Assembly: GCF_004010195.1 (NCBI RefSeq)
Contig: NC_057719.1
Coordinates: 55,434,785 to 55,498,784, forward strand
DNA length: 64,000 nt
Reading direction: 5' to 3'
Source of the DNA: Chiloscyllium plagiosum
Lineage: Eukaryota
In this document: one piece after another, positions 1 to 64,000 of the stretch
How the letters are laid out: each line of letters starts with the position of its first letter
How positions within the stretch are numbered: position 1 is the stretch's first letter
The notes under the pieces: generated by a model
Seen by the model: the letters and a program-made list of their open reading frames with translations, nothing else
What the model was told of the DNA's origin: nothing
Databases searched by the model: none
Position numbers and translations under genes: made by a program

Positions 1-265
1 CATTTTCCTTCCCACCTATCCACTCCACCCTCCCTCTGACCTATCACCTTTACCCCCACCTCCATCCACCTATTGAACTCTCAGCAACCTTACCCCCAGC
101 CCCACACGCCCCTCCCATTTACCTCTCCACCCCCTTGGCTCACAGCCTCATTCTGCCTGAAATGTTAATTTTCCTGCTCCTCAGATGCTGCCTGACCTGT
201 TATGTTTTCCAGCACCACACTCTTGACTCTAATCTCCAGCATCTGCAGTCCTCACTTTCACCTAG
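1..265 (+). mobile_element. Penelope-like element, family A, 3' end/pLTR fragment (hammerhead core deleted)
   Basis: C-rich 3'UTR then GATGCTGCCTGACCTG...TCCAGCATCTGCAGTCCTCACTTTC, the same tail as the GIY-YIG-bearing copy at 11501-12010. Confidence 0.8.
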
Positions 266-551
266 GAAGAAACACTGGGCAATTTTGGCACTCACAACCC
301 ACTGGGCAAAAGAGTGGGTTGGCAGGCAGGGATGGAGAGGGGCAAGGAGTCTTATTGATTTTTGATGCAACTAGCTGTACTCTCAGATAACATGGACCAA
401 GAATATCTTGCTATAATGATGATCCAACCGTTTAACCTCTGTTCTTTAAAACTGCATGGAAAACCCCTCATGATATTCCAGCCAAAGGAAAACTGGCAGG
501 AAGTGGAGTTAGAGTCAGAACAGGGTCAAGCAGCTAATTATTTTTTAAAAA

Positions 552-890
552 ATAGAACCATAGAATCCCTACAATGTGGAAACAGACCATTAGATCCAAC
601 AAGTCCACACCAACCCTCTGAAGAGTATCCCACCCAGACCCATACCCCAACCTTATTACTTCACATTACCCCTGACTAATACACTTTACCTAAACATCCG
701 TGAACACTATAGCAATTTAGTATGGCCAATTCACCTAACCTGCATATCTTTGGACTGTAGGAGGAAACTGGAGCAAACCCACACAGATGCCAGAGAATGT
801 ATAAACTCTACACAGACAGCCGCCCGAGGCTGGAATCAAACCCGGGTCCCTGGCAGTGGGAGTCAGCAGTGCTAATCACTGAGCCACTGT
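552..890 (-). mobile_element. HE1/V-SINE-like tRNA-derived SINE
   Basis: Reverse complement reads GTGGCTCAGTGATTAGCACTGCTG...GGGTTTGATTCC (A/B boxes), a V-domain-like body and a CR1-like 3' tail. Confidence 0.8.
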
Positions 891-1142
891 GGATGAGACG
901 TGTTTCTCTAAACCTCACATGTAATCCTTTATGCTTTCCTATCCTCAAACTGAGGTCCACCCAACACTTGACAATTGTTTATTTTGCATGCTTTGCTGAG
1001 AGCACAATATCCCAATTTCTTCATTGACAGGAGCTGGAAAGAAGGAAAACTTGATTTAACTGACAGCTCTAAGATGAGATCAGAAGCTAGTTTTGCATGA
1101 TCTGCTTTATCAATGGTTTATTATTTATGTGAACATGAAAAT

Positions 1143-1472
1143 GTGGGGAGGTAACAGCCAAATGGTATTATCACTAGATTATTAAGGCAGCGGCCCAGGT
1201 AATGTTCAAACTTTGCCATATCAGATCATAGAATTTGAATTCAATTCAAAAACATCTGGAATTAAGTGTCTATTAATGGCCATGTAACCATTATTGATTG
1301 TCAGAAATAAACCCTCTGGTACACTAATATCCTTTAGGGGAGAAAACTGCCATCAAACCTGTTCTACATGTGAAACCGAACCCACAGCAATGTGGTTGAC
1401 TCTGAACAGTTAGGCACTGGCAATAAATGTTGGCCCAGCCAGCGATGCCCACACCCTTAAATGAATAAAAAA
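1143..1472 (+). mobile_element. tRNA-derived SINE with GGCAATAAATGCTGGCC...GCCCAC LINE-type tail
   Basis: Shares CCCACAGCAATGTGGTTGAC and the tail with copies at 14320, 26495 and 48635; A-rich end. Confidence 0.65.
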
Positions 1473-2786
1473 GGGATGCCAAAGGCTCATAGTTTCTGTC
1501 ATTGATACTTGATAAATGCCTGGTTGATTGACATTTTATAGGGTAACAGCAAAATATGTCCTTTTATATTAAAATAAAATTATGATTGTGTATCTTTAAA
1601 CAGTTCCACACATGCTATCCTCATAAAAGGTAATAGATTTTGTATACAGTGTCTACTGGCTGAATGGGCAGGTTTAAGTAGCCATGAAAAGTCATTGGAG
1701 GCTATATGTTGACACTGAGATTATTAGAAGTGACATTAACATGTAGGCAGAATTATACAGTATGGGCCTTTTTAGCTAACCTTTCAAAAGAACCCAAATT
1801 ATCATTCATAACGTCTCTGAGAGGCCATGAGCCTCTAAAAACACTGACATAATTCCATAAAGATTGTAAGGGACTAAGATATGTCAATCCCTTAATTGGA
1901 GCCAACCAGGTCAGAATTGCTATCTGCAGCCTAACCCACACCATCACAAATTGCCATTGGATTTTTAAAAAATTCAAATGCTGCCGGCCATTTCTGAATT
2001 GGCCCATCACCAACTCCCCCTCCCCCCTCCCATTCAACCCGAGGCAGGAAATTCTGCTCCAAACAGTAACTTGCCCTGCTCACACACATCCAATGCTATG
2101 CAGAAATGACTCTCAAATCACTGCAAGTTCATAGACAGTCTGTGTGTAATGAATGACTATTGTCAGCCATTCCTCAACAACTGCAAATTTCAGGTTTCAT
2201 CCACATTCACAAGACAGGATAATGTCCCAGAACATGTTTTAACAGAGGTATACAAAAAGAAAATGCAGCTGAATCTTAAATATTATGCTAATATCTAACA
2301 GTGGCAATATCATAAAATCAGTCTGTCCTGCGGGTGAATGCTTGTATTACCGTAAGTTGCAATATACCATCCATGCATCCAATAGCAAAATTGACAAAGC
2401 ACATGAAGGCCTTTTATTGCAGGTGAAAAACAATAATACAAAGCATTGAAAGAAAAGTTTAGAAATTTTATTAAATTCTTAAAATATTCTATGTTTTAGA
2501 TGGAGTATTTGACAGAAAGGTAGCAGAAGACATTCTAAATAAACTCTATTAACTGCCTTAACTACAACAGAAATTTTAAGTAATATTTGACATTCTTGGT
2601 GAAATAATTGTTCTGCCACCCTGGCTCAATGAGAGTTATTTCTAAATCTATTCCCTGAAAAGTTGATTTAAAAAAAAATTAAGGTCTACTTTATACTACT
2701 AATCTGTACCACGTGCTGTTGGCCTTACCCCCAAACTATTTGCAAATGTTGGAAGCAGATAGTGAATTAAACAATTTGGGATTATC

Positions 2787-2957
2787 AGAGATATCAAATC
2801 CAAGGACATATTCCTCACTAAAAATGGAGTGGTCAAACTGCGTGACTTTGGAATTGCACATCTACTGAACAGTCCCATGGCCTAAACTCACACCTATGTA
2901 GGAACCCCACACTATGTATCTCCAGAAATTTGGGACAATAAACCTTTCAATAACAAA
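2787..2957 (+). pseudogene. NEK3: Processed (intronless) NEK3-like kinase fragment, subdomains VIb-VIII, with in-frame stop
   Basis: Translates [56 protein letters not shown], matching NEK3 HRDIKSKNIFLT.NG.VKLGDFGSARLL.NPMA.A.TYVGTPYYV.PEIWEN.PYNNK; TAA at 2883-2885. Confidence 0.85.
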
Positions 2958-5329
2958 ACCATTGCCACACCATTGTAACAATCCGCATATTTGGTTCACT
3001 GCAATGCTGTTTGTCTACACATCCTATATTAGCTGGGCTATTAATTGTTCACAGTTTCAATATTCCAAGTGCACTGAGTCCACTTGTAGTGCCACATCTA
3101 ATTTGTCACAGTTCAGAGACTGATTCTCGCATGTTACCACCATGAATGACTCAGTATCACAAAATATGCTTGCTATTCCATCAGAGATGCTATTTTTATG
3201 TACATTGTTCTTAAATTATTCATTTTTTAAAGGTTTGTAACTCAATACTTTGGAAATACAAGTAGGAGAAACAAGTAACAAAATCACACAGTAGAACTGC
3301 AGGACAGAGAATTGTTAGAACAATTGGACCATTCAGGTCATCACACCACAGAGTACTCCCAAAGTTTAAACAGCCAGGATTTTCAATTTCTGCCATAAAA
3401 GCAAGCTAGAAGAGAATGCACATATAGTTATCCGCACCTGTAAGTTGTAGTTTGAGCTTTTAAATAAACCTACATAGCTTTTCAAGTAAACTGAATCCAG
3501 GCTACTTAACTTGGGCTACTTACTAATAACACAGTATATACTTTTGAGGCACGCCAATAGCCTCCTTAAGGAATAATCCAGAGCCATATCAGCATCAAAA
3601 ACCTTTGGCCAGAAGGAACAAGGCTCTGTTGGAGGGAAAGAAAGTAAAGGATTAGAAGAAATATGCATAACTAGATATTATTTTGTTTCTCAACTGTCAG
3701 CATCAAAAATCTATATAGCCAAAATATGAATCGTGTGTTGTCATAGACACAAAAGAAGTGGAGACACAACATTATAACTGTCTTGTGAGATTGCAATTTT
3801 ATTTTCCTCAGCATCATCAGCTGTCAACATTTCCAAATGTAGACAAATCATAATGCTTCATTGCAAATGTAACATTATTGTAGGAACATTTTCTTAAGTC
3901 ATAAATATTGAGAATGCTGTGATTTGCGCAATTCATGATCTATGTAGTCAGTTCTAGATAATACAAGCGTGGAATGTGTCAAGAAGTTGTCAATTCTCAG
4001 CTTACTTCATATGCATCTGGAATAAATTTATTTTCAAAGATCATTGCTTTGATTATGCGTGGTTGAGTACAAATTGGGATATAATTCAACAAGGGATAAA
4101 TTTGAAATTCTAATTGATGCACAAAGTGTCAATGAAATCTGTTAAGGTGCACAACCAAAACGTACATGTCATGTTCATCAACAATGATATACCAAACATG
4201 TGCAGCTTCATTTCAAATAATTACAGAGGCACAAGTTCAATTTTTACATGGATACATCTATGAATCTTCCTAATAGTGAAAATGTCTCCTGAATCGGATT
4301 TGACATCTAATTGGATAATTTCCAATTTTTGTTTGGTAAAATGAATGTTTTCTCCACAAGAGATAGCCAGAATACAAAAAAATCTCTTCAAATAGCAGTT
4401 AGCCTTCTCAACATTTTTTTGATAGCAATATTAAAAAAATTTGGTTCACTGCAGGATCTGTTTTGTGATAATTCATTTTTCCAAGTGTAATGTTTTTGGC
4501 ATTTAGGTCATACAAATAATAAGTCAAAATTTAAGACCATCCGCTCTCTCCTACCTTTGTCCTTCTTTAGGCTATTACTACTAATATTCTGCTCACTTCC
4601 TTTTCTCCTGCTTAATGGAGGCTTCAAAATTATGAAGTGGTTTAGTAGGATGGCAGCAGAGAAGATGGTGGAATTCTTTGCTCCCTGGGGCGGTGCAGTC
4701 AATGGTAACAAAATTGGGAAAGAAAGCAATCAGAATCTCAGCTTCAAGAAAATACTTCCCAATTTTCCTTAAGCTATAAATGTCGACTTCAGAATCTCAC
4801 TGTGGAGGCAATAACTGCCTGATTTCCTTGCATTTTCATCTCATTATCATTCCAACCCACCTGAATTCTACGTCACTTCCAACTATCATCCCCTGACCAA
4901 ATGAAATTAAGTAGCGCCTACTCACAATTTGAAAATCAAAGCAACTTCCCCTTGCTGTTTGCTTCTCTGAGCCTTCATCCAACTCTGCTTCCCCACAATA
5001 TCCGTGCACACTCCATGGACACTGCCCTCCTCCATTCATCATCCACACAAGGCAGCAGCAAACCAACTAGCCTCACCATATCATCATGTCTGCTTTTAGA
5101 ACAGCTCACGTATCGCTTCAGCTTTTCAAGACTTGACTTTGAAGCTCAGGACAATGTATGGCTTGCATGATACAGCCAAGAGACTTTGTACACAGGGACA
5201 CCCATGCATCTGCACAGGAAACATCTTATGGCTACTAGCTTTATTTCTTAGTGCTCAGTCGCTTTGTGCTTAATTGAAGACTCAGTTTCTATGATTTTCA
5301 ATGTTTTTCACCACACAGACTCTTCAATG

Positions 5330-5870
5330 CTGAGATACAGGCTACCAGTCTTTGTAGCTTGCGGTGCCTTCATAGTACAGGCAGAGATGCAGGCAGTTTG
5401 TCCCATTGAGGAGCACTGTCCAGTCAAGGCTCAGACACATTACTGTTCTGCAAAGTGCTACATCAATGTCACACCTGTGATATATTGCAGTGTTGGAATC
5501 CCAATTTGCATACTGACCAATGAGAGTAGGTGTTTGGTGGACAGCAGTAGAGAACCCACCGACTGATTTCTTAACGGAGGAAACATTCCCGAAAATTGGC
5601 AGATTGTATCAAACAGCATATCCCTATGGCTACTTGTACCAAGCTAGGCACTGACAGTACCCAAACTGCCTGCATTTACAAAAAAGCAACACAACCTTAG
5701 ATGTGATTCTGAAATTAGACAACATTTGCTGGATAATCCTGAGTGTGTGAATATTTGCATAGATGAATTTGCGATTTACTGTTGGACTCGCACTTAAATG
5801 TTCTTGAAGCTAAATATATTAATTCTCAGTGCTCTATATTTTGCAGCAAGAAAGAAGGGGTTTTGCTTTA
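5330..5870 (+). mobile_element. Old Penelope-like GIY-YIG ORF remnant (distinct family)
   Basis: Fragments LADCIKQHIP, DSEIRQHLLDNPECVN and HLNVLEAKYINSQCSIFCSKKE resemble PLE endonuclease C-terminal motifs (LADRIKQHVP / DSAIGQHLLDNP / LLEA.YI....P.LC.QKE). Confidence 0.65.
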
Positions 5871-5899
5871 CTAAAAATTAGCCAACTATTATTTTTATG

Positions 5900-6015
5900 T
5901 TAGACTCGAAACATCAGCTCTTTTCTCTCCTTACAGATGCTGCCAGACCTGCTGAGATTTTCCAGCATTTTCTCTTTTGGTTTCAGATTACAGTATCCGC
6001 AGTAATTTGTTTTTA
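5900..6015 (+). mobile_element. Penelope-like pLTR fragment (family A relative)
   Basis: TAGACTCGAAACATCAGC...GATGCTGCCAGACCTGCTGAGATTTTCCAGC; starts inside the hammerhead stem II/GAAAC. Confidence 0.6.
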
Positions 6016-6487
6016 TTATTATTATTTTTGATGATTTGTACATTGATGGGATGGAAACATTTTCTGTTGAAGTAATCATCTATGTTATGACATAGTTCTC
6101 TCAATGCAATATGTATATTGTATAATCACATCCTGCAGCTGGGGGAAAGCAAGCTATCCTGGCCAAGCCTGGGCTACAACACTGACTTGCTCATGGGGAA
6201 AAGAGATGTAACAGTTTGATCAAGCACAAAATTACAACAATAACAACCTGAATATATTTGTGGATTGAGGATTGCAAGATCCCACATAAGGCCCCAATGA
6301 AAGCTGCCAGTTGTATTAAGGATTAAAGCCACTATTATTTTGAAACCTCCTGGGGTAGGTTGGCCAGCCACAACTTCAGGCCCCATGTCTCACTCCAGCA
6401 ATTAGCCTAGTTCTGTGAAGATGTCCTCACTCTGTGATGATATTGCATTGTACTCATCTGGAGATAACAGCACAGAGGATGATAGAG

Positions 6488-6689
6488 TCAAGAGTGCAGT
6501 GCTGGAAAAGCACAGAATCCAAGGAGCAGGAGAATCGATGTTTCAGGTATAAGCTCTTCATTCCTGATGCAGGGCTTATACCTGAAACGTCGATTCTCCT
6601 GCTCCTCGGATGCTGCCTGACCTGCTGTGGTTTTCCAGCACTACACTCTCGCCTCTGAGCTCCAGCATCTGCCGTCCTCACTTTCTCCT
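6488..6689 (+). mobile_element. Penelope-like family A fold-back insertion
   Basis: Inverted arm 6488-6560 then direct arm; TSD AGAGGATGATAGAG at 6474-6487 and 6690-6703; hammerhead core mutated (CTGATGC). Confidence 0.85.
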
Positions 6690-6703
6690 AGAGGATGATA
6701 GAG

Positions 6704-7005
6704 CCTGAGCTCAAGTATGTAAATTAGCTTGCTGAGCAGGAAGGTTTGCTTTCAGATGTTTTGTCACTCGGTCACATCATCAGTGAGAGTCTCCAGTGAA
6801 GCATTGGTGGTATGTCCCATCTCTCTATTTACAGGTCTTGGTTTCTTAAAGTGGGTAATGTCATTTCCAGTTCTTTTCTTCAAGGCAAGGTATATAGGAT
6901 CTAAATCGATGCGTTTATTGATGGTGTTCTGGTTGAATGCCATGCCTCTAAGAAATCTCATGCATGTGTTTGTTTCGCCTGTCCTAGGATGTGTGTTGTC
7001 CCAGT
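6704..7005 (-). mobile_element. Penelope-like family C 3' end
   Basis: ORF 6764-7084(-) contains AFNQNTINKRIDLDPIY; homologous to 46770-47226; decayed hammerhead near 6750-6790. Confidence 0.8.
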
Positions 7006-7867
7006 CTGAGCTTCTTCTAACTCTTCCACATCCTGAAGGGACCTTCAGTTGCATCATCTTCCAGTGAAGGATATTTGCAACCAAAGGTTGCTGTTGGCCA
7101 CGAGCTTACTGGTGCGTCTGGTTTTCCTCCATTTCTATGTCCCTTTATCACACCACAACAACAGCAATAGTAATCCGTGCTGTGGTTCAATCCATCAGTT
7201 ACATTTACAGTGAACCTATAAGCAGAACAGGTCCACAGCTTCACCAAGCCAACCTGTAGAATTGAGTAAAAATCCCCATCATCTAAAATACTGGACAAAA
7301 CTTGGATTTTTCAAAACTTTTAAAAGTAAAGGGGGCAGCTGGGCTGGGCAAACACAGAGATGACTGACTGGAACCACTGTTCAGCCTGGAATTCCAATTC
7401 TCACTCTGAGAGAACAATTAACCAAACTAGCACTCTAGACTGAAATTAACTTTTACACCTCAGGCTAGCCAGCACTGACAGTACGGGACTACGCAGATAC
7501 TGAACATTCAACTTCAATTGAAATCTATTTGCACATACTCTTAACTATCAGGAAGGAAACACCAGACACACAATGGATGACACAGATTTGAGGGGAGATA
7601 ACGGGGCAGACAGTCTGTATAACTGCTAGCCCTGATCTGACCTGAGGAGACAGCCTTTTTCAACAACGGCTTCCCCACAGGCTCCAGCCCCAACAAGCAG
7701 CTTCAGAACCAAGGATTGGCGAGGCTGAACAGAGAAGCTGCATCAGGGAGACAAACCAAAGCCATCATCAGAATAAAGGAGACCCGACAGGGAGTAAGCC
7801 GACCAAGCGCTGTCTGAACAAGGGCTTCCAGACACTGGCCTGTTCTGAACCAAAGGAATCTACGGTG

Positions 7868-8350
7868 GAAAGATGTTGTGAAACTTGAAAGGGTTCAGAA
7901 AAGATTTGCAAGGACGTTGCCAAGGTTGGAGGATTTGAGATATAGGGAGAGGCTGAACAGGCTGGGGCTGCTTTCCCTGGAGGCTGACAGGTGACCTTAT
8001 AGAGGTTTACAAAATTATGAGGGGCATGGATAGGATAAATAGACAAAGTCTTTTCCCTGGGGTCATGGAGTCCAGAACTAGGGTCAGAGGGGAGAGATAT
8101 AAAAGAGACCTAAGGGGCAACATTTTCACGCAGAGGGTGGTACGTATATGGAATGAGCTGCCAGAGGAAGTGGTGGAGGTTGGTACAATTGAAACATTTA
8201 AGAGGCATTTGGATGGGTATATGAATATGAATTTGGAGGGATATGGGCCAGGTGCTGGCAGGTGGGACTAGATTGGGTTGGGATATCTGGTCGACATGGA
8301 CGGGTTGGACCGAAGGGTCTGTTTCCATGCTGTACATCTCTATGACTCTA
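7868..8350 (+). mobile_element. CR1 LINE family 1 (HER1-like), 5'-truncated
   Basis: RT C-terminus (IMRGMDRINRQSLFP...FTQRVVRIWNELP) and (CTCTATGA)n tail. Confidence 0.9.
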
Positions 8351-9225
8351 TAACTGGGTGCACTTTAAAACTGTGTTTTTTCTCAGTGGTGAGCTTAAAA
8401 TCCTGAGACTGCCAAAGTTTCTGAGCCAGCTAGCAGGGAAGGAGAGGAGGATGGTAACAGTGCAGTGGGACCCCAATGGTAAGGAAGTCTGATTAAAGTA
8501 TCTGTGATTAAAACTGCTGTTTAGCTTCAAATAGTGTTTAATCTGTTTAATGTAATAGTGTATTTAATTATTGTCCTCTGTATAATTGATAGTGATGATT
8601 TCACTGGTTGTTGCATTTTACCTTTATTTTCTTGCATCTAACTTTTTTTTGTATTGGAAAGAAGCACTGACATTCTTTTTCCCGAAACACCTGTCTGTTG
8701 TTTTCTTCATCTCACATTCCCTAACTAAGTCCAGTGTTTGAACTTGGAATGTGGGGGTGATTTGAACTACTTAATGTCAGCAAATTACTGAGTGCAAGCC
8801 AGAACCCTACAGACCACATTAAGCTGTCAACTATCAAAGCCAGGGTGGATGTGTCCTTTGTTAACACTTCATTCCTACAGTAACCTGTGCTCGCCAATGC
8901 ATAATTATGTGGTCTGTGATATGTTATTGTTATCCCAGCTGTTTCTTTAATCCCAGCCACCTTCCCAATTGTCAGAAGTGACTTCCCTAACTTTTGCACC
9001 ATAGCCATTGCCCCTGACCATCAATCAACTAACCCCCAAGGAGTGGCTATGACCCACCTCCTTGACCGAAATGGATGGGCAGCCCCGGGTTTCTGAACCC
9101 CAGAATAATCTGTACGCATTTCCCAGACTGACTTCTCACAAGCTCCCTGAATGGTTGCACTGCATCTGACCCATTTTCTGGATTATAAAGCTATGGATGG
9201 ACTCTTTGACCTTGAATTCCTGATG

Positions 9226-10440
9226 TATAGACTGGTGAGACTGACGTCGGTGGTGGGCAAGTTGTTCGAGGGAATCCTGAGGGACAGTATTTACACATAT
9301 TTGGAAAGGCAGGGACTGATTAGGGATAGTCAACATGGCTTTGCGTGTGGGAAATCATGTATCATGAACTTGATTGAGTTTTTTGAAAAAGATGAGGGGA
9401 GAGCGGTGAACGTGATCTATATGGACTTCAGTAAGGCGTACAACAAGGTTCTCCTTGGGAGACTGGTTAGCAAGGTTAGATCTCATAGAATACAGGGAGA
9501 ACTAGCCATTTGGCTACAGAACTGGCTCAAAGGTCGAAGACAGAGGGTAGTGGTGGAGGGTTGTTTTCAGACTGGAAGGCCATGACCAGTGGAGTGCCAC
9601 AAGGATTGGTGCTGGGTCCACTTCTTTTCATCATTTATATAAATGATTTGGATGTGAACATAGAAGATATTGTTAGTAAGTTTGCAGATAACACCAAAAT
9701 TGGAGATGTAGTGGACAGCGAAGAAGGATACCTCAGATTACAACTGGATCTTGATCATATGAGCAAATGGGATGAGGAATGGCAGATGGAGTTTAGTTTA
9801 GATAAAAGCGAGGTGCTGCATTTTGGGAAAGCAAATCTTGGCAGGGCTTAAACACTTAATGGTAAGGTCCTAGGGAGTGTTGCTGAACAAAGAGACCTTG
9901 GAGTGCAGGTTCATAGCTCCTTGAAAGTACAGTTGCAGGTAATGAAGAAGGTGTTTGGTATGCTTTCCTTTACTGGACAGAGTATTGAGTACAGGAGTTG
10001 GGAGGTCATGTTGCGGCTGTACAGGACATTGGTTAGGCCACTTTTTGAATATTACATGCAATTCTGGTCTCCTTCTTATCAAAAGGCTGTTGTGAAACTT
10101 GAATGGGTTCAGAAAAGATTTATAAGGATGTTGCCAGGGTTGGAGGATTTGAGCTACAGGAAAAGGCTGAATAGGCTGGGACTGTTTTCCCTGGAGTGTC
10201 GGAGGCTGAGGGGTGACTTTATAGAGATTTATAAAATCATGAGGGGCATGGATAGGGTAAATAGACAAGGTCTTTTCCCTGATGCAGCACAATGCTCCAA
10301 AAGCTCTTGTTTCCAAATAAACCTGTTGACTATAACCTTGTGTTGTGGCACTAGATTAGGTTGGCATATCTGGTCGGCCTAGTCAAGTTAGATCAAAGAG
10401 TCTGTTTCTGTGTTGTACGTCTCTCTGACTCTATGACTCT
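9226..10440 (+). mobile_element. CR1 LINE family 1, RT region, with a Penelope segment replacing part of the 3' end
   Basis: SQHGF, YMDFSKAY, SGVPQG.VLGPLLFIIYINDL, SKFADNTK; (CTCTATGA)n tail; foreign segment at about 10279-10347. Confidence 0.9.
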
Positions 10441-11066
10441 AAGTGGCTGACTGGCCATGTCTAGACCTCTGGACAAAAAGCAGATGATACCTTTGACTGA
10501 AAGCATTCTCCTTTAGCCTGACTGAGGACTTCTCCCCTTAGAGATTAAGCCAGGGGCATTTGGTTGCACCACACTCAGTGTGTTTGCCTTGCAAACTGCT
10601 GGAACATGATGCAGGTGAGAGATTGATGTAGTATGGTGCCGAACAGCAACATAGCTAGCCCCTTTGACTGATCACTGCTGGCAACCCTGATAAGCTACTT
10701 GGTGTTTTGTGAGCCATTAAGCTCTGGCTGAGGAGGCAAAAAAGCAAGACAAGGCAGAGATGCTGCCAGCTTCCAAGTAAACACAAAGTGAGATGAGTGG
10801 TAAGAAAGTGCTTAGATACACCTTGTTCAAATCCATGAGATTGAATGGATATCTGTCCCTGTGCAGTGTCCTGTCAGTAGCATAACAAGAATAGATGCCA
10901 GTAAACTTTAATGTATAACTTTGAAGTGCAGAACTGCATTTTAAGTGGATCAGAGATGTGACATCAAGGTGGGGTGAGGTTGGTATGTGTCTGATGCCAA
11001 CACTAATGAATGGAGAATGTGGGAAATCGCTGGTGAATGTGTGTGAATCAATCTAAACATCATGGC

Positions 11067-11376
11067 ACAGACAGAGAACACTGGGGGCTAACACCTTCAA
11101 CATACTGTCTAGCTAATACCAATTGTTACAGATAACCTGAGAATGCAACTTTAAAAGAAAGGTCTTGTGATTTACACATGAAAGAAGTGAAACTATCATG
11201 GTATTCGAACAGATGAAAGACTCAGCAGACAATCAAGGTATTTTTCAATGTATAATTTCAGTTACATCACACTGTAAACTTTTACTATAAATTCTGTGCC
11301 TTACAAATGTGGCCTCCACAACCATCTGATGAAGGAGCCGCGCTCCGAAAGCTAGTGCTTCCAATTAAACCTGTTG
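11067..11376 (+). mobile_element. Penelope-like family B 3'UTR/pLTR
   Basis: Ends in CTGATGAAGGAGCCGCGCTCCGAAAGCTAGTGCTTCCAATTAAACCTGTTG; homologous to 54791-54885 and 59200-59500. Assignment to PLEs is inferred from the hammerhead and fold-back behaviour. Confidence 0.7.
11323..11357 (+). ncRNA. Minimal type I hammerhead ribozyme (family B)
   Basis: CAU-CUGAUGA-A-GGAGC(CGC)GCUCC-GAAA-GCUA^GUG; stem I CAU/GUG, palindromic AGCU stem III region. Confidence 0.75.
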
Positions 11377-11500
11377 TGGATTTTAGTGTGGAGAACATCC
11401 AAGAGTGGGTCATGCACCAAGTATGCTTTGAAGATGGTGTTTGCATCCTCAGTACCTCATACAAGCCCAGTTTACAAGTCTTAATAAGGCTTGCAATGAA

Positions 11501-12010
11501 CACCTCTGGGACATTTGGACCAACCAACCCAAGCACCGCGTGGCTCAACACTTCAACTCCCCCTCCCACTCCACCAAGGACGTGCAGGTTCTTGGACTCC
11601 TCCATCGCCAGACCATGGCAACACAATGGTTGGAGGAAGAGCGCCTCATCTTCCGCCTGGGAACCCTCCAACCACAAGGGATGAACTCAGATTTCTCCAG
11701 TTTCCTCATTTCCCCTCTCCCCACCTTGTCTCAGTCAAATCCCTCGAACTCAGCACCGCCTTCCTAACCTGCGATCTTCTTCCTGACCTCTCCGCCCCCA
11801 CCCCACTCCGGCCTATCACCCTCACCTTGACCTCCCTCCACCTATTGCATTTCCAACGCCCCTCCCCCAAGTCCCTCCTCCCTACCTTTTATCTTAGCCT
11901 GCTGGACCCACTTTCCTCATTCCTGAAGAAGGGCTTATGCCCGAAACGTCGATTCTCCTGTTCCTTGGATGCTGCCTGACCTGCTGCGCTTTTCCAGCAA
12001 CACATTTTCA
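11501..12010 (+). mobile_element. Penelope-like family A, GIY-YIG C-terminus plus pLTR
   Basis: EHLWDI..NQPKHRVAQHFNSPSHS.KDVQVLGLL...LEEERLIFRLGTLQPQGMN; TSD GCTTGCAATGAA at 11489-11500 and 12011-12022. Confidence 0.9.
11919..11954 (+). ncRNA. Minimal type I hammerhead ribozyme (family A)
   Basis: UC-CUGAAGA-A-GGGC(UUAU)GCCC-GAAAC-GUC^GA; intact core, palindromic ACGU, very short stem I. Confidence 0.75.
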
Positions 12011-12317
12011 GCTTGCAATGAAGTCAGGTGAATTTCTGCTGAAGAAAACAATTGTGTTAAAAAATTACCATGAGGTGATGGAAATGTATGAATGTATTGT
12101 GATTTTAAGTCCCTACTAACTAGCTTTTACTGAATGAAGTGAATTAAAAGACAATTGTGTTTCTATGTCCAAAAAATCAAACTTTGCTCAGAGAGTCACT
12201 TATGAAAGTCAAGCAGTTGAACAGGATATGTTTTCATGCGCAGAGAAAATTTTTAATTTCATATTTTCCTTTAAAGAGAAAGGAAGAAATGTGTAAGGAA
12301 CAGCTTAATTCTTTTGA

Positions 12318-12420
12318 GCTCTCATGGTACAGTGGTCATGTTCCAAACTCTGGGTCAGAAGGTCCAAATTCAAGTCCCATTTGTCCTAGATATGTGTCAT
12401 AATATCTGAATAGATTGACT
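12318..12420 (+). mobile_element. Short tRNA-derived SINE
   Basis: TGGTACAGTGG A-box and AATTCAAGTCC B-box-like motif; related to 18988-19220 and 37840-37935. Confidence 0.55.
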
Positions 12421-14319
12421 AAAGCTATGTACCATCATTATGCAACTCTGTTTAAAAAAACATATGTTTGCTTTAGTGTGCCTTATTCATCATGGAACAT
12501 TCGTATTCATGGCTGGTGCCAGTCTAAATATTAAGTACCTGTCTATCTTAATAATGCATTCACTGTCAAACACTGATAACATCAAGGCTGTTTTGTAAAT
12601 TTGAGATTCAGGGCTCAACCACATACACTCCAAGACATGTTTTTTTATGAAGTATCTTATCAATCAACTTAGTGACACATACCACCACGGTAACAAACTG
12701 AAGATTGTAGAAATATTCTGCCTCAAAGCTTGTCCAGCACAATTACAATCAATCCAATAGAAACACAAGCTGCTGTCAAATATTATATTAAATAATGCAA
12801 ATTATCAATTGCAACATTCATAATTTTCCACACAATATTGATCTTCTCCCTCTCCTTTTCTCAGCACAGAAATTAGAACATTTATTTCAGAATATAAACC
12901 AAAAGAAGAATGCTTGGAAATAATGAGTAAGCGCTGATACCATCAAATATTTTATCAGTTCTATTGAGAAAAAAAGCTGTGTAATGTTATGAACCTGTTG
13001 TATTTCATGGCATGTAGGTTTCCTTTCTGTGCTTGCTCTATAAAATAAGGCTAAATGCCAAAAGGAGAAATGACAGTACATGAGAGACACAAAACAAAAT
13101 CTGCGTGCATACAACATCAACGACAGTGCTCTCGGAATGATTGCATTTTTGAATACGATCAGCATGAATTGTTGATGTTCAGCAATATTGCAACAAAATA
13201 AAAAGCAGAGTAGATATTCACACTATTGTTGTTAAATGCATGTCAGTGAATTGAAAGTCTATCTTACATCTCTCCTAATTTAAATTTCTACAATAGAGGT
13301 ATATAAATCAGGCTGCTGACCCACAAGTGCTAATTTTACCATATCGCGAAAAATCAAGATCAACTCCACATTGAATTGTGCCACACTTCATTTGTAATTC
13401 TAAATGATCCAAAAGATCAAAGGATGCTGCATTCCCAACACTAAAATTCCTTTTTTGATGAGCACACAACATATCAAAGCCAATTAAACCAGTGCAATGG
13501 CACTGCATCTATCAAAATGAAAACTCAAGCTGCAAAACATTACACTCGTGGACATAGTCCAATTAGCATCTAAATATCAAGCAGACAAGATTCTTCAATC
13601 AAATTAGCAAATATCAGAGGGAAATACATTAGTCACATTAGGAATGTTTATTTTTAACCCAACATTAAAGGAATGATTATAAATATTTAAACAATCCCCC
13701 AAAATATCAATAATATGTAACCATTATTTAACAACACTTCAGATGATTAACAGTGATAGTGAAACATCTTTTAGAATTTATTATCTCCTGTTCCTTTCAT
13801 CCCTTCATTAGTAGTCAGCCATCTGGACCCTAAGGTCTGAAAATTTGTCCCTAAATCTCTTTGCTTCTCTATGCTCCTCAAAAAATAATCACAAACTAGG
13901 ATTGGATCTAGGGACCTACTGCATCCATAGCAACCACATTAAACCTCAGTTCGCATTTTCTGACAAATTAAACAGCATGGGATTTAAACTTTTCATGTTT
14001 TCTGGATATCACACTGCTGCAGGGAAATCTCCTCTGGCAAATAGTCAGCAATTTGATGTAAAATGGAAACAGAAGACATTGAAAATACTCAGCAGGACGG
14101 ATGACATCTGTGGAGAGAGAAACAGCATTAACGGGATGGAGTTTACACCGCCCGTTGGTCGATTTGAATGCAGGGGACGTGTAAAATCCAGTTGGTGGCC
14201 TTCCCACTGTCTACCTGCCTACCCCAATATACCTAAAACCTTACAGGTTTGGTGCAGTAGGAGGCAGCCCAACAGCTCTTGATCCTGTTGATGTCCTCAA
14301 CTGACTGATTACAAAGAAA

Positions 14320-14718
14320 CAGTGATGTAATGGTCATGTCACTGGAATCATAACCCAGAGACCCAGGCTAAAGCTCCGGGGACTTGGATTCAAATCTTAC
14401 TATGACTTTTGGTGGAATTTAAATTCAAGTTAAAAAAAAAGTCTGGAATTGAAACTGGTCTCCGTCATGGTGACCATGACTCTATTCTCTGTTGTAATCA
14501 GAACATATCTGATTCACTAATTTCATTTCTTTAGGGAAGGAAATCTGCCATCCTTACCCAGTCTGACCCATGTGTGAATTCAGACCCATAGCAATGTGGT
14601 TGACACTTCAACACCTTCTCAAATGCCCTAGGAAACTACTCCATTCATGGGAAATTCAGAATGGGCAACAAATGCTGGGAATTCCACTGATTCCTACATT
14701 CTACAAAACAAAAAAAAA
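14320..14718 (+). mobile_element. tRNA-derived SINE (same family as 1143-1472)
   Basis: GGATTCAAATC B-box, TTTAGGGAAGGAAATCTGCCATCCTTACC, GGGCAACAAATGCTGG tail, A-rich end. Confidence 0.7.
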
Positions 14719-14892
14719 GAAATGACCACTTAAAGGCCTCTACCCAACCCCATTCGGAGCCACAGCATGGGAAAGCTCAGCAGCTTTAACTGCATGTGAT
14801 AATGACCTCTTTTTGCATGTCCTCCTGAGTCCCAATGGAGACATGGTCTCCACACAATGCTCATTTACCCATCCTCCTCTGGTCTCTTGAAT

Positions 14893-15190
14893 AGGCACAG
14901 TGGCTTAGCAGTGACCAGGGTTTGATTCCACTCCCGCGTTTGTGTGGAGTTTCCACATTGTCCCCATGCCTGCGTGGGTTTCCTCCAGTTTCCTCCAATA
15001 GTCCAAAGATGTGCAGGTTAGGTGGATTGGCTATGCTCAATTGCCCCATAGTGTCCAGGGATGTGTAGGTCAGATGTGTCAGCCATGGGTAATAAAGGGT
15101 AGGGTGATGGGTCTGTGTGTGATGCTCTTTGAGGGTTGGTGTGGACTTGTTGGGTTGAATAGCCGGTTTCCACACTTTTGAGATTCTATG
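14893..15190 (+). mobile_element. HE1/V-SINE-like SINE
   Basis: GGCACAGTGG...GGTTTGATTCC...GTCCAAAGATGTGCAGGTTAGGTGGATTGGC...GTTTCCACAC...ATTCTATG. Confidence 0.8.
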
Positions 15191-16027
15191 AAACCTTGGC
15201 CCTAACCCTCTCTATATTCCCACTCCAATATCTGACCTTGGAGTTACATTGACTCCTTGGCATTGCACAACTGCCTGCAGCCTCAGCAGTGGACACCATG
15301 CTTGCATTACTAGTGCCACAGAACCACTGATCATTCAACTGTTAAAAGCTGCAGGACAGCCATCAGGGCACTTTAGCTGTGGAGGGGATTGGGGAGGGGG
15401 TGTAGCGAGCAGGACCCTTAGGATCATATACAATCCAGCTCAAACTATAGGATGAGATTACCTTTCATTAGTTCAGCCACCATAGCGAACTTTGGGTTGC
15501 CCCCTTTCCCACGAAGAAATGTAAATATGCAGGAACACTCAGCACTAAAAATGTTAGCTCGAGGAAGCACATTCAACTTTGAAGTATTTACAACAATGGC
15601 TGAGATTTAATTAGATTTGAGGTTTATTTTGCATGAAGCTTTAATGCAATCTCAGCACAAGACAGAAGCCATTAGATAAAATGACTAAACTCATTTATCA
15701 TCCTTGATATTGTAAGATCGAATCACAAAACAGGCACAAAAACCACAGTTAGAGGATGGCTTTCAGCAAAATAATTCTCCACTCACAGCTCTCACTTTTA
15801 GCCACTTTCACAGACCTATACTTCACATTTAAAAGTTATCAGGGAAGAGCCACAACATGCCCACTCACCGGCTTTCTTGCATTTCAACTTCAAAAAGGAT
15901 TCTTTAAAATCAAAGTTCCAGAATTAATTTTAAACCTTTGAAGTATATTAGTCACACTACCATGTTACTATATGCTAACCTCTCATCTCAGTTAATATTT
16001 TGACTTGGTGTCTGCATTGTCCACTAT

Positions 16028-16686
16028 TGTGATGTAAAATCAACACTGTCATATCCATTTCTTCTACTGAAATCTCTGTGTCCTTGTGCTCTCTGTTGCT
16101 GCTTTATTACTTAATGTGGTGCAATTTAAATGGATGTGTGTTGTTCTTTGAGGGTGACTGGAGAACTTGTTGCGAAATTGGGAGAACTTGATGTGAAATT
16201 GGGATTACTCAGGGAAAATATGGACCGGATCCTAAGTGAGGTTTTATCTTGAACCTGATGATGCCAAAACAAAACATGAGAGGTTGTCTAAAATGTCACA
16301 CAGTTGGTGAAATAGTCAGAATTCTTCCTGACACCTGATCTAAAATGAGAATGCAGCCTTTAACTGGATTTTGAGAGAAGGATCCTGTGTGTGTTGTATT
16401 TTAGATATATTTGTGGTAGGACTTAGTCATGTAAATTACAAAATTATATTTGTATCTCCTTCAAAGTGGTCACTGAAGGAATTGCAAGATTTTCCAAGTG
16501 CTTTATTTGGAGCAGTGGCAAATGTAACTTAGGAAGAGCTGTTTGGTTAAACGTTTAAAAACTGCTTGCACATTTTAATTCAGAACTTCTATGTCACAGA
16601 AGTGAGCATTTTATTTTCCTATGTCATTCTTCTGCCTGTCTTAAATAAAAGACTGTGGGCAGCACCTTCCCAACCCTTGAATAACA
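16028..16686 (+). mobile_element. Possible solo LTR
   Basis: Begins TGTGATG, ends ATAACA, AATAAA about 40 bp before the end, internal 21-bp tandem duplication at about 16160-16203; no matching TSD found. Confidence 0.35.
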
Positions 16687-17342
16687 TGGACTATGGTGAG
16701 AAATTTGGGAACATCTAATGCGTTGTCCAGCGAAAACCCTCCCTACATCAAGATCAAAAAGTCTCATTTTCCAACCAATTATTGAATGTTGAGACAGGAA
16801 TCTTGCTGGTGATCAATGACAATCTTGTTAGTGATCAGCGAGAGGTTTATTTTGTATAGATTCATGCTCATTACACCTCTTAATGCTACCTAGTTTCACC
16901 TCATTATTATGCAGTTTTCTAATCTGTCAAACCGAGGTAGAAACCAGACACTGAAAATTCCTGACAAGGAAGCTACAGTGGGTCCCTGGTGACTCCAGCT
17001 CTCTGCTTGCTCCTGCGGATCTCTATCTCAACACATACTGTTGGCAATGACTGCATGCAGCCCACATCCACAGTCATCAACATCCAGAACATATCAGCCT
17101 CTCCACAACATCCTTGTCTCTGATCCACATACCGTATGCTTGTACAGTTTACGCTGCACTTTGGATCACACTGGCAACTTTCATTGAAATGTTGCTCCTT
17201 CAATGATGCTCTGTAAGCAGGGACAGAAATCCAGCTCATGATTTGGATCAAAGTGCTCAGCTGAGCTGCTCGCCTGCTCTCTTAGCTCACAAACTTTGTG
17301 CTTACTTCAATGCTCACAGCATCTGTACCTTACCATGTCTTA

Positions 17343-17795
17343 TTGAGTCACTGCAGCATACAGCATGGAAACAGATCTTTCGGTTCAACTCGTCCATGCC
17401 AACTATGTTTCCTAAACTAAACTAGTCACACTTACCTGCATTTGGCCCATATCCATCTAAATCTTTCCTATTCATGTACTTGTCCAAATGTGTTTTAAAT
17501 ATTGTAACTGCACCTATCTCTGCCACTTTCTCTGGCAGTTAACTCTATAAACAAAACACCCTTTGTGTGAAAAAGTTGCCCTTTGCATCCTTTTAAATCT
17601 TTCTCCTCTCACCTTAAAAATTTGCCTCTTAAGTTCAAACTCCTCAACTCTAGAGTAAAGACCTTTGCCATTCACCTTATTTATGCCCTTCACGTTTTTA
17701 CAAACATTTATAATGTCACCCCTCAACCTCCTATTCTCCAAAGAAAAAAATTGCGGCCTATCCAGTTTCTGCTAATAACTTAAACCCTGCATTCC
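17343..17795 (-). mobile_element. CR1 LINE 3' fragment (older subfamily)
   Basis: ORF 17514-17741(-) RRLRGDII.V.K.VKGI.KVN and the CR1 3'UTR. Confidence 0.8.
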
Positions 17796-18987
17796 TGTTG
17801 TCTTTTAACACTTTGTCCCCTTAGCCAAGACTCTCAGTGCATGTCTGGCCCTGTCCTTCAGAACAGGCACAAAGCCAGAGAGCTTGTTGTGGTTGTTGGC
17901 AATTATCAGTCAAGGAGGTGGAGATGTTACTATAAAACATCCAGCTATGTCAATCTCACAGCAGTACCTTGTGCCAGCAGCTTATACATTAAACAGACCG
18001 CAAATGCAGCAAGCAAATGGCTATGTCTCAGAGTGCTCAGTCAAGTCAAAGTAGACGTGCTTCAGGCAGGAGTCCTAGACACTGAATCAAGGACATCATC
18101 CGATATCAGTCCAGGGGATTGGACATGTTCAGTTGGTCAGGGTTTTGATCCTCTTCTTGAAGTAGGATTGTCAGGTATTCATTCCCAACTCAATTGTTCA
18201 GCCCTTGTTGTGGGCATTTTCTCCTGGGATGAGGAGAAAGGGAGGGATTGAGCAAGATGAAAGTGGCTGGTACATCCTTTAGTGTTGGTACAGGTGGGGA
18301 AATGTGTTGAGGTGGCCTGAGAAGAGATTCAGAGGACATGTAGAGAACTTACAGGACAGAAGGTTACTCAGCCCTTGAAGCCAATGTTATTTCTATATCC
18401 CATCTGAGGCTTCTCCCACCCTGCATGTGTCTCACTGTACTAGCAACTCCCTATAGCTGTCGCCTTATTTATCCAGATCCTTCTTAACTACTCCCATGAT
18501 ATTCTCACCCAATTACTGCACTAAGTTCCACATTCTTATCATTTTGCAGGTGTAGCAGCCTGCAAATTCAATCAATAACCTTCTACTCCATCAAACGAAC
18601 ACAAAGAATTTTCACTGGCATTTTAGCAATCATGGCCACCCCAGTACGTCCCTGCAAACTGTTATACCCTCTTAGTTTGTGCAACCACGAGTGAGTACCA
18701 GCCAGTGTCCCCCAGACTGAAGGATGGTGAGCTAAATCAGGAATTTGAATGTCACTGGGTAATTCAGTAAGTGAGATTTATAAAATTTCAAACTAAGTTG
18801 AAGTTAGCAACTTATTGGGTGATTGAGAAGCATGACTTGGGGAACCATCATTATAAACAATGTTGATTGGACAGTTTCTCTAAGACATGGCTGTTGATTT
18901 TGACTAGAGTGAAATCACTTGGAATAAATTAGTCCTACCACTTTCATTGATTTTACATGTTTTTCTTATGTAAACTATTTATCAAAT

Positions 18988-19220
18988 TAACTGGTTCAGA
19001 GATGTGATTACACACCTCTGGAGCAAGTGGGACTTGAAAACAGGCCTCCAAATCCAGTGGTAGGGACACTAACACTGTGCTACTAGAGGGCCTCCCCACT
19101 TTTTAAAAATTCAGCCTATATCTTCTAATCAACCTGTTTAGAGATGCTACTACACACATATGGAGCAGGTGGGGCTTGAACCCAGGCCTCCCTAGTCCTC
19201 AGCAGGGTAACTGCCATTGT
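18988..19220 (-). mobile_element. Two tandem copies of a short tRNA-derived SINE
   Basis: GGAGCAAGTGGGACTTGAA (about 19020) and GGAGCAGGTGGGGCTTGAACCC (about 19162); reverse-complement B-box GGTTCAAGCCCC. Confidence 0.6.
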
Positions 19221-20085
19221 CAATAATATAATCAGAAAAGCAAGTGTTTCAAGTGCAAAGCAAGTGGAAAAATACTACCCACTACATTTCAATCAAAATG
19301 CATTAGTTTACTTATGTAGACCTTGCTATACTCAGACCAAGTTTGCAGCTTTTGAAATGCTTCTAAAACATTGTTAATAGCAACTCCTCCTGCAGTTTGA
19401 CCTTTTGGAAGAATTACCACAAAAAATAACAGAAGCTGCTCAACAGGACGTTTTTCCCCAGTATCAAGTTTATAAACAGCAACAAAGTACTCCAATCTCA
19501 CAGAAATGGCAAATAACCAAATACTATTATCCTCTTCTCTGCTGCTGTATTTGCCATTTGTTTCAGTAAGTGGCTCAATTCTAATAAGATTCAGAACAAC
19601 TAATATACTTGAGCAGCAAGCTCTTTATTTTAATTTACACTATTAAACTAATCAAACCGATCTAGCACTGAATTATAACTGGTAAAGCCCAAACACAAAG
19701 AACTAATGAACAAATCCTCTTGAAACTATACGACCGACTTTACAAGGATAGATGTGTACAGTCGAAAGACAAAAGCAGAATAAAATCCTACAACTGCTAT
19801 TGAAAAAACTTGGAACATGTGCTGTTTAGATCGGATATAACAGTGATGATGAATATAAAGACATTGTCACACATTGTCAAAAACGTGTTGAATCTTTGGG
19901 CTGAATCTTTTGATTTTTTTCGGTGTATAAGTTGCGTTGAGTATTTTAGAAGGGATTCTCACCATAGCTCAAATATCTCACCGTATCTCAATTATTAACC
20001 ACCAACCCCATCCCAATGGCACTTTCACATCTGATTCTAATCCCATTTAAAATCCATGTGCCGTTTCTAGAAAACTGACCACTTA

Positions 20086-21577
20086 GTGAGGAATAAGAGA
20101 ATGGTCAAAGAAAGAGAAGGGTCGATCAGGGATAGCATAGGGAATTTGTGTGTAGAGTCTGAGGAGGTAGGGGAAGACCTAAAGGAGTTTTTTGCTTCAG
20201 TCTTTACGAAAGAAATGAACTTTGTAGTGAATGAAACCTTTGAAGAGCAGGTGTGCATGCTGAAATGGCTAGAGATAGAGGACGCTCATGTGCAGAAAAT
20301 TTTGTCAAACATTAAGATTGACAAGTCGCCAGGCCCGGACCAGATTTGTCCTCGGCTGCTTTGGGAAACGAGAAATGCAATTGCTTCGCCACTTGCGAAG
20401 ATCTTTTCATCCTCGCTCTCCACTGGAGGACTGGAGAGAGGCAAATGTAATTCCTCTCTTCAAGAAAGGAAATAGGGAAATCCCCGGCAATTATAGACCG
20501 TAAGTCTCACGTCTGCCGTTTGCAAGGTGTTAGAAAGGATTCTGAGGGATAGGATTTATGACCATCTGGAAGAGCATGGCTTGATTAAATGCAGTCAACA
20601 CGGCTCTGTGAGGGGCAGGTCATGCCTCACAAACCTTATAGAGTTCTTTGAGAATGTGACTAGAAATGTTGATGAGGGTCGAGCTGTGGATGTGGTATAT
20701 ATGGACTTCAGCAAGGCATCTGGATACAGAATTGGCTGGCCAACAGAAGACAGCGAGTGGTAGTAGAAGGAAAATATTCTGCCTGGAAGTCTGTGGTGAG
20801 TGGTGTTCCACAGGGCTCTGTCCTTGGGCCTCTATTGTTTGTAATTTTTATTAATGGGGATTGAAGGATGGGTCAGCAAGTTTGCAGATGACACAAAGTT
20901 TGGAGGTGTCATTGACAGTATAGGGGGCTGTTGTAGGCTGCAGCGGGACATTGATAGGATGCAGAGATGGGCTGAGAGGTGGCAGATGGAGTTCAACCTG
21001 GATAAATGTGAGTGATGCATTTTGGAAGGTCGAATTTGAAAGCTGAGTACAGGATTAAGGATAGGATTCTTGGCAGTGTGGAGGAACAGAGGGATCTTGG
21101 TGTGCAGNNNNNNNNNNNNNNNNNNNNNNNNNNNNNNNNNNNNNNNNNNNNNNNNNNNNNNNNNNNNNNNNNNNNNNNNNNNNNNNNNNNNNNNNNNNNN
21201 NNNNNNNNNNNNNNNNNNNNNNNNNNNNNNNNNNNNNNNNNNNCTAATTGAGGTATACGAGATAATGAGAGGCATAGATAGAGTCGATAGCCAGAGACTA
21301 TTTCCCAGGGCAGAAATGACTAACACAAGGGGTCATAGTTTTAAGCTGGTTGGAGGAAAGTATAGAAGGGATGTCAGAGGTGGGTTCTTTACACAGAGAG
21401 TTGTGAGAGCATGGAATGCGTTGCCAGCAGCAGTTGTGGAGGCAGGGTCATTGGGGACATTTAAGAGACTCCTGGACATGCATATGGTAACAGACATTTG
21501 AGGGTGCATACATGAGTGGTCAGCACAACATCGTGGGCTGAAGGGCCTGTTCTGTGCTGTACTGTTCTATGTTCTAT
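20086..21577 (+). mobile_element. CR1 LINE family 2, (GTTCTAT)n tail
   Basis: [47 protein letters not shown]; tail TGTTCTATGTTCTAT. Confidence 0.9.
21108..21243. other. Assembly gap (N run) inside CR1
   Basis: Run of Ns. Confidence 0.99.
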
Positions 21578-21717
21578 GTAAGTGGATCTTTGCTGAAAGA
21601 CCAAAATCCCTAGTGCTTGTGTATTCTTTGAAAGGATGAGCACTGACATTCCAAAGATACCCTTCTTGGTCAAGGATGTTTTCTGAAGACATCTGAGAAG
21701 TAGAAGATTGTGAACAG

Positions 21718-22330
21718 TTCTCCTCAAGGGATCTGGAGGTCCCAGTCAAGGAAACAGTGCAAAGGAAAGGACTCAACATCTCAGAGGGTCAGCAGGGGAG
21801 ACCACACCACCAGATCCTGGCAGTCTAGCTAGATGTTGCCATCCATGTAGGTGCCATTGTGACAGTCCAGATGAACAACGAGCAGAGATGCATGAATATA
21901 GTTAGCTTCTCTGCTCTGCCAGGTTAAATACTACACTCATTTCCCTGTCACCTGACACTATGTCTGCTATTGCGCACACCTCCCAGAAAGGCTCATGCTT
22001 TAACACCCTCGCTATTGTCTGTAATATCTTCCCTCACTCACTCTCACCCAACCCTACATGACGACCACCACCGTCACCCCCACCCCTCCTCTCCCTTTCC
22101 CTGCACCCCCACCCACACACCATTACTCCTGCATGTCCTCTGCATTGCCTCCCTCAGGATACGTCACACATTTTTCTCCCACCATGCACCAGCAGTAACA
22201 GCCATGCCAACCACTTTCAAACTGCCCCATTTCTCTCATTTCAGGAGAAAACATCCCCCAATAGGACTCAGTGAGTCAAATGGGTGGAGGGGGTATTAGA
22301 TCTGCAACTCCTCTGAGGAGAGAACATCAG
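21718..22330 (+). pseudogene. Myb/SANT-like (NAIF1/MSANTD-type) Harbinger accessory gene, two decayed exons
   Basis: FSSRDLEVPVKETVQRK...RPHHQILAV*LDVAIHVGAIVTVQMNNEQRC then LLCSAR; C-rich intron; acceptor CATTTCAG at 22244 then EKTSPNR, resembling PRFS..DLE.L...V..R...W..VA..V.....R...QC.K...DL...AR/EK..HN. Confidence 0.6.
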
Positions 22331-23014
22331 GCTTAGAGAGTGTGAAAGCACAGTCTGCTGAATGCCTCACAGTAACTTCTCCAATAAAGAAATGTCCCTA
22401 ACCTCTGACACTCAGAGGACTGCCAGAGAATAGGCACCTGCTCAGCCACAGTCAGAAGGGACCCCAGTGATGTCACCAATAGGGGACTTCATTCACATGC
22501 ACAGGGAGGAACTGGAACAACAGACAGGGATGTGGGAGGCAATGGCCTCATTGCTCAGAGGCTGCAGCAATGCAGTGGATCATATGACAGTCTGATTGTC
22601 CTATTGGCAGGTTGGCAGCTGCCATTGGAGAGTCAGGCCCAGCATACACCTGCTCCCCATTATCCCAGCTCTTGGTCCTCACTATATGTGCCACCTCCTC
22701 CAAACAGCCAGGGCAGTGCCATTAGGCACTTTACAGAGGCCTCAGAAATCTCCACGTCATCCAGCTCCACCCTGCAACCAACCCCTCAAAAGAGCCAACC
22801 CCAAATCTCCAGGACCAATGGGCTGCACTGCCAAGAAGGTACACTCCCCCGCAACTGCAAAAGGGAGGACTACACAAAGGAGAGAAAGGGTTAAGGAAAT
22901 ATATTGAGAGCACTTCGGTGGGATTGGTGGAAATGAATTGCATATTTTGTGTTACATTTCTATAACAAGCACTACTTTGAACTTTTATCTGGCTGTGTCT
23001 ATCTCTATGTAGCC

Positions 23015-23103
23015 TGTTCCTTGGATGCTGCCTGACCTGCTGCGCTTTTCCAGCAACACATTTTCAGCTCTGATCTCCAACATCTGCAGTCCTCACTTTC
23101 TCC
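23015..23103 (+). mobile_element. Penelope-like family A short insertion
   Basis: TSD TCTA(T/C)CTCTATGTAGCC at 22998-23014 and 23104-23120; begins a few nt downstream of the hammerhead cleavage site. Confidence 0.85.
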
Positions 23104-24755
23104 TCTACCTCTATGTAGCCCTGAATGCAAGTCTACCAACATGATGCATAAATTCAAGGCCATATATGATGTGCTATGAATTAATGCCTGTGTTGAGGGC
23201 CAACAACAAACAAGAGCATCAAGGTATATACAGAGCAATGGGTCCTGTTGATTCCATTACCCCTTGTCCTACAACATTCCTGTTCTTTCCCTGGTCTGTA
23301 TATCTAAAGTGTTCATGTGAATTGGGTGGTCAGCAATGTCTGGGACAGAGAAGTGCACAGCAAATAAGGAGTCAACTCACTAGTGGGACTGCCAATGGTT
23401 AGGAATCCTGCATGTCTCGCTTCCCTTTAAAGGGCCTTACATGGTGGGTTTTGCAGCTCCATTCCTCACAGATTAGCTCACTTAGCATGCCCAAGCCATC
23501 TGTGGTAGCAGCCATTTTTATCCCCATTGTGCATGATGGATGGCAGCAGTGAACACTCCTTAGCCAGTGGCTTCCAGCCTCTTCCTTTACATGTCAGTGA
23601 CAGCCCTTCTGGTGACATATACGGTTGATGTTAAAATCAGATTATCCATAATCTTTTTGAATGTGCAACAGGCTCAAAAGATCAAGCTGCTAACTCTTGT
23701 TCCTTAGTTGTACATTTGTATGAACGCTGTAGTCTTCACACCTCCCCAAGTTCCCACCTAACCCATGCCCATGGTCTTTCATCCAGCTGCTGGCATATGC
23801 ATAGACAATGCCAAATGTGATCTTGCACTGTAACCCACTTGAAGCCAGAGTACTCGTGACCATGGAAAGCTCCCTGACCACCCACGAGACCTCCTCCATC
23901 CATTTTACTATATCCCCTCCTCCCTTGTAGATAACATTGCTTCCCCTCATGATATCATACTGCCTTCCCTCCACCCATCCACCACCCTCCGCCAAGACTA
24001 CAGCCCCCCAATCCCAAACAATAGCTTACTGAGTCATTTTCCAATGGCAGTGGCCCCCTTATTATCCCAACCCAGCCCCCTTTCCCCATGGTTTCTGTGG
24101 ATGGGCCCAACAGACTGAACCCTTGAGTGACCTAACTGAACAACTCTGGGCTGATGGCCAAAATCTCCCCAACAGTGTTAGCCCTACCCTCCTAGACTGG
24201 CCACTATAGAGCCACAGGACTGACTGTGATCCACTTCCTATATTGCAGAAGCATGGATTCCCTGACAGAGATTACCCAGGCCTGTTGGCTCACCATGACC
24301 AAACCCCAAAGAAATGGTATGGGAGGCTGCATATGATTTACTGAGCCATGGCCCCTGACTGCCTGCTGCATCTATAGTCTTTGCTGAAGATTACTCCTCT
24401 ATGACTTTCAGACCTGACTGCTTACTTATTGCACATGAGTGTGTTTGCTGTGTAAGTTGCTGCCACATGGTGAGAGATTAATGTAACACACGACCATTCA
24501 GCAAGATGTACATCCCCCTAAAATGGAACTTGTATGTGTGACTATGTTAATTGGCAAGGAAAGGCAAGATATGGATGCAGTGAGCATTCAGCGAGGCGGT
24601 GCTGAGTGAGTGAGCACTAAGAGAGCAAACAAGAAGCCCTGCGATGCAGCAAAAGCATAAAAAATGAAGTCAGCTGATCCTACTATTGACAAAGGCCTCC
24701 CATTGAATTCTACCACAAATCGCATCATGGCTCATGACCATTCATAGTTCAAAAA

Positions 24756-24993
24756 TTGTGAGAAGATTTGTAGCTCAGGTGCTCATTGTTGTGGTTCTGT
24801 TTGCCGAGCTGGGAATTTGTGTTGCAGACGTTTCGTCCCCTGTCTAGGTGACATCCTCAGTGCTTGGGAGCCTCCTGTGAAGCGCTTCTGTGATGTTTCC
24901 TCCGGCATTTATAGTGGTTTGTCTCTGCCACTTCCGGTTGTCAGTTCCAGCTCTCCGTTGCAGTGGTCAGTATATTGGGTCCAGGTCGATGTG
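24756..24993 (-). mobile_element. Penelope-like family C (young subfamily) 3' end
   Basis: Reverse complement encodes HIDLDPIY then a pLTR with an intact hammerhead. Confidence 0.85.
24824..24863 (-). ncRNA. Minimal type I hammerhead ribozyme (family C), intact core
   Basis: Minus strand GCA-CUGAGGA-U-GUCACC(UAGACA)GGGGAC-GAAAC-GUC^UGC; stem I GCA/UGC. Confidence 0.8.
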
Positions 24994-26494
24994 CTAGAAG
25001 AGTCCTAGAAGATTCTGCTGTATTTCTGAAATAGTTGCTGCTTAAATCTTTGTATTACTTCTCCAACCTGAATCATGTATGCTACACAAATAATAGGATC
25101 CCCAAATGATAGTTCACAGCTTAAGTGTTCCCCCAGACCTTCAAGAAAACATTTGTACTCACACTGCCAATCACATCTTTTTTTTCCCTTTTGCCATGTT
25201 TATGAACCTCACCTCTCTCTACTCACCCCCACCATGAAGGCCTCAAACTCTCTCAGCCATGAATACTCATCTCCCCTCCCATTTTCCAGCAATGATTTTC
25301 AACCTCCCCTCCACAAATCCCTCACTCCCTCTCCCAATGTTAACGGCAGGTGATTTCTCTCTCACACCCATGCTGTGAATTTGATATGAAGTTATTTGAT
25401 ACCAAGAACCAAAATACAACAACAAAGAGACAATGAGATTTTGCTTTGAAGCTCAGTAGGAATTTTGCATCTTCAGCCATGTTGGATTTGTTAGCCTTTA
25501 GCAGTCTTCCCTGTATCCTTCCCTGTCTTCCCATAAATAGCAAAGGAAATATACTCCAGCCTTTCCTCAGTAAATCTCCAAACCACTGAAAATCACACGA
25601 GACCCCTTTGTGATTTCTACAGGAATCCTTCCTGTTCATGGGTTGCAGCCATTTCTGCAGCAATCTACAACCAATAGGGAGCCAAATCTATCAAACTGCT
25701 CTTCCAGGTGGCAATTCCAACAAAGCAAAAAGCACACATGGTGTGGACTTAAGATTCCAACTTCTCCCTCCGAGTTTAAAAATTGTGCTGCAGTAATTCA
25801 GGGCCAAATCATACGAAAAAATAACTGCCCTGCAAAGATCTCCCAGCACAGGCAATATTTTGACCTAGCTGCTCAGAGAAGATTTAAAAGCCACATTTGC
25901 TTTCACATCAAAATAGATGAACTTAACTCGAACCTTGCTTTCCCAAAATATGTACTGTATACTTTCCCTATCATAAATATTTACACAGCAAAGTACCTGC
26001 TTATATTTCTGAGTTTTAATATTTTATGGTATATAAATTAATATTTCATCATATTCAAACTCTGATAGGTTATTATATTACGTCAAAAGAGCACTTGGAA
26101 CATATTTGTATAAATTTATGGCTACTGTCCACATTTATGCAGAATCAAACAATCCAGATCATGTGTGACTTCAGCATACATATGCTTCATTGCACTGTTG
26201 AGCTACAGAGATGAAAGAGTGAGCATTGCACTCTGTGTTGCTGCAAATGAGAGCTTTCAAAAATCTGATTGGATTCTTTAGTACGTGCTGCTTACCCGAT
26301 CTAAACTGCATGTAAGCCTTTAATCTTCAAGTCTACTGTAGTCACTAACAGGAAGATTTATTAATCATCATCACAGGTGAGGACCTCAGTCCATTACAAG
26401 CGTGAAACAACAGATGAGTTTAGCATATTCCCCACAAACATAATTTCAGGTGTTTTTCACCAGAAGTGTGTTTTGCTAAACTTGCCTGTATCTT

Positions 26495-26855
26495 TTTTTT
26501 TGTAATGGGATGTGGTCATTGCTGACCAGACCAGCATGTGTTGGCCATCCCTGATAGCCAGGAGAATTAATTTTGTTCATGGACAATTTCAGCCGGATAT
26601 TAAGAATCAACCACATTTAAAAATTACGAGTCAGTCACACAAAATTCAGACCAGGGGAGTTGGCAGATCTCTTTTGCGAAAGGACATGAATGAACCAGAT
26701 GTGTTTATATTGTCACTATTAGACTAACTTATTTTAAAATTCCAGATTTTGTTCAATCTAAATTTTTCAGTGTCCCATGGTGGGATTCAAAGGATGTCTC
26801 CAAAGGATGAGCTCATACCTCTGAATTACCAGCCCTGTGGCATTACGATACACCA
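26495..26855 (-). mobile_element. tRNA-derived SINE (family of 1143-1472)
   Basis: TGGGATGTGGTCATTGCTGACCAGACCAGCATGTGTTGGCC is the reverse complement of the shared tail. Confidence 0.6.
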
Positions 26856-27138
26856 AAGGGAGGTGGCTGCATAGAAACTATGACAGGACCAAGGATATTC
26901 TGCATTGACTGGAGTTCAGCAAATAAATGAAGAACCATCAGTTGAGTTGAATGCCTAGTAGCCTAAAAGTAGCACTGGGTAACACAGTGAAATCTTGGCT
27001 GGATCCTGAGATCAATATTCAGGTCACTCACCTGCATAAGGTCAGATGCCACTTGTATTATACACATGGAAGTTCTGTGACATACAAAGGATCTGTAATC
27101 TGAGATATAAATGTGTGGAGTGCTCATCTAATAAGTAG

Positions 27139-27252
27139 GAGAAAGTGAGGTCTGCAGATGCTGGAGATCAGAGCTGGAAATGTGTTGCTGGAAAAGCGCA
27201 GCAGGTCAGGCAGCATCCAGCTTATGCCCGAAATGTCGATTCTCCTGTTCAA
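27139..27252 (-). mobile_element. Penelope-like family A insertion with short inverted segment
   Basis: TSD CTAATAAGTAG at 27128-27138 and 27253-27263; inverted piece CTTATGCCCGAAATGTCGATTCTCCTG at 27221-27250. Confidence 0.85.
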
Positions 27253-30200
27253 CTAATAAGTAGCCTAATCACTGGTCCCCAAAGGCAGCATGGGAGGCCG
27301 CTCTAAAATTTAGTCAGAAGAAATGTTAAACTTGTATTATTGTGGGGTCAGGCAGCATAGGAATACAAGGCAGAAACCCTGCAGCTCACTGCTGGTTGTC
27401 CTAGTACTCATCTCTCCATCCACCTGACTCCCACTTCAGCTGGTTCACATAAAATCAGCCAATTCCCTACAGACCCAACTGACCTAACTAATTTGGTGCA
27501 TGCAGGTGGATAGATAAATGGAGGAAAGACTTTTATTTGTAAAGAGACTAAAAGGAGAGATTCAAAACTGAACTGCACAGGCATCATGCACAAAGCTTCT
27601 TCCTGACTTCAGAGGAGTTGCAACCATTCGGACTCTACTACTGTTGGCTTTGCAAGAAAGGTTGCTAAGCTTTACCTTTTTATTTAAATACAGTTAACAT
27701 TATCTATATGCAGGTCAAGATTTCACCTCTGCTGCAGGACTGCTGGAAAGAACCATCTCTTATTCATCATATGACTTTAAATCACTTCCCTCATGATAAT
27801 GTAAACTATTTTGTTTGTATATCCACATGAACCCTTTACACGAACAGCCAACATTAGTGGGGGTTTTTCTCAGAAATAGAACTGCTCCAATTTAACCTAC
27901 ACACATCAGGGTGAGTTACAATTCTCCTGAACATGTTCAAGTGCTTGGTTACATTGATAGAAAAATGGAACCATATATTAGAAGAGTGGCTGATGTGCCA
28001 TTACAGCCAAAATGTAGCTACTTGAAAGTAACCATGTGGGTTGGTGGGTGAAGGAAAAGTAAGACGAAAATTTAATACTACCCATAAGTTTTGGAAAGCT
28101 CTGCTTTCACCGTAGCTTACTCCCTGGGTGCTCAGTTTCAGTCAGCATGAAAAGGAATTGTTAGTGACCTGAAGTTGTGGCCATCCATCTGAAGGAGAGC
28201 AGTACTGGCATGCATTATATTGGTATACCTCCACATTTACTAACCTCTTATCTTCACCAGTCTCTACATTCATTCTTAAATTGTAATGGTAGCCACTTGC
28301 TGTCACAAAGTTGTAGCACCTCCTACACAAGGAAGCTATGTGGATGCCAACGTTTCTGTGCTTTACTTCTTCTGTATAGTCCCCTTCTAACATACTACAA
28401 GAGATGAAGCCTACTCTTTGTCCAGCTTCTGCCTGTGTGTCTAACAGGGCAGCAGGTGGTCACGGTGAGGGCAGGGACCATGCAGGAGAGATTGATGCTT
28501 TCTTCAGGCTGTCTTTAAGGGGATGGGTGTCTTTGTCAGAGGGAGAGTTCATGGAAAGAGAGACAGACAGACACTCCAGAGGGAAAACCAGTTAAACAAA
28601 AGCATTAATACTTGGAAACAAACATGCTGGAGAGGTACACAAGATGAGTCAGACCAGAGTGTCTCATTTGCAAGTTATTTTTCCTTTCTGGAAGGAAAAC
28701 AAATGATTCTTCAACTAAGATCTGAGTCTCAGCTTAAATAGTCCGATTCTGTGCTCTAGCCTGCCTTTCTCAATGTTTCTAAAGACCTGATGCCATAGAA
28801 TAAAGAATCCCTGTTTTATAATTTTCAGAGCATCTGTGTACCTAAACCTCCCATTGCATATGGGTAGCCATGAGGTGGTGGTGCCTTTAAACAAAGCTGG
28901 AGATCATTGACAACCAGCTCTTATAGGCAAGCCAGATGAGGGCCAGAGGCTTATTATAAATAGATTGCCCTTAGGGGTGCCTGTGAGAGCTGACCTGCGT
29001 AATTTTAGTATGTATTACCCCAAAATTCCTCACTGGGCAGTCAGCTCCTCCTGCACTTCAAAGCGTCATACAGATTTACCTTGACCAGGAGTCTTTGTGC
29101 TGTAATTATCATCCTGCGGAGATGCCAATAAACTGTTTACCTTAGTTTACATAAATACATAGAGTAAATTATGTTACAAAGTTTCATTATAACTTTCTGC
29201 AGAAGAAAACTAACAATATTCAAGAAATCCTGGATGGAAATTGCTTAAGTAATTTTGAAGCGTCTGCATGCAGATATTCGACATGACTTTGAAGAGTAAA
29301 GCACAATTCACTTGAATCAACCCAGTCAGGCAAGGTTTAAACTTTGTTTTAAGCAATGTGAAAAACCACAGTCAGCTTTTCTTGTACCTTCGAGTGTTGG
29401 ATCTTTGCTCCCTTTATCTTAAAAGCTTTTTTTTGGGTCAATCGTCTTAAATTATTGATGCTGTTTCAACAGTATGGACATTTTGATTCTTTGTACTTGG
29501 GACATGCTGCAGAATTTTGTCAGGTTTTTTATGAGCATATCTAAAATCAATATAGACAATTTCAAGTTTCTATTGTGGATTCAGTTTCATCATTTTACTG
29601 TCTGAATGCAGTAAAAAATTGTCAGATCAACTCTTGAATTCAAGAGTTACATAGTAGTTATCTGTTATTGCAGTTGGGTTCTGATTTGCTCTCATTATAT
29701 TCACGAGAGATTTCAGTATCATTTATAGACGTTAACTCTGCGGATCTTTTCTGAAACAGTGGACATCAGCCAAAAGAACTTTTCTTTCACCGAGTCTTTT
29801 ACACATTTCTAGGAACAATTAGAAATGACTATATGCACTTACATGTCAGTAACTTTGTCATAAAGCATGACCAATGAGCTAAAGTAACAGCCCAACCTTC
29901 AATATATGCAGTGATTAATCCTATCAATAAACATTCACATCTGTTTTTGGTTGGTCCAGTGTTAGTGTTGCTGAATTAAAACACAGACTTCTTTTGCTCT
30001 CTCGATAGAATAGCAGAACTCTTGAATATGCATGTTACATACATGCATAAAGCCTCCTAACAAACACATTCCCAATCTTGGTGAAGAGTCAACACCTAAC
30101 CTCTCAATACATAAAAACTAAAAAGGAAATGATGTATTCCAATTGTCACTGGCTGAAGAGTGAATTAACTTAGAAGAGCAAAATTCCAGGACCACATTCC

Positions 30201-30500
30201 AATATTATTGCAACGATTGCCATCAAACAGCGAAAATAATAAGCTACCCCAAAATTTGAAAGATCAGTTTCAACCACTTACGGTTATCATCTCATCTAGT
30301 AAGGATTCGACTGTTGTAAAAATTCTGCTCAAAGAGGTGTCATTTCAATATGTTAATGCTTCATCAATGTGTAGGCTTCATTCTCAGAGCTATAGTAGAA
30401 TGATTCATGACAGTTTGTGCTTTGAAGAAAAGAGTAGAACTAGGGTGTAATCAGGGATAAACTTCAAGCAACCACTTCCATTGGGTAGACGCTGAACAGA

Positions 30501-30663
30501 GCTGAAAATGTGTTGCTGGACACACTTTCCTAATTCCTGAAGAAGGGCTTATGCCCGAAACGTCGATTCTCCTGCTCCTTGGATGCTGCCTGACCTGCTG
30601 CTCTTGTCCAGCAACACATTTTCAGCTCTGATCTCCAGCATCTGCAGCCCTCACTTTCTCTGC
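30501..30663 (+). mobile_element. Penelope-like family A fold-back insertion
   Basis: TSD GTAGACGCTGAACAGA at 30485-30500 and 30664-30679; short inverted arm switching at GCTGGA microhomology. Confidence 0.9.
30533..30568 (+). ncRNA. Minimal hammerhead ribozyme (family A), intact core
   Basis: CUGAAGA-A-GGGC(UUAU)GCCC-GAAAC-GUC^GA; core identical to 11919-11954. Confidence 0.75.
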
Positions 30664-31366
30664 GTAGACGCTGAACAGACTTACACAACCACATTGGGGT
30701 GTTGCCTATTTCTGGCCTCATATAAAACGCACAAATGTGTATTCCTATAACATTCCATTCTCTTGATTTTGTTCACTAGCTTACAATATTCATACATTTA
30801 AAAATTCAACTTCTTTAATTCTATCCATTTGCACCTTCAAAAATTCAGCTAATTGATTATTCTGATTATATCTCTAGTAGAAATAACAATTAAATAAAGA
30901 ACGGTTTATTAAATAAATGGTAGTTCAGCAGTAACTCTGTAAGATTCTTCTTCCATGTATGTAATAGCATTGCCAAGCCTTGTATTTTCTCTTTGAATTT
31001 CTCAGGGTGTTTTTATTTGACATTTTACTCACTATATTCAGATCACATTTACTGACCTGGTTGTTTCCTCTCCATGGACTAGATGTGTTCTGTGTACAGC
31101 AGATTTCACTTGAATATCTACATGACAAGTCAAGGCAATTTATCATCTCGAGAGGACACAGCTATGGTTCACTAAAAAAATGCTCAGCATTAGAAAATTT
31201 GTCAGTGCAATAAAAGCTCATGTTTCAGTGGCATCAGTAAATAATTAACTCATCCATATTCTGGTCCAGAAGTAAAATTCATTTCTTATGTTTAGTTGTT
31301 AAATGTAATCTTAATACATGGAAATGTGATGCTGCGTGCTTGACTTGGCTCCTAGTTAAGAACACG

Positions 31367-31669
31367 AATGGGCTGAGAAGTGGCAGATGGAGTTTAATTC
31401 AGATAAATGCGAGGTGCTGCATTTTGGGGAAGCAAATCCTAGCAGGACTTATACATTTAATGGTAAAGTCCTAGGGAGTGTTGCTGAACAAAGAGACCTT
31501 GGAGTGCAGGTTCATAGCTCCTTGAAAGTGGAGTCACAGGTAGATAGGATAGTGAAGAACGCGTTTGGTATGCTTTCATTTATTGGTCAGAGTACTGAGT
31601 ACAGGAGTTGGGAGGTCATGTTGCGGCTATACAGGACATTGGTTAGGCCACTGCTGGAATATTGTGTGC
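31367..31669 (+). mobile_element. CR1 family 1 internal fragment
   Basis: WAEKWQMEFNSDKCEVLHFG...LYRTLVRPLLEYCV. Confidence 0.85.
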
Positions 31670-32569
31670 TTAGATGAGGGAGTCGAAGGGTGGGTCAGTA
31701 AATTTGCAGATGATACGAAGATAGGTGGAGTTGTGGACAGTGAGGAGGGCTGTTGTCGGCTGCAGAGGGACTTAGATATGATGCAGAGCTGGGCTGAGGA
31801 GTGGCAGATGGAGTTCAACCCTGCCAAGTGTGAGGTTGTCCATTTTGGAAGAACAAATAAGAATGCGGAATACAGGGTTAATGGTAGGGTTCTTAGTGAG
31901 GTTGAGGAACAGAGGGATCTTGGGGTCTATGTACATAGATCTTTGAAGGTTGCCACTCAGGTGGATAGAGTTTGTAAGAAGGCCTATGGAGTATTATCGT
32001 TCATTAGCAGAGGGATTGAATTCAAGAGTCTTGAAGTGATGTTGCAACTGTACAGGATTTTGGTTAGGCCACATTTGGAGTACTGTGTGCAGTTCTGGTC
32101 GCTTCACTTTAGGAAAGATGTGGAAGCTTTGGAGAGGGTGCAGAGAAGATTTACCAGGATGTTGCCTGGAATGGAGAATAGGTCGTACGAGGATAGGTTG
32201 AGAGTGCTAGGCCTTGTTGGAACGGCGAAGGATGAGGGGTGACTTGATAGAGGTTTATAAGATGATCAGAGGAATAGATAGAGTAGACAGTCAGAAACTT
32301 TTTCCCCGGGTGCAACAGAGTGTTACAAGGGGACATAAATTTAAGGTGGAAGGTATAGGGGAGATGTCAGGGGTGGGTTCTTTACCCAGAGAGTGGTGGG
32401 GGCATGAAATGCGCTGCCTGTGGGAGTGGTAGAGTCAGAATCTTTGGTGACCTTTAAGCGGCAATTGGATAGGTACATGGATGGGTGCTTAAGCTAGGAC
32501 AAATGTTCGGCACAACATCGTGGGCCGAAGGGCCTGTTCTGTGCTTTATTGTTCTATGTTCTATGTTCT
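31670..32569 (+). mobile_element. CR1 family 2, 5'-truncated, abutting the family 1 fragment
   Basis: [20 protein letters not shown]...; (GTTCTAT)n tail. Confidence 0.9.
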
Positions 32570-33209
32570 AAAAAGACTTTGTTTCAGATGAAACCTTTCT
32601 GATGAAACTGTCTTTGCACAGAAGCTTCCAGATCTTCTAAGTTACAGCAGTTTATTTCCTAATCTGATTTTCAGCATTCATAATATGCTGCTTAATGATA
32701 TCCTTGAAGCTCCTTCATTGGGTTATACAAATCCACCTTATCAGGGATGTGGATTTGGACAGGGTTGTTCAGACACCTTGCTGGTTTGTCCAATTGATTT
32801 CAATGGCAAGTGGCGTGCATCAGGCCCCCAACTGAGAGACTGATAGCAATGCAATGGATCTTATTTATTCCAAAAGTGTCTAGAAGAGACCATTCAAACC
32901 ATCCTTCCTGATGCATGATGGATTAAAGTAATGGATAACCTGATGCTGCATAACCTGCTCTCAGAGGAAGAATGATCTCCTTGGCAGAGTACCCATGGAA
33001 TTGTAGCTCAGAAGGGACAAAGGGAGAGATCATTACGGTCATTGTCTGGGCTAGAGGCTCACTTGCCTAATTTCTTCCCTGGCAATAAATGAGATGATCA
33101 TAGAGCTGGTTGCACAAACAACAGGCATTCTGATCTGCCGGGTTACTGCACTGATGGTGAAGGTGACAAATGGCCCATTGCTTTTGAAAGATCAAAGTTT
33201 AAAATGTAA

Positions 33210-36200
33210 GCAAGAATGACTTGCATTGAAATGACATCATGAATGGCTGCAGGAAGCCTCAAAAAGTTTTACAACCAATATGTTTCTGTGGCCAGCAGTG
33301 AAAAATCAGAATGGTGTGCTACTTCCCTGGTGTCAGGATCAAGGATGTCTCAGAGAGGGTGCAGAATGTTCCCACCGGGGAGAGGGACCAGCAAGAGGTC
33401 ATTGTCTACATTGGAACCAACGACACAGGAAGGGAAAAGGTTGAGATTCTGAAGGGAGATTACACAGAGTTAGGCAAGAATTTAAAAAGGAGATCTTCGA
33501 GAGTAGTAGTATCTGGATTACTCTCGGTGCTACGAGCTAATGAGGGCAGGAACAGGAGGATAGAGCTGATGAATGCATGCTGAGGAGCTGGTGTATGGGA
33601 GAAGGATTTACATTTTTGGACCATTGGAATCTCTTTTGGTGTAGAAGTGACCTGGACAAGAAAGACGGATTGCACCTAAATTGGAAGGGGACTAATAGAC
33701 TGGCAGGGAAATTTGCTAGAGCTGCTGGGGAGGATTTAAACTAGTAAGGTGGGGGGATAGCCAGGGAAATAGTGAGGAAAGATATCGATCTGAGATGGGT
33801 ACAGTTGAGAACAGAAGCGAATCAAACAGTCAGGGCAGGCAGGGACAAGGCAGGACTATTAAATTAAACTTCATTTATTTCAATGCAAGGGGTCTTACAG
33901 GGAAAGCAGATGAACTCAGGGCATGGTTAGGAACATGGGATAACATAGCAATTACAGAAACATGACCCAGGGATGGACAGGTTTGGCAGCTTAATGTTCC
34001 AGGATACAAATGCTACAGGAAGGATAGAAAGGGAGGCAAGAGAGGAAGGAGAGTGGCATTTTTGATAAGGGATAGCATTACAGCTGTACTTAGGGAGGAT
34101 ATTCCCAGAAATACATCCAGGGAAGTTATTTGGGTGGAACTGAGAAATAAGAAAGGGATGATCACTTTATTAGGATTGTGTTATAGACCTCCTAATAGTC
34201 AGAGGGTAATTGAGAAACAAATTTGGAAGGAGATCTCAGCTTTCTGTAAGAATAATAGGGTGGTTATGGTAGGGGATTTTAACTTTCCAAATGTAGACTG
34301 GGACTGCCATAGTGTTAAGGGTTTAGATGGAGAGGAATTTGTTAAGTGTGTACAAGAAAGTTTTCTTATTCAGTATGTGGATGTACCTACTAGAGAAGGT
34401 TCAAAACTTAACCTACTCTTGGGAAATAAGGCAGGGCAGGTGACTGAGGTGTCAGTGGGGGAGCACTTTGGGGCCAGCCCTTCAGAAATGAGATAACGAG
34501 AATCCAGAGAAAGTATATTCCTGTTAGGGTGAAAGGAAAGGCTGGTAGGTATAGGGAATGCTGGATGACGAGAGAAAATAAGGGTTTAGTTCGGAAAAAG
34601 AAGGAAGCATATGTCAGATATAGACAGGATAGATTGAGTGAATCCTTAGAAGAGTATAAAGGCAGTAGGGGTATACTTAAGAGGGAAATCAGGAGGGCAA
34701 AAAGGTGTCATGAGATAGCTTTGGCAAATAGAATTAAGGATAATCCAAAGGGATTTTACAACTACATTAAGGACAAAAGGGTGACCAGGGAGAGAATAGG
34801 GCCCCTAACAAATCAGCAAGACAGCCTTTGTGTGGATCCACAGAAAATGGGGAAGATACTAAATTAGTATTTTGCATCAGTATTTACTGTGGACGAGGAT
34901 ATGGAAGATATAGACTGTAGGGAAATAGATGGTGACATCTTGAAAAATGTCCATATTACAGAGGAGGAAGTGCTGGATGTGTTGAAATGCATAAAGGTGA
35001 ATAAATCCCTAGCACCTGATCAGGTATACCCTAGAACTCTATGGGAGTTAGAGAAGTGATTGCTGGGCATCTTGCTGAGATATTTGTATCACTGATAGTC
35101 ACAGGTGAGGTGCCGGAAGACTGGAGGTTGGCTAACATGGTGCCACTGTTTAAGAAAGGTGGTAAGGATAAGCCAGGAACTATAGACCAGTGAGCCTGAT
35201 GAAGGTGGTGGGCAAGTTGTTGGAGGGAATCCTGAGGAACAGTTCGTACATGTATTTGGAAAAGGAAGGACTGATTAGGGATAATCCACATGGCTTTGTG
35301 CGTGAGAAATCATGTCTCACAAACCTGATTGGGATTTTGAAGAAGTAACAAAGAGGATTGATGAGGGCTGAGTGACAGATGTGATCTATATGGACTTCAG
35401 TAAGGCGTTTGAGAAGGTTCCCCATGGGAGACTGGTTGGCAAGGTTAGATCTCACGGAATACAGGGAGAATCAGCCATTTGGATACAGAACTGGCTAAAA
35501 GGTAGAAGACAGAGGGTGGTGGTGGAGGTTGTTTTTCAGACTGGAGGCCTGTGACCAGTGGAGTGCCACAAGTATCTGTGCTGGGTCCTCTACCTTTTGT
35601 CATTTATATAAATTATTTGGATAAGAGATATAGTTAGTAAGTTTGCAGATGATACATAAATTGGAGATGTAGTGGACTGTGAAGAAGGTTACTTCAGATT
35701 ACAACAGGATCTTGATGGGCCAATGGGCTGAGAAGTGATAGATGAAGTTTAATGGAAGGTGCTGCATTTTGGGGAAAGCAAATCTTAGCAGGACTTATAC
35801 ACTTAATGGTAAGGTCCTAGGGAGTGTTGCTGAATAAAGAGACCTTGGAGTACAGGTTCATAGGTCCTTGAAAGTGGAGTCACGGGTAGATAGGATAGTG
35901 AAGAAGGCGTTTGGTATGCTTTCATTTATTGGTCAGTGTATTGAGTACAGGAGTTGGGAGGTCATTTGCAGCTGTATAGGACATTGGTAAGGCCACTGTT
36001 GGAATATTGCGTGCTATTCTGGTCCCCTTCCTATCAGAAAGATGTTGTGACACTTGAAAGGGTTCAGAAAAGATTTACAAGGATGTTGCCAGGGTTGAAG
36101 AATTTGAGCTATAGAGAGAGGTTGAATAGGCTGGGACTGTTTCCCCTGGAGCGCGGAGGCTGAGGGGTGACTTCATAGAGGCTTACAAAATTATGAGGGG

Positions 36201-37550
36201 CATGGATAGGATAAATAGGCAAAGTCTTTTCCCTAGTGTGGGGAAGTCCATAACTAGAGGGCATAGGTTTAGGGTCAGAGGGGAGAGATATAAAAGAGAC
36301 CTAAGGAGCAACTTTATCACACAGAGGGTAGTACATATATGGAATGAGCTGCCAGAGGAAGTGGTGGAGGCTGGTACAATTGCAACATTTAAAAGACATT
36401 TGGATGGGTATATGAATAGGAAGGGTTTGGAGTGATATGGGCCAGGTACTGGCAGGTGGGACTAGATTGAGTCGGGATATCTGGTCAGCATGGACAAGTT
36501 GGACTGAAGGGTCTGTTTCCGTGCTGTACATCTCTATGACTCTCTGACTCTATATTGCTTTTGAGGTGAAGTCACAATTGTAATGTAGGAAAAGTGACAA
36601 CCAATTTATCGACAGCAAGCTCCCACAAACAATGTTGAATTTAAACACCAAATGATCTATTTTAAGTGTTAGTTGAAGGACAACTATAAGCTAATACTAG
36701 AGAGGTTGCTGTTATTCTTCATCAAACAGTGTTATGGGATATTTTACATTCATTGGAGTGAATAGACTGAAGGTGGAATCCCCTGTTCCTGAAGTTCAAG
36801 AGCAAGGAGTTGGAAAGACCACCTGGAGCCTGCTGCCTTCCTGCCTCTGCCAGAATAAAGTTCTGGATGGGAAGGCCCATGCTCAACCTTCCTGTCTTGC
36901 TGCTGGTCGAGGCTCTAAAGTGGTCAGTTGAGGATCGTATAAGAGGCTCAGCCCCAGCACTGAACTTCCATGCAGGTTTGTCTGTTTCATGATAGCTATT
37001 TCTCAGAAGGGCAGCTTGTCATCTCAAAGGCAACCATTGCCTGATCAAGGGAATAGACAACAAACAGGGGATGCCTATTGTAATTCATTTCCTGTCCTTC
37101 TACACCCCCAACTCCTGTCCCAATGAGCACCAACACCATAAAACTCCCCTATGCCTGCTCCCCTTAACTGATTTTTGTCCTCAATTGCTCAGCAATTTTG
37201 TGATTTTGAGGCTACCATGCAGCATCAGCATTGTCTCTTCATGGTTGAGACTTCCATCCCAAGAACATAATTTGAGGGGAAGCCAACTGGTGGCCTCACC
37301 AATGCCTGTCGATTTGTAGCTTTGCACTTCTTCCACAGGTTGGTTGTCAGCTCTGCAGCTAGAAAGTAAAACTCCCAATGTCTCAACACAATCCCACTCA
37401 GGTCTTGGATTCACCTCTCATCTGAGATAGCACATTGTCAGTGTAGTGTTTCATCAATGCTGTATCAGTAGATCAACCGCAGTTACTTACTTGAGTTTCT
37501 ATACTGAGACTTGCATCTAAACTGTATGACTTAGACACATGACTACTACA
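33210..37550 (-). mobile_element. Ancient Deu-domain-like SINE (SacSINE1/AmnSINE1-like) split into three pieces
   Basis: Pieces at about 33210-33280, 36554-36770 and 37400-37550; ACAGCAAGCTCCCACAAAC, GTGTTATGGGATATTTTAC and CTCTCATCTGAGATAGCAC resemble the reverse-complement Deu domain (from memory of the consensus). Confidence 0.55.
33281..36553 (+). mobile_element. Near-complete CR1 family 1 LINE: ORF1 SGNH esterase, APE endonuclease, RT (disabled)
   Basis: ORF1 MVCYFPGVRIKDV...VYIGTND...DGLHLNWKG; APE YFNARGL, CYRPP, GDFNFP; RT YMDFSKAF, SKFADDT; stops, frameshifts and internal deletions; (CTCTATGA)n tail. Confidence 0.92.
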
Positions 37551-37839
37551 AATATCCTGCAGTTGCAAAGAAGATGTACACTTATAGGGCATCACATCTC
37601 TCTCAAAATAATCATTGTTTATTGGTTAAGTAGATTGTGATATACTGAGATACATCTAACTCATGATGATATCATTCTGACATCAATGAGACAAAAAACA
37701 CCAATCTATATTCAGCATATGAATAAAAAGGTTTTTGACACGAGAGAACTGCATTTGAGAACCAATTATGTCCAGATATTAAAAAGGAAGGTTACACTAC
37801 ATAAGGAGATGAAGATTCTTTAGAAATAAGGAACAAGCA

Positions 37840-37935
37840 GCCTTGGGGATAGTACAGGGGCTCTATGATGTCCCTACCTCTGAGACAGAAGGTTTAGGTT
37901 CAAGTCCAACCTGCTCCAGCAGTACAGGTTGATTT
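37840..37935 (+). mobile_element. Short tRNA-derived SINE inserted in the Gypsy 5' LTR
   Basis: GTCCCTACCTCTGAGACAGAAGGTTTAGGTTCAAGTCC. Confidence 0.55.
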
Positions 37936-39063
37936 GAAAATATTTTACATGCAGACAACCACAGCTCAAGATGCTCCAAGCTGATATCTCAATTTTCATT
38001 TCATCGTATTGGGTTAAATCGCAAGGATTATGATTATAGGAAAGATGGTAGTGCTAAGGGCAATACAAAGAGAAATCCTAAACAAAAATCTACACAGAGG
38101 ACACCTAGACATTCCAAACTGCAGAGCAAAGAGATAACATTTAGTCTGGCGGCCAGGCATTTTGAAAAACATAGAGGATCACATCCTGCTATGTCAAATC
38201 TGCCTCACATACAGCCATGACCCTACAGATTTCGACATGAATTCTGGAAGGCCATGGAACTCTCACTGGATTTCAGTCCAGGTAAACTATTATTCAATAG
38301 TTGCACCACTCTGTTGCACCAGAGTGGTTTGAAGTGAAAGGTTTCATTCAATGACAGTTCATTCTGTGAACATAATATTAAAAGGTAGGCTATATCTTTG
38401 AATAATGGATCCACATAAGCAGAACTCTTAATTGGAAGGAGATTGAAAATGCCTGCACCAGTCTTAGAATACAACTTCAATCCAAACATGAGCTCACAAA
38501 CCACAAGAATGTAAAACAACTGGAGAAAAGCCACAACAAAAAGCAGCAGCAGTGGTACAACTATAGATGCAGGGCAAACATTTTGAGTATTAAAGCCAAG
38601 AAAGAAGTCTGGTAAAGGGACAGAAAGCTAGACGTCATCATGTCCATCAGATCAACTGAGGAGAGTCAGGAAAGCACTGACCTCACTCAAGACAAGAAGT
38701 AAGAATGAGCATCACAGAATATAATACAACCAAATGGACGCAACATCAGATGGTATACAGAGTGGTGCAATTATTCCAGACACTGCAACACCATCACCCC
38801 ATTGTTGTACTCAAGCAAACAAAATCAGGATGTCCAATGAGAGTTCTAAATTGTCTCAACCTGTGAAAATCAGACATTGAGGGGCAGCAGAGAGGTGATA
38901 ACAGCAAAAGCAGACATAATGACAAAATAACAGAAATGGTAAGAGTTATTATTACAATGAGTGCGTAAGTAAGTAAAAGGAAACTATAGGAAAATCATAG
39001 ATCAAGTACAGAGAAGTTCAGTAGCAAAGTTTTTCATTAGCAGCATGGCTGGAAGATCAGAGT

Positions 39064-39214
39064 TGAGAGTGTGTTGCTGGAAAGGCACAGCAGGTCAGTC
39101 TGCATCCAAGGAGCTGGAGAATCTCCTGCTCCTCGGATGCTGCCTGTCCTGCTGTGCTTTTCCAGCAACACATTCTCAACTCTGATCTCCAGCATCTGCA
39201 GGCCTCACTTTCTC
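39064..39214 (+). mobile_element. Penelope-like family A fold-back insertion with apex at the hammerhead cleavage site
   Basis: TSD CTGGAAGATCAGAGT at 39049-39063 and 39215-39229; inverted arm ends GGAGAATC at 39123. Confidence 0.9.
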
Positions 39215-39274
39215 CTGGAAGATCAGAGTGCAGATGCATAACTTCTGCTTCTGGAAGTCACTGTCATGCACAGT

Positions 39275-39428
39275 GAGTCATCGAGATGTACAGCATGGAA
39301 ACAGACCCTTCGGTCCAACTCGTCCCTGCTGACCAGATATCCCAATCTATTCTAGTACCATTTGTCAGCACTTGGCCCATATCCCTCTAAACTCTTCTTA
39401 TTCATATACCCATCCAGGTGCCTTTTAA
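39275..39428 (-). mobile_element. CR1 family 1 3'UTR fragment
   Basis: GAGATGTACAGCATGGAAACAGACCCTTCGGTCC. Confidence 0.85.
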
Positions 39429-40007
39429 AGTCATTGGAGCTTGTCACAGTGGCAAGAAAAATTAGACGAAACATTGCTGGGAGTGTGAGTTAGCGCTGTG
39501 GCGAGATGTGGTATAACGATATTTAAATAAATCATGATGATGTATCTGATCATATGACATCAGTAAAAAAGAATATACCAGTCAAGGAAAAGCATGTGAA
39601 GAGGAAGCTCTTAGACATTACGTTAGAGAACTGAATTTGATACTATAGTCATATGTAGAGATGCAAAATGCAGGAGAGTTATAATCCAAAAGAATTTTGT
39701 GTGGAGATAAAGACAAAGCAGTCCCAGGAACAATGTAAGCAGCCGTCCACAGCCTGAGAGCACAACCAATAGCTCAATGTGCAAGTAGCAGCACTGTCTT
39801 AAAGCACAAAATAAAATATAGATAAGTACATTTAAATCACTACGTAATAACCAGTCAATGCTTTTTGACTATGACATAGGTTCCAAAATACAACAATGAA
39901 CTGTTGTTTCCTAATGTGCAATGCAGGTCTGAGGTTGCTTGACCTGCATGAAAATCCATCCAGTCTTCAGCAATTGTACAACTTGCATATTCTTAGAAGG
40001 ATGGACC

Positions 40008-40020
40008 GTTGCTTAGCAAC
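40008..40020. promoter_or_regulatory. RFX X-box-like palindromic motif
   Basis: GTTGCTTAGCAAC resembles the RFX X-box palindrome GTTGCC(N)RGCAAC; motif match only. Confidence 0.3.
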
Positions 40021-41099
40021 ATGCAGCCACCAACTCAGCCTCTATGACTAAAATGGTTGATCTTCAATTTTTAAAAAAGGTCTGCACTCTGTAGCTACCT
40101 AGATGATTTACTCAATATAGCATAACATAGTTATGAAGAATAAATTACACATTTAAAAATAAATAATTTAAGCAATTAAATATTACCAATAATGTTATCA
40201 ATGATTTTAATAGCCTTGATTCTTCCTCAGACAATAATTTTCCTTACAATGAGTGAGGCACATTAAGAAGTAAAATAATGTTGCCTCACTCTCATTTTAA
40301 CTCCCTTCACTAATTGCACTTTATAGATTGTTTGAAGCAGATCATTAAGGCCGGTGCTAGATGTAGATATGAGTCAGCACAGAAGATATAAAAATGAATT
40401 TATTAACTCCCACAATACATATCCACACTTAGTGATGTGAATATGATGTCTTGTTTAAACATCCATATCTTAGAGCTGCAAATAAGTTATTTACCCAATG
40501 GGGATTTTTTTGAGATGGTTTGGTCCTGAGTGCATGAATGAAGCACGGATCTCTGCAAGTGATCAATAGTAAAGCACGATAACTATACAAACAAAAAATG
40601 CTGAAATCACACAAGAGGCAAGAGAGATGAAATAGGATGGAAGGGAAATAAAATAAAACAATGGTTTCAGAAGACAAAATTTATTTTGGACTTTCAAACA
40701 AAAAAAGCAGCACAATAATAAGCTTCTAACAGTTCTGGGCGTACATGGTGTCATAAAATTTACTGAGATAAATTTTAAAATCACAGTGCGCCGATCTTGC
40801 ATGGAATGCTCTGTAGATTTTGAAAATCTAAGAATGAATCTAAAGTCAAGATAAAAACTGTGTAAACATTGGAAAAGTTAAAAAGATCATATTTATATAT
40901 AATTTCAGTACTTCAAGGTGGCTATGATAGCACTGGGGTTATGTTATTGGACTATTAACTTGAAAGCCTGAACTAATGGAGGGATTTATCTTTCTGTTAT
41001 CCTTCAGGGCTTACTATGTTCAATTCACTAAATTTAATTGTAATTAAATGCCCAAAAGCTGCTAGATTTTCAGATGTCCTTAAGATCTCCTCACTAAGG

Positions 41100-42190
41100 A
41101 TTAAGATGAGATTGCACTTGGAAAAGCATCAAAAATATGGCTGATTCAGCATAGCTTCATCAAAGGGAGGTCATGCCTGACAAATCTGTAAGAGTTCTTT
41201 GAAGAGTTAAAGAGCATATTAGACAAAGGAGATCCAGTGGACATGATTTATTTGAGTTTCTGAAAGGCCTTTGACAAGGTGCAATGCAGGAGGCTGCTAA
41301 ATAACTCCCATGGCATTAGGGGCAAGGTAGTGACATGGATTGAGGATAGGCTAACTGGCAGATGGCAGAGACTGAGGATAAAGAGGTCTTTTTCAGGACT
41401 TCAATTGGTGACTATAGAGTTCCACAGGGGTCAGTATTGGGCCAACAACTATTGAGGTTATACATAAATGAGCTGACCAAAGGAATTGAGGGCATTATTG
41501 GGAAGTTTGCAGATGACACAAAGATGGGGACAAGAACAGGTAGTGTTGTCTAAGTGGGGAGGCTACAGAAAGACTTGGACAGGCTAGGAGAGTGGGTGCA
41601 GAAGTGGAAGATGGAATATGATGTTGAAAAGTATGGTAATGCATCTAATAGGAAGAAGAAAGTCAGGGAAAAGCTTCAGAAATCTGAAGACAAAGGGACT
41701 TGGAAGTCCTAATTACTGAATCTCTTAAGATTAACATGTTAGTTCAGTTGCAGTTAGGAAGGCAATGTTGGTAATTATTTCAAGAGGTCTAGAATACAAG
41801 AGCTCAGACATACCATTGAGGTTGTATAAGGCTTTGGTCAGACTGAATTTGGAATATTGTGAGCAGCTTTGGAACCTAGATCTAAGGAAGCATCTGCTCT
41901 TGTTGGAGGAGATCCAAAGGATCTTTACAAGGATAATCCTGTAGATAAAGGGCTTGTCACATGAGGAGCGGTTGAGGACTCTGGGTCTATACTCAATATA
42001 ATTTAGAAGGATGAGGAGGGAATCTGACTGAAGCTTACAGAGGGTGGTTAATCTGTGGAATTCATTGCCACAGCAGGCTTTGGAGGCCAAATCATTGAGT
42101 ATACTTAAGATGGAGATAAATACATTTGTGTTTGGTAAGGCGCAGACTTGATGGGCCAAATGACCTGATTCTGCTCATATAGCTTATGGT
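41100..42190 (+). mobile_element. Older CR1 LINE (family 3) RT remnant
   Basis: [43 protein letters not shown]. Confidence 0.8.
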
Positions 42191-42359
42191 GTACTACTTT
42201 ACCAATTTCAACCTCTCCTGATGAAGCTGGTATGGCTTCAAAACTGCTTATCCTCTGAAGACAGCAGCATCAGAAACCTGGTCACCCTAGAAAACACAAT
42301 AAATTCATGTGCCGACACAGGAACTGATGTGTTGTCCCTGCATTTCTCCAAAGTAGATA

Positions 42360-43665
42360 GAGCCATAGAGATGTACAGCATGAAAACAGATCCTTCGGTC
42401 CAACCCATCCATGCCGACCAGATAGCCAAACCCAATCTAGTCCCACCTGCCAGCATCCGGCCCATATCCCTCCAAACCCTTTCTATTCATGTACCCATCC
42501 AAATGCCTTTTAAATGTTGCAATTATACTAGCCTCCACCACTTCCTATGGCAGCTCATTCCATACACATACAACCCTCTGTGAGAAAATGTTGCCCCTTA
42601 GGTCTATTTTATATCTTTCCCCTCTCACCTTAAAACTATGTCCTCTAGTTCTGGACTCCCCCACCCCAGGGAAAAGACTTTGTCGATTTACCCTATCCAT
42701 CCCCCTCATAATTTTGTAAACCTCTAGAAGGTCACCTGTCAGCATCCAACGTTCCAGGGAAAACAGCCTCAGCCTGTTCAGTCTCTCCCTGTAGCTCAAA
42801 TCCTGCAGCCCTGGCAATATCCTTGTCAATTTTTTCTGAACCCTTTCAAGTTTCACACCAGAACTGCATGCAATATTCCAACAGTGGCATAACCAATGTT
42901 CTGTAGAGCTACAACATGGCCTCCCAACTCCTGTACTCAATACTCTTACCCTCCAACAACTTGCCCACCACTGGCATCAGGCTCACTGGTCTATAGTTCC
43001 CTAGCTTGTCCTTACCACATTTCTTAAAGAGTGGCACCACGTTAGCCAAACTCCAGTCTTCCAGAACCTCACCTGTGACTATCGATGATACAAATATCTC
43101 AACAAGAGCCCAGCAATCACTTCTCTAGGTTTCCACAGAGTTCTAGGGTACGCCTGATCAGGTCCTGGGGATTTATCCACCTTTATGCATTTCAAGGCAT
43201 CCAGCACGTCCTCCTCTGTAATATGGACATTTTTCAAGACGTCACCATCTATTTCCCTACATTCTATATCTTCCATGTCCTTTTCCACAGTAAATACTGA
43301 TGCAAAATACTCATTTAGTATCTCCCCATCTCCTGTGGCTCCACACGGAGGCCACCTTGCTGATCTTTGAGGGGCTCTATTCTCTCCCTAGTTATTCTTT
43401 TGTCCTTAACATATTTATAAAACCCCTTTGGATTCTTCTTAATTCTACTTGCCAAAGCTATCTCATGTATTTGGCAAATGTAACTTTGCAGATGACATCA
43501 AAATTGGAGGTGTAGTAGACAGCGAAGAAAGTTACCTCAGATTACAACAGGATCTTAATCAGATGGGCCAATGGGCTGAGAAGTGGCAGATGGAGTTTAA
43601 TTTAGATAAATGTGAGGTGCTGCATTTTGGGAAAGCAAATCTTAGCAGGATTTATACACTTAATG
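42360..43665 (-). mobile_element. CR1 family 1 with internal deletion and an inverted terminal segment
   Basis: Minus-strand body 42360-43467; plus-strand FADDIKIGG...YTLNG at about 43485-43669; candidate TSD GTAGATA at 42353-42359 and 43666-43672. Confidence 0.85.
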
Positions 43666-44169
43666 GTAGATAATCCAACAATTAGCAAAGAAGGCAGATT
43701 ATTAGCTACTAGCATAATATGTATTGGCTCATTCACCCTTCCTTTCTTGACCAATATTTCCCGTGGCTGAATGGATTTTGGGATCCAAGAACTGCTGACT
43801 CATTAGGGCGACAGACAGCTTAGCTACAGTAGAGATTACAAAAAGGTGGTACTCATACATTCTCTGAGCACAAAGTCAGCAAGTATTCAAGCCACTCATA
43901 GGAAATACATCTACATTTAAAAGACCGTAAATATTTCTGAAATACTTTGGGCCAAAGGAAATTGTCACAACTGAACTTTATAAAGTCTGCCAGAGATGCC
44001 AGGGAAATGATGAGTTCAATAAATGATACATGGCAACGTTGCAGCAATTTGCTTCTATATATAAATACAAACTTATTCATGACAACCTACTGTTCAGTTC
44101 CCAGGGTATGTCCTACATACATCTGCTCTGATCCGATGTTAAGAAAACCAGAACAATTAAGGAAGTCTT

Positions 44170-44830
44170 TGAAATGTTGCAGTATTTCACTGATTTACGG
44201 AAGTGGTAAAACAAATGGATAGGTTTTTACCCAATTTAGCAGATGTGAAAGAACTGCTATTTCAGTTGCAAACGCAAGACAAGGTTTGGTGCTAATAAAA
44301 TGCCCAACGGATGTTATTTGAAAGAATCAAAGAAATTCAGTATCTGCAGACAATTCCCACCAATTGTTGTCACAGATGCATCATGATTGAAAAAGAACAA
44401 ATGGCTGCAGTTACTAAAAAAAAGATTTCATTTGCTACCCAGGCTTGCAAAAACATGCCAATTATTCAATTCATGAATAAAACTAACCATAAACCTTTAG
44501 TTATTTTATTGAATGTTAACAAATTCATAGAAACACTGACAAAGAACAAAGATTATTTTTGATGTTGATGGGATTTGATGCCACAATGGAATATGTACAA
44601 GGGAAGAAGCAGACAACAACAGAGACATTGTTGCATATTCCAATAGCAAGGCCTGAACAAAGGGATAGAAACTTTTTTTTTCAGACAGAGACCTTTGCTT
44701 CACTAATGACCAAGTATCTAGCAGCAATAAATGAAGGTATAATTAAGATTAGAGATTCATAGAAATCAAATGAAGCATATGGCCCAATCTTTGGATATTT
44801 CATCAAATGATGGTCAGGAAATATTCCAAT
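44170..44830 (+). mobile_element. Ancient Ty3/Gypsy pol remnant (RT connection/RNase H)
   Basis: MDRFLPNLADVKELLFQLQTQDKVWC**NAQRMLFERIKEI; IEKEQMAAV; TNHKPLVILLN; LMGFDATMEYVQGKKQTTTETL. These parallel KFLPNLA...W...Q..AFE.IK, IEKEALA, TDHKPL and YVPGK....ADALS. Confidence 0.8.
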
Positions 44831-46469
44831 CTTGTTCTGAGGCAATATTTTTGAGTAAAAAAGATATCTCAGAGTCATGAACAACATGCTAATTTATCAT
44901 GCAAATCTTGGCTGCAGTCCTCAGACTCCAAATACTGCAGAGGTTACACAAGATTCACTTGAGTATCACAAAGTGTCGTGGCAGTGAGTAAAGTAATGGA
45001 TGGATTTTCCAGGCAGTGACAATCTCATGCAAATTGTCACTCTGTCCCTTTTTTTTCACAAACTGAGAGTGCTCCATAATTTCTGACAAGAAATTCTGAG
45101 TGAGCTCCCTTCAGAAATGCAGAGCAGTATTTCCATTCTAACAGTTTTCTCACAATGCAAAACTATCAGTGGAAGGCAACATATGACCCATTTTACACCC
45201 ATATTCTGGAATTTAAAAGGTACAGACAGCTACGCTGGCAGCTGCTGTCAAATGGTAAGTACATAGTGAAGTGTGACGTTAGGGTGCTAAGAGAATGAAG
45301 GGGTAGGGTGCCAGTGGAATGCTAGCAAAGTACAGATGAGATGGGTTGTTTGCCAGCTGGATAACTGCTGGGGTGTCAGGTTGCAAGGAGGCAAGGGGCT
45401 AGGTATGTGACATTGTGTTTGGAGTAGGTAGAGGTGGATGAACGAAATTGGGTCCAGTAGGGTACAGGAGTATGGGGTGTAAGGTTGAGTTGGGGTGAAG
45501 GAAGAACATAGGTAGGTCTGGTTTGGTGCCGGGTAAAGGCAGTTGGGTACCTAGAATGTCAGGTCAATGTCTGAATGAGGTGTTGATGGGAAGTAAGTTT
45601 GGGGTCAGTTGAATAGTTGCTCAGAAGTTAGACAATGTATTTTATGGTCCAACTTTACATGATAAACCATTTACTTAACTTGATTTGATTTATTATTGTC
45701 ACATTACAGAGATACACCGAAAAATATTGTATAGTATGCTATCTAGACAAATTATACCTTACAAACATGTTTCATTCCATCTCACTCCACAGTGGCCTGG
45801 CTTCATGCAAGCTTTTGATGGGAAATAGGCCACAAACTCAATGCCCTACCCCACTCCACATATTCATACCATTTTTCACAACAACATACTTGGATAACGT
45901 GAGGGAGAGGTAGTCAAGTACTATTCCTATCAAAAGTGGAATCAGAATAATTGCCACAGTGCACACAATTCCAAACTACCCTGGGCAGTCAGTACAGATT
46001 CATGGATCTAAACTTAAAGATACATACTTGAGAGAGCATTGCATTCGTGATTCAGTCTTTTAGAGGCAGAAAGTAGGATAGTGTGAAAAAAAACAGGAGT
46101 ATGTTAGTTTTCAAATGGAGATAATCTTCTAATGTATTGGCCTGGTGTATTCAGACAACATTTGTTCTGTTCAGCATATTCTCAATCTCATCTGAGAGAG
46201 CCATGAAAACAAGTATACTAGTGACACTGCTACAACTATTGTCTGTGAAACAGGGAGAAGATGTAGAACAAGATTATGTAAATGTTAAGATGTATTGCAA
46301 TGAGCAAAACCAGAGACTTCAGGGTGATGTAAAGAGTTTATACAAATGTCTAAATGACATACTTTACATCATCATTCGGCAGCGATGCAAAATCAGATGA
46401 CAATTAGAATATGTTTCCCTCTATTGGCCCAGTGGTAGAGATAAAGTCTTGATCTATATAATATTCTAG

Positions 46470-47226
46470 CAAGTTTTGAGAATATTTGTAGCTCAGGTTG
46501 AGGTTCTGGATGTAAGTTTGCTCACTGAGCTGGAAGGTTCGTTTTCAGACATTTAGTCACTATACTAGGTAACATCTTCAGTGAGCCTCCGGTGAAACAC
46601 TGGTGGTATGGCCCGTTTTTTATTTATGCGTTTAGGTTTCCTTGAGTTGGTGATGTAATTTACTGTGGTGATGTAATTTCCTGTTCTTTTTCTCAGGGAG
46701 TGGCAAATTGAATCCAAATCCAAGCCAATGTATATACAAGCAAAGCAAAATATCATTTATTTGTCATATATCATTTATCAAATACAAAATACCTTGCAAA
46801 AACTGTAACAAACACTACATTGGACAAACAGGCAGAAAACTAGCCACCAGAATACATGAACATCAACTTGCCACAAGTGAGAGAGACATGACCCTCTCTC
46901 ACTAGTATCTTTACATACGGATGCAGAAGGACACCACTTTGACTGGGACAACACATCCATCCTAGGACAAGCCAAACAGAGACACACGTGAGAATTCCTA
47001 GAAGTATGGCATTCCAACCGGAACTCTATCAACAAACACATTGACTTGAATCCCATCTCCTGAGAAAAAGAACAGGAAATGACATCACCAACCCAAGGAA
47101 ACCTAAACACCTAAATAAGCCATACCACCAGTGCTTCATCAGAGACTCACTGATGATGTTACCTAGGATGGTGACGAAACATCTGAAAAAGAACCTTCCA
47201 GCTCAGTGAGAAAACTTACATTCAGA
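46470..47226 (+). mobile_element. Penelope-like family C with GIY-YIG and inverted pLTR
   Basis: YKIPCKNCNKHYIGQTGRKLATRIHEHQLA (GIY-YIG); inverted 3' end copy at about 46470-46730, direct copy 46780-47226. Confidence 0.9.
47147..47186 (+). ncRNA. Minimal hammerhead ribozyme (family C)
   Basis: UCA-CUGAUGA-U-GUUACC(UAGGAU)GGUGAC-GAAAC-AUC^UGA; stem I UCA/UGA; GUC to AUC likely by CpG decay. Confidence 0.7.
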
Positions 47227-48259
47227 TTCTATATTTAAGAATACTATATTTAAGTAAAAGGTACTGTTCGCTGATTTATTTCACTACTGGAACCTAGGGA
47301 TTGAGAGGTATTTAACTTGTTATTTAGACTTCAGGCTTTTCTGAGTAGTCTCTAAATAACCTAGAAAGGAAACTCTTAATGACTAGGATAATTATATTTG
47401 GGCAAGGAACAGAAAATATTCAACTTCCATGTTTTGAAAAAAACAACAGTCTGAACAGACTAAACTTCTGAAATATCACTACTGATATTGGTTCTTCCAA
47501 AACATGCCATTGTCCTTAGATTACATGTCTTTTTACAACTTCTGAGTAATAGAAAATTTGCAAGCCTTCTCAAGTTTTCTCAATGTTCTGAATCAGAGTC
47601 TCACAGACATTGCAATAATTTTTAATTCATGCCAGGTTGGTTAAAATATCTACCAATTTATGGAATTCACAACTCATGGATATCAAACTGCCTTCAGCTG
47701 CAATAAAAACACAAATGCTTCAGGCATACTTACTTGCTGCATGTTTGTAACTGCTATTTTGCAATAACAAGCATTCACAAACATATCCTATTTATTGCTG
47801 TTTTTGTACAGTTTATGATTGCATTATTTCATTCTCTATGTACTTGTGTTAATTTACTCTAACTTTGTATTTTATTCTTAATAAGGTCCATCTTGGACTT
47901 CCAGCAGGACCTCATTATATAACCACTGTTTATGGCTGCAACAATTTAAAATATATAATAACCTATTTATTTCTTATAATTAATGCACAACAATAGCAGT
48001 CACATTTATTATTTTATCGACATAATTATAAGTAATGGAGCTTCATTTTAGAAGGCTAATTATGATTTTCTAACATATAATGATATGCATTATTTGCAGT
48101 GTGTATGCTGATACATCTGAATTGAAATATTGCTAATACATATGCATAAACATCGATAGTGCTTTGATCATCCAGATCATGCTATATTCAGTAACTGGCA
48201 ATTGTAATGGAACAGCTTATTTTATTCTAAAATACAGAAATTCTGGGGAAAAAAGTGTA

Positions 48260-48404
48260 CAGAGGGACCTCGATTATCCAAACAATATCGCAAGGTCCTG
48301 ATGCTATGCTAAACTGTGTTATTTGGCATTCGATTATCCCAACATTCAACTATCCAAACAAAATACTCCCCGCCTGTGTCGTTCGGATAATTGAAGTTCC
48401 TCTG
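48260..48404. mobile_element. Tc1/mariner (pogo/Tigger-like) MITE
   Basis: TIRs CAGAGGGACCTCGATTATCCAAAC and GTTCGGATAATTGAAGTTCCTCTG; TA on both sides (48258-48259, 48405-48406). Confidence 0.85.
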
Positions 48405-48634
48405 TAGTTCATTCCCTCTTTTATTAAAGCACATAGTTTTTGGTAAAGAGTAGATCTTCAATAAAAAGAATGAGCAATTGGATGACTTCATGTTATCAAT
48501 GTTTACAGTATACTATGCACAAATACAATATGGGTTGTCGTAAATCAGATGCCCTTTAAGAGCTTGCTAGGAATCTGTAACTAAATGCTCCATCAATGAT
48601 CAGTGTGCCACTCATTACTTTTTTCTACCATCGT

Positions 48635-48925
48635 TGGAGATAAGGGCATTGTTGCCAAGGCTAGCATTTATTGACAATCTCAACACAATCATATGGTTTA
48701 TTTGGCCAGTTCAGAGGGGAGTTAAGAAGAAACAACATTGTTATGATTCTGGAATCACATCTCGGCCATTGGATAAGCTTCCTTCCAGTGTTCCTTTCAT
48801 TTAAAAAATCTGTTTTTACATTAATTTAGCTATTTCATGATCACTATTACAGATATCAGCTTAACTACCGATTAATTCGATGAAGTGAATTTCAACATGT
48901 GAGTTGCCCTGGTCGAATTGTAACC
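48635..48925 (-). mobile_element. tRNA-derived SINE (family of 1143-1472), old
   Basis: GGGCATTGTTGCCAAGGCTAGCATTTATTG is the reverse complement of the shared tail. Confidence 0.5.
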
Positions 48926-48934
48926 CATAGAGTT

Positions 48935-49150
48935 ACCGAGTCATACAGCAGGAAAACACACCCTTTGGTCCAACCAGTGCATATCGAACAAAATCCCAAA
49001 CTAAACTAGTCCCACCTGCCTGCTCCTGACCCAAACCTTTCCTATTCACGTACTTATCCAAATGTCCTTTAAATGTTGTAATTGTACCCACATCCCTGAC
49101 TTCTTCAGAAAGTTCATTCCAAATGCGAACCACCCTCTGTGTAAAACATT
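48935..49150 (-). mobile_element. CR1 3' fragment
   Basis: VRIWNELSEEV..VGTITTFKGHLDKY and 3'UTR. Confidence 0.8.
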
Positions 49151-49478
49151 TACCAGAACACTCAGAGGCAAAGGGGAAGTGAGAGATTGTCAGCAGCCCT
49201 TATTCTTAATGTTATATCCTTCCAATCAGTAACAGAGAGCCTGGCTTTGAGGCATGCCCACCCCAGTCCCAGGAATGCCTCTGACAAATCCAGGAAAGTA
49301 TGGTGGACATCCTTCTGAGGATGCCAGTACATTATAGGACTCCTATTTTATTCCTGAACTACCAGTAAGTAGCTCAATAATGAGTCTCATTGACATCCCA
49401 ATCCTCATGGATCAAAATTCCTGGAATTCCCTCCCCAACAGCATTGAGGCTCAACCTACAGCAGTTGGATTGAAGAAT

Positions 49479-49820
49479 GGGTGGCACAGTGGTTAGCATT
49501 GCAACTTCACAGTGCCAGGGACCTGGGTTCGATTCCAGCATCAGGCGCCTGTCTGTGTGGAGTTTGCACACTCTCCCCGTGTCTGCGTGGGTTTCTTCCG
49601 GGTGCTCCAGTTTCCTCCCACATTCCAAAAGATATGCAGTTTAGGTGAATTGGTCATGCTAGGTTGCCCATGGTGTTCAGGGAAGTCTGGGTTGGGTGCA
49701 TTAGTCAGGGGGAAATGTGGAGTAGTAGGGGAGTGGGTCTGGGTGGGTTGCTCTTTGGAGGGTCTCTGCGGACTTGTTGGGCTGAAGGGCCTGTTTCCAC
49801 ACTGTTGGGATTCTATGAGA
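49479..49820 (+). mobile_element. HE1/V-SINE-like SINE nested in a LINE 3' fragment (about 49410-49900)
   Basis: GGGTGGCACAGTGGTTAGC...GGTTCGATTCC; host resumes at TTCAAGAAGGCAGTTCACCACCACCTTCTC. Confidence 0.85.
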
Positions 49821-50759
49821 TGAGTTCAAGAAGGCAGTTCACCACCACCTTCTCATGGGTAATTAGGGAAGTGATGCCCACGCCCCACAAATGAATTAAA
49901 AATAACCTTTTCTTCCATCTGACATAACCCTGGAGGGTTAAATAAGCACAGATGTTCTGCACTTGTGCAAGATCAATGTCAATTTATTTACAGCCTACAG
50001 TGTCCAGAATATGAACATCATGATGAAGTAAAAAGACCCTGGTGTTATTGCACATAGTTCCCTTCAAGTTCACCAGTACTGTGGAGCACTCATGTAAGCA
50101 AATGTTATATTTTATATAGAATATACCAGAATATAAAAACATGTATTTGATAAGATTTACAGGATAAATCAATTTGATTAATCAATCAAAAAGCAACTCA
50201 CTTTGCCCTTGCACAACACATTTTTAAGATTCACTCACAATAATGCATTAGTTCCCAGATATCATATTAAGAGAACTAAAATAATGAAAATATTTAACAG
50301 CATTCATGTGCACAGATGCTTTAAATTATATTTAAGGTAATTATTAGGTTTCAGATTGCACTTTAAAGCAAGGTAGATAGGTTAAAGATCAGAATAATAG
50401 GAGAAAATAATATGAATCATAAGGGAATGTGAATAGAGTTACGAAGATAAACAAAAAAAACAACAGACACAAAAAATAGAACGGTGAGCAATGCATAAAG
50501 TAGAGGTCAATAAATTTCAGAAATATGTTCTATTGAAGATAAGATATACTTCAGGAGAATGAGATTTCATGAACAAATGAGTTGAGATAAAATTACATTT
50601 AATAGCCATTCATGATGTAAAAAAATAATAATGGCAAGGAGAGCAAAAAATAATTAAGAAGTGAAAGAAAAAAAATGAAATTAAAATATCAAAGACTATA
50701 AAAAGTAACAGTAAGTACCTTAGAGATACACAAATGATAAAAGGAAAATATAGAAATGG

Positions 50760-51700
50760 AGCTAAGGACTGAACAAGATAAACTCAAAGGAGATTATGTT
50801 AAAGTGGCGAGAATATTGGATAAATTTTGTTTCAGCTTTCTCGAAAAAGGCTAACAAAGAGCTCTCCTTGAGTTCCAGAGGGACTTTACAGCAATTCAGA
50901 TTTTAAAAAAGGAGCTATTCAATAAACTGGCCAGTTAAAGAGGTCAAACTTAAGGACAAATTATTGTCTTCAGATAGATTTCATAGTCAAATAAAATAGG
51001 GAGGACACAGTAGTCACGCTAGATTTCACAAGAATATTCAGTATAGAATAGTAAAGGGCCAGAACACTTGCAGATAACACATGTAATTTTTATTTTCTTT
51101 AAAAACAGGAAATGGATCTAAGCCTGTTGACAATAGAAATTTACATTAATGTCAATGATAGGAAAAATAGAATATTTGCTAAACATTGTGATAAAGCAGC
51201 GAAGACAAAACATATGGTATAAAACAGCCCTCAGTATAGACTTTTAAGAGGAATGTTCTATTTAGCCAACCCTACTAAATTCTCCAAAGGAGTAACAGAA
51301 AGCATACACAAAGATAATGTAGTAGATGTGGTATATATGTGCTCATAGAAATTCCTGGATAATGTCATAATGTAATGAAAAATGTCCAGGTGTTTGGAAT
51401 CAAGGATGAAATGTCTGAATTAATTCTAATGTAGTTCCAAAACAGAAAATAGAAGGACAAATTAAGGAAAGTTTCACAGACAGGAGAGTAGTATCTGCGA
51501 GGGTATAAGTTGTAACCACTCTTGTTCTATATGCATAAAAGATAAGGATTCAGGAATCGAAAGAATAGTGTTAACGCTGATAGATACTACTAATGTATGA
51601 GAGTTAAGTGAGGGCAATGCTAAAATTCCAGACATTCCAAACATCTGGTAAAATGGTAGATGAATAGCAAACAAAATGGTGGTCAGAAAGAAAGTTGTAA
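50760..51700 (+). mobile_element. Very old, degraded CR1-like RT remnant
   Basis: A-rich strand; ...NPTKFSKGVTESIHKDNVVDVVYM resembles [19 protein letters not shown]. Confidence 0.55.
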
Positions 51701-53032
51701 AAAAATGCCTAAACCTCACCTTGAAGAAATGGAAAAGAAAGCATCAAAGACAGCAAACCAAGGTGGTTGGTGTGAATGCAGACATTAACAATATCTCAGT
51801 AATTTAGGATTAAAACAGAAAAACACACAAAAGAAAGAGTGTTTGACTGCTGCATTTCTACCAACAACTGGATGTGAAAGCTTCAGAGTAAAATAAGAAC
51901 CTTTAGGATTTGCTTACAATGTTAAATTAATGATCTCAAAGATGCAAATAATCAAATTACACTTTTTAAAATGGTGTCTAACTAGTTTATTCAAACATTG
52001 AAGGGCTGTTAGGAAGTTACTTTATGTTACAATCCCAATAAGAGTCATAATTTCTAGGCAACGCTTACATCCAGCACTGACAACACAGGAGGAGCCCATT
52101 GAATAATATTTGAAGCAGTTCAGCCAGGTTTTATTGGTGGTGTACAATTGTAATCTCTGGATCTAAAACTTCTATACATTAAAGCAATTCCAATTTGCTT
52201 TGGTTTGTGACTGTCTTTTAAATCATTGGAACATGCATAGGCTATTCAACCCTCGGAATCTGATCCATCAAGTATTTTAGTCATAGCGGCTTATTTATCT
52301 TTATTCCATTCTCCCACATTTTCTAAATATCTGCTGTGTTGTATACACATGATGACATCATTGCAAGAAAGTATGTGACCTGTAGATATTAAGATCGCAT
52401 CTTCTATTTAGCTCAGATCACTTGAAGCATGACATGATATTGAAATCCTGCTGCTGTGATTTATCTAGTAGGATAATGTTAACTTGAACAATTGCCCACC
52501 TATAAATGTAATATCAGTACATAAGTGTTAGCTGTAATAACTGTTTGTTGGATTCTTCAATATCATGATATCGACACCAAGGTTATGTTACGAGAGCCAA
52601 CATAGTCACTGCTGCATCAATAAAACGCCCTGCGAGAGGAAAATTCATACCATTGTAACAGTGGTGGTGGTCCATAAAATATTCCAACATCTTAGTAGCA
52701 GACATTTGAAAAACGAATTGTTGACCAGACAGAAAACCAAGCAGTCCCTGCACAACCAAGAATTTGAGCAAAGGAATAATTTCTCATCTTTTTGACAGCT
52801 GCTTTTGAGAGTTCAGACAACTACATATTACTATAGATAGGGCATTGACATGCAAGAAACATACTCAATTCCTCTTCATTGGAATGGAAGTTTTTTCAAG
52901 GTATAAGACATTTCTAAGAGGGTCTTACTTTAAGTAAAAACAGCTAGAATACAAATTCAACAAATGCTAAAGGATACAGACCTATACTAATGCACAATGA
53001 GTACTGCATCCTATAGTACCCTATCCTACATT

Positions 53033-53520
53033 AGGAGAAAGTGAGGACTACAGATGCTGGAGAACACAGTCAAAACGTGTGGTGTTGGAAAAGCACAGCC
53101 ATTCAGGAAGCACCTGACGAGCAGGAGAGTCAAAGTTTCGAGCGTAGACTCTTCTTCAGGAATGCAGGGGAGGTCCAAGGGGGCTGAGAGATAAATGGGA
53201 AGCGGTGAGGCTGGGGCAAAGGTAGCTAGGAATGCGATGAGTAGATGAAGATAGGGGGTAATGGTGATAGGTCAGACAGGAGGTGGTGCAGATAGGTGGG
53301 AAGAAAGATGGATAAGTAGGACAGTTCAAGAGAGTAGTGCCGAGTTGGAGGGTTGGATCTGGGATAAGGGAGGGGAAATAAGGAAACTGGTGAAATCAAC
53401 ATTGATCCCATGTGATTGAAGGGTCCCAAGGCGGAATATGAGACACTCTTCCTCCAGGCTTTGGGTGGCTAGAATCTGGTGGTGGAGGAGGCCCAGGACT
53501 TGCATGGCCTTGGAGGACAT
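53033..53520 (-). mobile_element. Penelope-like family A (older subfamily)
   Basis: MQVLGLLHHQ..ATQSLEEECLIFRLGTLQSHGIN; hammerhead variant CUGAAGA-A-GAGU(CUAC)GCUC-GAAAC at about 53130-53160. Confidence 0.85.
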
Positions 53521-53522
53521 GT

Positions 53523-54345
53523 AGTCATAGAGTCATAGAGATGTACAGCACAGAATCAGACACTTCGGTCCAACTTGACCATGCCGACCAGATATCCCAA
53601 CCCAATCCGGTCCCACCTGCCAGCACCCGGTCTATATCCCATCAAACCCTTCCTATTCATATACCCATCCAGATGCCTTTTAAATGTTACAATTGTACCA
53701 GCCTCCACCACATCCTCTGGCAGATCATTCCATACATGTACCACCCTCTGCATGAAAATGTTGCCCCTTAGGTCTCTTTTATGAAATTCCCCTCTCACCC
53801 TAAACCTACGCCCTCTAGTTCTGGACTCCCCCACCACAGGGAAAAGACCTTGTCTATTTATTCTATCCATGCCCGTCATGATTTTATAAACTTTTATAAG
53901 GTCATCCCTCAGCCTCCGATGCTCCAGGGAAAACAGCCTTAGCCTTTTAAACCTCTCCGTATAGCTCAAATCCTCCAACCCTGGCAACATCCCTTTTGAG
54001 TTTCACAACATCTTTCTGATAGGAAGGAGACCAGAATTGCACATAAGATTCCAACAGTGGCCTAACCAATGTCCTGTACAGCCGCCACATGACCTCCCAA
54101 ATCCTGTACTCAATTCTCTGACCAATAGAGGAAAGCATACCAAAAGTCTTTTCCACTATCCTAAGAATCTGTGACTCCACTTTCAAGTAGCTATGAACCT
54201 GCACTCCAAGGTCGCTTTTTTCAGCAACAACCCTCCATCACCACGCTCTGTCTTCTACCTTCGAGCCAGTTCTGTATCCAAATGGCTAGTTCTCCCTGTA
54301 TTCCATGAGATCTAACCTTGCTAATCAGTCTCCCATGGGGAACCT
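53523..54345 (-). mobile_element. CR1 family 1, 5'-truncated with internal deletion
   Basis: ORFs 53556-53990 and 53947-54204 (RT C-terminus); tail AGTCATAGAGTCATAGAG. Confidence 0.9.
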
Positions 54346-54682
54346 GACATGCTTACCCTACATTACACCACCATACCCTACCTTATTCTACCCCTACCCC
54401 TACCTACCTACCCACCCTTCCACTTCCCTTTCTCTGTCTTAAAAAAAAACAAGCAAATGAAGCTGCTGATCCAATTTAAAAGTGAGACAGTTTTAAATGG
54501 CCCTTAATGCACAACAGCAAAATATTCCTAAAAGAAAGCACAGCTTAAAAACACCCAAAAGGTGCTTTTTTACATTTCAATGGTTTACCTGCATCCACAC
54601 GTCAGTCAATTCCAGCACTTTCTTTTTCCCAATGAGCACATAAATTAAAGAAACCTATGATATTATCACTCCTCTTTTGATG

Positions 54683-54718
54683 GCAGTGCCACCTACAGGC
54701 AGAAACCTGCTACTACAA
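54683..54718 (-). promoter_or_regulatory. Candidate CTCF site with upstream motif
   Basis: Minus strand TGTAGTAGC-AGGTTT-CTGCCTGTAGGTGGCACTG: core CC..YAGRKGGCRC plus a TGCAGTACC-like upstream motif at 6-bp spacing. Confidence 0.5.
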
Positions 54719-54736
54719 GCTATTGATTCTAGATGG

Positions 54737-54885
54737 TTAAAAATCACACAACACCAGGTTATAGTCCGACAGGTTTAACTGGAAGCACAATTGTGCTTCC
54801 AATTAAACCTGTTGGACTATAATCTGGTGTTGTATGATTTTTAACTTTGTACACACCAGTCCAACACCAGCATCTCCAAATCATG
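54737..54885 (+). mobile_element. Penelope-like family B fold-back insertion (about 55-bp arms)
   Basis: Arms 54736-54790 and 54791-54845 with 4 mismatches; TSD GATTCTAGATGG at 54725-54736 and 54886-54897. Confidence 0.9.
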
Positions 54886-55789
54886 GATTCTAGATGGAGC
54901 AGTGAAGGCACCAAGTCCAGTACAGCAGCAGACCAGAGGAAGAAGATTGAATTAACACTGACACAAAGTCAGGAACACACAGCTTGAAGTAGTAAAGTCC
55001 AACATTTTTAAAGCAGAATCCTGGCTAATAGAAACTTCATGATGCATTCAGCAGCATCCACTGACACCTTTACTGAATTACGAATGTGTAAACATATTTT
55101 ACAGATCAAGAGATCGATGATATCAAGAAAGAGCTCCAAACGTTTTGCTTGCATTAGAAAGCAAGAGCTTCACATTACATGTGTATTGAGTCTTTACATA
55201 CATGATTAGAAATATCCAGAAAAGGCACGGAAAGTTATTAAGTCCAGCTCCAGGAAAGAATTACCTTCGGAATTAACAGACCCAATTCACGTGATATAAG
55301 CAGCAACCCCGAAAGTTAATTGAACAGTTTGTCAGAGAATACTGAGCAAAACAAATAAATGTGACTCTTCCAAACGGCAGCTGTCAGACAGGCTCATTGA
55401 CTCAACATCAATTAAAACCCTTGAGAAGGATCTTTGGGTGAGGAAAAGGGCCTTGCCATTTACACATTATGTGAGGATGGGCATACGTGTAAAACAATGG
55501 TGATAGGCCAAAAGCAAGTCTGCATTATCATTATGACCAGCAAATTGTGCCAAACCATCATCATCCATCAGTGCAGGTGCAGTTTGTTACACCTACCAAA
55601 AAATGCTGTCACACTTTTCCTTATATACGTAAAGCTTGTTACACCAAATGACATTGGGCAAACGTGTCTGAGAAATCTGGTTCCAATCAAAAGCTTATAA
55701 ATGAACAGAGTGTGGTCTTCAATACAGAAAGCCAAGTAATAGAGCTCAATTTTTTTCTATGTGCGTAGGCACTTGTGGATTTTTTACTT

Positions 55790-56160
55790 ACTCTTAGGAG
55801 ATGGGCATTATTGGAAAGGCCAGTATTTATTGCCTATTACAGATTTACTAATTATCTTTAGAAGCTGGCAATGATCTGCTGTCCTCAATTGCTGTAGTCT
55901 TGGAGATATAGAGATGTCCATCGTGCTGTCTGGGAGTGAGTTCTGAGTTTTTTTGATACTAAAGGAATGGTAATATTGTTTTAAACCAGGAAGGTGTGTG
56001 GCTTGGAGGGGGATGTGCAGGTGGTAATGTTCTCATGTATCTGCTGCCCTTCTCCTTCGACCTGTTAGATGTCACAGATTTGAAAGATGCTGTCCAAGCA
56101 GCCTTACTGAGTTGTTGCAGTGCATCTTGTAGATGATACATGGTTGTCATTGTGTGTTGA
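55790..56160 (-). mobile_element. LINE 3' end (probable tail donor of the 1143-type SINE)
   Basis: GGCCAGTATTTATTGCC tail; TGCAGTGCATCTTGTAGATG is the reverse complement of CATCTACAAGATGCACTGCA (IYKMHC). Confidence 0.6.
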
Positions 56161-56559
56161 TGTTGGAGAGCATGATAATGGATGATGTTAGAGAGTGGCA
56201 ATCACAATTGCTTTATTCTCAATTTTGTTGAGCTTCTTAAGTATGAGATGAGGGTAGAAAGAGGGCAGAGAGATTGGGAGAGCAATAGGTTTTACAAGTT
56301 GAGGCATGGTGAGGCATGGGGAATGTGTGGAGAAGACGGTTGTGAAGAGCGGGTACTGGAGGAATGTTTTCTATTTATCATCTTTTGGAAAGATAAAGTA
56401 ACTATTTCAATCTTATCCTGTAACACCTTAGGGAGAGGTAAGACAATCTTTGTGTTTGTAAAAAATATGCCTGTATGCAAAATTGCACAAACTCATTGGA
56501 ACCTGTAAAGTTGTCAATAAACTTTCATAAAAAGAGCAGGTATAAAAAAATCATTAATA

Positions 56560-56872
56560 GGGTTCAGTGGTTAGCACTGCTGCCTCACAGAGCCAGGGAC
56601 CCGAGTACAATTCCAGCCTTGAGCGACTGTCTGTGTAGAGTTTGCACGTTCTCTCCGTGTCTGCATGGGTTTTCTTTAGGTGCTCCAGTTTCCTCCCACA
56701 ATCCAAAGATGTACAGGTCAGGTGAATTGGTCAAGCTAAATTGCCAATAGTGTTAGGTGCATTAGTCAGGGTAAATGTGGAGAATGGATCTGGTAGGGTT
56801 ACTCTTTGGAGGGTCGGTGTGGATTTGTTGGGCCAAAGGGCCTGTTTCCAAACTGGAGGGAAACTAATCTAT
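56560..56872 (+). mobile_element. HE1/V-SINE-like SINE
   Basis: CAGTGGTTAGCACTGCTGCCTCACAG...GGGCCAAAGGGCCTGTTTCC. Confidence 0.85.
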
Positions 56873-57540
56873 AAAAAAAACGGTGTTTGAGAGTGTTTGG
56901 CTACATAAAGCCATAATAGGAATTGTGAACAACTGATCCACCAAACTATCATTTTCATAATTGGATGTTTAGTGATGGACACCCAAACTGCTTATTGCAT
57001 GGAAATGCTTATTTATTTAAGCTTTGTGGATACTCAAGGGAGATGTTTATTGGCGTAAGGAATAAACCACAGTGAAAAGCTTGTTTGACAAATTGAACCA
57101 GAGGAATTCTAAATCAACATTGCATCAAAACTTGAGAACATACAGCCTCTGCAGGTTCATGCTGTGAACTGAAGACTGATTGATACTTTCTTCTATTCCT
57201 GTAGTATAATTAGTTTGCCTAAAATTGCATCTTTGACAATCTATGCACCTAATATGTTGTTTCCAGAATTTTTTAAAAAGTTAACAGTTAATCTTCAAAG
57301 CAAAAGAAAATTAATGGTAGTATCAACTAAGTTTGCTCTGCACACATTCAGACTTTAAGCAATTCAATTGAATATCCCAGGCCAGTCTGTTTGATTCATT
57401 TGTTGCAATAGTCATTAGGTTTAGTCAGTATGGAGACACAGACATCTCTGTCTGTTAATTGAAATTCTGCATATCACTGTGATTCCTCCCTCCATCAGCT
57501 TCTGATGTTATTACAATTCTGAAGTTTATACCATTATAAC

Positions 57541-57820
57541 TTAGAATACCTACAGTGAGGAAACAGGCCCTTCGGCCCAACAAGTCAACACCGACCCTCC
57601 AAAGAGTATCCCATCCAGACCCATTCCCTACCCTACTATCCTATATTTACCCCTAATTATTTACTCAACCTATACATCCTTGAACACAATGAGTGTTTTT
57701 AACTTGCCAATTCACCTAACCTACACATCTTTGGATTGTGGAAGGAAACCAAGGCAGACACGGGGAAAATGTGCAAACTCCACACAGACAGTCGCCCGAG
57801 TTGGAATTGAATCCGGGCCC
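57541..57820 (-). mobile_element. HE1/V-SINE-like SINE
   Basis: GGAAACAGGCCCTTCGGCCC...GTGCAAACTCCACACAGACAGTCGCCCGAG. Confidence 0.85.
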
Positions 57821-58231
57821 TTAAAGCAAATGGAAAAGTTTAAAGCACTGTTTACACCCCAATATTTGTAACAATTTTCTGAGATGTTAGAGACTCAGCG
57901 TGGAATCTTACAGGGCTCTCAGTGACATGGGTAAAGAAGAGAATTGTGGCAGAAAAGGACAAGAGGTCCAGTGAGGAATACCTTGTTGTTGTGAGTAATT
58001 TGCTCCATCTTTTATGCTTTCACCAAGCATTGGGATGGGTTTCTCTCTCAGCAGCAACAAATTGCCAACCAAACAGGTTTATTGATTGTTAGGAAGCCTC
58101 CATGTTCAGAAGGATGGAACTGTATCTCAGAGTGGGATTCATGGGCAGCAGCCACACTTCCCCCTCATCTACAGGCATTGAATCTGACAATTGTAACCCC
58201 ACAAAACCATCATACAATGCTCCGATACATT

Positions 58232-58467
58232 TTCAAAAAGTGTGGCACTGGAAAAACACAGCAGGTCAGGCAGCATCCGAGGAGCAGGAGGATCGATGCT
58301 TTGGGCATAAGCGATTCATCAGGAAAGTGATGAACATTTCTGATGAAGGGCTTATGGCCGAAATGTCAGTTCCCCTGCTCCTCGGATGCTGCCTGACCTG
58401 CTGTGCTTTTCCAGTGCCACACTTTTCAATGCTGATCATCAGCACCTGCAATCTTCACTTTCTCCCA
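58232..58467 (+). mobile_element. Penelope-like family A fold-back with two back-to-back decayed hammerheads
   Basis: Inverted arm to about 58325, direct arm from about 58336; degenerate TSD CTC(CG/TC)ATACATT. Confidence 0.8.
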
Positions 58468-58634
58468 CTCTCATACATTGGCACAGTGCTCTGGAAGCAC
58501 AGGCTTGCATTGCAGGTCACATTGCCAACCAGAGTTGAAAGGCTGAAGCAGGGACACTTTGCATGCAGGGACAGGCGCCCAATTCACGGAGTGGATCAGG
58601 CTGCATCTTAGCACTGCTTGCTCACTCGCTCATT

Positions 58635-58950
58635 CAGAATCATAGAATCCCTACAGTGCAGAAGAGGCCATTCAATCCATCGATTCTACACTGAAAGCAT
58701 CCCACGCAGACTCACTCCCTCCTGCACATTCTTGTAACCCTGCATTTCCCATGGCTAATCCAATCGCCTACACACCCCTGAATACTATGGACAATTTATC
58801 ATGGCTAATCCACCTAATTTGCACATCTTTCGACTGTGGGAGGAAACTGGGGCAACTGATGGAAACCCACACAGATACACGGAGAACGTGCAAACTCCAT
58901 GCAGACAGTCACGAAGGCTGGATTTGTACCCAGGTCCCTGGCCCTGAGAG
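58635..58950 (-). mobile_element. HE1/V-SINE-like SINE (older)
   Basis: AGAATCATAGAATCCCTACAGTG tail; GACTGTGGGAGGAAACTGG. Confidence 0.75.
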
Positions 58951-59199
58951 GAGTAAGGCCTAAGATACTCTGAAAACCTTACAGTCAGTTGACCTAGAGA
59001 TGGAAAAGGAGGAGGAACTACAAGCAGCACAGTCATGTGCTTCATCGATAGGAATGTGTGTGAGAGCTCAGAGTCAGACTGAAATGACCAAATTCATGAC
59101 AAGTTGCTGCTGAAGCAAGCAGATTCAGGTAGCTTGAACAAGAAGAAAAACAAGTAGAAAAGGTGTCACTTTTTTTAATCGACTGACAAAATAAGCTAT

Positions 59200-59500
59200 C
59201 TCGGGACTGTGACTTGAAAGAAATTCTGGGATTTACATATTAATTATTGAAACCTGCATCCCCATTCTAAGTGAAGAAAGACTTAACAGCCATCTATGTT
59301 TGTCTAACACATCACTTCAGTTGTATGATACTTTGATCTTTTGCTTTAAATTCTGTGTCCTATGATCCTGCTCCACTACATAGCTGACAAAAGAGCAGCA
59401 CTCCAAAAGCTTGTATTTTTAAATAAACCTGTGAGTCTAAAACCTGGGGTTGTGTGATTTTTAACTTTGTCCAGGCAAGTCCAACACTGGCACCTCCACA
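59200..59500 (+). mobile_element. Penelope-like family B, older copy with decayed hammerhead
   Basis: CTGACAAAAGAGCAGCACTCCAAAAGCTTGT...TTGTGTGATTTTTAACTTTGT. Confidence 0.7.
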
Positions 59501-59604
59501 AGGAGAAAAAAATTCAGGGTGAATCCCTCACTGTAAAAGACAGTACTGAAAATAAACATTCCCAGAAGAGAAAGGAAAATGACAGAAGATAAGAATCAAG
59601 AGGC

Positions 59605-62260
59605 AAGGGTTCACATTTTTGGATCATTGGAATCTCTTTTGGGGTAGAGGTAACCTATACAAGAAGGACGGATTGCACCTAATTTGGTAGGGGACTAAAA
59701 TACTGGGAGGGAGATTTGCTCGAGCTTATTGGATCACCTTATTGGAATTGTATTACAGACCCTCTCATAGTCAGAGGGTAATTGAGAAACACATTTGTAA
59801 GGAGATCTCAGCTATTTGTAAGAATAATAGGGTGGTTATGGGAGGGGATTTTAACTTTCCAAACATAGATTGGAACTGCCATAGTGTTAAGGGTTTAGAT
59901 GGAGAGGAATTTGTTAAGTGTATACAAGACAATTTTCTGATTCAGTATGTGGATGTACCTACTAGAGAAGGTGCAAAACTAGACCTACTCTTGGGAAATA
60001 AGGCAGGGCAGGTGACTGAGGTGTCAGTGGGGGAGCACTTTGGGGCCAGCAACCATAATTCTATTAGATTTAAAATAGTGTTGGAAAGTGATAGACCAGA
60101 TTAAAAGTTGAAGTTCTAAGTTGGAGAAAGGCCAATTTTGACAGTATTAGGCAAGAACTTTCAAAAGTTGATTGGGGGCAGATGTTCACAGGTAAAAGGA
60201 ACAGCTGGAAAATGGGAAGCCTTCAGAAATGAGATAACGAGAATCCAGAGAAAGTATATTCCTGTTAGGGTGAAAGGAAAGACTGGTAGGTATAGAGAAT
60301 GCTGGATGACCAAAAAAATTGAGGGTTTGGTTAAGAAAAAGAAGGAAGCATATGTCAGGTATAGACAGGAGAGATCGAGTGAATCCTTAGAAGAGTACAA
60401 AGGCACTAGGAGTATACCTAAGAAGGAATTCAGGAGGGAATAAAAGGAACATGAGATGGCTTTGGCAAATAGAGTGAAGGAGAATCCAAAGGGTTTTTAC
60501 AAATACATTAAGAACAAAATGAGTATTTTGCACCAGTATTTTATGGACGATATAGAAAATAGGGAAATAGATGGTGACACCTTGCAAAATGTCCTGATTA
60601 CAGAGGAGGAAGTGCTAGAAAATAGGGAAATAGATGGTGACGCCTTGCAAAATGTCCTGATTACAGAGGAGGTAGTGCTGGATGTCTTGAAATGCATAAA
60701 GGTGGATAAATCCCCAGGACCTGATTAGGTGTACCCTAGAACTCTGTGGGAAGCTAGAGAAGTGATTGCTGAGCCTCTTGATGAGATATTTGTTGATAGT
60801 CACAGGTGAGGTGCCGGAAGACTAGAGGTTGGCTAACGTGGTGCCACTGTTTAAGAAAAGGTGGTAAGGACAAGCCAGGGAACTATAGACCAGTGAGCCT
60901 GATGTCGGAGGTGGACAAGTTGTTGGAGGGAATCCTGAGGAACAGGATTTACATTTATTTGGAAAGGCAAGGACTGATTAGGGATAGTCAACATGGCTTT
61001 GTGCATGGGAAATCATGTCTCACAAACTTTTTTGAAGAAGTAACAAAGAGGATTTTTGAGGGCAAAGCAGTAGACATGATCAATATGGACTTCAGTAAGG
61101 CATTTGACAAGGTTCCCCATGGGAGACTGGTTAGCAAGGTTAAATCTCATGGAATACAGGGAGAACTAGCCATTTGGATACAGAACTAACTCAAAGGCAG
61201 AAGACAGAAAGTGGTGGTGGAGAGTTGTTTTTCAGATTGGAGGCCTCTGACCAGTGGAGTGCCACAAGGATCGGTCCTAGTCCACTACTTTTTGTTATTT
61301 ACATAAATGATTTGGATGTGAGCTTAGGAGGTATAGTTAGTAAGTTTGCAGATGACCCCAAAATTGGAGGTGTAGTGGACAGTGAAGAAGGTTACCTCAG
61401 ATTACGATAGGATCTTGATCAGATGTGGCAATGGGCTGAGAAGTGGCAGATGGAGTTTAATTCAGATAAATGCGAGATGCTGCATTTTGGGAAAGCAAAT
61501 CTTAGCGGGACTTATACAAGTAATGGTAAGGCCCTAGGGAGTGTTGCTGAACAAAGAGACCTTGGAGTGCAGGTTCATAGCTCCTCAAAAATGGAGTCGC
61601 AGCTAGATATGATAGTGAAGAAGGTGTTTGGTATGCTTTCCTTTATTGGTCAGAGCATTGAGTGCAGGAATTTGGAGGTCATGTTACGGCAGGACATTGG
61701 TTAAGCCACTTTTGGAATATTGCGTGCAATTTTTGTCTCCTTCCTATCAGAAAGATGTTGTGAAACTTGAAATGGTTCAGAAAGGTATACAAGGATGTCA
61801 CCAGGGTTAGATGATTTGAGCTATAGGATTGGCTGAGCAGGCTGTGGTTATTTTCTCTGGAGCATCGGTTGCTGAGGGGTGACCTTATAGAGGCTTACAA
61901 AATCATAAGGGGCATGGATAAGATAAATAGACGAAGTCTTTTCCCTGGGGTGGAGGAGTCCAGAACTCGAGGCATAGATTTAGGGTAAGAGGGAAAAGAT
62001 ATAAAAGACACCTAAGGGGCAACTTTTTCACGCAAAGATAGGTGCATGTGTGTAATGGTCTGCCAAAGGAAGTGGAGGAGGCTGGTACAATTGCAACATT
62101 TAAAAGGCATCTGGATGGGTATATGAATAGGAAGGGTTTGGAGGGATATGGGCCGGGTGCTGGCAGGTGGTACTAGATTGGGTTGGGATATCTGGTCAGT
62201 ATGGGCAGGTTGGACCGAAGGGTCTGTTTCCATGCTGTACATCTCTATGACTCTATGACT
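59605..62260 (+). mobile_element. Long CR1 family 1 LINE (ORF1 end, APE, RT), disabled
   Basis: KKDGLHL; YYRPS; GDFNFP; DFSKAFDKVPH; SKFADDPK; (CTCTATGA)n tail. Confidence 0.92.
60553..60678 (+). repeat. 63-bp tandem duplication inside CR1 ORF2
   Basis: TAGAAAATAGGGAAATAGATGGTGAC...GAGGAAGTGC occurs twice, in frame (ENREIDGD.LQNVLITEE.VL). Confidence 0.95.
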
Positions 62261-64000
62261 GGTACCAAGAGAATTGAATGTCTTCTGAATGTGCAATCTA
62301 AGATATATCTGAGTGGGTTTTCAGCTGCACTAAAATAAACAGGGAATCTTCCATGTTATTGTTTGAAGTACAAATTGCCATCAAAAGTATTGCGTGCTCA
62401 TTGGTGTCTTTCGTCTTTTGTTGCCATAAAAGTCTTCACTCATGAAATATTATCATATCATCTTTCAGCTACTAACTGGAAATTCATTTTTTTAAAACTA
62501 TGTTTAATCTCAAAACATAATTGGACTTCTTGTGGGATTTTGAATCTACAAGTTTATACAAATAGACAGAGTTTCACCAGAGTTCAAATGAACAAGCTTT
62601 TCAAAGTTTGACTTCCTGGATTTAATTATAATAGTTGTATCTATTGACTAAATATTCCTTGAAAGGGTGGGTTTGACATAGAATCCTTGCAGTGCAGATA
62701 GAGGCCATTCAGCCCGTCAAGTCTTCTCTAACCGCTTCCCCTTCCAAGAAGTGTATCCAACCCAGACCTAGTTAGTTATGAATTTTTCCTCCAACATGTA
62801 GGAAGCAGCAATCTATTGTCTGCAAACCTGCAGGAAAGCAAGTGCAAACTACAGTAACCTGAAAGCTATTGATTGGAACATTGACATAACTTCAATTAAA
62901 TTCTTAACACAGCAAAGGGGAACTGTTATCCTGTGTTTAATCAGGAGAAACACAAATTGTTTCATTAGCTAGCTGAAATTTTTATGACATGTGTGGATGT
63001 TAAAGAACCTGAAAAAGAATGGTAACCAAAGTCTGAATGAAAAAGTCAATACCCGGATGATAATGCAAGAACGAATATTAAAAAAAAACTAATGAAATAC
63101 TGAATGCAGCATGTCAAAACCTCAGAGAATTCCTCCTGGGTCTACAGCTTACACCTGCCAGTATTAAACAATCAGCAGACTGTCAGAAGTCAGAAATGTT
63201 CATCCTAACAAGGTTAGTCAAACCACACCAAGGTTGTCTACCCATCCAGTCCCTGTCCAACTTGGCCTGTACAATTCACCTTCCATTGTCACCAACAATA
63301 AGCTGTGTCCTTACATTTCTCAGTCATCATCCCTTCTCAATTTTCACTTCTTCACTTCAGCTAAAAGCCCATGAGTCACTGGAACAATTTTCCTATGGAA
63401 AAACAAACAACAATTCTTTGTGCCCTGTTTTATCTGATTCTAATAGACTTTGTCTAATGGAGATCAGTTCTGAAGTTGGGTTGATTATCAACAACAACAT
63501 CAAGAGATACACATTGGCAATTAAGAGTGAGAGAAGTTTGGCATTTCAGTCTACAGCAATTGTGAACATAGATCAATTCCATGTAGTAGAAAGTACTAAC
63601 TAACAACTGAAAACTCAGAGACTCTAGTTCAATTGAAAACATTGATTATGTTATATTTTAAATATATCCACAGCACTAACAATGTTGTTCAGTCACCTTT
63701 TGAACCAAAAATAATGTTGGATCAAAAATACATATGTTGTAAACAGAAAAAATATTGGTGAATGATTCAAATATATTCAGGAGAGGAAATGTTTTGTGTT
63801 CTAATTATTGAAGAGGCTTATAATTTATGATACTTTTTTTTAGTGAATAAATGTAACTCCTCAAACCCTCTATCATTGTGGCATTTCAAGCATTAATAAG
63901 CAAACAATAAGTTTCTACTTTACTTATTTAGACTGTTCTGTAAAATCTGCCTAAGGATTGAAATACATCATTACTACATTTCTAAAAGTTACTGAAAATG

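Follow-up and report, generated by a model that had tools for sequence, protein, structure and literature searches.

Repeat Families and Hammerhead Motifs in the Window

The window, that is, the whole 64,000-nucleotide stretch of Chiloscyllium plagiosum DNA analyzed, contains copies of three repeat families, that we named A, B, and C, each carrying a minimal type I hammerhead motif. The copies are listed by family, with the position of residue C3 for the motifs and the length of the target site duplication (TSD) where one was found.

Family A
11495-11680, + strand: C-terminal remnant of a Neptune-like GIY-YIG endonuclease, similar to P0001
11921-11952, + strand: minimal hammerhead, C3 11923, stem II GGGC/GCCC, palindrome ACGU, predicted cut after 11950
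30485-30679, + strand: short insertion, tail-less inverted arm and tailed direct arm with intact motif (C3 30537), 16-bp TSD
53035-53517, − strand: subfamily copy with endonuclease remnant, motif C3 53159, stem II GAGU/GCUC, palindrome lost (ACUU)
6474-6703, + strand: fold-back insertion, decayed motif C3 6564, 14-bp TSD
58235-58465, unstranded: fold-back containing a back-to-back pair of decayed motifs (58322− and 58340+)
39049-39229, + strand: motif-less fold-back, arms starting at or just past the predicted cut, 15-bp TSD
27128-27263, − strand: insertion whose 5' piece (27220-27250) is inverted and whose 3' piece is tailed, 11-bp TSD
23003-23120, + strand: tailed 3' fragment, motif-less, 12-bp TSD

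Family B
11040-11376, + strand: pLTR/3' end copy without ORF remnant, 3'-truncated, with read and contig depth only over about 11036-11395 and loose ends at 11376
11323-11357, + strand: minimal hammerhead, C3 11326, stem II GGAGC/GCUCC, palindrome AGCU, predicted cut after 11354
11364-11369, + strand: poly(A) hexamer ATTAAA, 9 nt past the predicted cut, the poly(A) of family transcripts lying about 13 nt further
54725-54897, + strand: motif-less fold-back, short inverted arm and longer direct arm, 12-bp TSD
59264-59498, + strand: decayed copy, motif near 59385
10279-10347, + strand: decayed copy, new to this analysis

Family C
46777-47057, + strand: Penelope/Poseidon-like GIY-YIG remnant, frameshifted and containing stop codons (Pfam GIY-YIG E=0.002, below cut-off)
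47147-47186, + strand: motif, C3 47150, 6-bp stem II, stem I UCA/UGA, palindrome lost (ACAU)
46470-46666, − strand: inverted arm complementary to 47072-47226, decayed motif C3 46581 with G12 changed
24753-24993, − strand: family C-type copy, endonuclease C-terminal remnant followed by the motif at 24824-24863
6706-7018, − strand: copy with endonuclease remnant, decayed motif C3 6783

A Pfam search of the 106 open frames of at least 65 amino acids identified no host exon, a screen that short exons would escape. The sole match among these frames, to OSK (E=8.5e-5, below cut-off), spans 33302-33580 and is followed directly by a LINE remnant.

The CUGANGA core followed by one extra base, stem II, and GAAA is present at C3 11326(+), 11923(+), 30537(+), 47150(+), 53159(−), and 24860(−). 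These are the six sites given by the first-pass annotation, whose coordinates match, and all six contain both CUGANGA and GAAA-NN-UH. They also share the single extra unpaired base that it had described between A9 and stem II, and a G10.1-C11.1 pair matching the published consensus (6/6). Its six decayed copies were recovered as well (6564+, 6783−, 46581−, 58322−, 58340+, and 59385+), and we found further ones at 10279(+), 151(+), 27220(+), and 5900(+).

Two anatomical statements of that annotation had to be amended. A palindromic ACGU or AGCU in place of stem III holds for four of the six listed copies, which keep both core and palindrome, but not for 47150 and 53159: these read GAAA-CAUC and GAAA-CUUU, respectively, instead of CGUC or GCUA after GAAA, and their homodimers pair two of the four helix III positions. 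The stem I pairings given cover families B and C, whose stems satisfy the 3-7 bp of the published descriptor, but left out family A, in which stem I has only 2 bp (UC/GA) before a mismatch and stem II has 4 bp. Moreover, the CAU/GUG stem given for 11323 is a decayed form, as 723 of 832 RNA reads on one strand carry C at position 11325 (T>C); this stem opens with a U.G pair where the family majority has C-G. In family C, the motif at 24824-24863 (C3 24860) shows stem I GCA/UGC, the ACGU palindrome, and a stem II with an A.G mismatch; it does not match the descriptor.

Covariation of the stems, as first proposed, proved to be mostly a difference among three families that have no alignable DNA beyond the motif. 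What stands are two within-family double changes seen by eye, from G-C to A-U at pair 2 of stem II (11923 vs. 53159) and from U-A to G-C at pair 3 of stem I (47150 vs. 24860). Likewise, the 11-12 family A copies of the window do not bear out a better preservation of core and stems than of the rest: in this small sample, non-CpG cells differing from the majority number 13/142 at functional positions and 88/942 elsewhere (p=1.0). For the core alone, by which the copies were partly found, the figures are 2/68 versus 88/942 (p=0.08), a hint of extra conservation.

Element Class and Insertion Signature

In families A and C, the motif lies 3' of GIY-YIG endonuclease remnants, in two and three copies, respectively. 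These remnants match proteins with a reverse transcriptase (RT) and/or GIY-YIG domain, their Pfam GIY-YIG scores being below the curated cut-off. The family A remnant at 11495-11680 shows 79% identity to P0001 (residues 298-359), which is a fragment of a Penelope-type RT-endonuclease and has a CxxC linker. The family C remnant at 46777-47057 has 445 relatives at E<=0.001, which lead back to the window by tblastn; RVT_1 was detected in six of the 12 relatives scanned. By eye, and in relatives only, the CxxC linker is present in P0001 and in the marine contig L002, and absent from the 90 residues preceding the endonuclease in seven family C relatives. In the window itself, neither a Penelope-type RT remnant nor a full-length Penelope element was found.

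Family B is connected to Penelope-like elements (PLEs) through its insertion signature and through two loci, L001 and L002, that harbor the same motif and were located with a pattern built from that motif. In L002 it is found 3' of a PLE endonuclease ORF, and in L001 beside an inverted RT piece. No family B ORF was found in the data of this genome, and tblastn with relatives of the L002 ORF found no match on the window. Family B likely adjoins a PLE endonuclease as well. The family B pattern was not found in viral contigs, nor the family A pattern in prokaryote genome contigs. The 119 viral contig loci retrieved with a loose core, one of which had stems agreeing with the descriptor, include none resembling the window and were discarded as chance matches.

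The copies display 5' truncation, an inverted 5' arm, and an optional tail of about 30-35 nt at the pLTR end; the same kind of 3' tail has been described (PMC8557442; PMC11167929). Measured from C3, the end point is +121 to +124 for eight family A arms and about +85 to +102 for the others; the pLTR around 11923 stops without a tail at about 12013. Exact flanking repeats of at least 11 bp are present at six of the 17 units tested, compared with 2 of 2000 random pairs, and correspond to target duplications of 11-16 bp. The families occur in very high numbers and are also represented in RNA. From two presumed DNA runs, 200,267 and 93,420 contigs map onto 1 kb of the window. Together with the motif anatomy, the endonuclease remnants support the first-pass proposal of three Penelope families with minimal type I hammerheads in their pLTRs. 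Its identification of the short SINE-looking repeat as a pLTR end is also sustained, by the endonuclease remnants, tail, inversions, and TSDs. ARAGORN detected no tRNA gene, although decayed heads can be missed, and the 5' side of the repeat is endonuclease 3' UTR.

A Poly(A) Site in Family B

The family B copy at 11040-11376 resembles sequences at 59264-59432, 10279-10328, and 54793-54814. A poly(A) hexamer follows the predicted cut by 9-11 nt in four of four family B copies and in none of the four family A and C copies tested; in L002 it is located 18 nt past the cut. In 1065 RNA reads an A-run follows position 11376 (agreement 0.8), where three DNA contig runs continue in ordinary sequence. 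The poly(A) tail of family B RNAs starts about 30 nt after the predicted cut site. RNA depth over the motif is 1141 in the motif-matching sense versus 205. These reads come from one poly(A) single-cell run, of which about 2 in 100 were sampled, and represent many copies, perhaps from another species.

Alternative Explanations

A chance origin of the motifs in a repeat-rich region has virtually no probability left. The published min-HHR descriptor (Cervera 2014 supplement) matches the window twice when stem I is at least 3 bp (11326 and 47150) and five times when it is at least 2 bp, against means of 0.006 and 0.02 in 500 dinucleotide shuffles, none of which yielded more than one match. As copies of one repeat are not independent, the five matches amount to about three events. 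However, the full motif occupies one and the same site, 3' of the endonuclease, in each of three families that show no alignment elsewhere, and only 1 of the 119 viral contig loci with the bare core pattern has the stems of the descriptor. Position, the extra base, G10.1-C11.1, and the palindrome, none of which the descriptor demands, already refute chance, and we conclude that the motifs are real. The Rfam scan of the window gave 19 matches up to E=10, none at gathering score and none to a hammerhead family. Less easily dismissed, but still unlikely, is that the short repeat of family A constitutes a non-autonomous element of its own, retrozyme- or SINE-like, beginning just before the hammerhead and trans-mobilized by Penelope proteins. 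Contigs cover its last 70 nt about four times as deeply as the endonuclease part, loose ends accumulate before 11919 in all four runs, three of 11 short arms in the window begin at most 10 nt upstream of C3, and PLE-derived retrozymes are known from one chondrichthyan (bioRxiv 10.64898/2026.07.22.740005). The remaining short arms start at −23, +5, +10, +28, +28, +34, +43, and +68, as predicted by 5' truncation. In addition, the long endonuclease-linked copy at 53163 likewise loses alignment at −4, so that the loose ends at 11919 can reflect subfamilies with other upstream sequence. Neither a tandem array holding the motif nor a tRNA gene was found in the window, and we retain 5' truncated Penelope-like insertions as the origin of the repeat.

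The suggestion that several dispersed copies, on both strands, cut host transcripts traversing the window is unsupported, and we regard it as very improbable. The motifs at 11326, 11923, and 30537 still have their core and palindrome as well as a stem II predicted to be stable, and pairing in trans is conceivable given the abundance of the families and their presence in RNA. But cross-family pairs are incompatible, sharing zero or one contiguous stem I pair, and the sole fully compatible same-strand pair with intact stems is separated by 18,614 nt. Predicted stem II pairing is about zero for 6564, 58340, and 47150 when their inverted arms are included, and for 53159 and 24860 in their native flanks. 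Published monomers are inactive and dimers weak (PMC4209133); eight of nine Xenopus dimers remained uncleaved (bioRxiv 2026.07.22.740005), and a PLE hammerhead cleaves only with the protein of its own element (PMC11167929). When seven copies were co-folded as homodimers, the active double hammerhead was never the minimum-energy structure, an outcome to which we give no weight, as the energy model does not score the core. Read ends do not pile up across 11000-12050, a weak test with this type of library, and the 106 open frames include no host exon. It is also unlikely that the family B pLTR is a hammerhead and poly(A) cassette that ends element or host transcripts, partner- or protein-aided cleavage about 30 nt upstream detaching the tail and destabilizing the RNA. 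The polyadenylated reads, the sense bias, and the hexamer in family B and L002 are consistent with it, as are AAUAAA or AUUAAA in the short 3' flank of about 9 of 44 rows of a published alignment (by eye) and the precedent of Clec2 (PMC6765202). Conversely, the polyadenylated molecules hold an uncut motif, the reads stem from the single sampled run and many copies, priming on A-rich genomic variants may account for them, the copy of the window has no downstream part, and families A and C have no hexamer. PMC2377424 has no passage on polyadenylation.

Origin and Possible Role of the Motifs

We consider it highly probable that these minimal type I hammerheads belong to the 3' terminal repeats of Penelope-like insertions that were truncated at the 5' end, and that the scattered single copies are probably inert and decaying. 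Two of the families are found beside endonuclease remnants, and the third is likely of the same kind. We can only infer the inertness of the single copies, since 11326, 11923, and 30537 keep their core, palindrome, and predicted stem II. According to the literature, in an intact tandem element the ACGU or AGCU palindromes of two pLTR motifs would pair with each other, forming helix III, and the protein of the element would probably aid the paired hammerheads, allowing its RNA to be processed. Reverse transcription would begin about 60 or 95 nt past the cut site, in most cases aborting soon afterwards; we propose that the motif is copied into most insertions because it lies near this start point. 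Selection would likely act on the motif in master elements and not on inserted copies, which would explain the conservation of the core between families.

These results extend a known feature of Penelope elements to a shark-like genome and identify a very abundant short repeat in it as a Penelope end piece, which helps repeat annotation but is not surprising. What PLE hammerheads do is still an open question (PMC8557442), one that a genome so rich in copies of three families is well suited to address. The one lead that may shed new light on this function is the poly(A) site just past the cut site of family B. In this family, and possibly in numerous Penelope elements, the hammerhead might be linked to a functional poly(A) site lying about 30 nt downstream, protein-assisted or dimeric removal of the tail acting as a transposon-spread deadenylation switch, an idea to which we give only a slim chance. 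If true, the very abundant family B copies would give shark transcripts 3' ends with cleavable tails.

Comparison with Known Systems

The motifs share with the min-HHRs of metazoan PLEs (Cervera and de la Pena 2014, PMC4209133) the type I topology, CUGANGA with an extra base, G10.1-C11.1, a 4-nt palindrome replacing helix III, and a short stem I. In both cases a genome harbors several families, most copies are solo, and opposite-strand pairs lie 100-700 bp apart. Relative to the descriptor, family A has a short stem II (4 bp) and a 2-bp stem I, as do the rows of Culex, Drosophila, and Oikopleura in the published alignment. The searchable supplements of that study contain no shark row, and the one paper found on sharks, Penelope, and hammerhead ribozymes mentions sharks solely for the shape of the motif. 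Non-LTR retrozymes, reported in one chondrichthyan (Li et al. 2026, bioRxiv 10.64898/2026.07.22.740005), are similarly non-coding, derived from PLE pLTRs, and equipped with a type I hammerhead. However, they are defined by tandem units each with a hammerhead, an array that the window does not contain.

PAc, the Poseidon element of Anolis carolinensis (Frangieh et al. 2024, PMC11167929), also carries a pLTR hammerhead and has two 3' ends that differ by a 30-40 bp tail. As in PAc and Penelope/Poseidon, the family C relatives are devoid of a CxxC linker, whereas the family A relative P0001 and the L002 element show, by eye, the linker of Neptune/Nematis. Cleavage of PAc was shown in vitro, only with its protein, whereas the motifs described here are known from sequence and the window contains no full-length element. 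Finally, the rodent Clec2 3' UTR hammerhead shares with family B a cut site upstream of the poly(A) signal (PMC6765202). Clec2 is a single-copy, discontinuous, and demonstrated ribozyme, whereas family B is a high-copy minimal motif with a predicted cut.

Hammerhead Motifs in the Window

The core CUGANGA, followed by one extra base, stem II, and GAAA, occurs with its C3 (standard hammerhead numbering) at 11326, 11923, 30537, and 47150 on the plus strand and at 53159 and 24860 on the minus strand. All six cores listed in the first-pass annotation were thus recovered, as was every decayed copy that it named, together with four further ones. The copies that it called intact do have the core, but the palindrome needed for helix III is gone at 47150 (CAUC) and 53159 (CUUU). 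An A.G mismatch lies within stem II of 24860. With the published descriptor (supplement of PMC4209133), two sites pass at a stem I of at least 3 bp and five at a stem I of at least 2 bp, against mean passes of 0.006 and 0.02, respectively, in 500 dinucleotide shuffles. Stem I measures 2 bp in family A, the abundant family. Among the 19 weak Rfam matches in the window, there was no hammerhead family. The stems had been described as covarying: they do differ, but chiefly between families whose DNA is unalignable elsewhere, and the within-family double changes, counted by eye, amount to two, too few for a covariation test.

Carrier Elements

Remnants of endonuclease genes were found for two families:

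11495–11680: family A, matching the C-terminus of P0001
53407–53517: family A, matching the C-terminus of P0001
46777–47057: family C, matching relatives found by HMMER
6830–7018: family C, matching relatives found by HMMER
24847–24993: family C, matching relatives found by HMMER

P0001, a Penelope-type RT-endonuclease fragment, has a GIY-YIG domain and a CxxC linker besides its RT-like part. HMMER gave 445 family C relatives (E ≤ 0.001), of which the best 150 were listed. Twelve were scanned, with RVT_1 in six and a GIY-YIG match in six, and no CxxC linker was seen in the seven inspected. By the linker criterion of PMC8557442, judged by eye on relatives, family A would be Neptune-like and family C Penelope/Poseidon-like.

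No ORF was found for family B within the window. Its motif pattern, scanned against metagenomes, returned two marine contigs, L001 and L002, whose motif match follows from the construction of that pattern; a 5-bp stem I, a position after the endonuclease, and a downstream AATAAA lie outside it. On these contigs, the family B-type hammerhead goes together with a Penelope-type endonuclease ORF and, in L001, with an inverted RT piece; in L002, it lies 3′ of an ORF 44–47% identical to PLE RT-endonuclease proteins. Apart from the motif, they share no sequence with the window.

Other Elements of the Window

The window has a G+C content of 41% and contains 136 N. Self-similarity masking covers about 27% of it, much of this being LINE copies, decayed but with traces of AP endonuclease and RT, which we take to be CR1/L2-like:

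9151–10382: LINE copy
20071–21501: LINE copy
31217–32307: LINE copy
33302–36551: LINE copy
42357–43719: LINE copy
53523–54345: LINE copy
59691–62262: LINE copy

Among named proteins, one remnant is closest to an uncharacterized Chiloscyllium punctatum protein (80% identical). A weak OSK/SGNH-like frame (33302–33580) precedes the longest copy, and a 63-bp tandem duplication (60553–60679) lies within a LINE remnant. The 106 open frames of at least 65 aa outside masked repeats gave one Pfam match, below the cut-off and beside a LINE remnant; no host exon was detected among these frames, which short exons would escape.

Insertion Anatomy

Measured from C3, the ends of the family A arms fall at +121 to +124 in eight cases and at about +85 to +102 in four; the alignment of one further arm stops at +51. 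The fold-backs at 30500, 39061, and 58235 carry a tail on the direct arm that is absent from the inverted arm, and family B at 54725–54897 has the same form. Exact flanking repeats of 11–16 bp were present at 6 of the 17 units tested (2 of 2000 random pairs reached 11 bp, none 12). PLE insertions show 5′-truncation, an inverted arm, and a 30–40 bp tail (PMC8557442), the tail being linked to two reverse-transcription start sites in PMC11167929. As the family A and B insertions share these three features, the short repeat is best read as a truncated pLTR, the PLE terminal repeat, which bears out the first-pass proposal for this SINE-looking sequence. ARAGORN found no tRNA gene in the window, and none of its tandem arrays contains the motif.

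Several copies have peculiarities of their own. At 39103–39140, both fold-back arms align from +28, the first base past the predicted cut; this single case, its junction blurred by microhomology, could record a cleaved template. The copy at 27128–27263, unlike the other fold-backs, joins an inverted 5′ piece to a direct 3′ piece without overlap, an arrangement that resembles L1 twin priming. At 6675–6692, 245–265, and 53030–53045, a pyrimidine run and then TAG or TA close the family A tail, giving it the look of a 3′ splice site; introns can occur in PLE pLTRs. A divergent family A-type 3′ end (5900–6002; 68% to the 30537 copy), with only the second motif half, is probably a further subfamily. 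At 6474–7018, a family A fold-back and a family C copy lie tail to tail across a gap of about 15 nt.

Conservation and Predicted Activity

We aligned 12 family A arms, subfamilies mixed, and counted differences from the majority. Within the core, helix III, and the stems, 13/142 non-CpG cells differ versus 88/942 elsewhere (p = 1.0), so that the excess conservation proposed as a check by the first-pass annotation is not seen overall; CpG cells differ at 12/50 versus 7/22. Stems differ at 11/74 cells (p = 0.15) and the core alone at 2/68 (p = 0.08), a count that leans against a no-selection reading, although these copies were partly recognized by that core and belong to mixed subfamilies.

Dimer formation requires matching palindromes and a matching stem I. 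Because stem I between families gives only 0–1 contiguous pairs, the neighbors 11326 and 11923 are predicted to be unable to complement each other. Full compatibility on the same strand, with stems intact, is confined to 11923 and 30537, which are separated by 18,614 nt. Stem II is predicted to pair at 0.9–1.0 in 11326, 11923, and 30537 and at about 0 in 6564, 58340, 53159, and 24860; at 47150, the value falls to about 0 when the inverted arm is included.

RNA Reads and a Likely Family B Poly(A) Site

Four runs were mapped onto 11000–12050 at 80% likeness. The contigs placed from the two presumed DNA runs number 200,267 and 93,420; these are not copy numbers, but the families are very abundant. 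The poly(A) single-cell run, sharing its species label with a DNA run, was sampled at about 2 in 100, and 6229 reads were placed. It showed no read-end pile-up on 11000–12050, a weak test in such libraries. Past 11376, 1065 reads go on for six family bases before an A-run sets in (agreement 0.8), whereas the three contig runs carry ordinary sequence. First mates usually read the antisense strand; if so here, the family B motif depth of 1141 versus 205 favors motif sense.

The usual poly(A) hexamers are AAUAAA and AUUAAA. One lies 9–11 nt past the predicted cut in 4/4 family B copies and 18 nt past it in L002 (L002:1361–1400), and in 0/4 of the family A and C copies tested. At 11355–11390, the hexamer follows the predicted cut, and the A-run of the 1065 reads lies about 30 nt past it. 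From the A-run reads and the hexamer, the family B pLTR is likely to provide a poly(A) site some 30 nt past the predicted cut, although A-rich genomic variants could give the same A-runs. Such poly(A) reads are uncut molecules and silent on cleavage.

Proposed Mechanism and Alternatives

Motif anatomy, carriers, insertion signature, and motif decay are established for the window, and the inserted solo copies are probably inert. If active, the hammerhead would act as a dimer in tandem full-length transcripts, probably assisted by the element's protein; its presence in most insertions would follow from its nearness to the point at which reverse transcription would begin.

A chance origin of the motifs is extremely unlikely given the shuffle counts. 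That they cut host transcripts across the window, as first suggested, is very improbable: the one compatible pair is 18,614 nt apart, and stem II pairing is near 0 in several copies. A combined hammerhead and poly(A) switch in family B, to which the hexamer position would lend itself, is unlikely. A limited search of the open literature did not bring up a coupling of hammerhead and poly(A) site in Penelope. Slightly less doubtful is that the short family A repeat is a self-standing element, a reading that draws on the loose ends seen ahead of 11919 in each of the four runs; the alignment of a long subfamily copy, however, breaks off at this place too.

Comparison with Known PLE Hammerheads

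A limited literature search found no publication on shark PLE hammerheads; a 2026 preprint describes retrozymes in one chondrichthyan (bioRxiv 2026.07.22.740005). Published behavior points the same way as our predictions, by analogy toward inactive window copies: PLE hammerheads are inactive as monomers and weak as dimers (PMC4209133), the element of PMC11167929 is cleaved solely with its own protein and has no RNA-seq ends at the site, and 1/9 Xenopus dimers was active (bioRxiv 2026.07.22.740005). Minimal hammerheads have been known in PLE pLTRs since 2014 (PMC4209133). Among 44 rows of the alignment in that study, about 9, by eye, have one of the usual hexamers (AAUAAA or AUUAAA) within the short 3′ flank, which its consensus line marks as AU-rich only. 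The family A stem I of 2 bp, shorter than the descriptor minimum, falls outside the published descriptor, yet resembles some rows of the same alignment, where 2-bp stems are present.

What the first reader, a model, noticed from the sequence alone, without database searches (positions are those of the whole stretch)
39049..39229. Second, independent fold-back ending at the cleavage site (family A)
Seen: the inverted arm ends ...GGAGAATC at 39123. This is the reverse complement of GATTCTCC, the first bases after GUC^ in the family A hammerhead (11948-11958). The direct arm resumes at TCTCCTG through a TC microhomology, and the TSD is 15 bp. The simple copy at 23015 also starts a few nt downstream of that site. 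Inference: the same mechanism as at 54725, in an unrelated pLTR family. Counter-examples that retain the ribozyme (6488, 30501, 58232) could derive from uncleaved RNA.
Basis: partly seen in the sequence, partly recalled or inferred. Interest (0 to 1): 0.7.

Follow-up and report, generated by a model that had tools for sequence, protein, structure and literature searches.

The report
Fold-back Penelope stub near ribozyme cut
This is a real but ordinary hairpin-shaped stub of a Penelope-like jumping gene in a shark-type genome whose two arms stop within a few bases of the predicted cut site of the element's hammerhead-ribozyme motif; most copies of the family keep the ribozyme and start about 32 bases earlier, so cutting likely sets the end of only a minority of copies.

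Summary
The copy has an identical 15-bp duplication (39049-63, 39215-29), an inverted arm ending +1..+3 from the predicted GUC^ site, a TC overlap, and a direct arm from +4..+6 through a roughly 30-38-nt tail. This is the published 'inverted copy plus tail' insertion unit of Penelope-like elements, likely built by both nicked target strands priming cDNA; a self-primed hairpin would need a 1-nt loop.

The claim that cleavage sets the apex is only partly supported. In the window, 3 of 11 short arm ends lie at +1..+8 (P=0.06; 1 of 9 without this copy), and 6 of 11 cross the site. In four runs laid on the family, none of the 24 listed loose-end rows lies at +1..+8; ends pile up at -32/-31, and RNA-read depth shows no step at +1.

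There is a secondary hint: 5 of 12 listed strand-switch joints, and 8 of 12 listed joints with filler, have an end at -1..+7, where my clipping simulation predicts no pile-up. These are top-ranked rows only, so this is not a test. The scan noted this architecture repeatedly elsewhere in this genome.

The parts
39049..39063 (+). Left target-site duplication (15 bp); its last 10 nt are also antisense to element +61..+70 (likely top-strand priming homology)
   Evidence: identical copy at 39215
39064..39123 (-). Inverted, tail-less arm of family A pLTR end, element +60 down to +1 (+1..+3 given the overlap)
39122..39123 (.). TC microhomology at the head-to-head junction
39122..39216 (+). Direct arm, element +4 to +96/+98 (last CT shared with right TSD), including the tail that the inverted arm lacks (about 39179/39189-39216)
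39215..39229 (+). Right target-site duplication
11923..11950 (+). Reference family A minimal type I hammerhead motif (core CUGAAGA, helix II GGGC/GCCC, GAAA, palindromic helix III remnant, GUC); predicted cut after 11950
   Evidence: no Rfam match at gathering score; cleavage not tested
11501..11720 (+). C-terminal end of a PLE-type ORF upstream of the pLTR in the longest family A copy (11500-12013, 12-bp TSD, 3' end at about +63, tail-less)
   Evidence: 62% identical over 68 aa to P0003, which has sub-threshold RVT_1 and GIY-YIG hits; TSD
22998..23120 (+). Simple family A copy starting at +7..+9, 17-bp TSD with one mismatch
6474..6703 (+). Family A fold-back copy, arm ends about -25 and -34, 14-bp TSD
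27125..27265 (-). Family A copy with non-overlapping arms (inverted -18..+13, direct +16..tail), the twin-priming pattern; boundaries approximate
30485..30679 (+). Family A copy, inverted arm +43..+69, direct arm from -51, 7-nt junction microhomology, 16-bp TSD; its direct arm was the reference for laying reads
58217..58475 (+). Family A fold-back copy, arm ends about -31 and -33; TSD decayed, boundaries approximate
54725..54895 (+).

Best explanation
A 151-bp dead stub of a Penelope-like retroelement, made of an inverted tail-less arm and a direct tailed arm between 15-bp target duplications, likely built when both nicked target strands primed reverse transcription and the two cDNAs were likely joined head to head through a 2-nt overlap; its arms stop at +1 to +6 of the predicted hammerhead cut, likely a minor stopping class, while most family copies stop about 32 nt further upstream and keep the ribozyme. 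Shown: architecture, TSD, overlaps and end positions. Inferred: the bottom strand primed at the tail end (+96/98); the top strand primed at the tail-less site, helped by 10 nt of target/RNA complementarity; the two cDNA 3' ends annealed TC:GA. For the ends near +1, run-off on a cleaved RNA is my preferred cause, at about even odds against pausing at helix I or chance.
For: Architecture matches Craig 2021 Fig. 2 legend (inverted 5'-truncated copy, 30-40-bp tail at one end) and Arkhipova 2013 (inverted pLTR shorter than the direct one, TSD). [quoted passage not shown] This gives two start sites, as measured in vitro for the Anolis element, which also cleaves and extends both strands. The TSD end overlaps the antisense element by 10 nt here and by 4-5 nt in 6484 and 30501. 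Copy 27218 has an inverted arm holding sequence absent from its direct arm, which a self-copying hairpin cannot give. At 39123 a self-primed hairpin would need a 1-nt loop (read from the sequence). Dominant 5' end upstream: X1 loose ends before 30533 = 1134 and before 30534 = 506, agreement about 0.3, i.e. mixed flanks; similar in X6, X14 and X21; 3 of 11 window arms end at -34..-31 (post hoc P=0.01). Minor +1 class: 34 of 84 contig counts in the 12 listed strand-switch joints have an end at +1..+7. A uniform-end simulation puts about 7% at +1..+8 and makes 30565 and 30567 weak attractors (about 1% and 0.5-0.8%). Of 8 GA sites offering the same 2-nt overlap, only +1 appears among the listed joints.
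Against: No priming event was observed; the mechanism rests on anatomy and on another species' enzyme. In vitro, the Anolis RT started at a site not homologous to the cut DNA, so the 10-nt target homology is not predicted by that work and could mean that the left 'TSD' is partly element-derived; no empty site was seen. The -32 pile-up is partly an artefact: the reference has a private base at 30532 and subfamilies diverge upstream (the simulation gives 4-9% at 30533-35 even for uniform ends). The +1 excess comes from 12 of 74 joint rows and 12 of 130 filler rows chosen as best supported; the runs share loci, and X1 and X6 were under-counted by the tool. The -32/+1 joints have about 32-34 nt of asymmetry, close to the 31-letter word length of the contigs, so an assembly bias is not excluded. 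Frangieh 2024 found cleavage dispensable in vitro and no RNA-seq ends at the cut. Helix I pairs at only 3 of 4 positions in this subfamily.
Confidence: 0.68

Rival explanations
1. One reading: hammerhead cleavage makes the RNA 5' end, and family A fold-backs generally pivot there, with ribozyme-retaining copies as exceptions.
For: This copy ends at +1..+6, 23015 at +7..+9, and 54725 possibly at +1/+1. Ends at -1..+3 recur in the listed joints.
Against: 6 of 11 arms cross the site, and 1 of 9 falls at +1..+8 once this copy is held out (P=0.55). 0 of 24 listed loose-end rows lie at +1..+8. X21 depth at -16..-10 is already 78% of that at +20..+26, and the increments shrink across the site (673, 517, 298, 229, 175, 112), so ends between -9 and +12 account for about 11% of plateau depth at most.
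Confidence: 0.07
2. The ends at +1..+6 owe nothing to cleavage: they reflect RT pausing at the 3' strand of helix I of an uncut, possibly protein-bound ribozyme, local microhomology, or chance.
For: The in-window excess is not significant. RT coming from the tail meets helix I first, at +4..+1 (inference pairing). ATTC occurs at both 30533 and 30566, and TCGA is a palindrome centred on the cut, so the site is rich in short homologies. Cleavage was dispensable in vitro for the Anolis element, and min-HHRs cleave weakly.
Against: Helix I is only 3-4 bp, whereas the stronger helix II (ending at -8) shows no listed joint pile-up. Other GA sites with equal overlap are absent from the listed joints. 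The palindromic -2/-2 joint is not among the listed rows (though symmetric apices may be lost in contigs).
Confidence: 0.4
3. The copy inserted as a longer palindrome with both ribozymes (like 6484 or 58232) and later lost its centre by microhomology-mediated deletion.
For: Long inverted repeats tend to lose their centres (general knowledge, recalled). A 2-nt overlap sits at the junction. The arms have diverged at 7 of 57 sites, so the copy is old.
Against: Copies 6484 and 58232, of similar or greater divergence, kept near-symmetric centres. Deletion gives no reason to stop at +1..+4.
Confidence: 0.12
4. Self-primed fold-back, either of the first cDNA or on an antisense template as proposed by Arkhipova 2013.
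For: Palindromes at inverted junctions in rotifer elements. The perfect palindromic apex at 54725.
Against: At 39123 it needs a 2-bp stem with a 1-nt loop. It cannot give 27218 (non-overlapping arms). It does not explain the TSD/antisense overlap at the outer end.
Confidence: 0.1

Closest known systems
Insertion unit of endonuclease-positive Penelope-like elements (Craig et al. 2021, PMC8557442; Arkhipova et al. 2013, PMC3846280)
   Same: 5'-truncated pLTR with an adjacent inverted, shorter copy, a 30-40-bp tail at one end only, a short TSD, a hammerhead in the pLTR, and a GIY-YIG-type ORF upstream in the long copy.
   Different: Stub-sized (151 bp, no ORF); TSDs here are 12-17 bp against 8-10 bp in the rotifer passages; arm ends are mapped against the ribozyme cut, which the passages I read did not do.
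PAc / Poseidon element of Anolis carolinensis (Frangieh et al. 2024, PMC11167929)
   Same: Two internal RT start sites bounding the tail, downstream of the hammerhead; both target strands cleaved and extended; template mostly uncut.
   Different: There RT started without homology to the cut DNA and no RNA ends were found at the cut; here the top-strand target end matches the RNA over 10 nt and a minor class of ends lies at the cut. Clade membership (Poseidon or Neptune) was not tested.
L1 twin priming and dual priming (as described in Meyer et al. 2010, PMC2837659)
   Same: Top-strand overhang anneals inside the RNA and primes an inverted cDNA; TSDs bound both arms; microhomology is expected at the inner junction.
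   Different: Twin priming gives non-overlapping arms with a deletion (seen in 27218). At 39049 the arms overlap over +4..+60, which needs two RNAs (dual priming) or one RNA copied twice. No poly(A).
Minimal type I hammerheads of metazoan PLEs (Cervera and de la Pena 2014, PMC4209133)
   Same: Core, extra nucleotide before helix II, G10.1-C11.1 pair, palindromic helix III remnant, short helix I.
   Different: Helix I is 3 of 4 paired and helix II is 4 bp; activity untested; the 39049 copy itself holds no ribozyme, only the sequence 3' of the cut.

Membership tests
EN+ Penelope-like element insertion unit | pLTR lies 3' of an RT + GIY-YIG ORF | tested here: met
   P0001 (11501-11720) is 62% identical over 68 aa to P0003, which carries RVT_1 (E 0.008) and GIY-YIG (E 0.0003) hits, both below Pfam cut-offs; P0001 alone has no Pfam hit. 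Support is moderate.
EN+ Penelope-like element insertion unit | Adjacent inverted 5'-truncated copy | tested here: met
   39064-39123, and 4 further family A copies
EN+ Penelope-like element insertion unit | 30-40-bp tail at one end only | tested here: met
   Inverted arm reaches +60..+70, direct arm +96..+98: 26-38 nt difference
EN+ Penelope-like element insertion unit | Target-site duplication | tested here: met
   15 of 15 identical; empty site not seen
EN+ Penelope-like element insertion unit | Full-length tandem parent element and RT clade | not tested
   No whole genome held; only the ORF end lies in the window
Minimal type I hammerhead of PLEs | Core CUGAnGA...GAAA...NUH, unpaired base before helix II, G10.1-C11.1, palindromic 15.2-16.2 | tested here: met
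   11923-11950 and 30537-30564 read against the features listed
Minimal type I hammerhead of PLEs | Helix I of 4-5 bp | tested here: inconclusive
   3 of 4 pairs in all five family A copies checked; the +3 A variant (about 11% of X21 reads) would give 4 of 4
Minimal type I hammerhead of PLEs | Self-cleavage at GUC^ | not testable with these tools
   No assay; no Rfam model matched
L1-type twin priming product | Non-overlapping inverted arms with internal deletion | tested here: not met
   39049 arms overlap over +4..+60; met only by copy 27218
Non-LTR retrozyme | Head-to-tail tandem monomers each with a hammerhead | tested here: not met
   Head-to-head, single and TSD-bounded, with no ribozyme in this copy
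   Window 3 of 11, P=0.06, held-out 1 of 9; loose ends 0 of 24 listed rows; joints 5 of 12 listed rows against about 7% simulated, top rows only

The most novel reading that the evidence does not exclude
Shark Penelope-like elements record two discrete RNA 5' ends in their stubs: a major one at the upstream edge of the hammerhead (about -32 to -34, perhaps a transcription start or splice junction) and a minor one at the cut site. This would be genomic evidence that the minimal hammerhead cleaves in vivo and that the cleaved RNA serves as template, with both ends joined head to head by dual priming.
Probability: 0.35. Interest if true: 0.65.

Novelty: new member of a known kind. Interest (0 to 1): 0.32.

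Why it matters
The structure itself is known. The open question it touches is whether the weak hammerheads of animal Penelope-like elements act during transposition: Craig 2021 calls their function unclear, and Frangieh 2024 saw no need for cleavage and no RNA ends at the cut. A family this abundant (about 85,000-98,000 contigs laid per DNA run) makes this directly testable from an assembly: a sharp peak of arm ends at +1 would be fossil evidence of in vivo cleavage. As it stands, one copy and a hint in top-ranked joints do not show it, and the main end lies elsewhere.

Tried and rejected
- Whole-genome breakpoint histogram: no genome is held for this window.
- Pattern scans for family copies found 0 matches in metagenome, viral (18) and prokaryote (19) contigs, as expected for a vertebrate repeat.
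- Rfam at gathering score: 0 matches.
- Single-strand RNA folds of the hammerheads are no better than shuffles (z -0.3 to +0.4); only helix II forms, so folding says nothing on activity.
- No RNA holder was listed for the locus. 'No place where many molecules begin' in X21 (table 6) comes from a single-cell poly(A) library that is probably fragmented, so I did not use it as evidence on cleavage.
- My first hand-read arm ends were corrected for five arms; the +1..+8 counts did not change.
- Pile-ups at 30542, 30600-30607 and 30626 were rejected as clipping at private or subfamily differences of the reference.
- Two RNAs for the two arms: the arms carry opposite alleles at +16 and +55, but both fit C>T decay, so this is undecided.
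- A conserved splice acceptor at about -37 was considered but is present in only 1 of 3 upstream sequences read.
- Earlier-findings look-ups by place near (34), words (37) and sequence (44) gave nothing relevant.

Full report

1. Observation. A 15-mer occurs exactly twice in the window, at 39049 and 39215. Between the two copies lie 151 bp: an inverted arm (39064-39123, element +60 to +1) and a direct arm (39122-39216, +4 to +96/98), sharing TC at the junction. The arms match at 50 of 57 positions, and the DNA hairpin is far beyond 200 shuffles (z -12.1). Because of the overlap, the ends are +1..+3 and +4..+6, not a single defined base. Copy 23015 starts at +7 to +9. The last 10 nt of the left duplication are a perfect antisense match to +61..+70. 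And copy 27218 is a further counter-example, with an inverted arm spanning -18..+13.

2. What it is. The longest family A copy (11500-12013) carries the end of an ORF whose 2 database hits are uncharacterised Chiloscyllium punctatum proteins. One of them, P0003, is 62% identical over 68 aa and has weak RT and GIY-YIG hits below Pfam's cut-offs. Downstream lies a motif with the features of the minimal PLE hammerheads listed by Cervera and de la Pena: core, unpaired base before helix II, G-C at 10.1/11.1, and a palindromic helix III remnant. Helix I pairs at 3 of 4 positions, and Rfam gives no match. So family A is the pLTR end of a Penelope-like element in a shark-type genome. The window holds nine family A loci, five with an inverted arm. 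[quoted passage not shown] All four runs laid show loose ends behind +96. This is the 'inverted copy plus 30-40-bp tail' unit.

3. Mechanism. For the Anolis element, purified protein cleaves and extends both target strands and starts RT at two internal sites that bound the tail. I infer the same here: the bottom strand primed at the tail end, the top strand at the tail-less site, and the two cDNA 3' ends annealed TC:GA. Support comes from the TSD/antisense overlap (10 nt here; 4-5 nt in 6484 and 30501), from junction microhomologies (2 nt here, about 4 in 6484, 7 in 30501), and from copy 27218, whose arms do not overlap. A self-primed hairpin at 39123 would need a 2-bp stem with a 1-nt loop. 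Against: the Anolis RT needed no homology to the cut DNA, and I saw no empty site. The model is that of twin/dual priming described for L1. As the arms overlap, two RNAs or two passes are needed.

4. Does cleavage set the apex? In the window: of 11 arm ends in the six short TSD-bounded copies (the three long copies at 14/172, 11500 and 53131, all of which extend far upstream, were left out), 3 fall at +1..+8 (binomial P=0.059 over a 95-nt range). Without the copy that raised the idea it is 1 of 9 (P=0.55). Six of 11 cross the site, and 3 of 11 end at -34..-31.

Genome-wide proxy: I laid two DNA runs of organism A, one of organism B and raw RNA reads of organism A on 30514-30700 at 80% likeness (97,604, 85,535, 93,017 and 3,642 records). 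Of 24 loose-end rows shown (819 hidden), none is at +1..+8. The main 5' rows are -32 and -31 (X1: 1134 and 506, agreement about 0.3, i.e. mixed flanks); the smallest X1 row shown is 381. In X21 the depth per 7-nt bin rises by 318, 673, 517, 298, 229, 175, 112 and 1 from -37 to +13, with no step at +1. The two increments that span the site add up to about 11% of the plateau, an upper bound weighted by expression.

A simulation with uniform ends and the mismatch rates (40,000 draws for each of 4 scoring schemes; my approximation of the aligner) shows that -32, -23, +39/+43 and +62 attract clipped ends. It ranks +43 about as high as -32, yet +43 is absent from the listed 5' loose ends, so part of the -32 pile-up looks real and part is artefact.

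A weaker form survives. Among the 12 strand-switch joints shown (15 rows shown, 59 hidden), 5 join -36..-30 to +1, +3 or +7, with 34 of 84 contig counts (18 of 33, 8 of 29, 8 of 22). The other 7 end at or near the simulated attractors. Among 12 joints with filler shown (118 hidden), 8 have an end at -1 or +3. The simulation gives +1 about 1% and +3 0.5-0.8%, less than +17, -13 or -23, which are not listed as partners of -32. Of 8 GA sites offering the same overlap, only +1 is listed. This is a lead, not a test. The rows are selected as best supported, runs share loci, two runs were under-counted, ATTC recurs at -32 and +2, and the 32-34-nt asymmetry is close to the contigs' 31-letter word length. 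Pausing at helix I would also give ends at +1..+4.

The sister case 54725 has both arms at +1 with AATT between them if its template matched 11326 (22 of 22 identical downstream), or both at -2 if it had the GCTT seen at 59316.

5. Comparison and novelty. The element works like, and on the features tested belongs with, known EN+ PLE insertion units; it is not a retrozyme array nor a classical twin-priming product. Hammerhead function in these elements is called unclear; cleavage was dispensable in vitro and no RNA-seq ends were found at the cut. My searches listed no paper that, by title or abstract start, maps genomic 5' ends against the cut; the library lacks most subscription papers. Earlier notes of this scan describe the same architecture in other windows of this genome, two of them saying that arms stop just before the ribozyme. 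These are unchecked AI notes; I had recorded the -32 reading before seeing them.

Papers as seen: PMC11167929, parts 1-2 of 4 (abstract, main text, start of methods); PMC4209133, parts 1-2 of 4 (results, discussion); PMC8557442, PMC3846280, PMC2377424, PMC2837659 and bioRxiv 2026.07.22.740005, passages only. No supplements were read; Fig. S2 of PMC11167929 may bear on end positions. Instability of long palindromes is recalled, not from a call.

6. Verdict. This is an ordinary PLE stub, with an unproven hint that a minority of cDNAs end at the ribozyme cut. Interest 0.32.

Noticed in passing
family A, -34..-31 (30531-30534; arms of 6484 and 58232): The main 5' end of family A stubs lies just upstream of the hammerhead core, at the 5' strand of helix I. 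In D. virilis the intron end maps to the 5' end of helix I; one upstream variant here (copy 172) has a pyrimidine run and CAG at about -37, two others do not. A transcription start or splice junction may define the short template.
   Followed up: partly
39040-39063 and 39230-39238: The flanks resemble the antisense element beyond the 10-nt match: the 24 nt before the inverted arm align with three 1-nt gaps, and 8 nt after the right TSD match antisense tail sequence. Either the target was chosen for homology or it was an older remnant.
   Followed up: no
54780-54800: Family B apex is a perfect palindrome; the 4 central bases may be untemplated additions on two run-off cDNAs or may be templated by a GCTT variant.
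   Followed up: partly
family A +3 (30567): Three alleles in reads (T, A about 11%, C about 11% in X21); only A gives a perfect 4-bp helix I, a natural handle to compare ribozyme-competent and weak subfamilies.
   Followed up: no
family A tail, about +62..+100: The tail reads like the 3' end of an intron (branch-point-like CTGAT/CTAAT, pyrimidine run, then TAG in the loose-end consensus behind 30660); motif identity is recalled, not tested.
   Followed up: no
5900-6000, 6690-6900, 24690-24950, 46470-46750, 47000-47230, 10290-10350, 11240-11380, 59316-59500: At least three other hammerhead-bearing pLTR families (B, C, D) are in the window; the copies listed here keep part or all of the ribozyme. 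One D-type copy lies just 3' of the 6484 copy, and a B copy lies about 120 bp upstream of copy 11500.
   Followed up: partly
39275-39429: A different multi-copy repeat (further hits at 8197, 17359, 36388, 42360, 53530, 62099) begins 45 bp after the right TSD; from recall it resembles a shark CR1-type LINE end; unrelated to the finding.
   Followed up: no
150-175: Copy 172 has an internal deletion that removes most of the hammerhead core and helix II.
   Followed up: no
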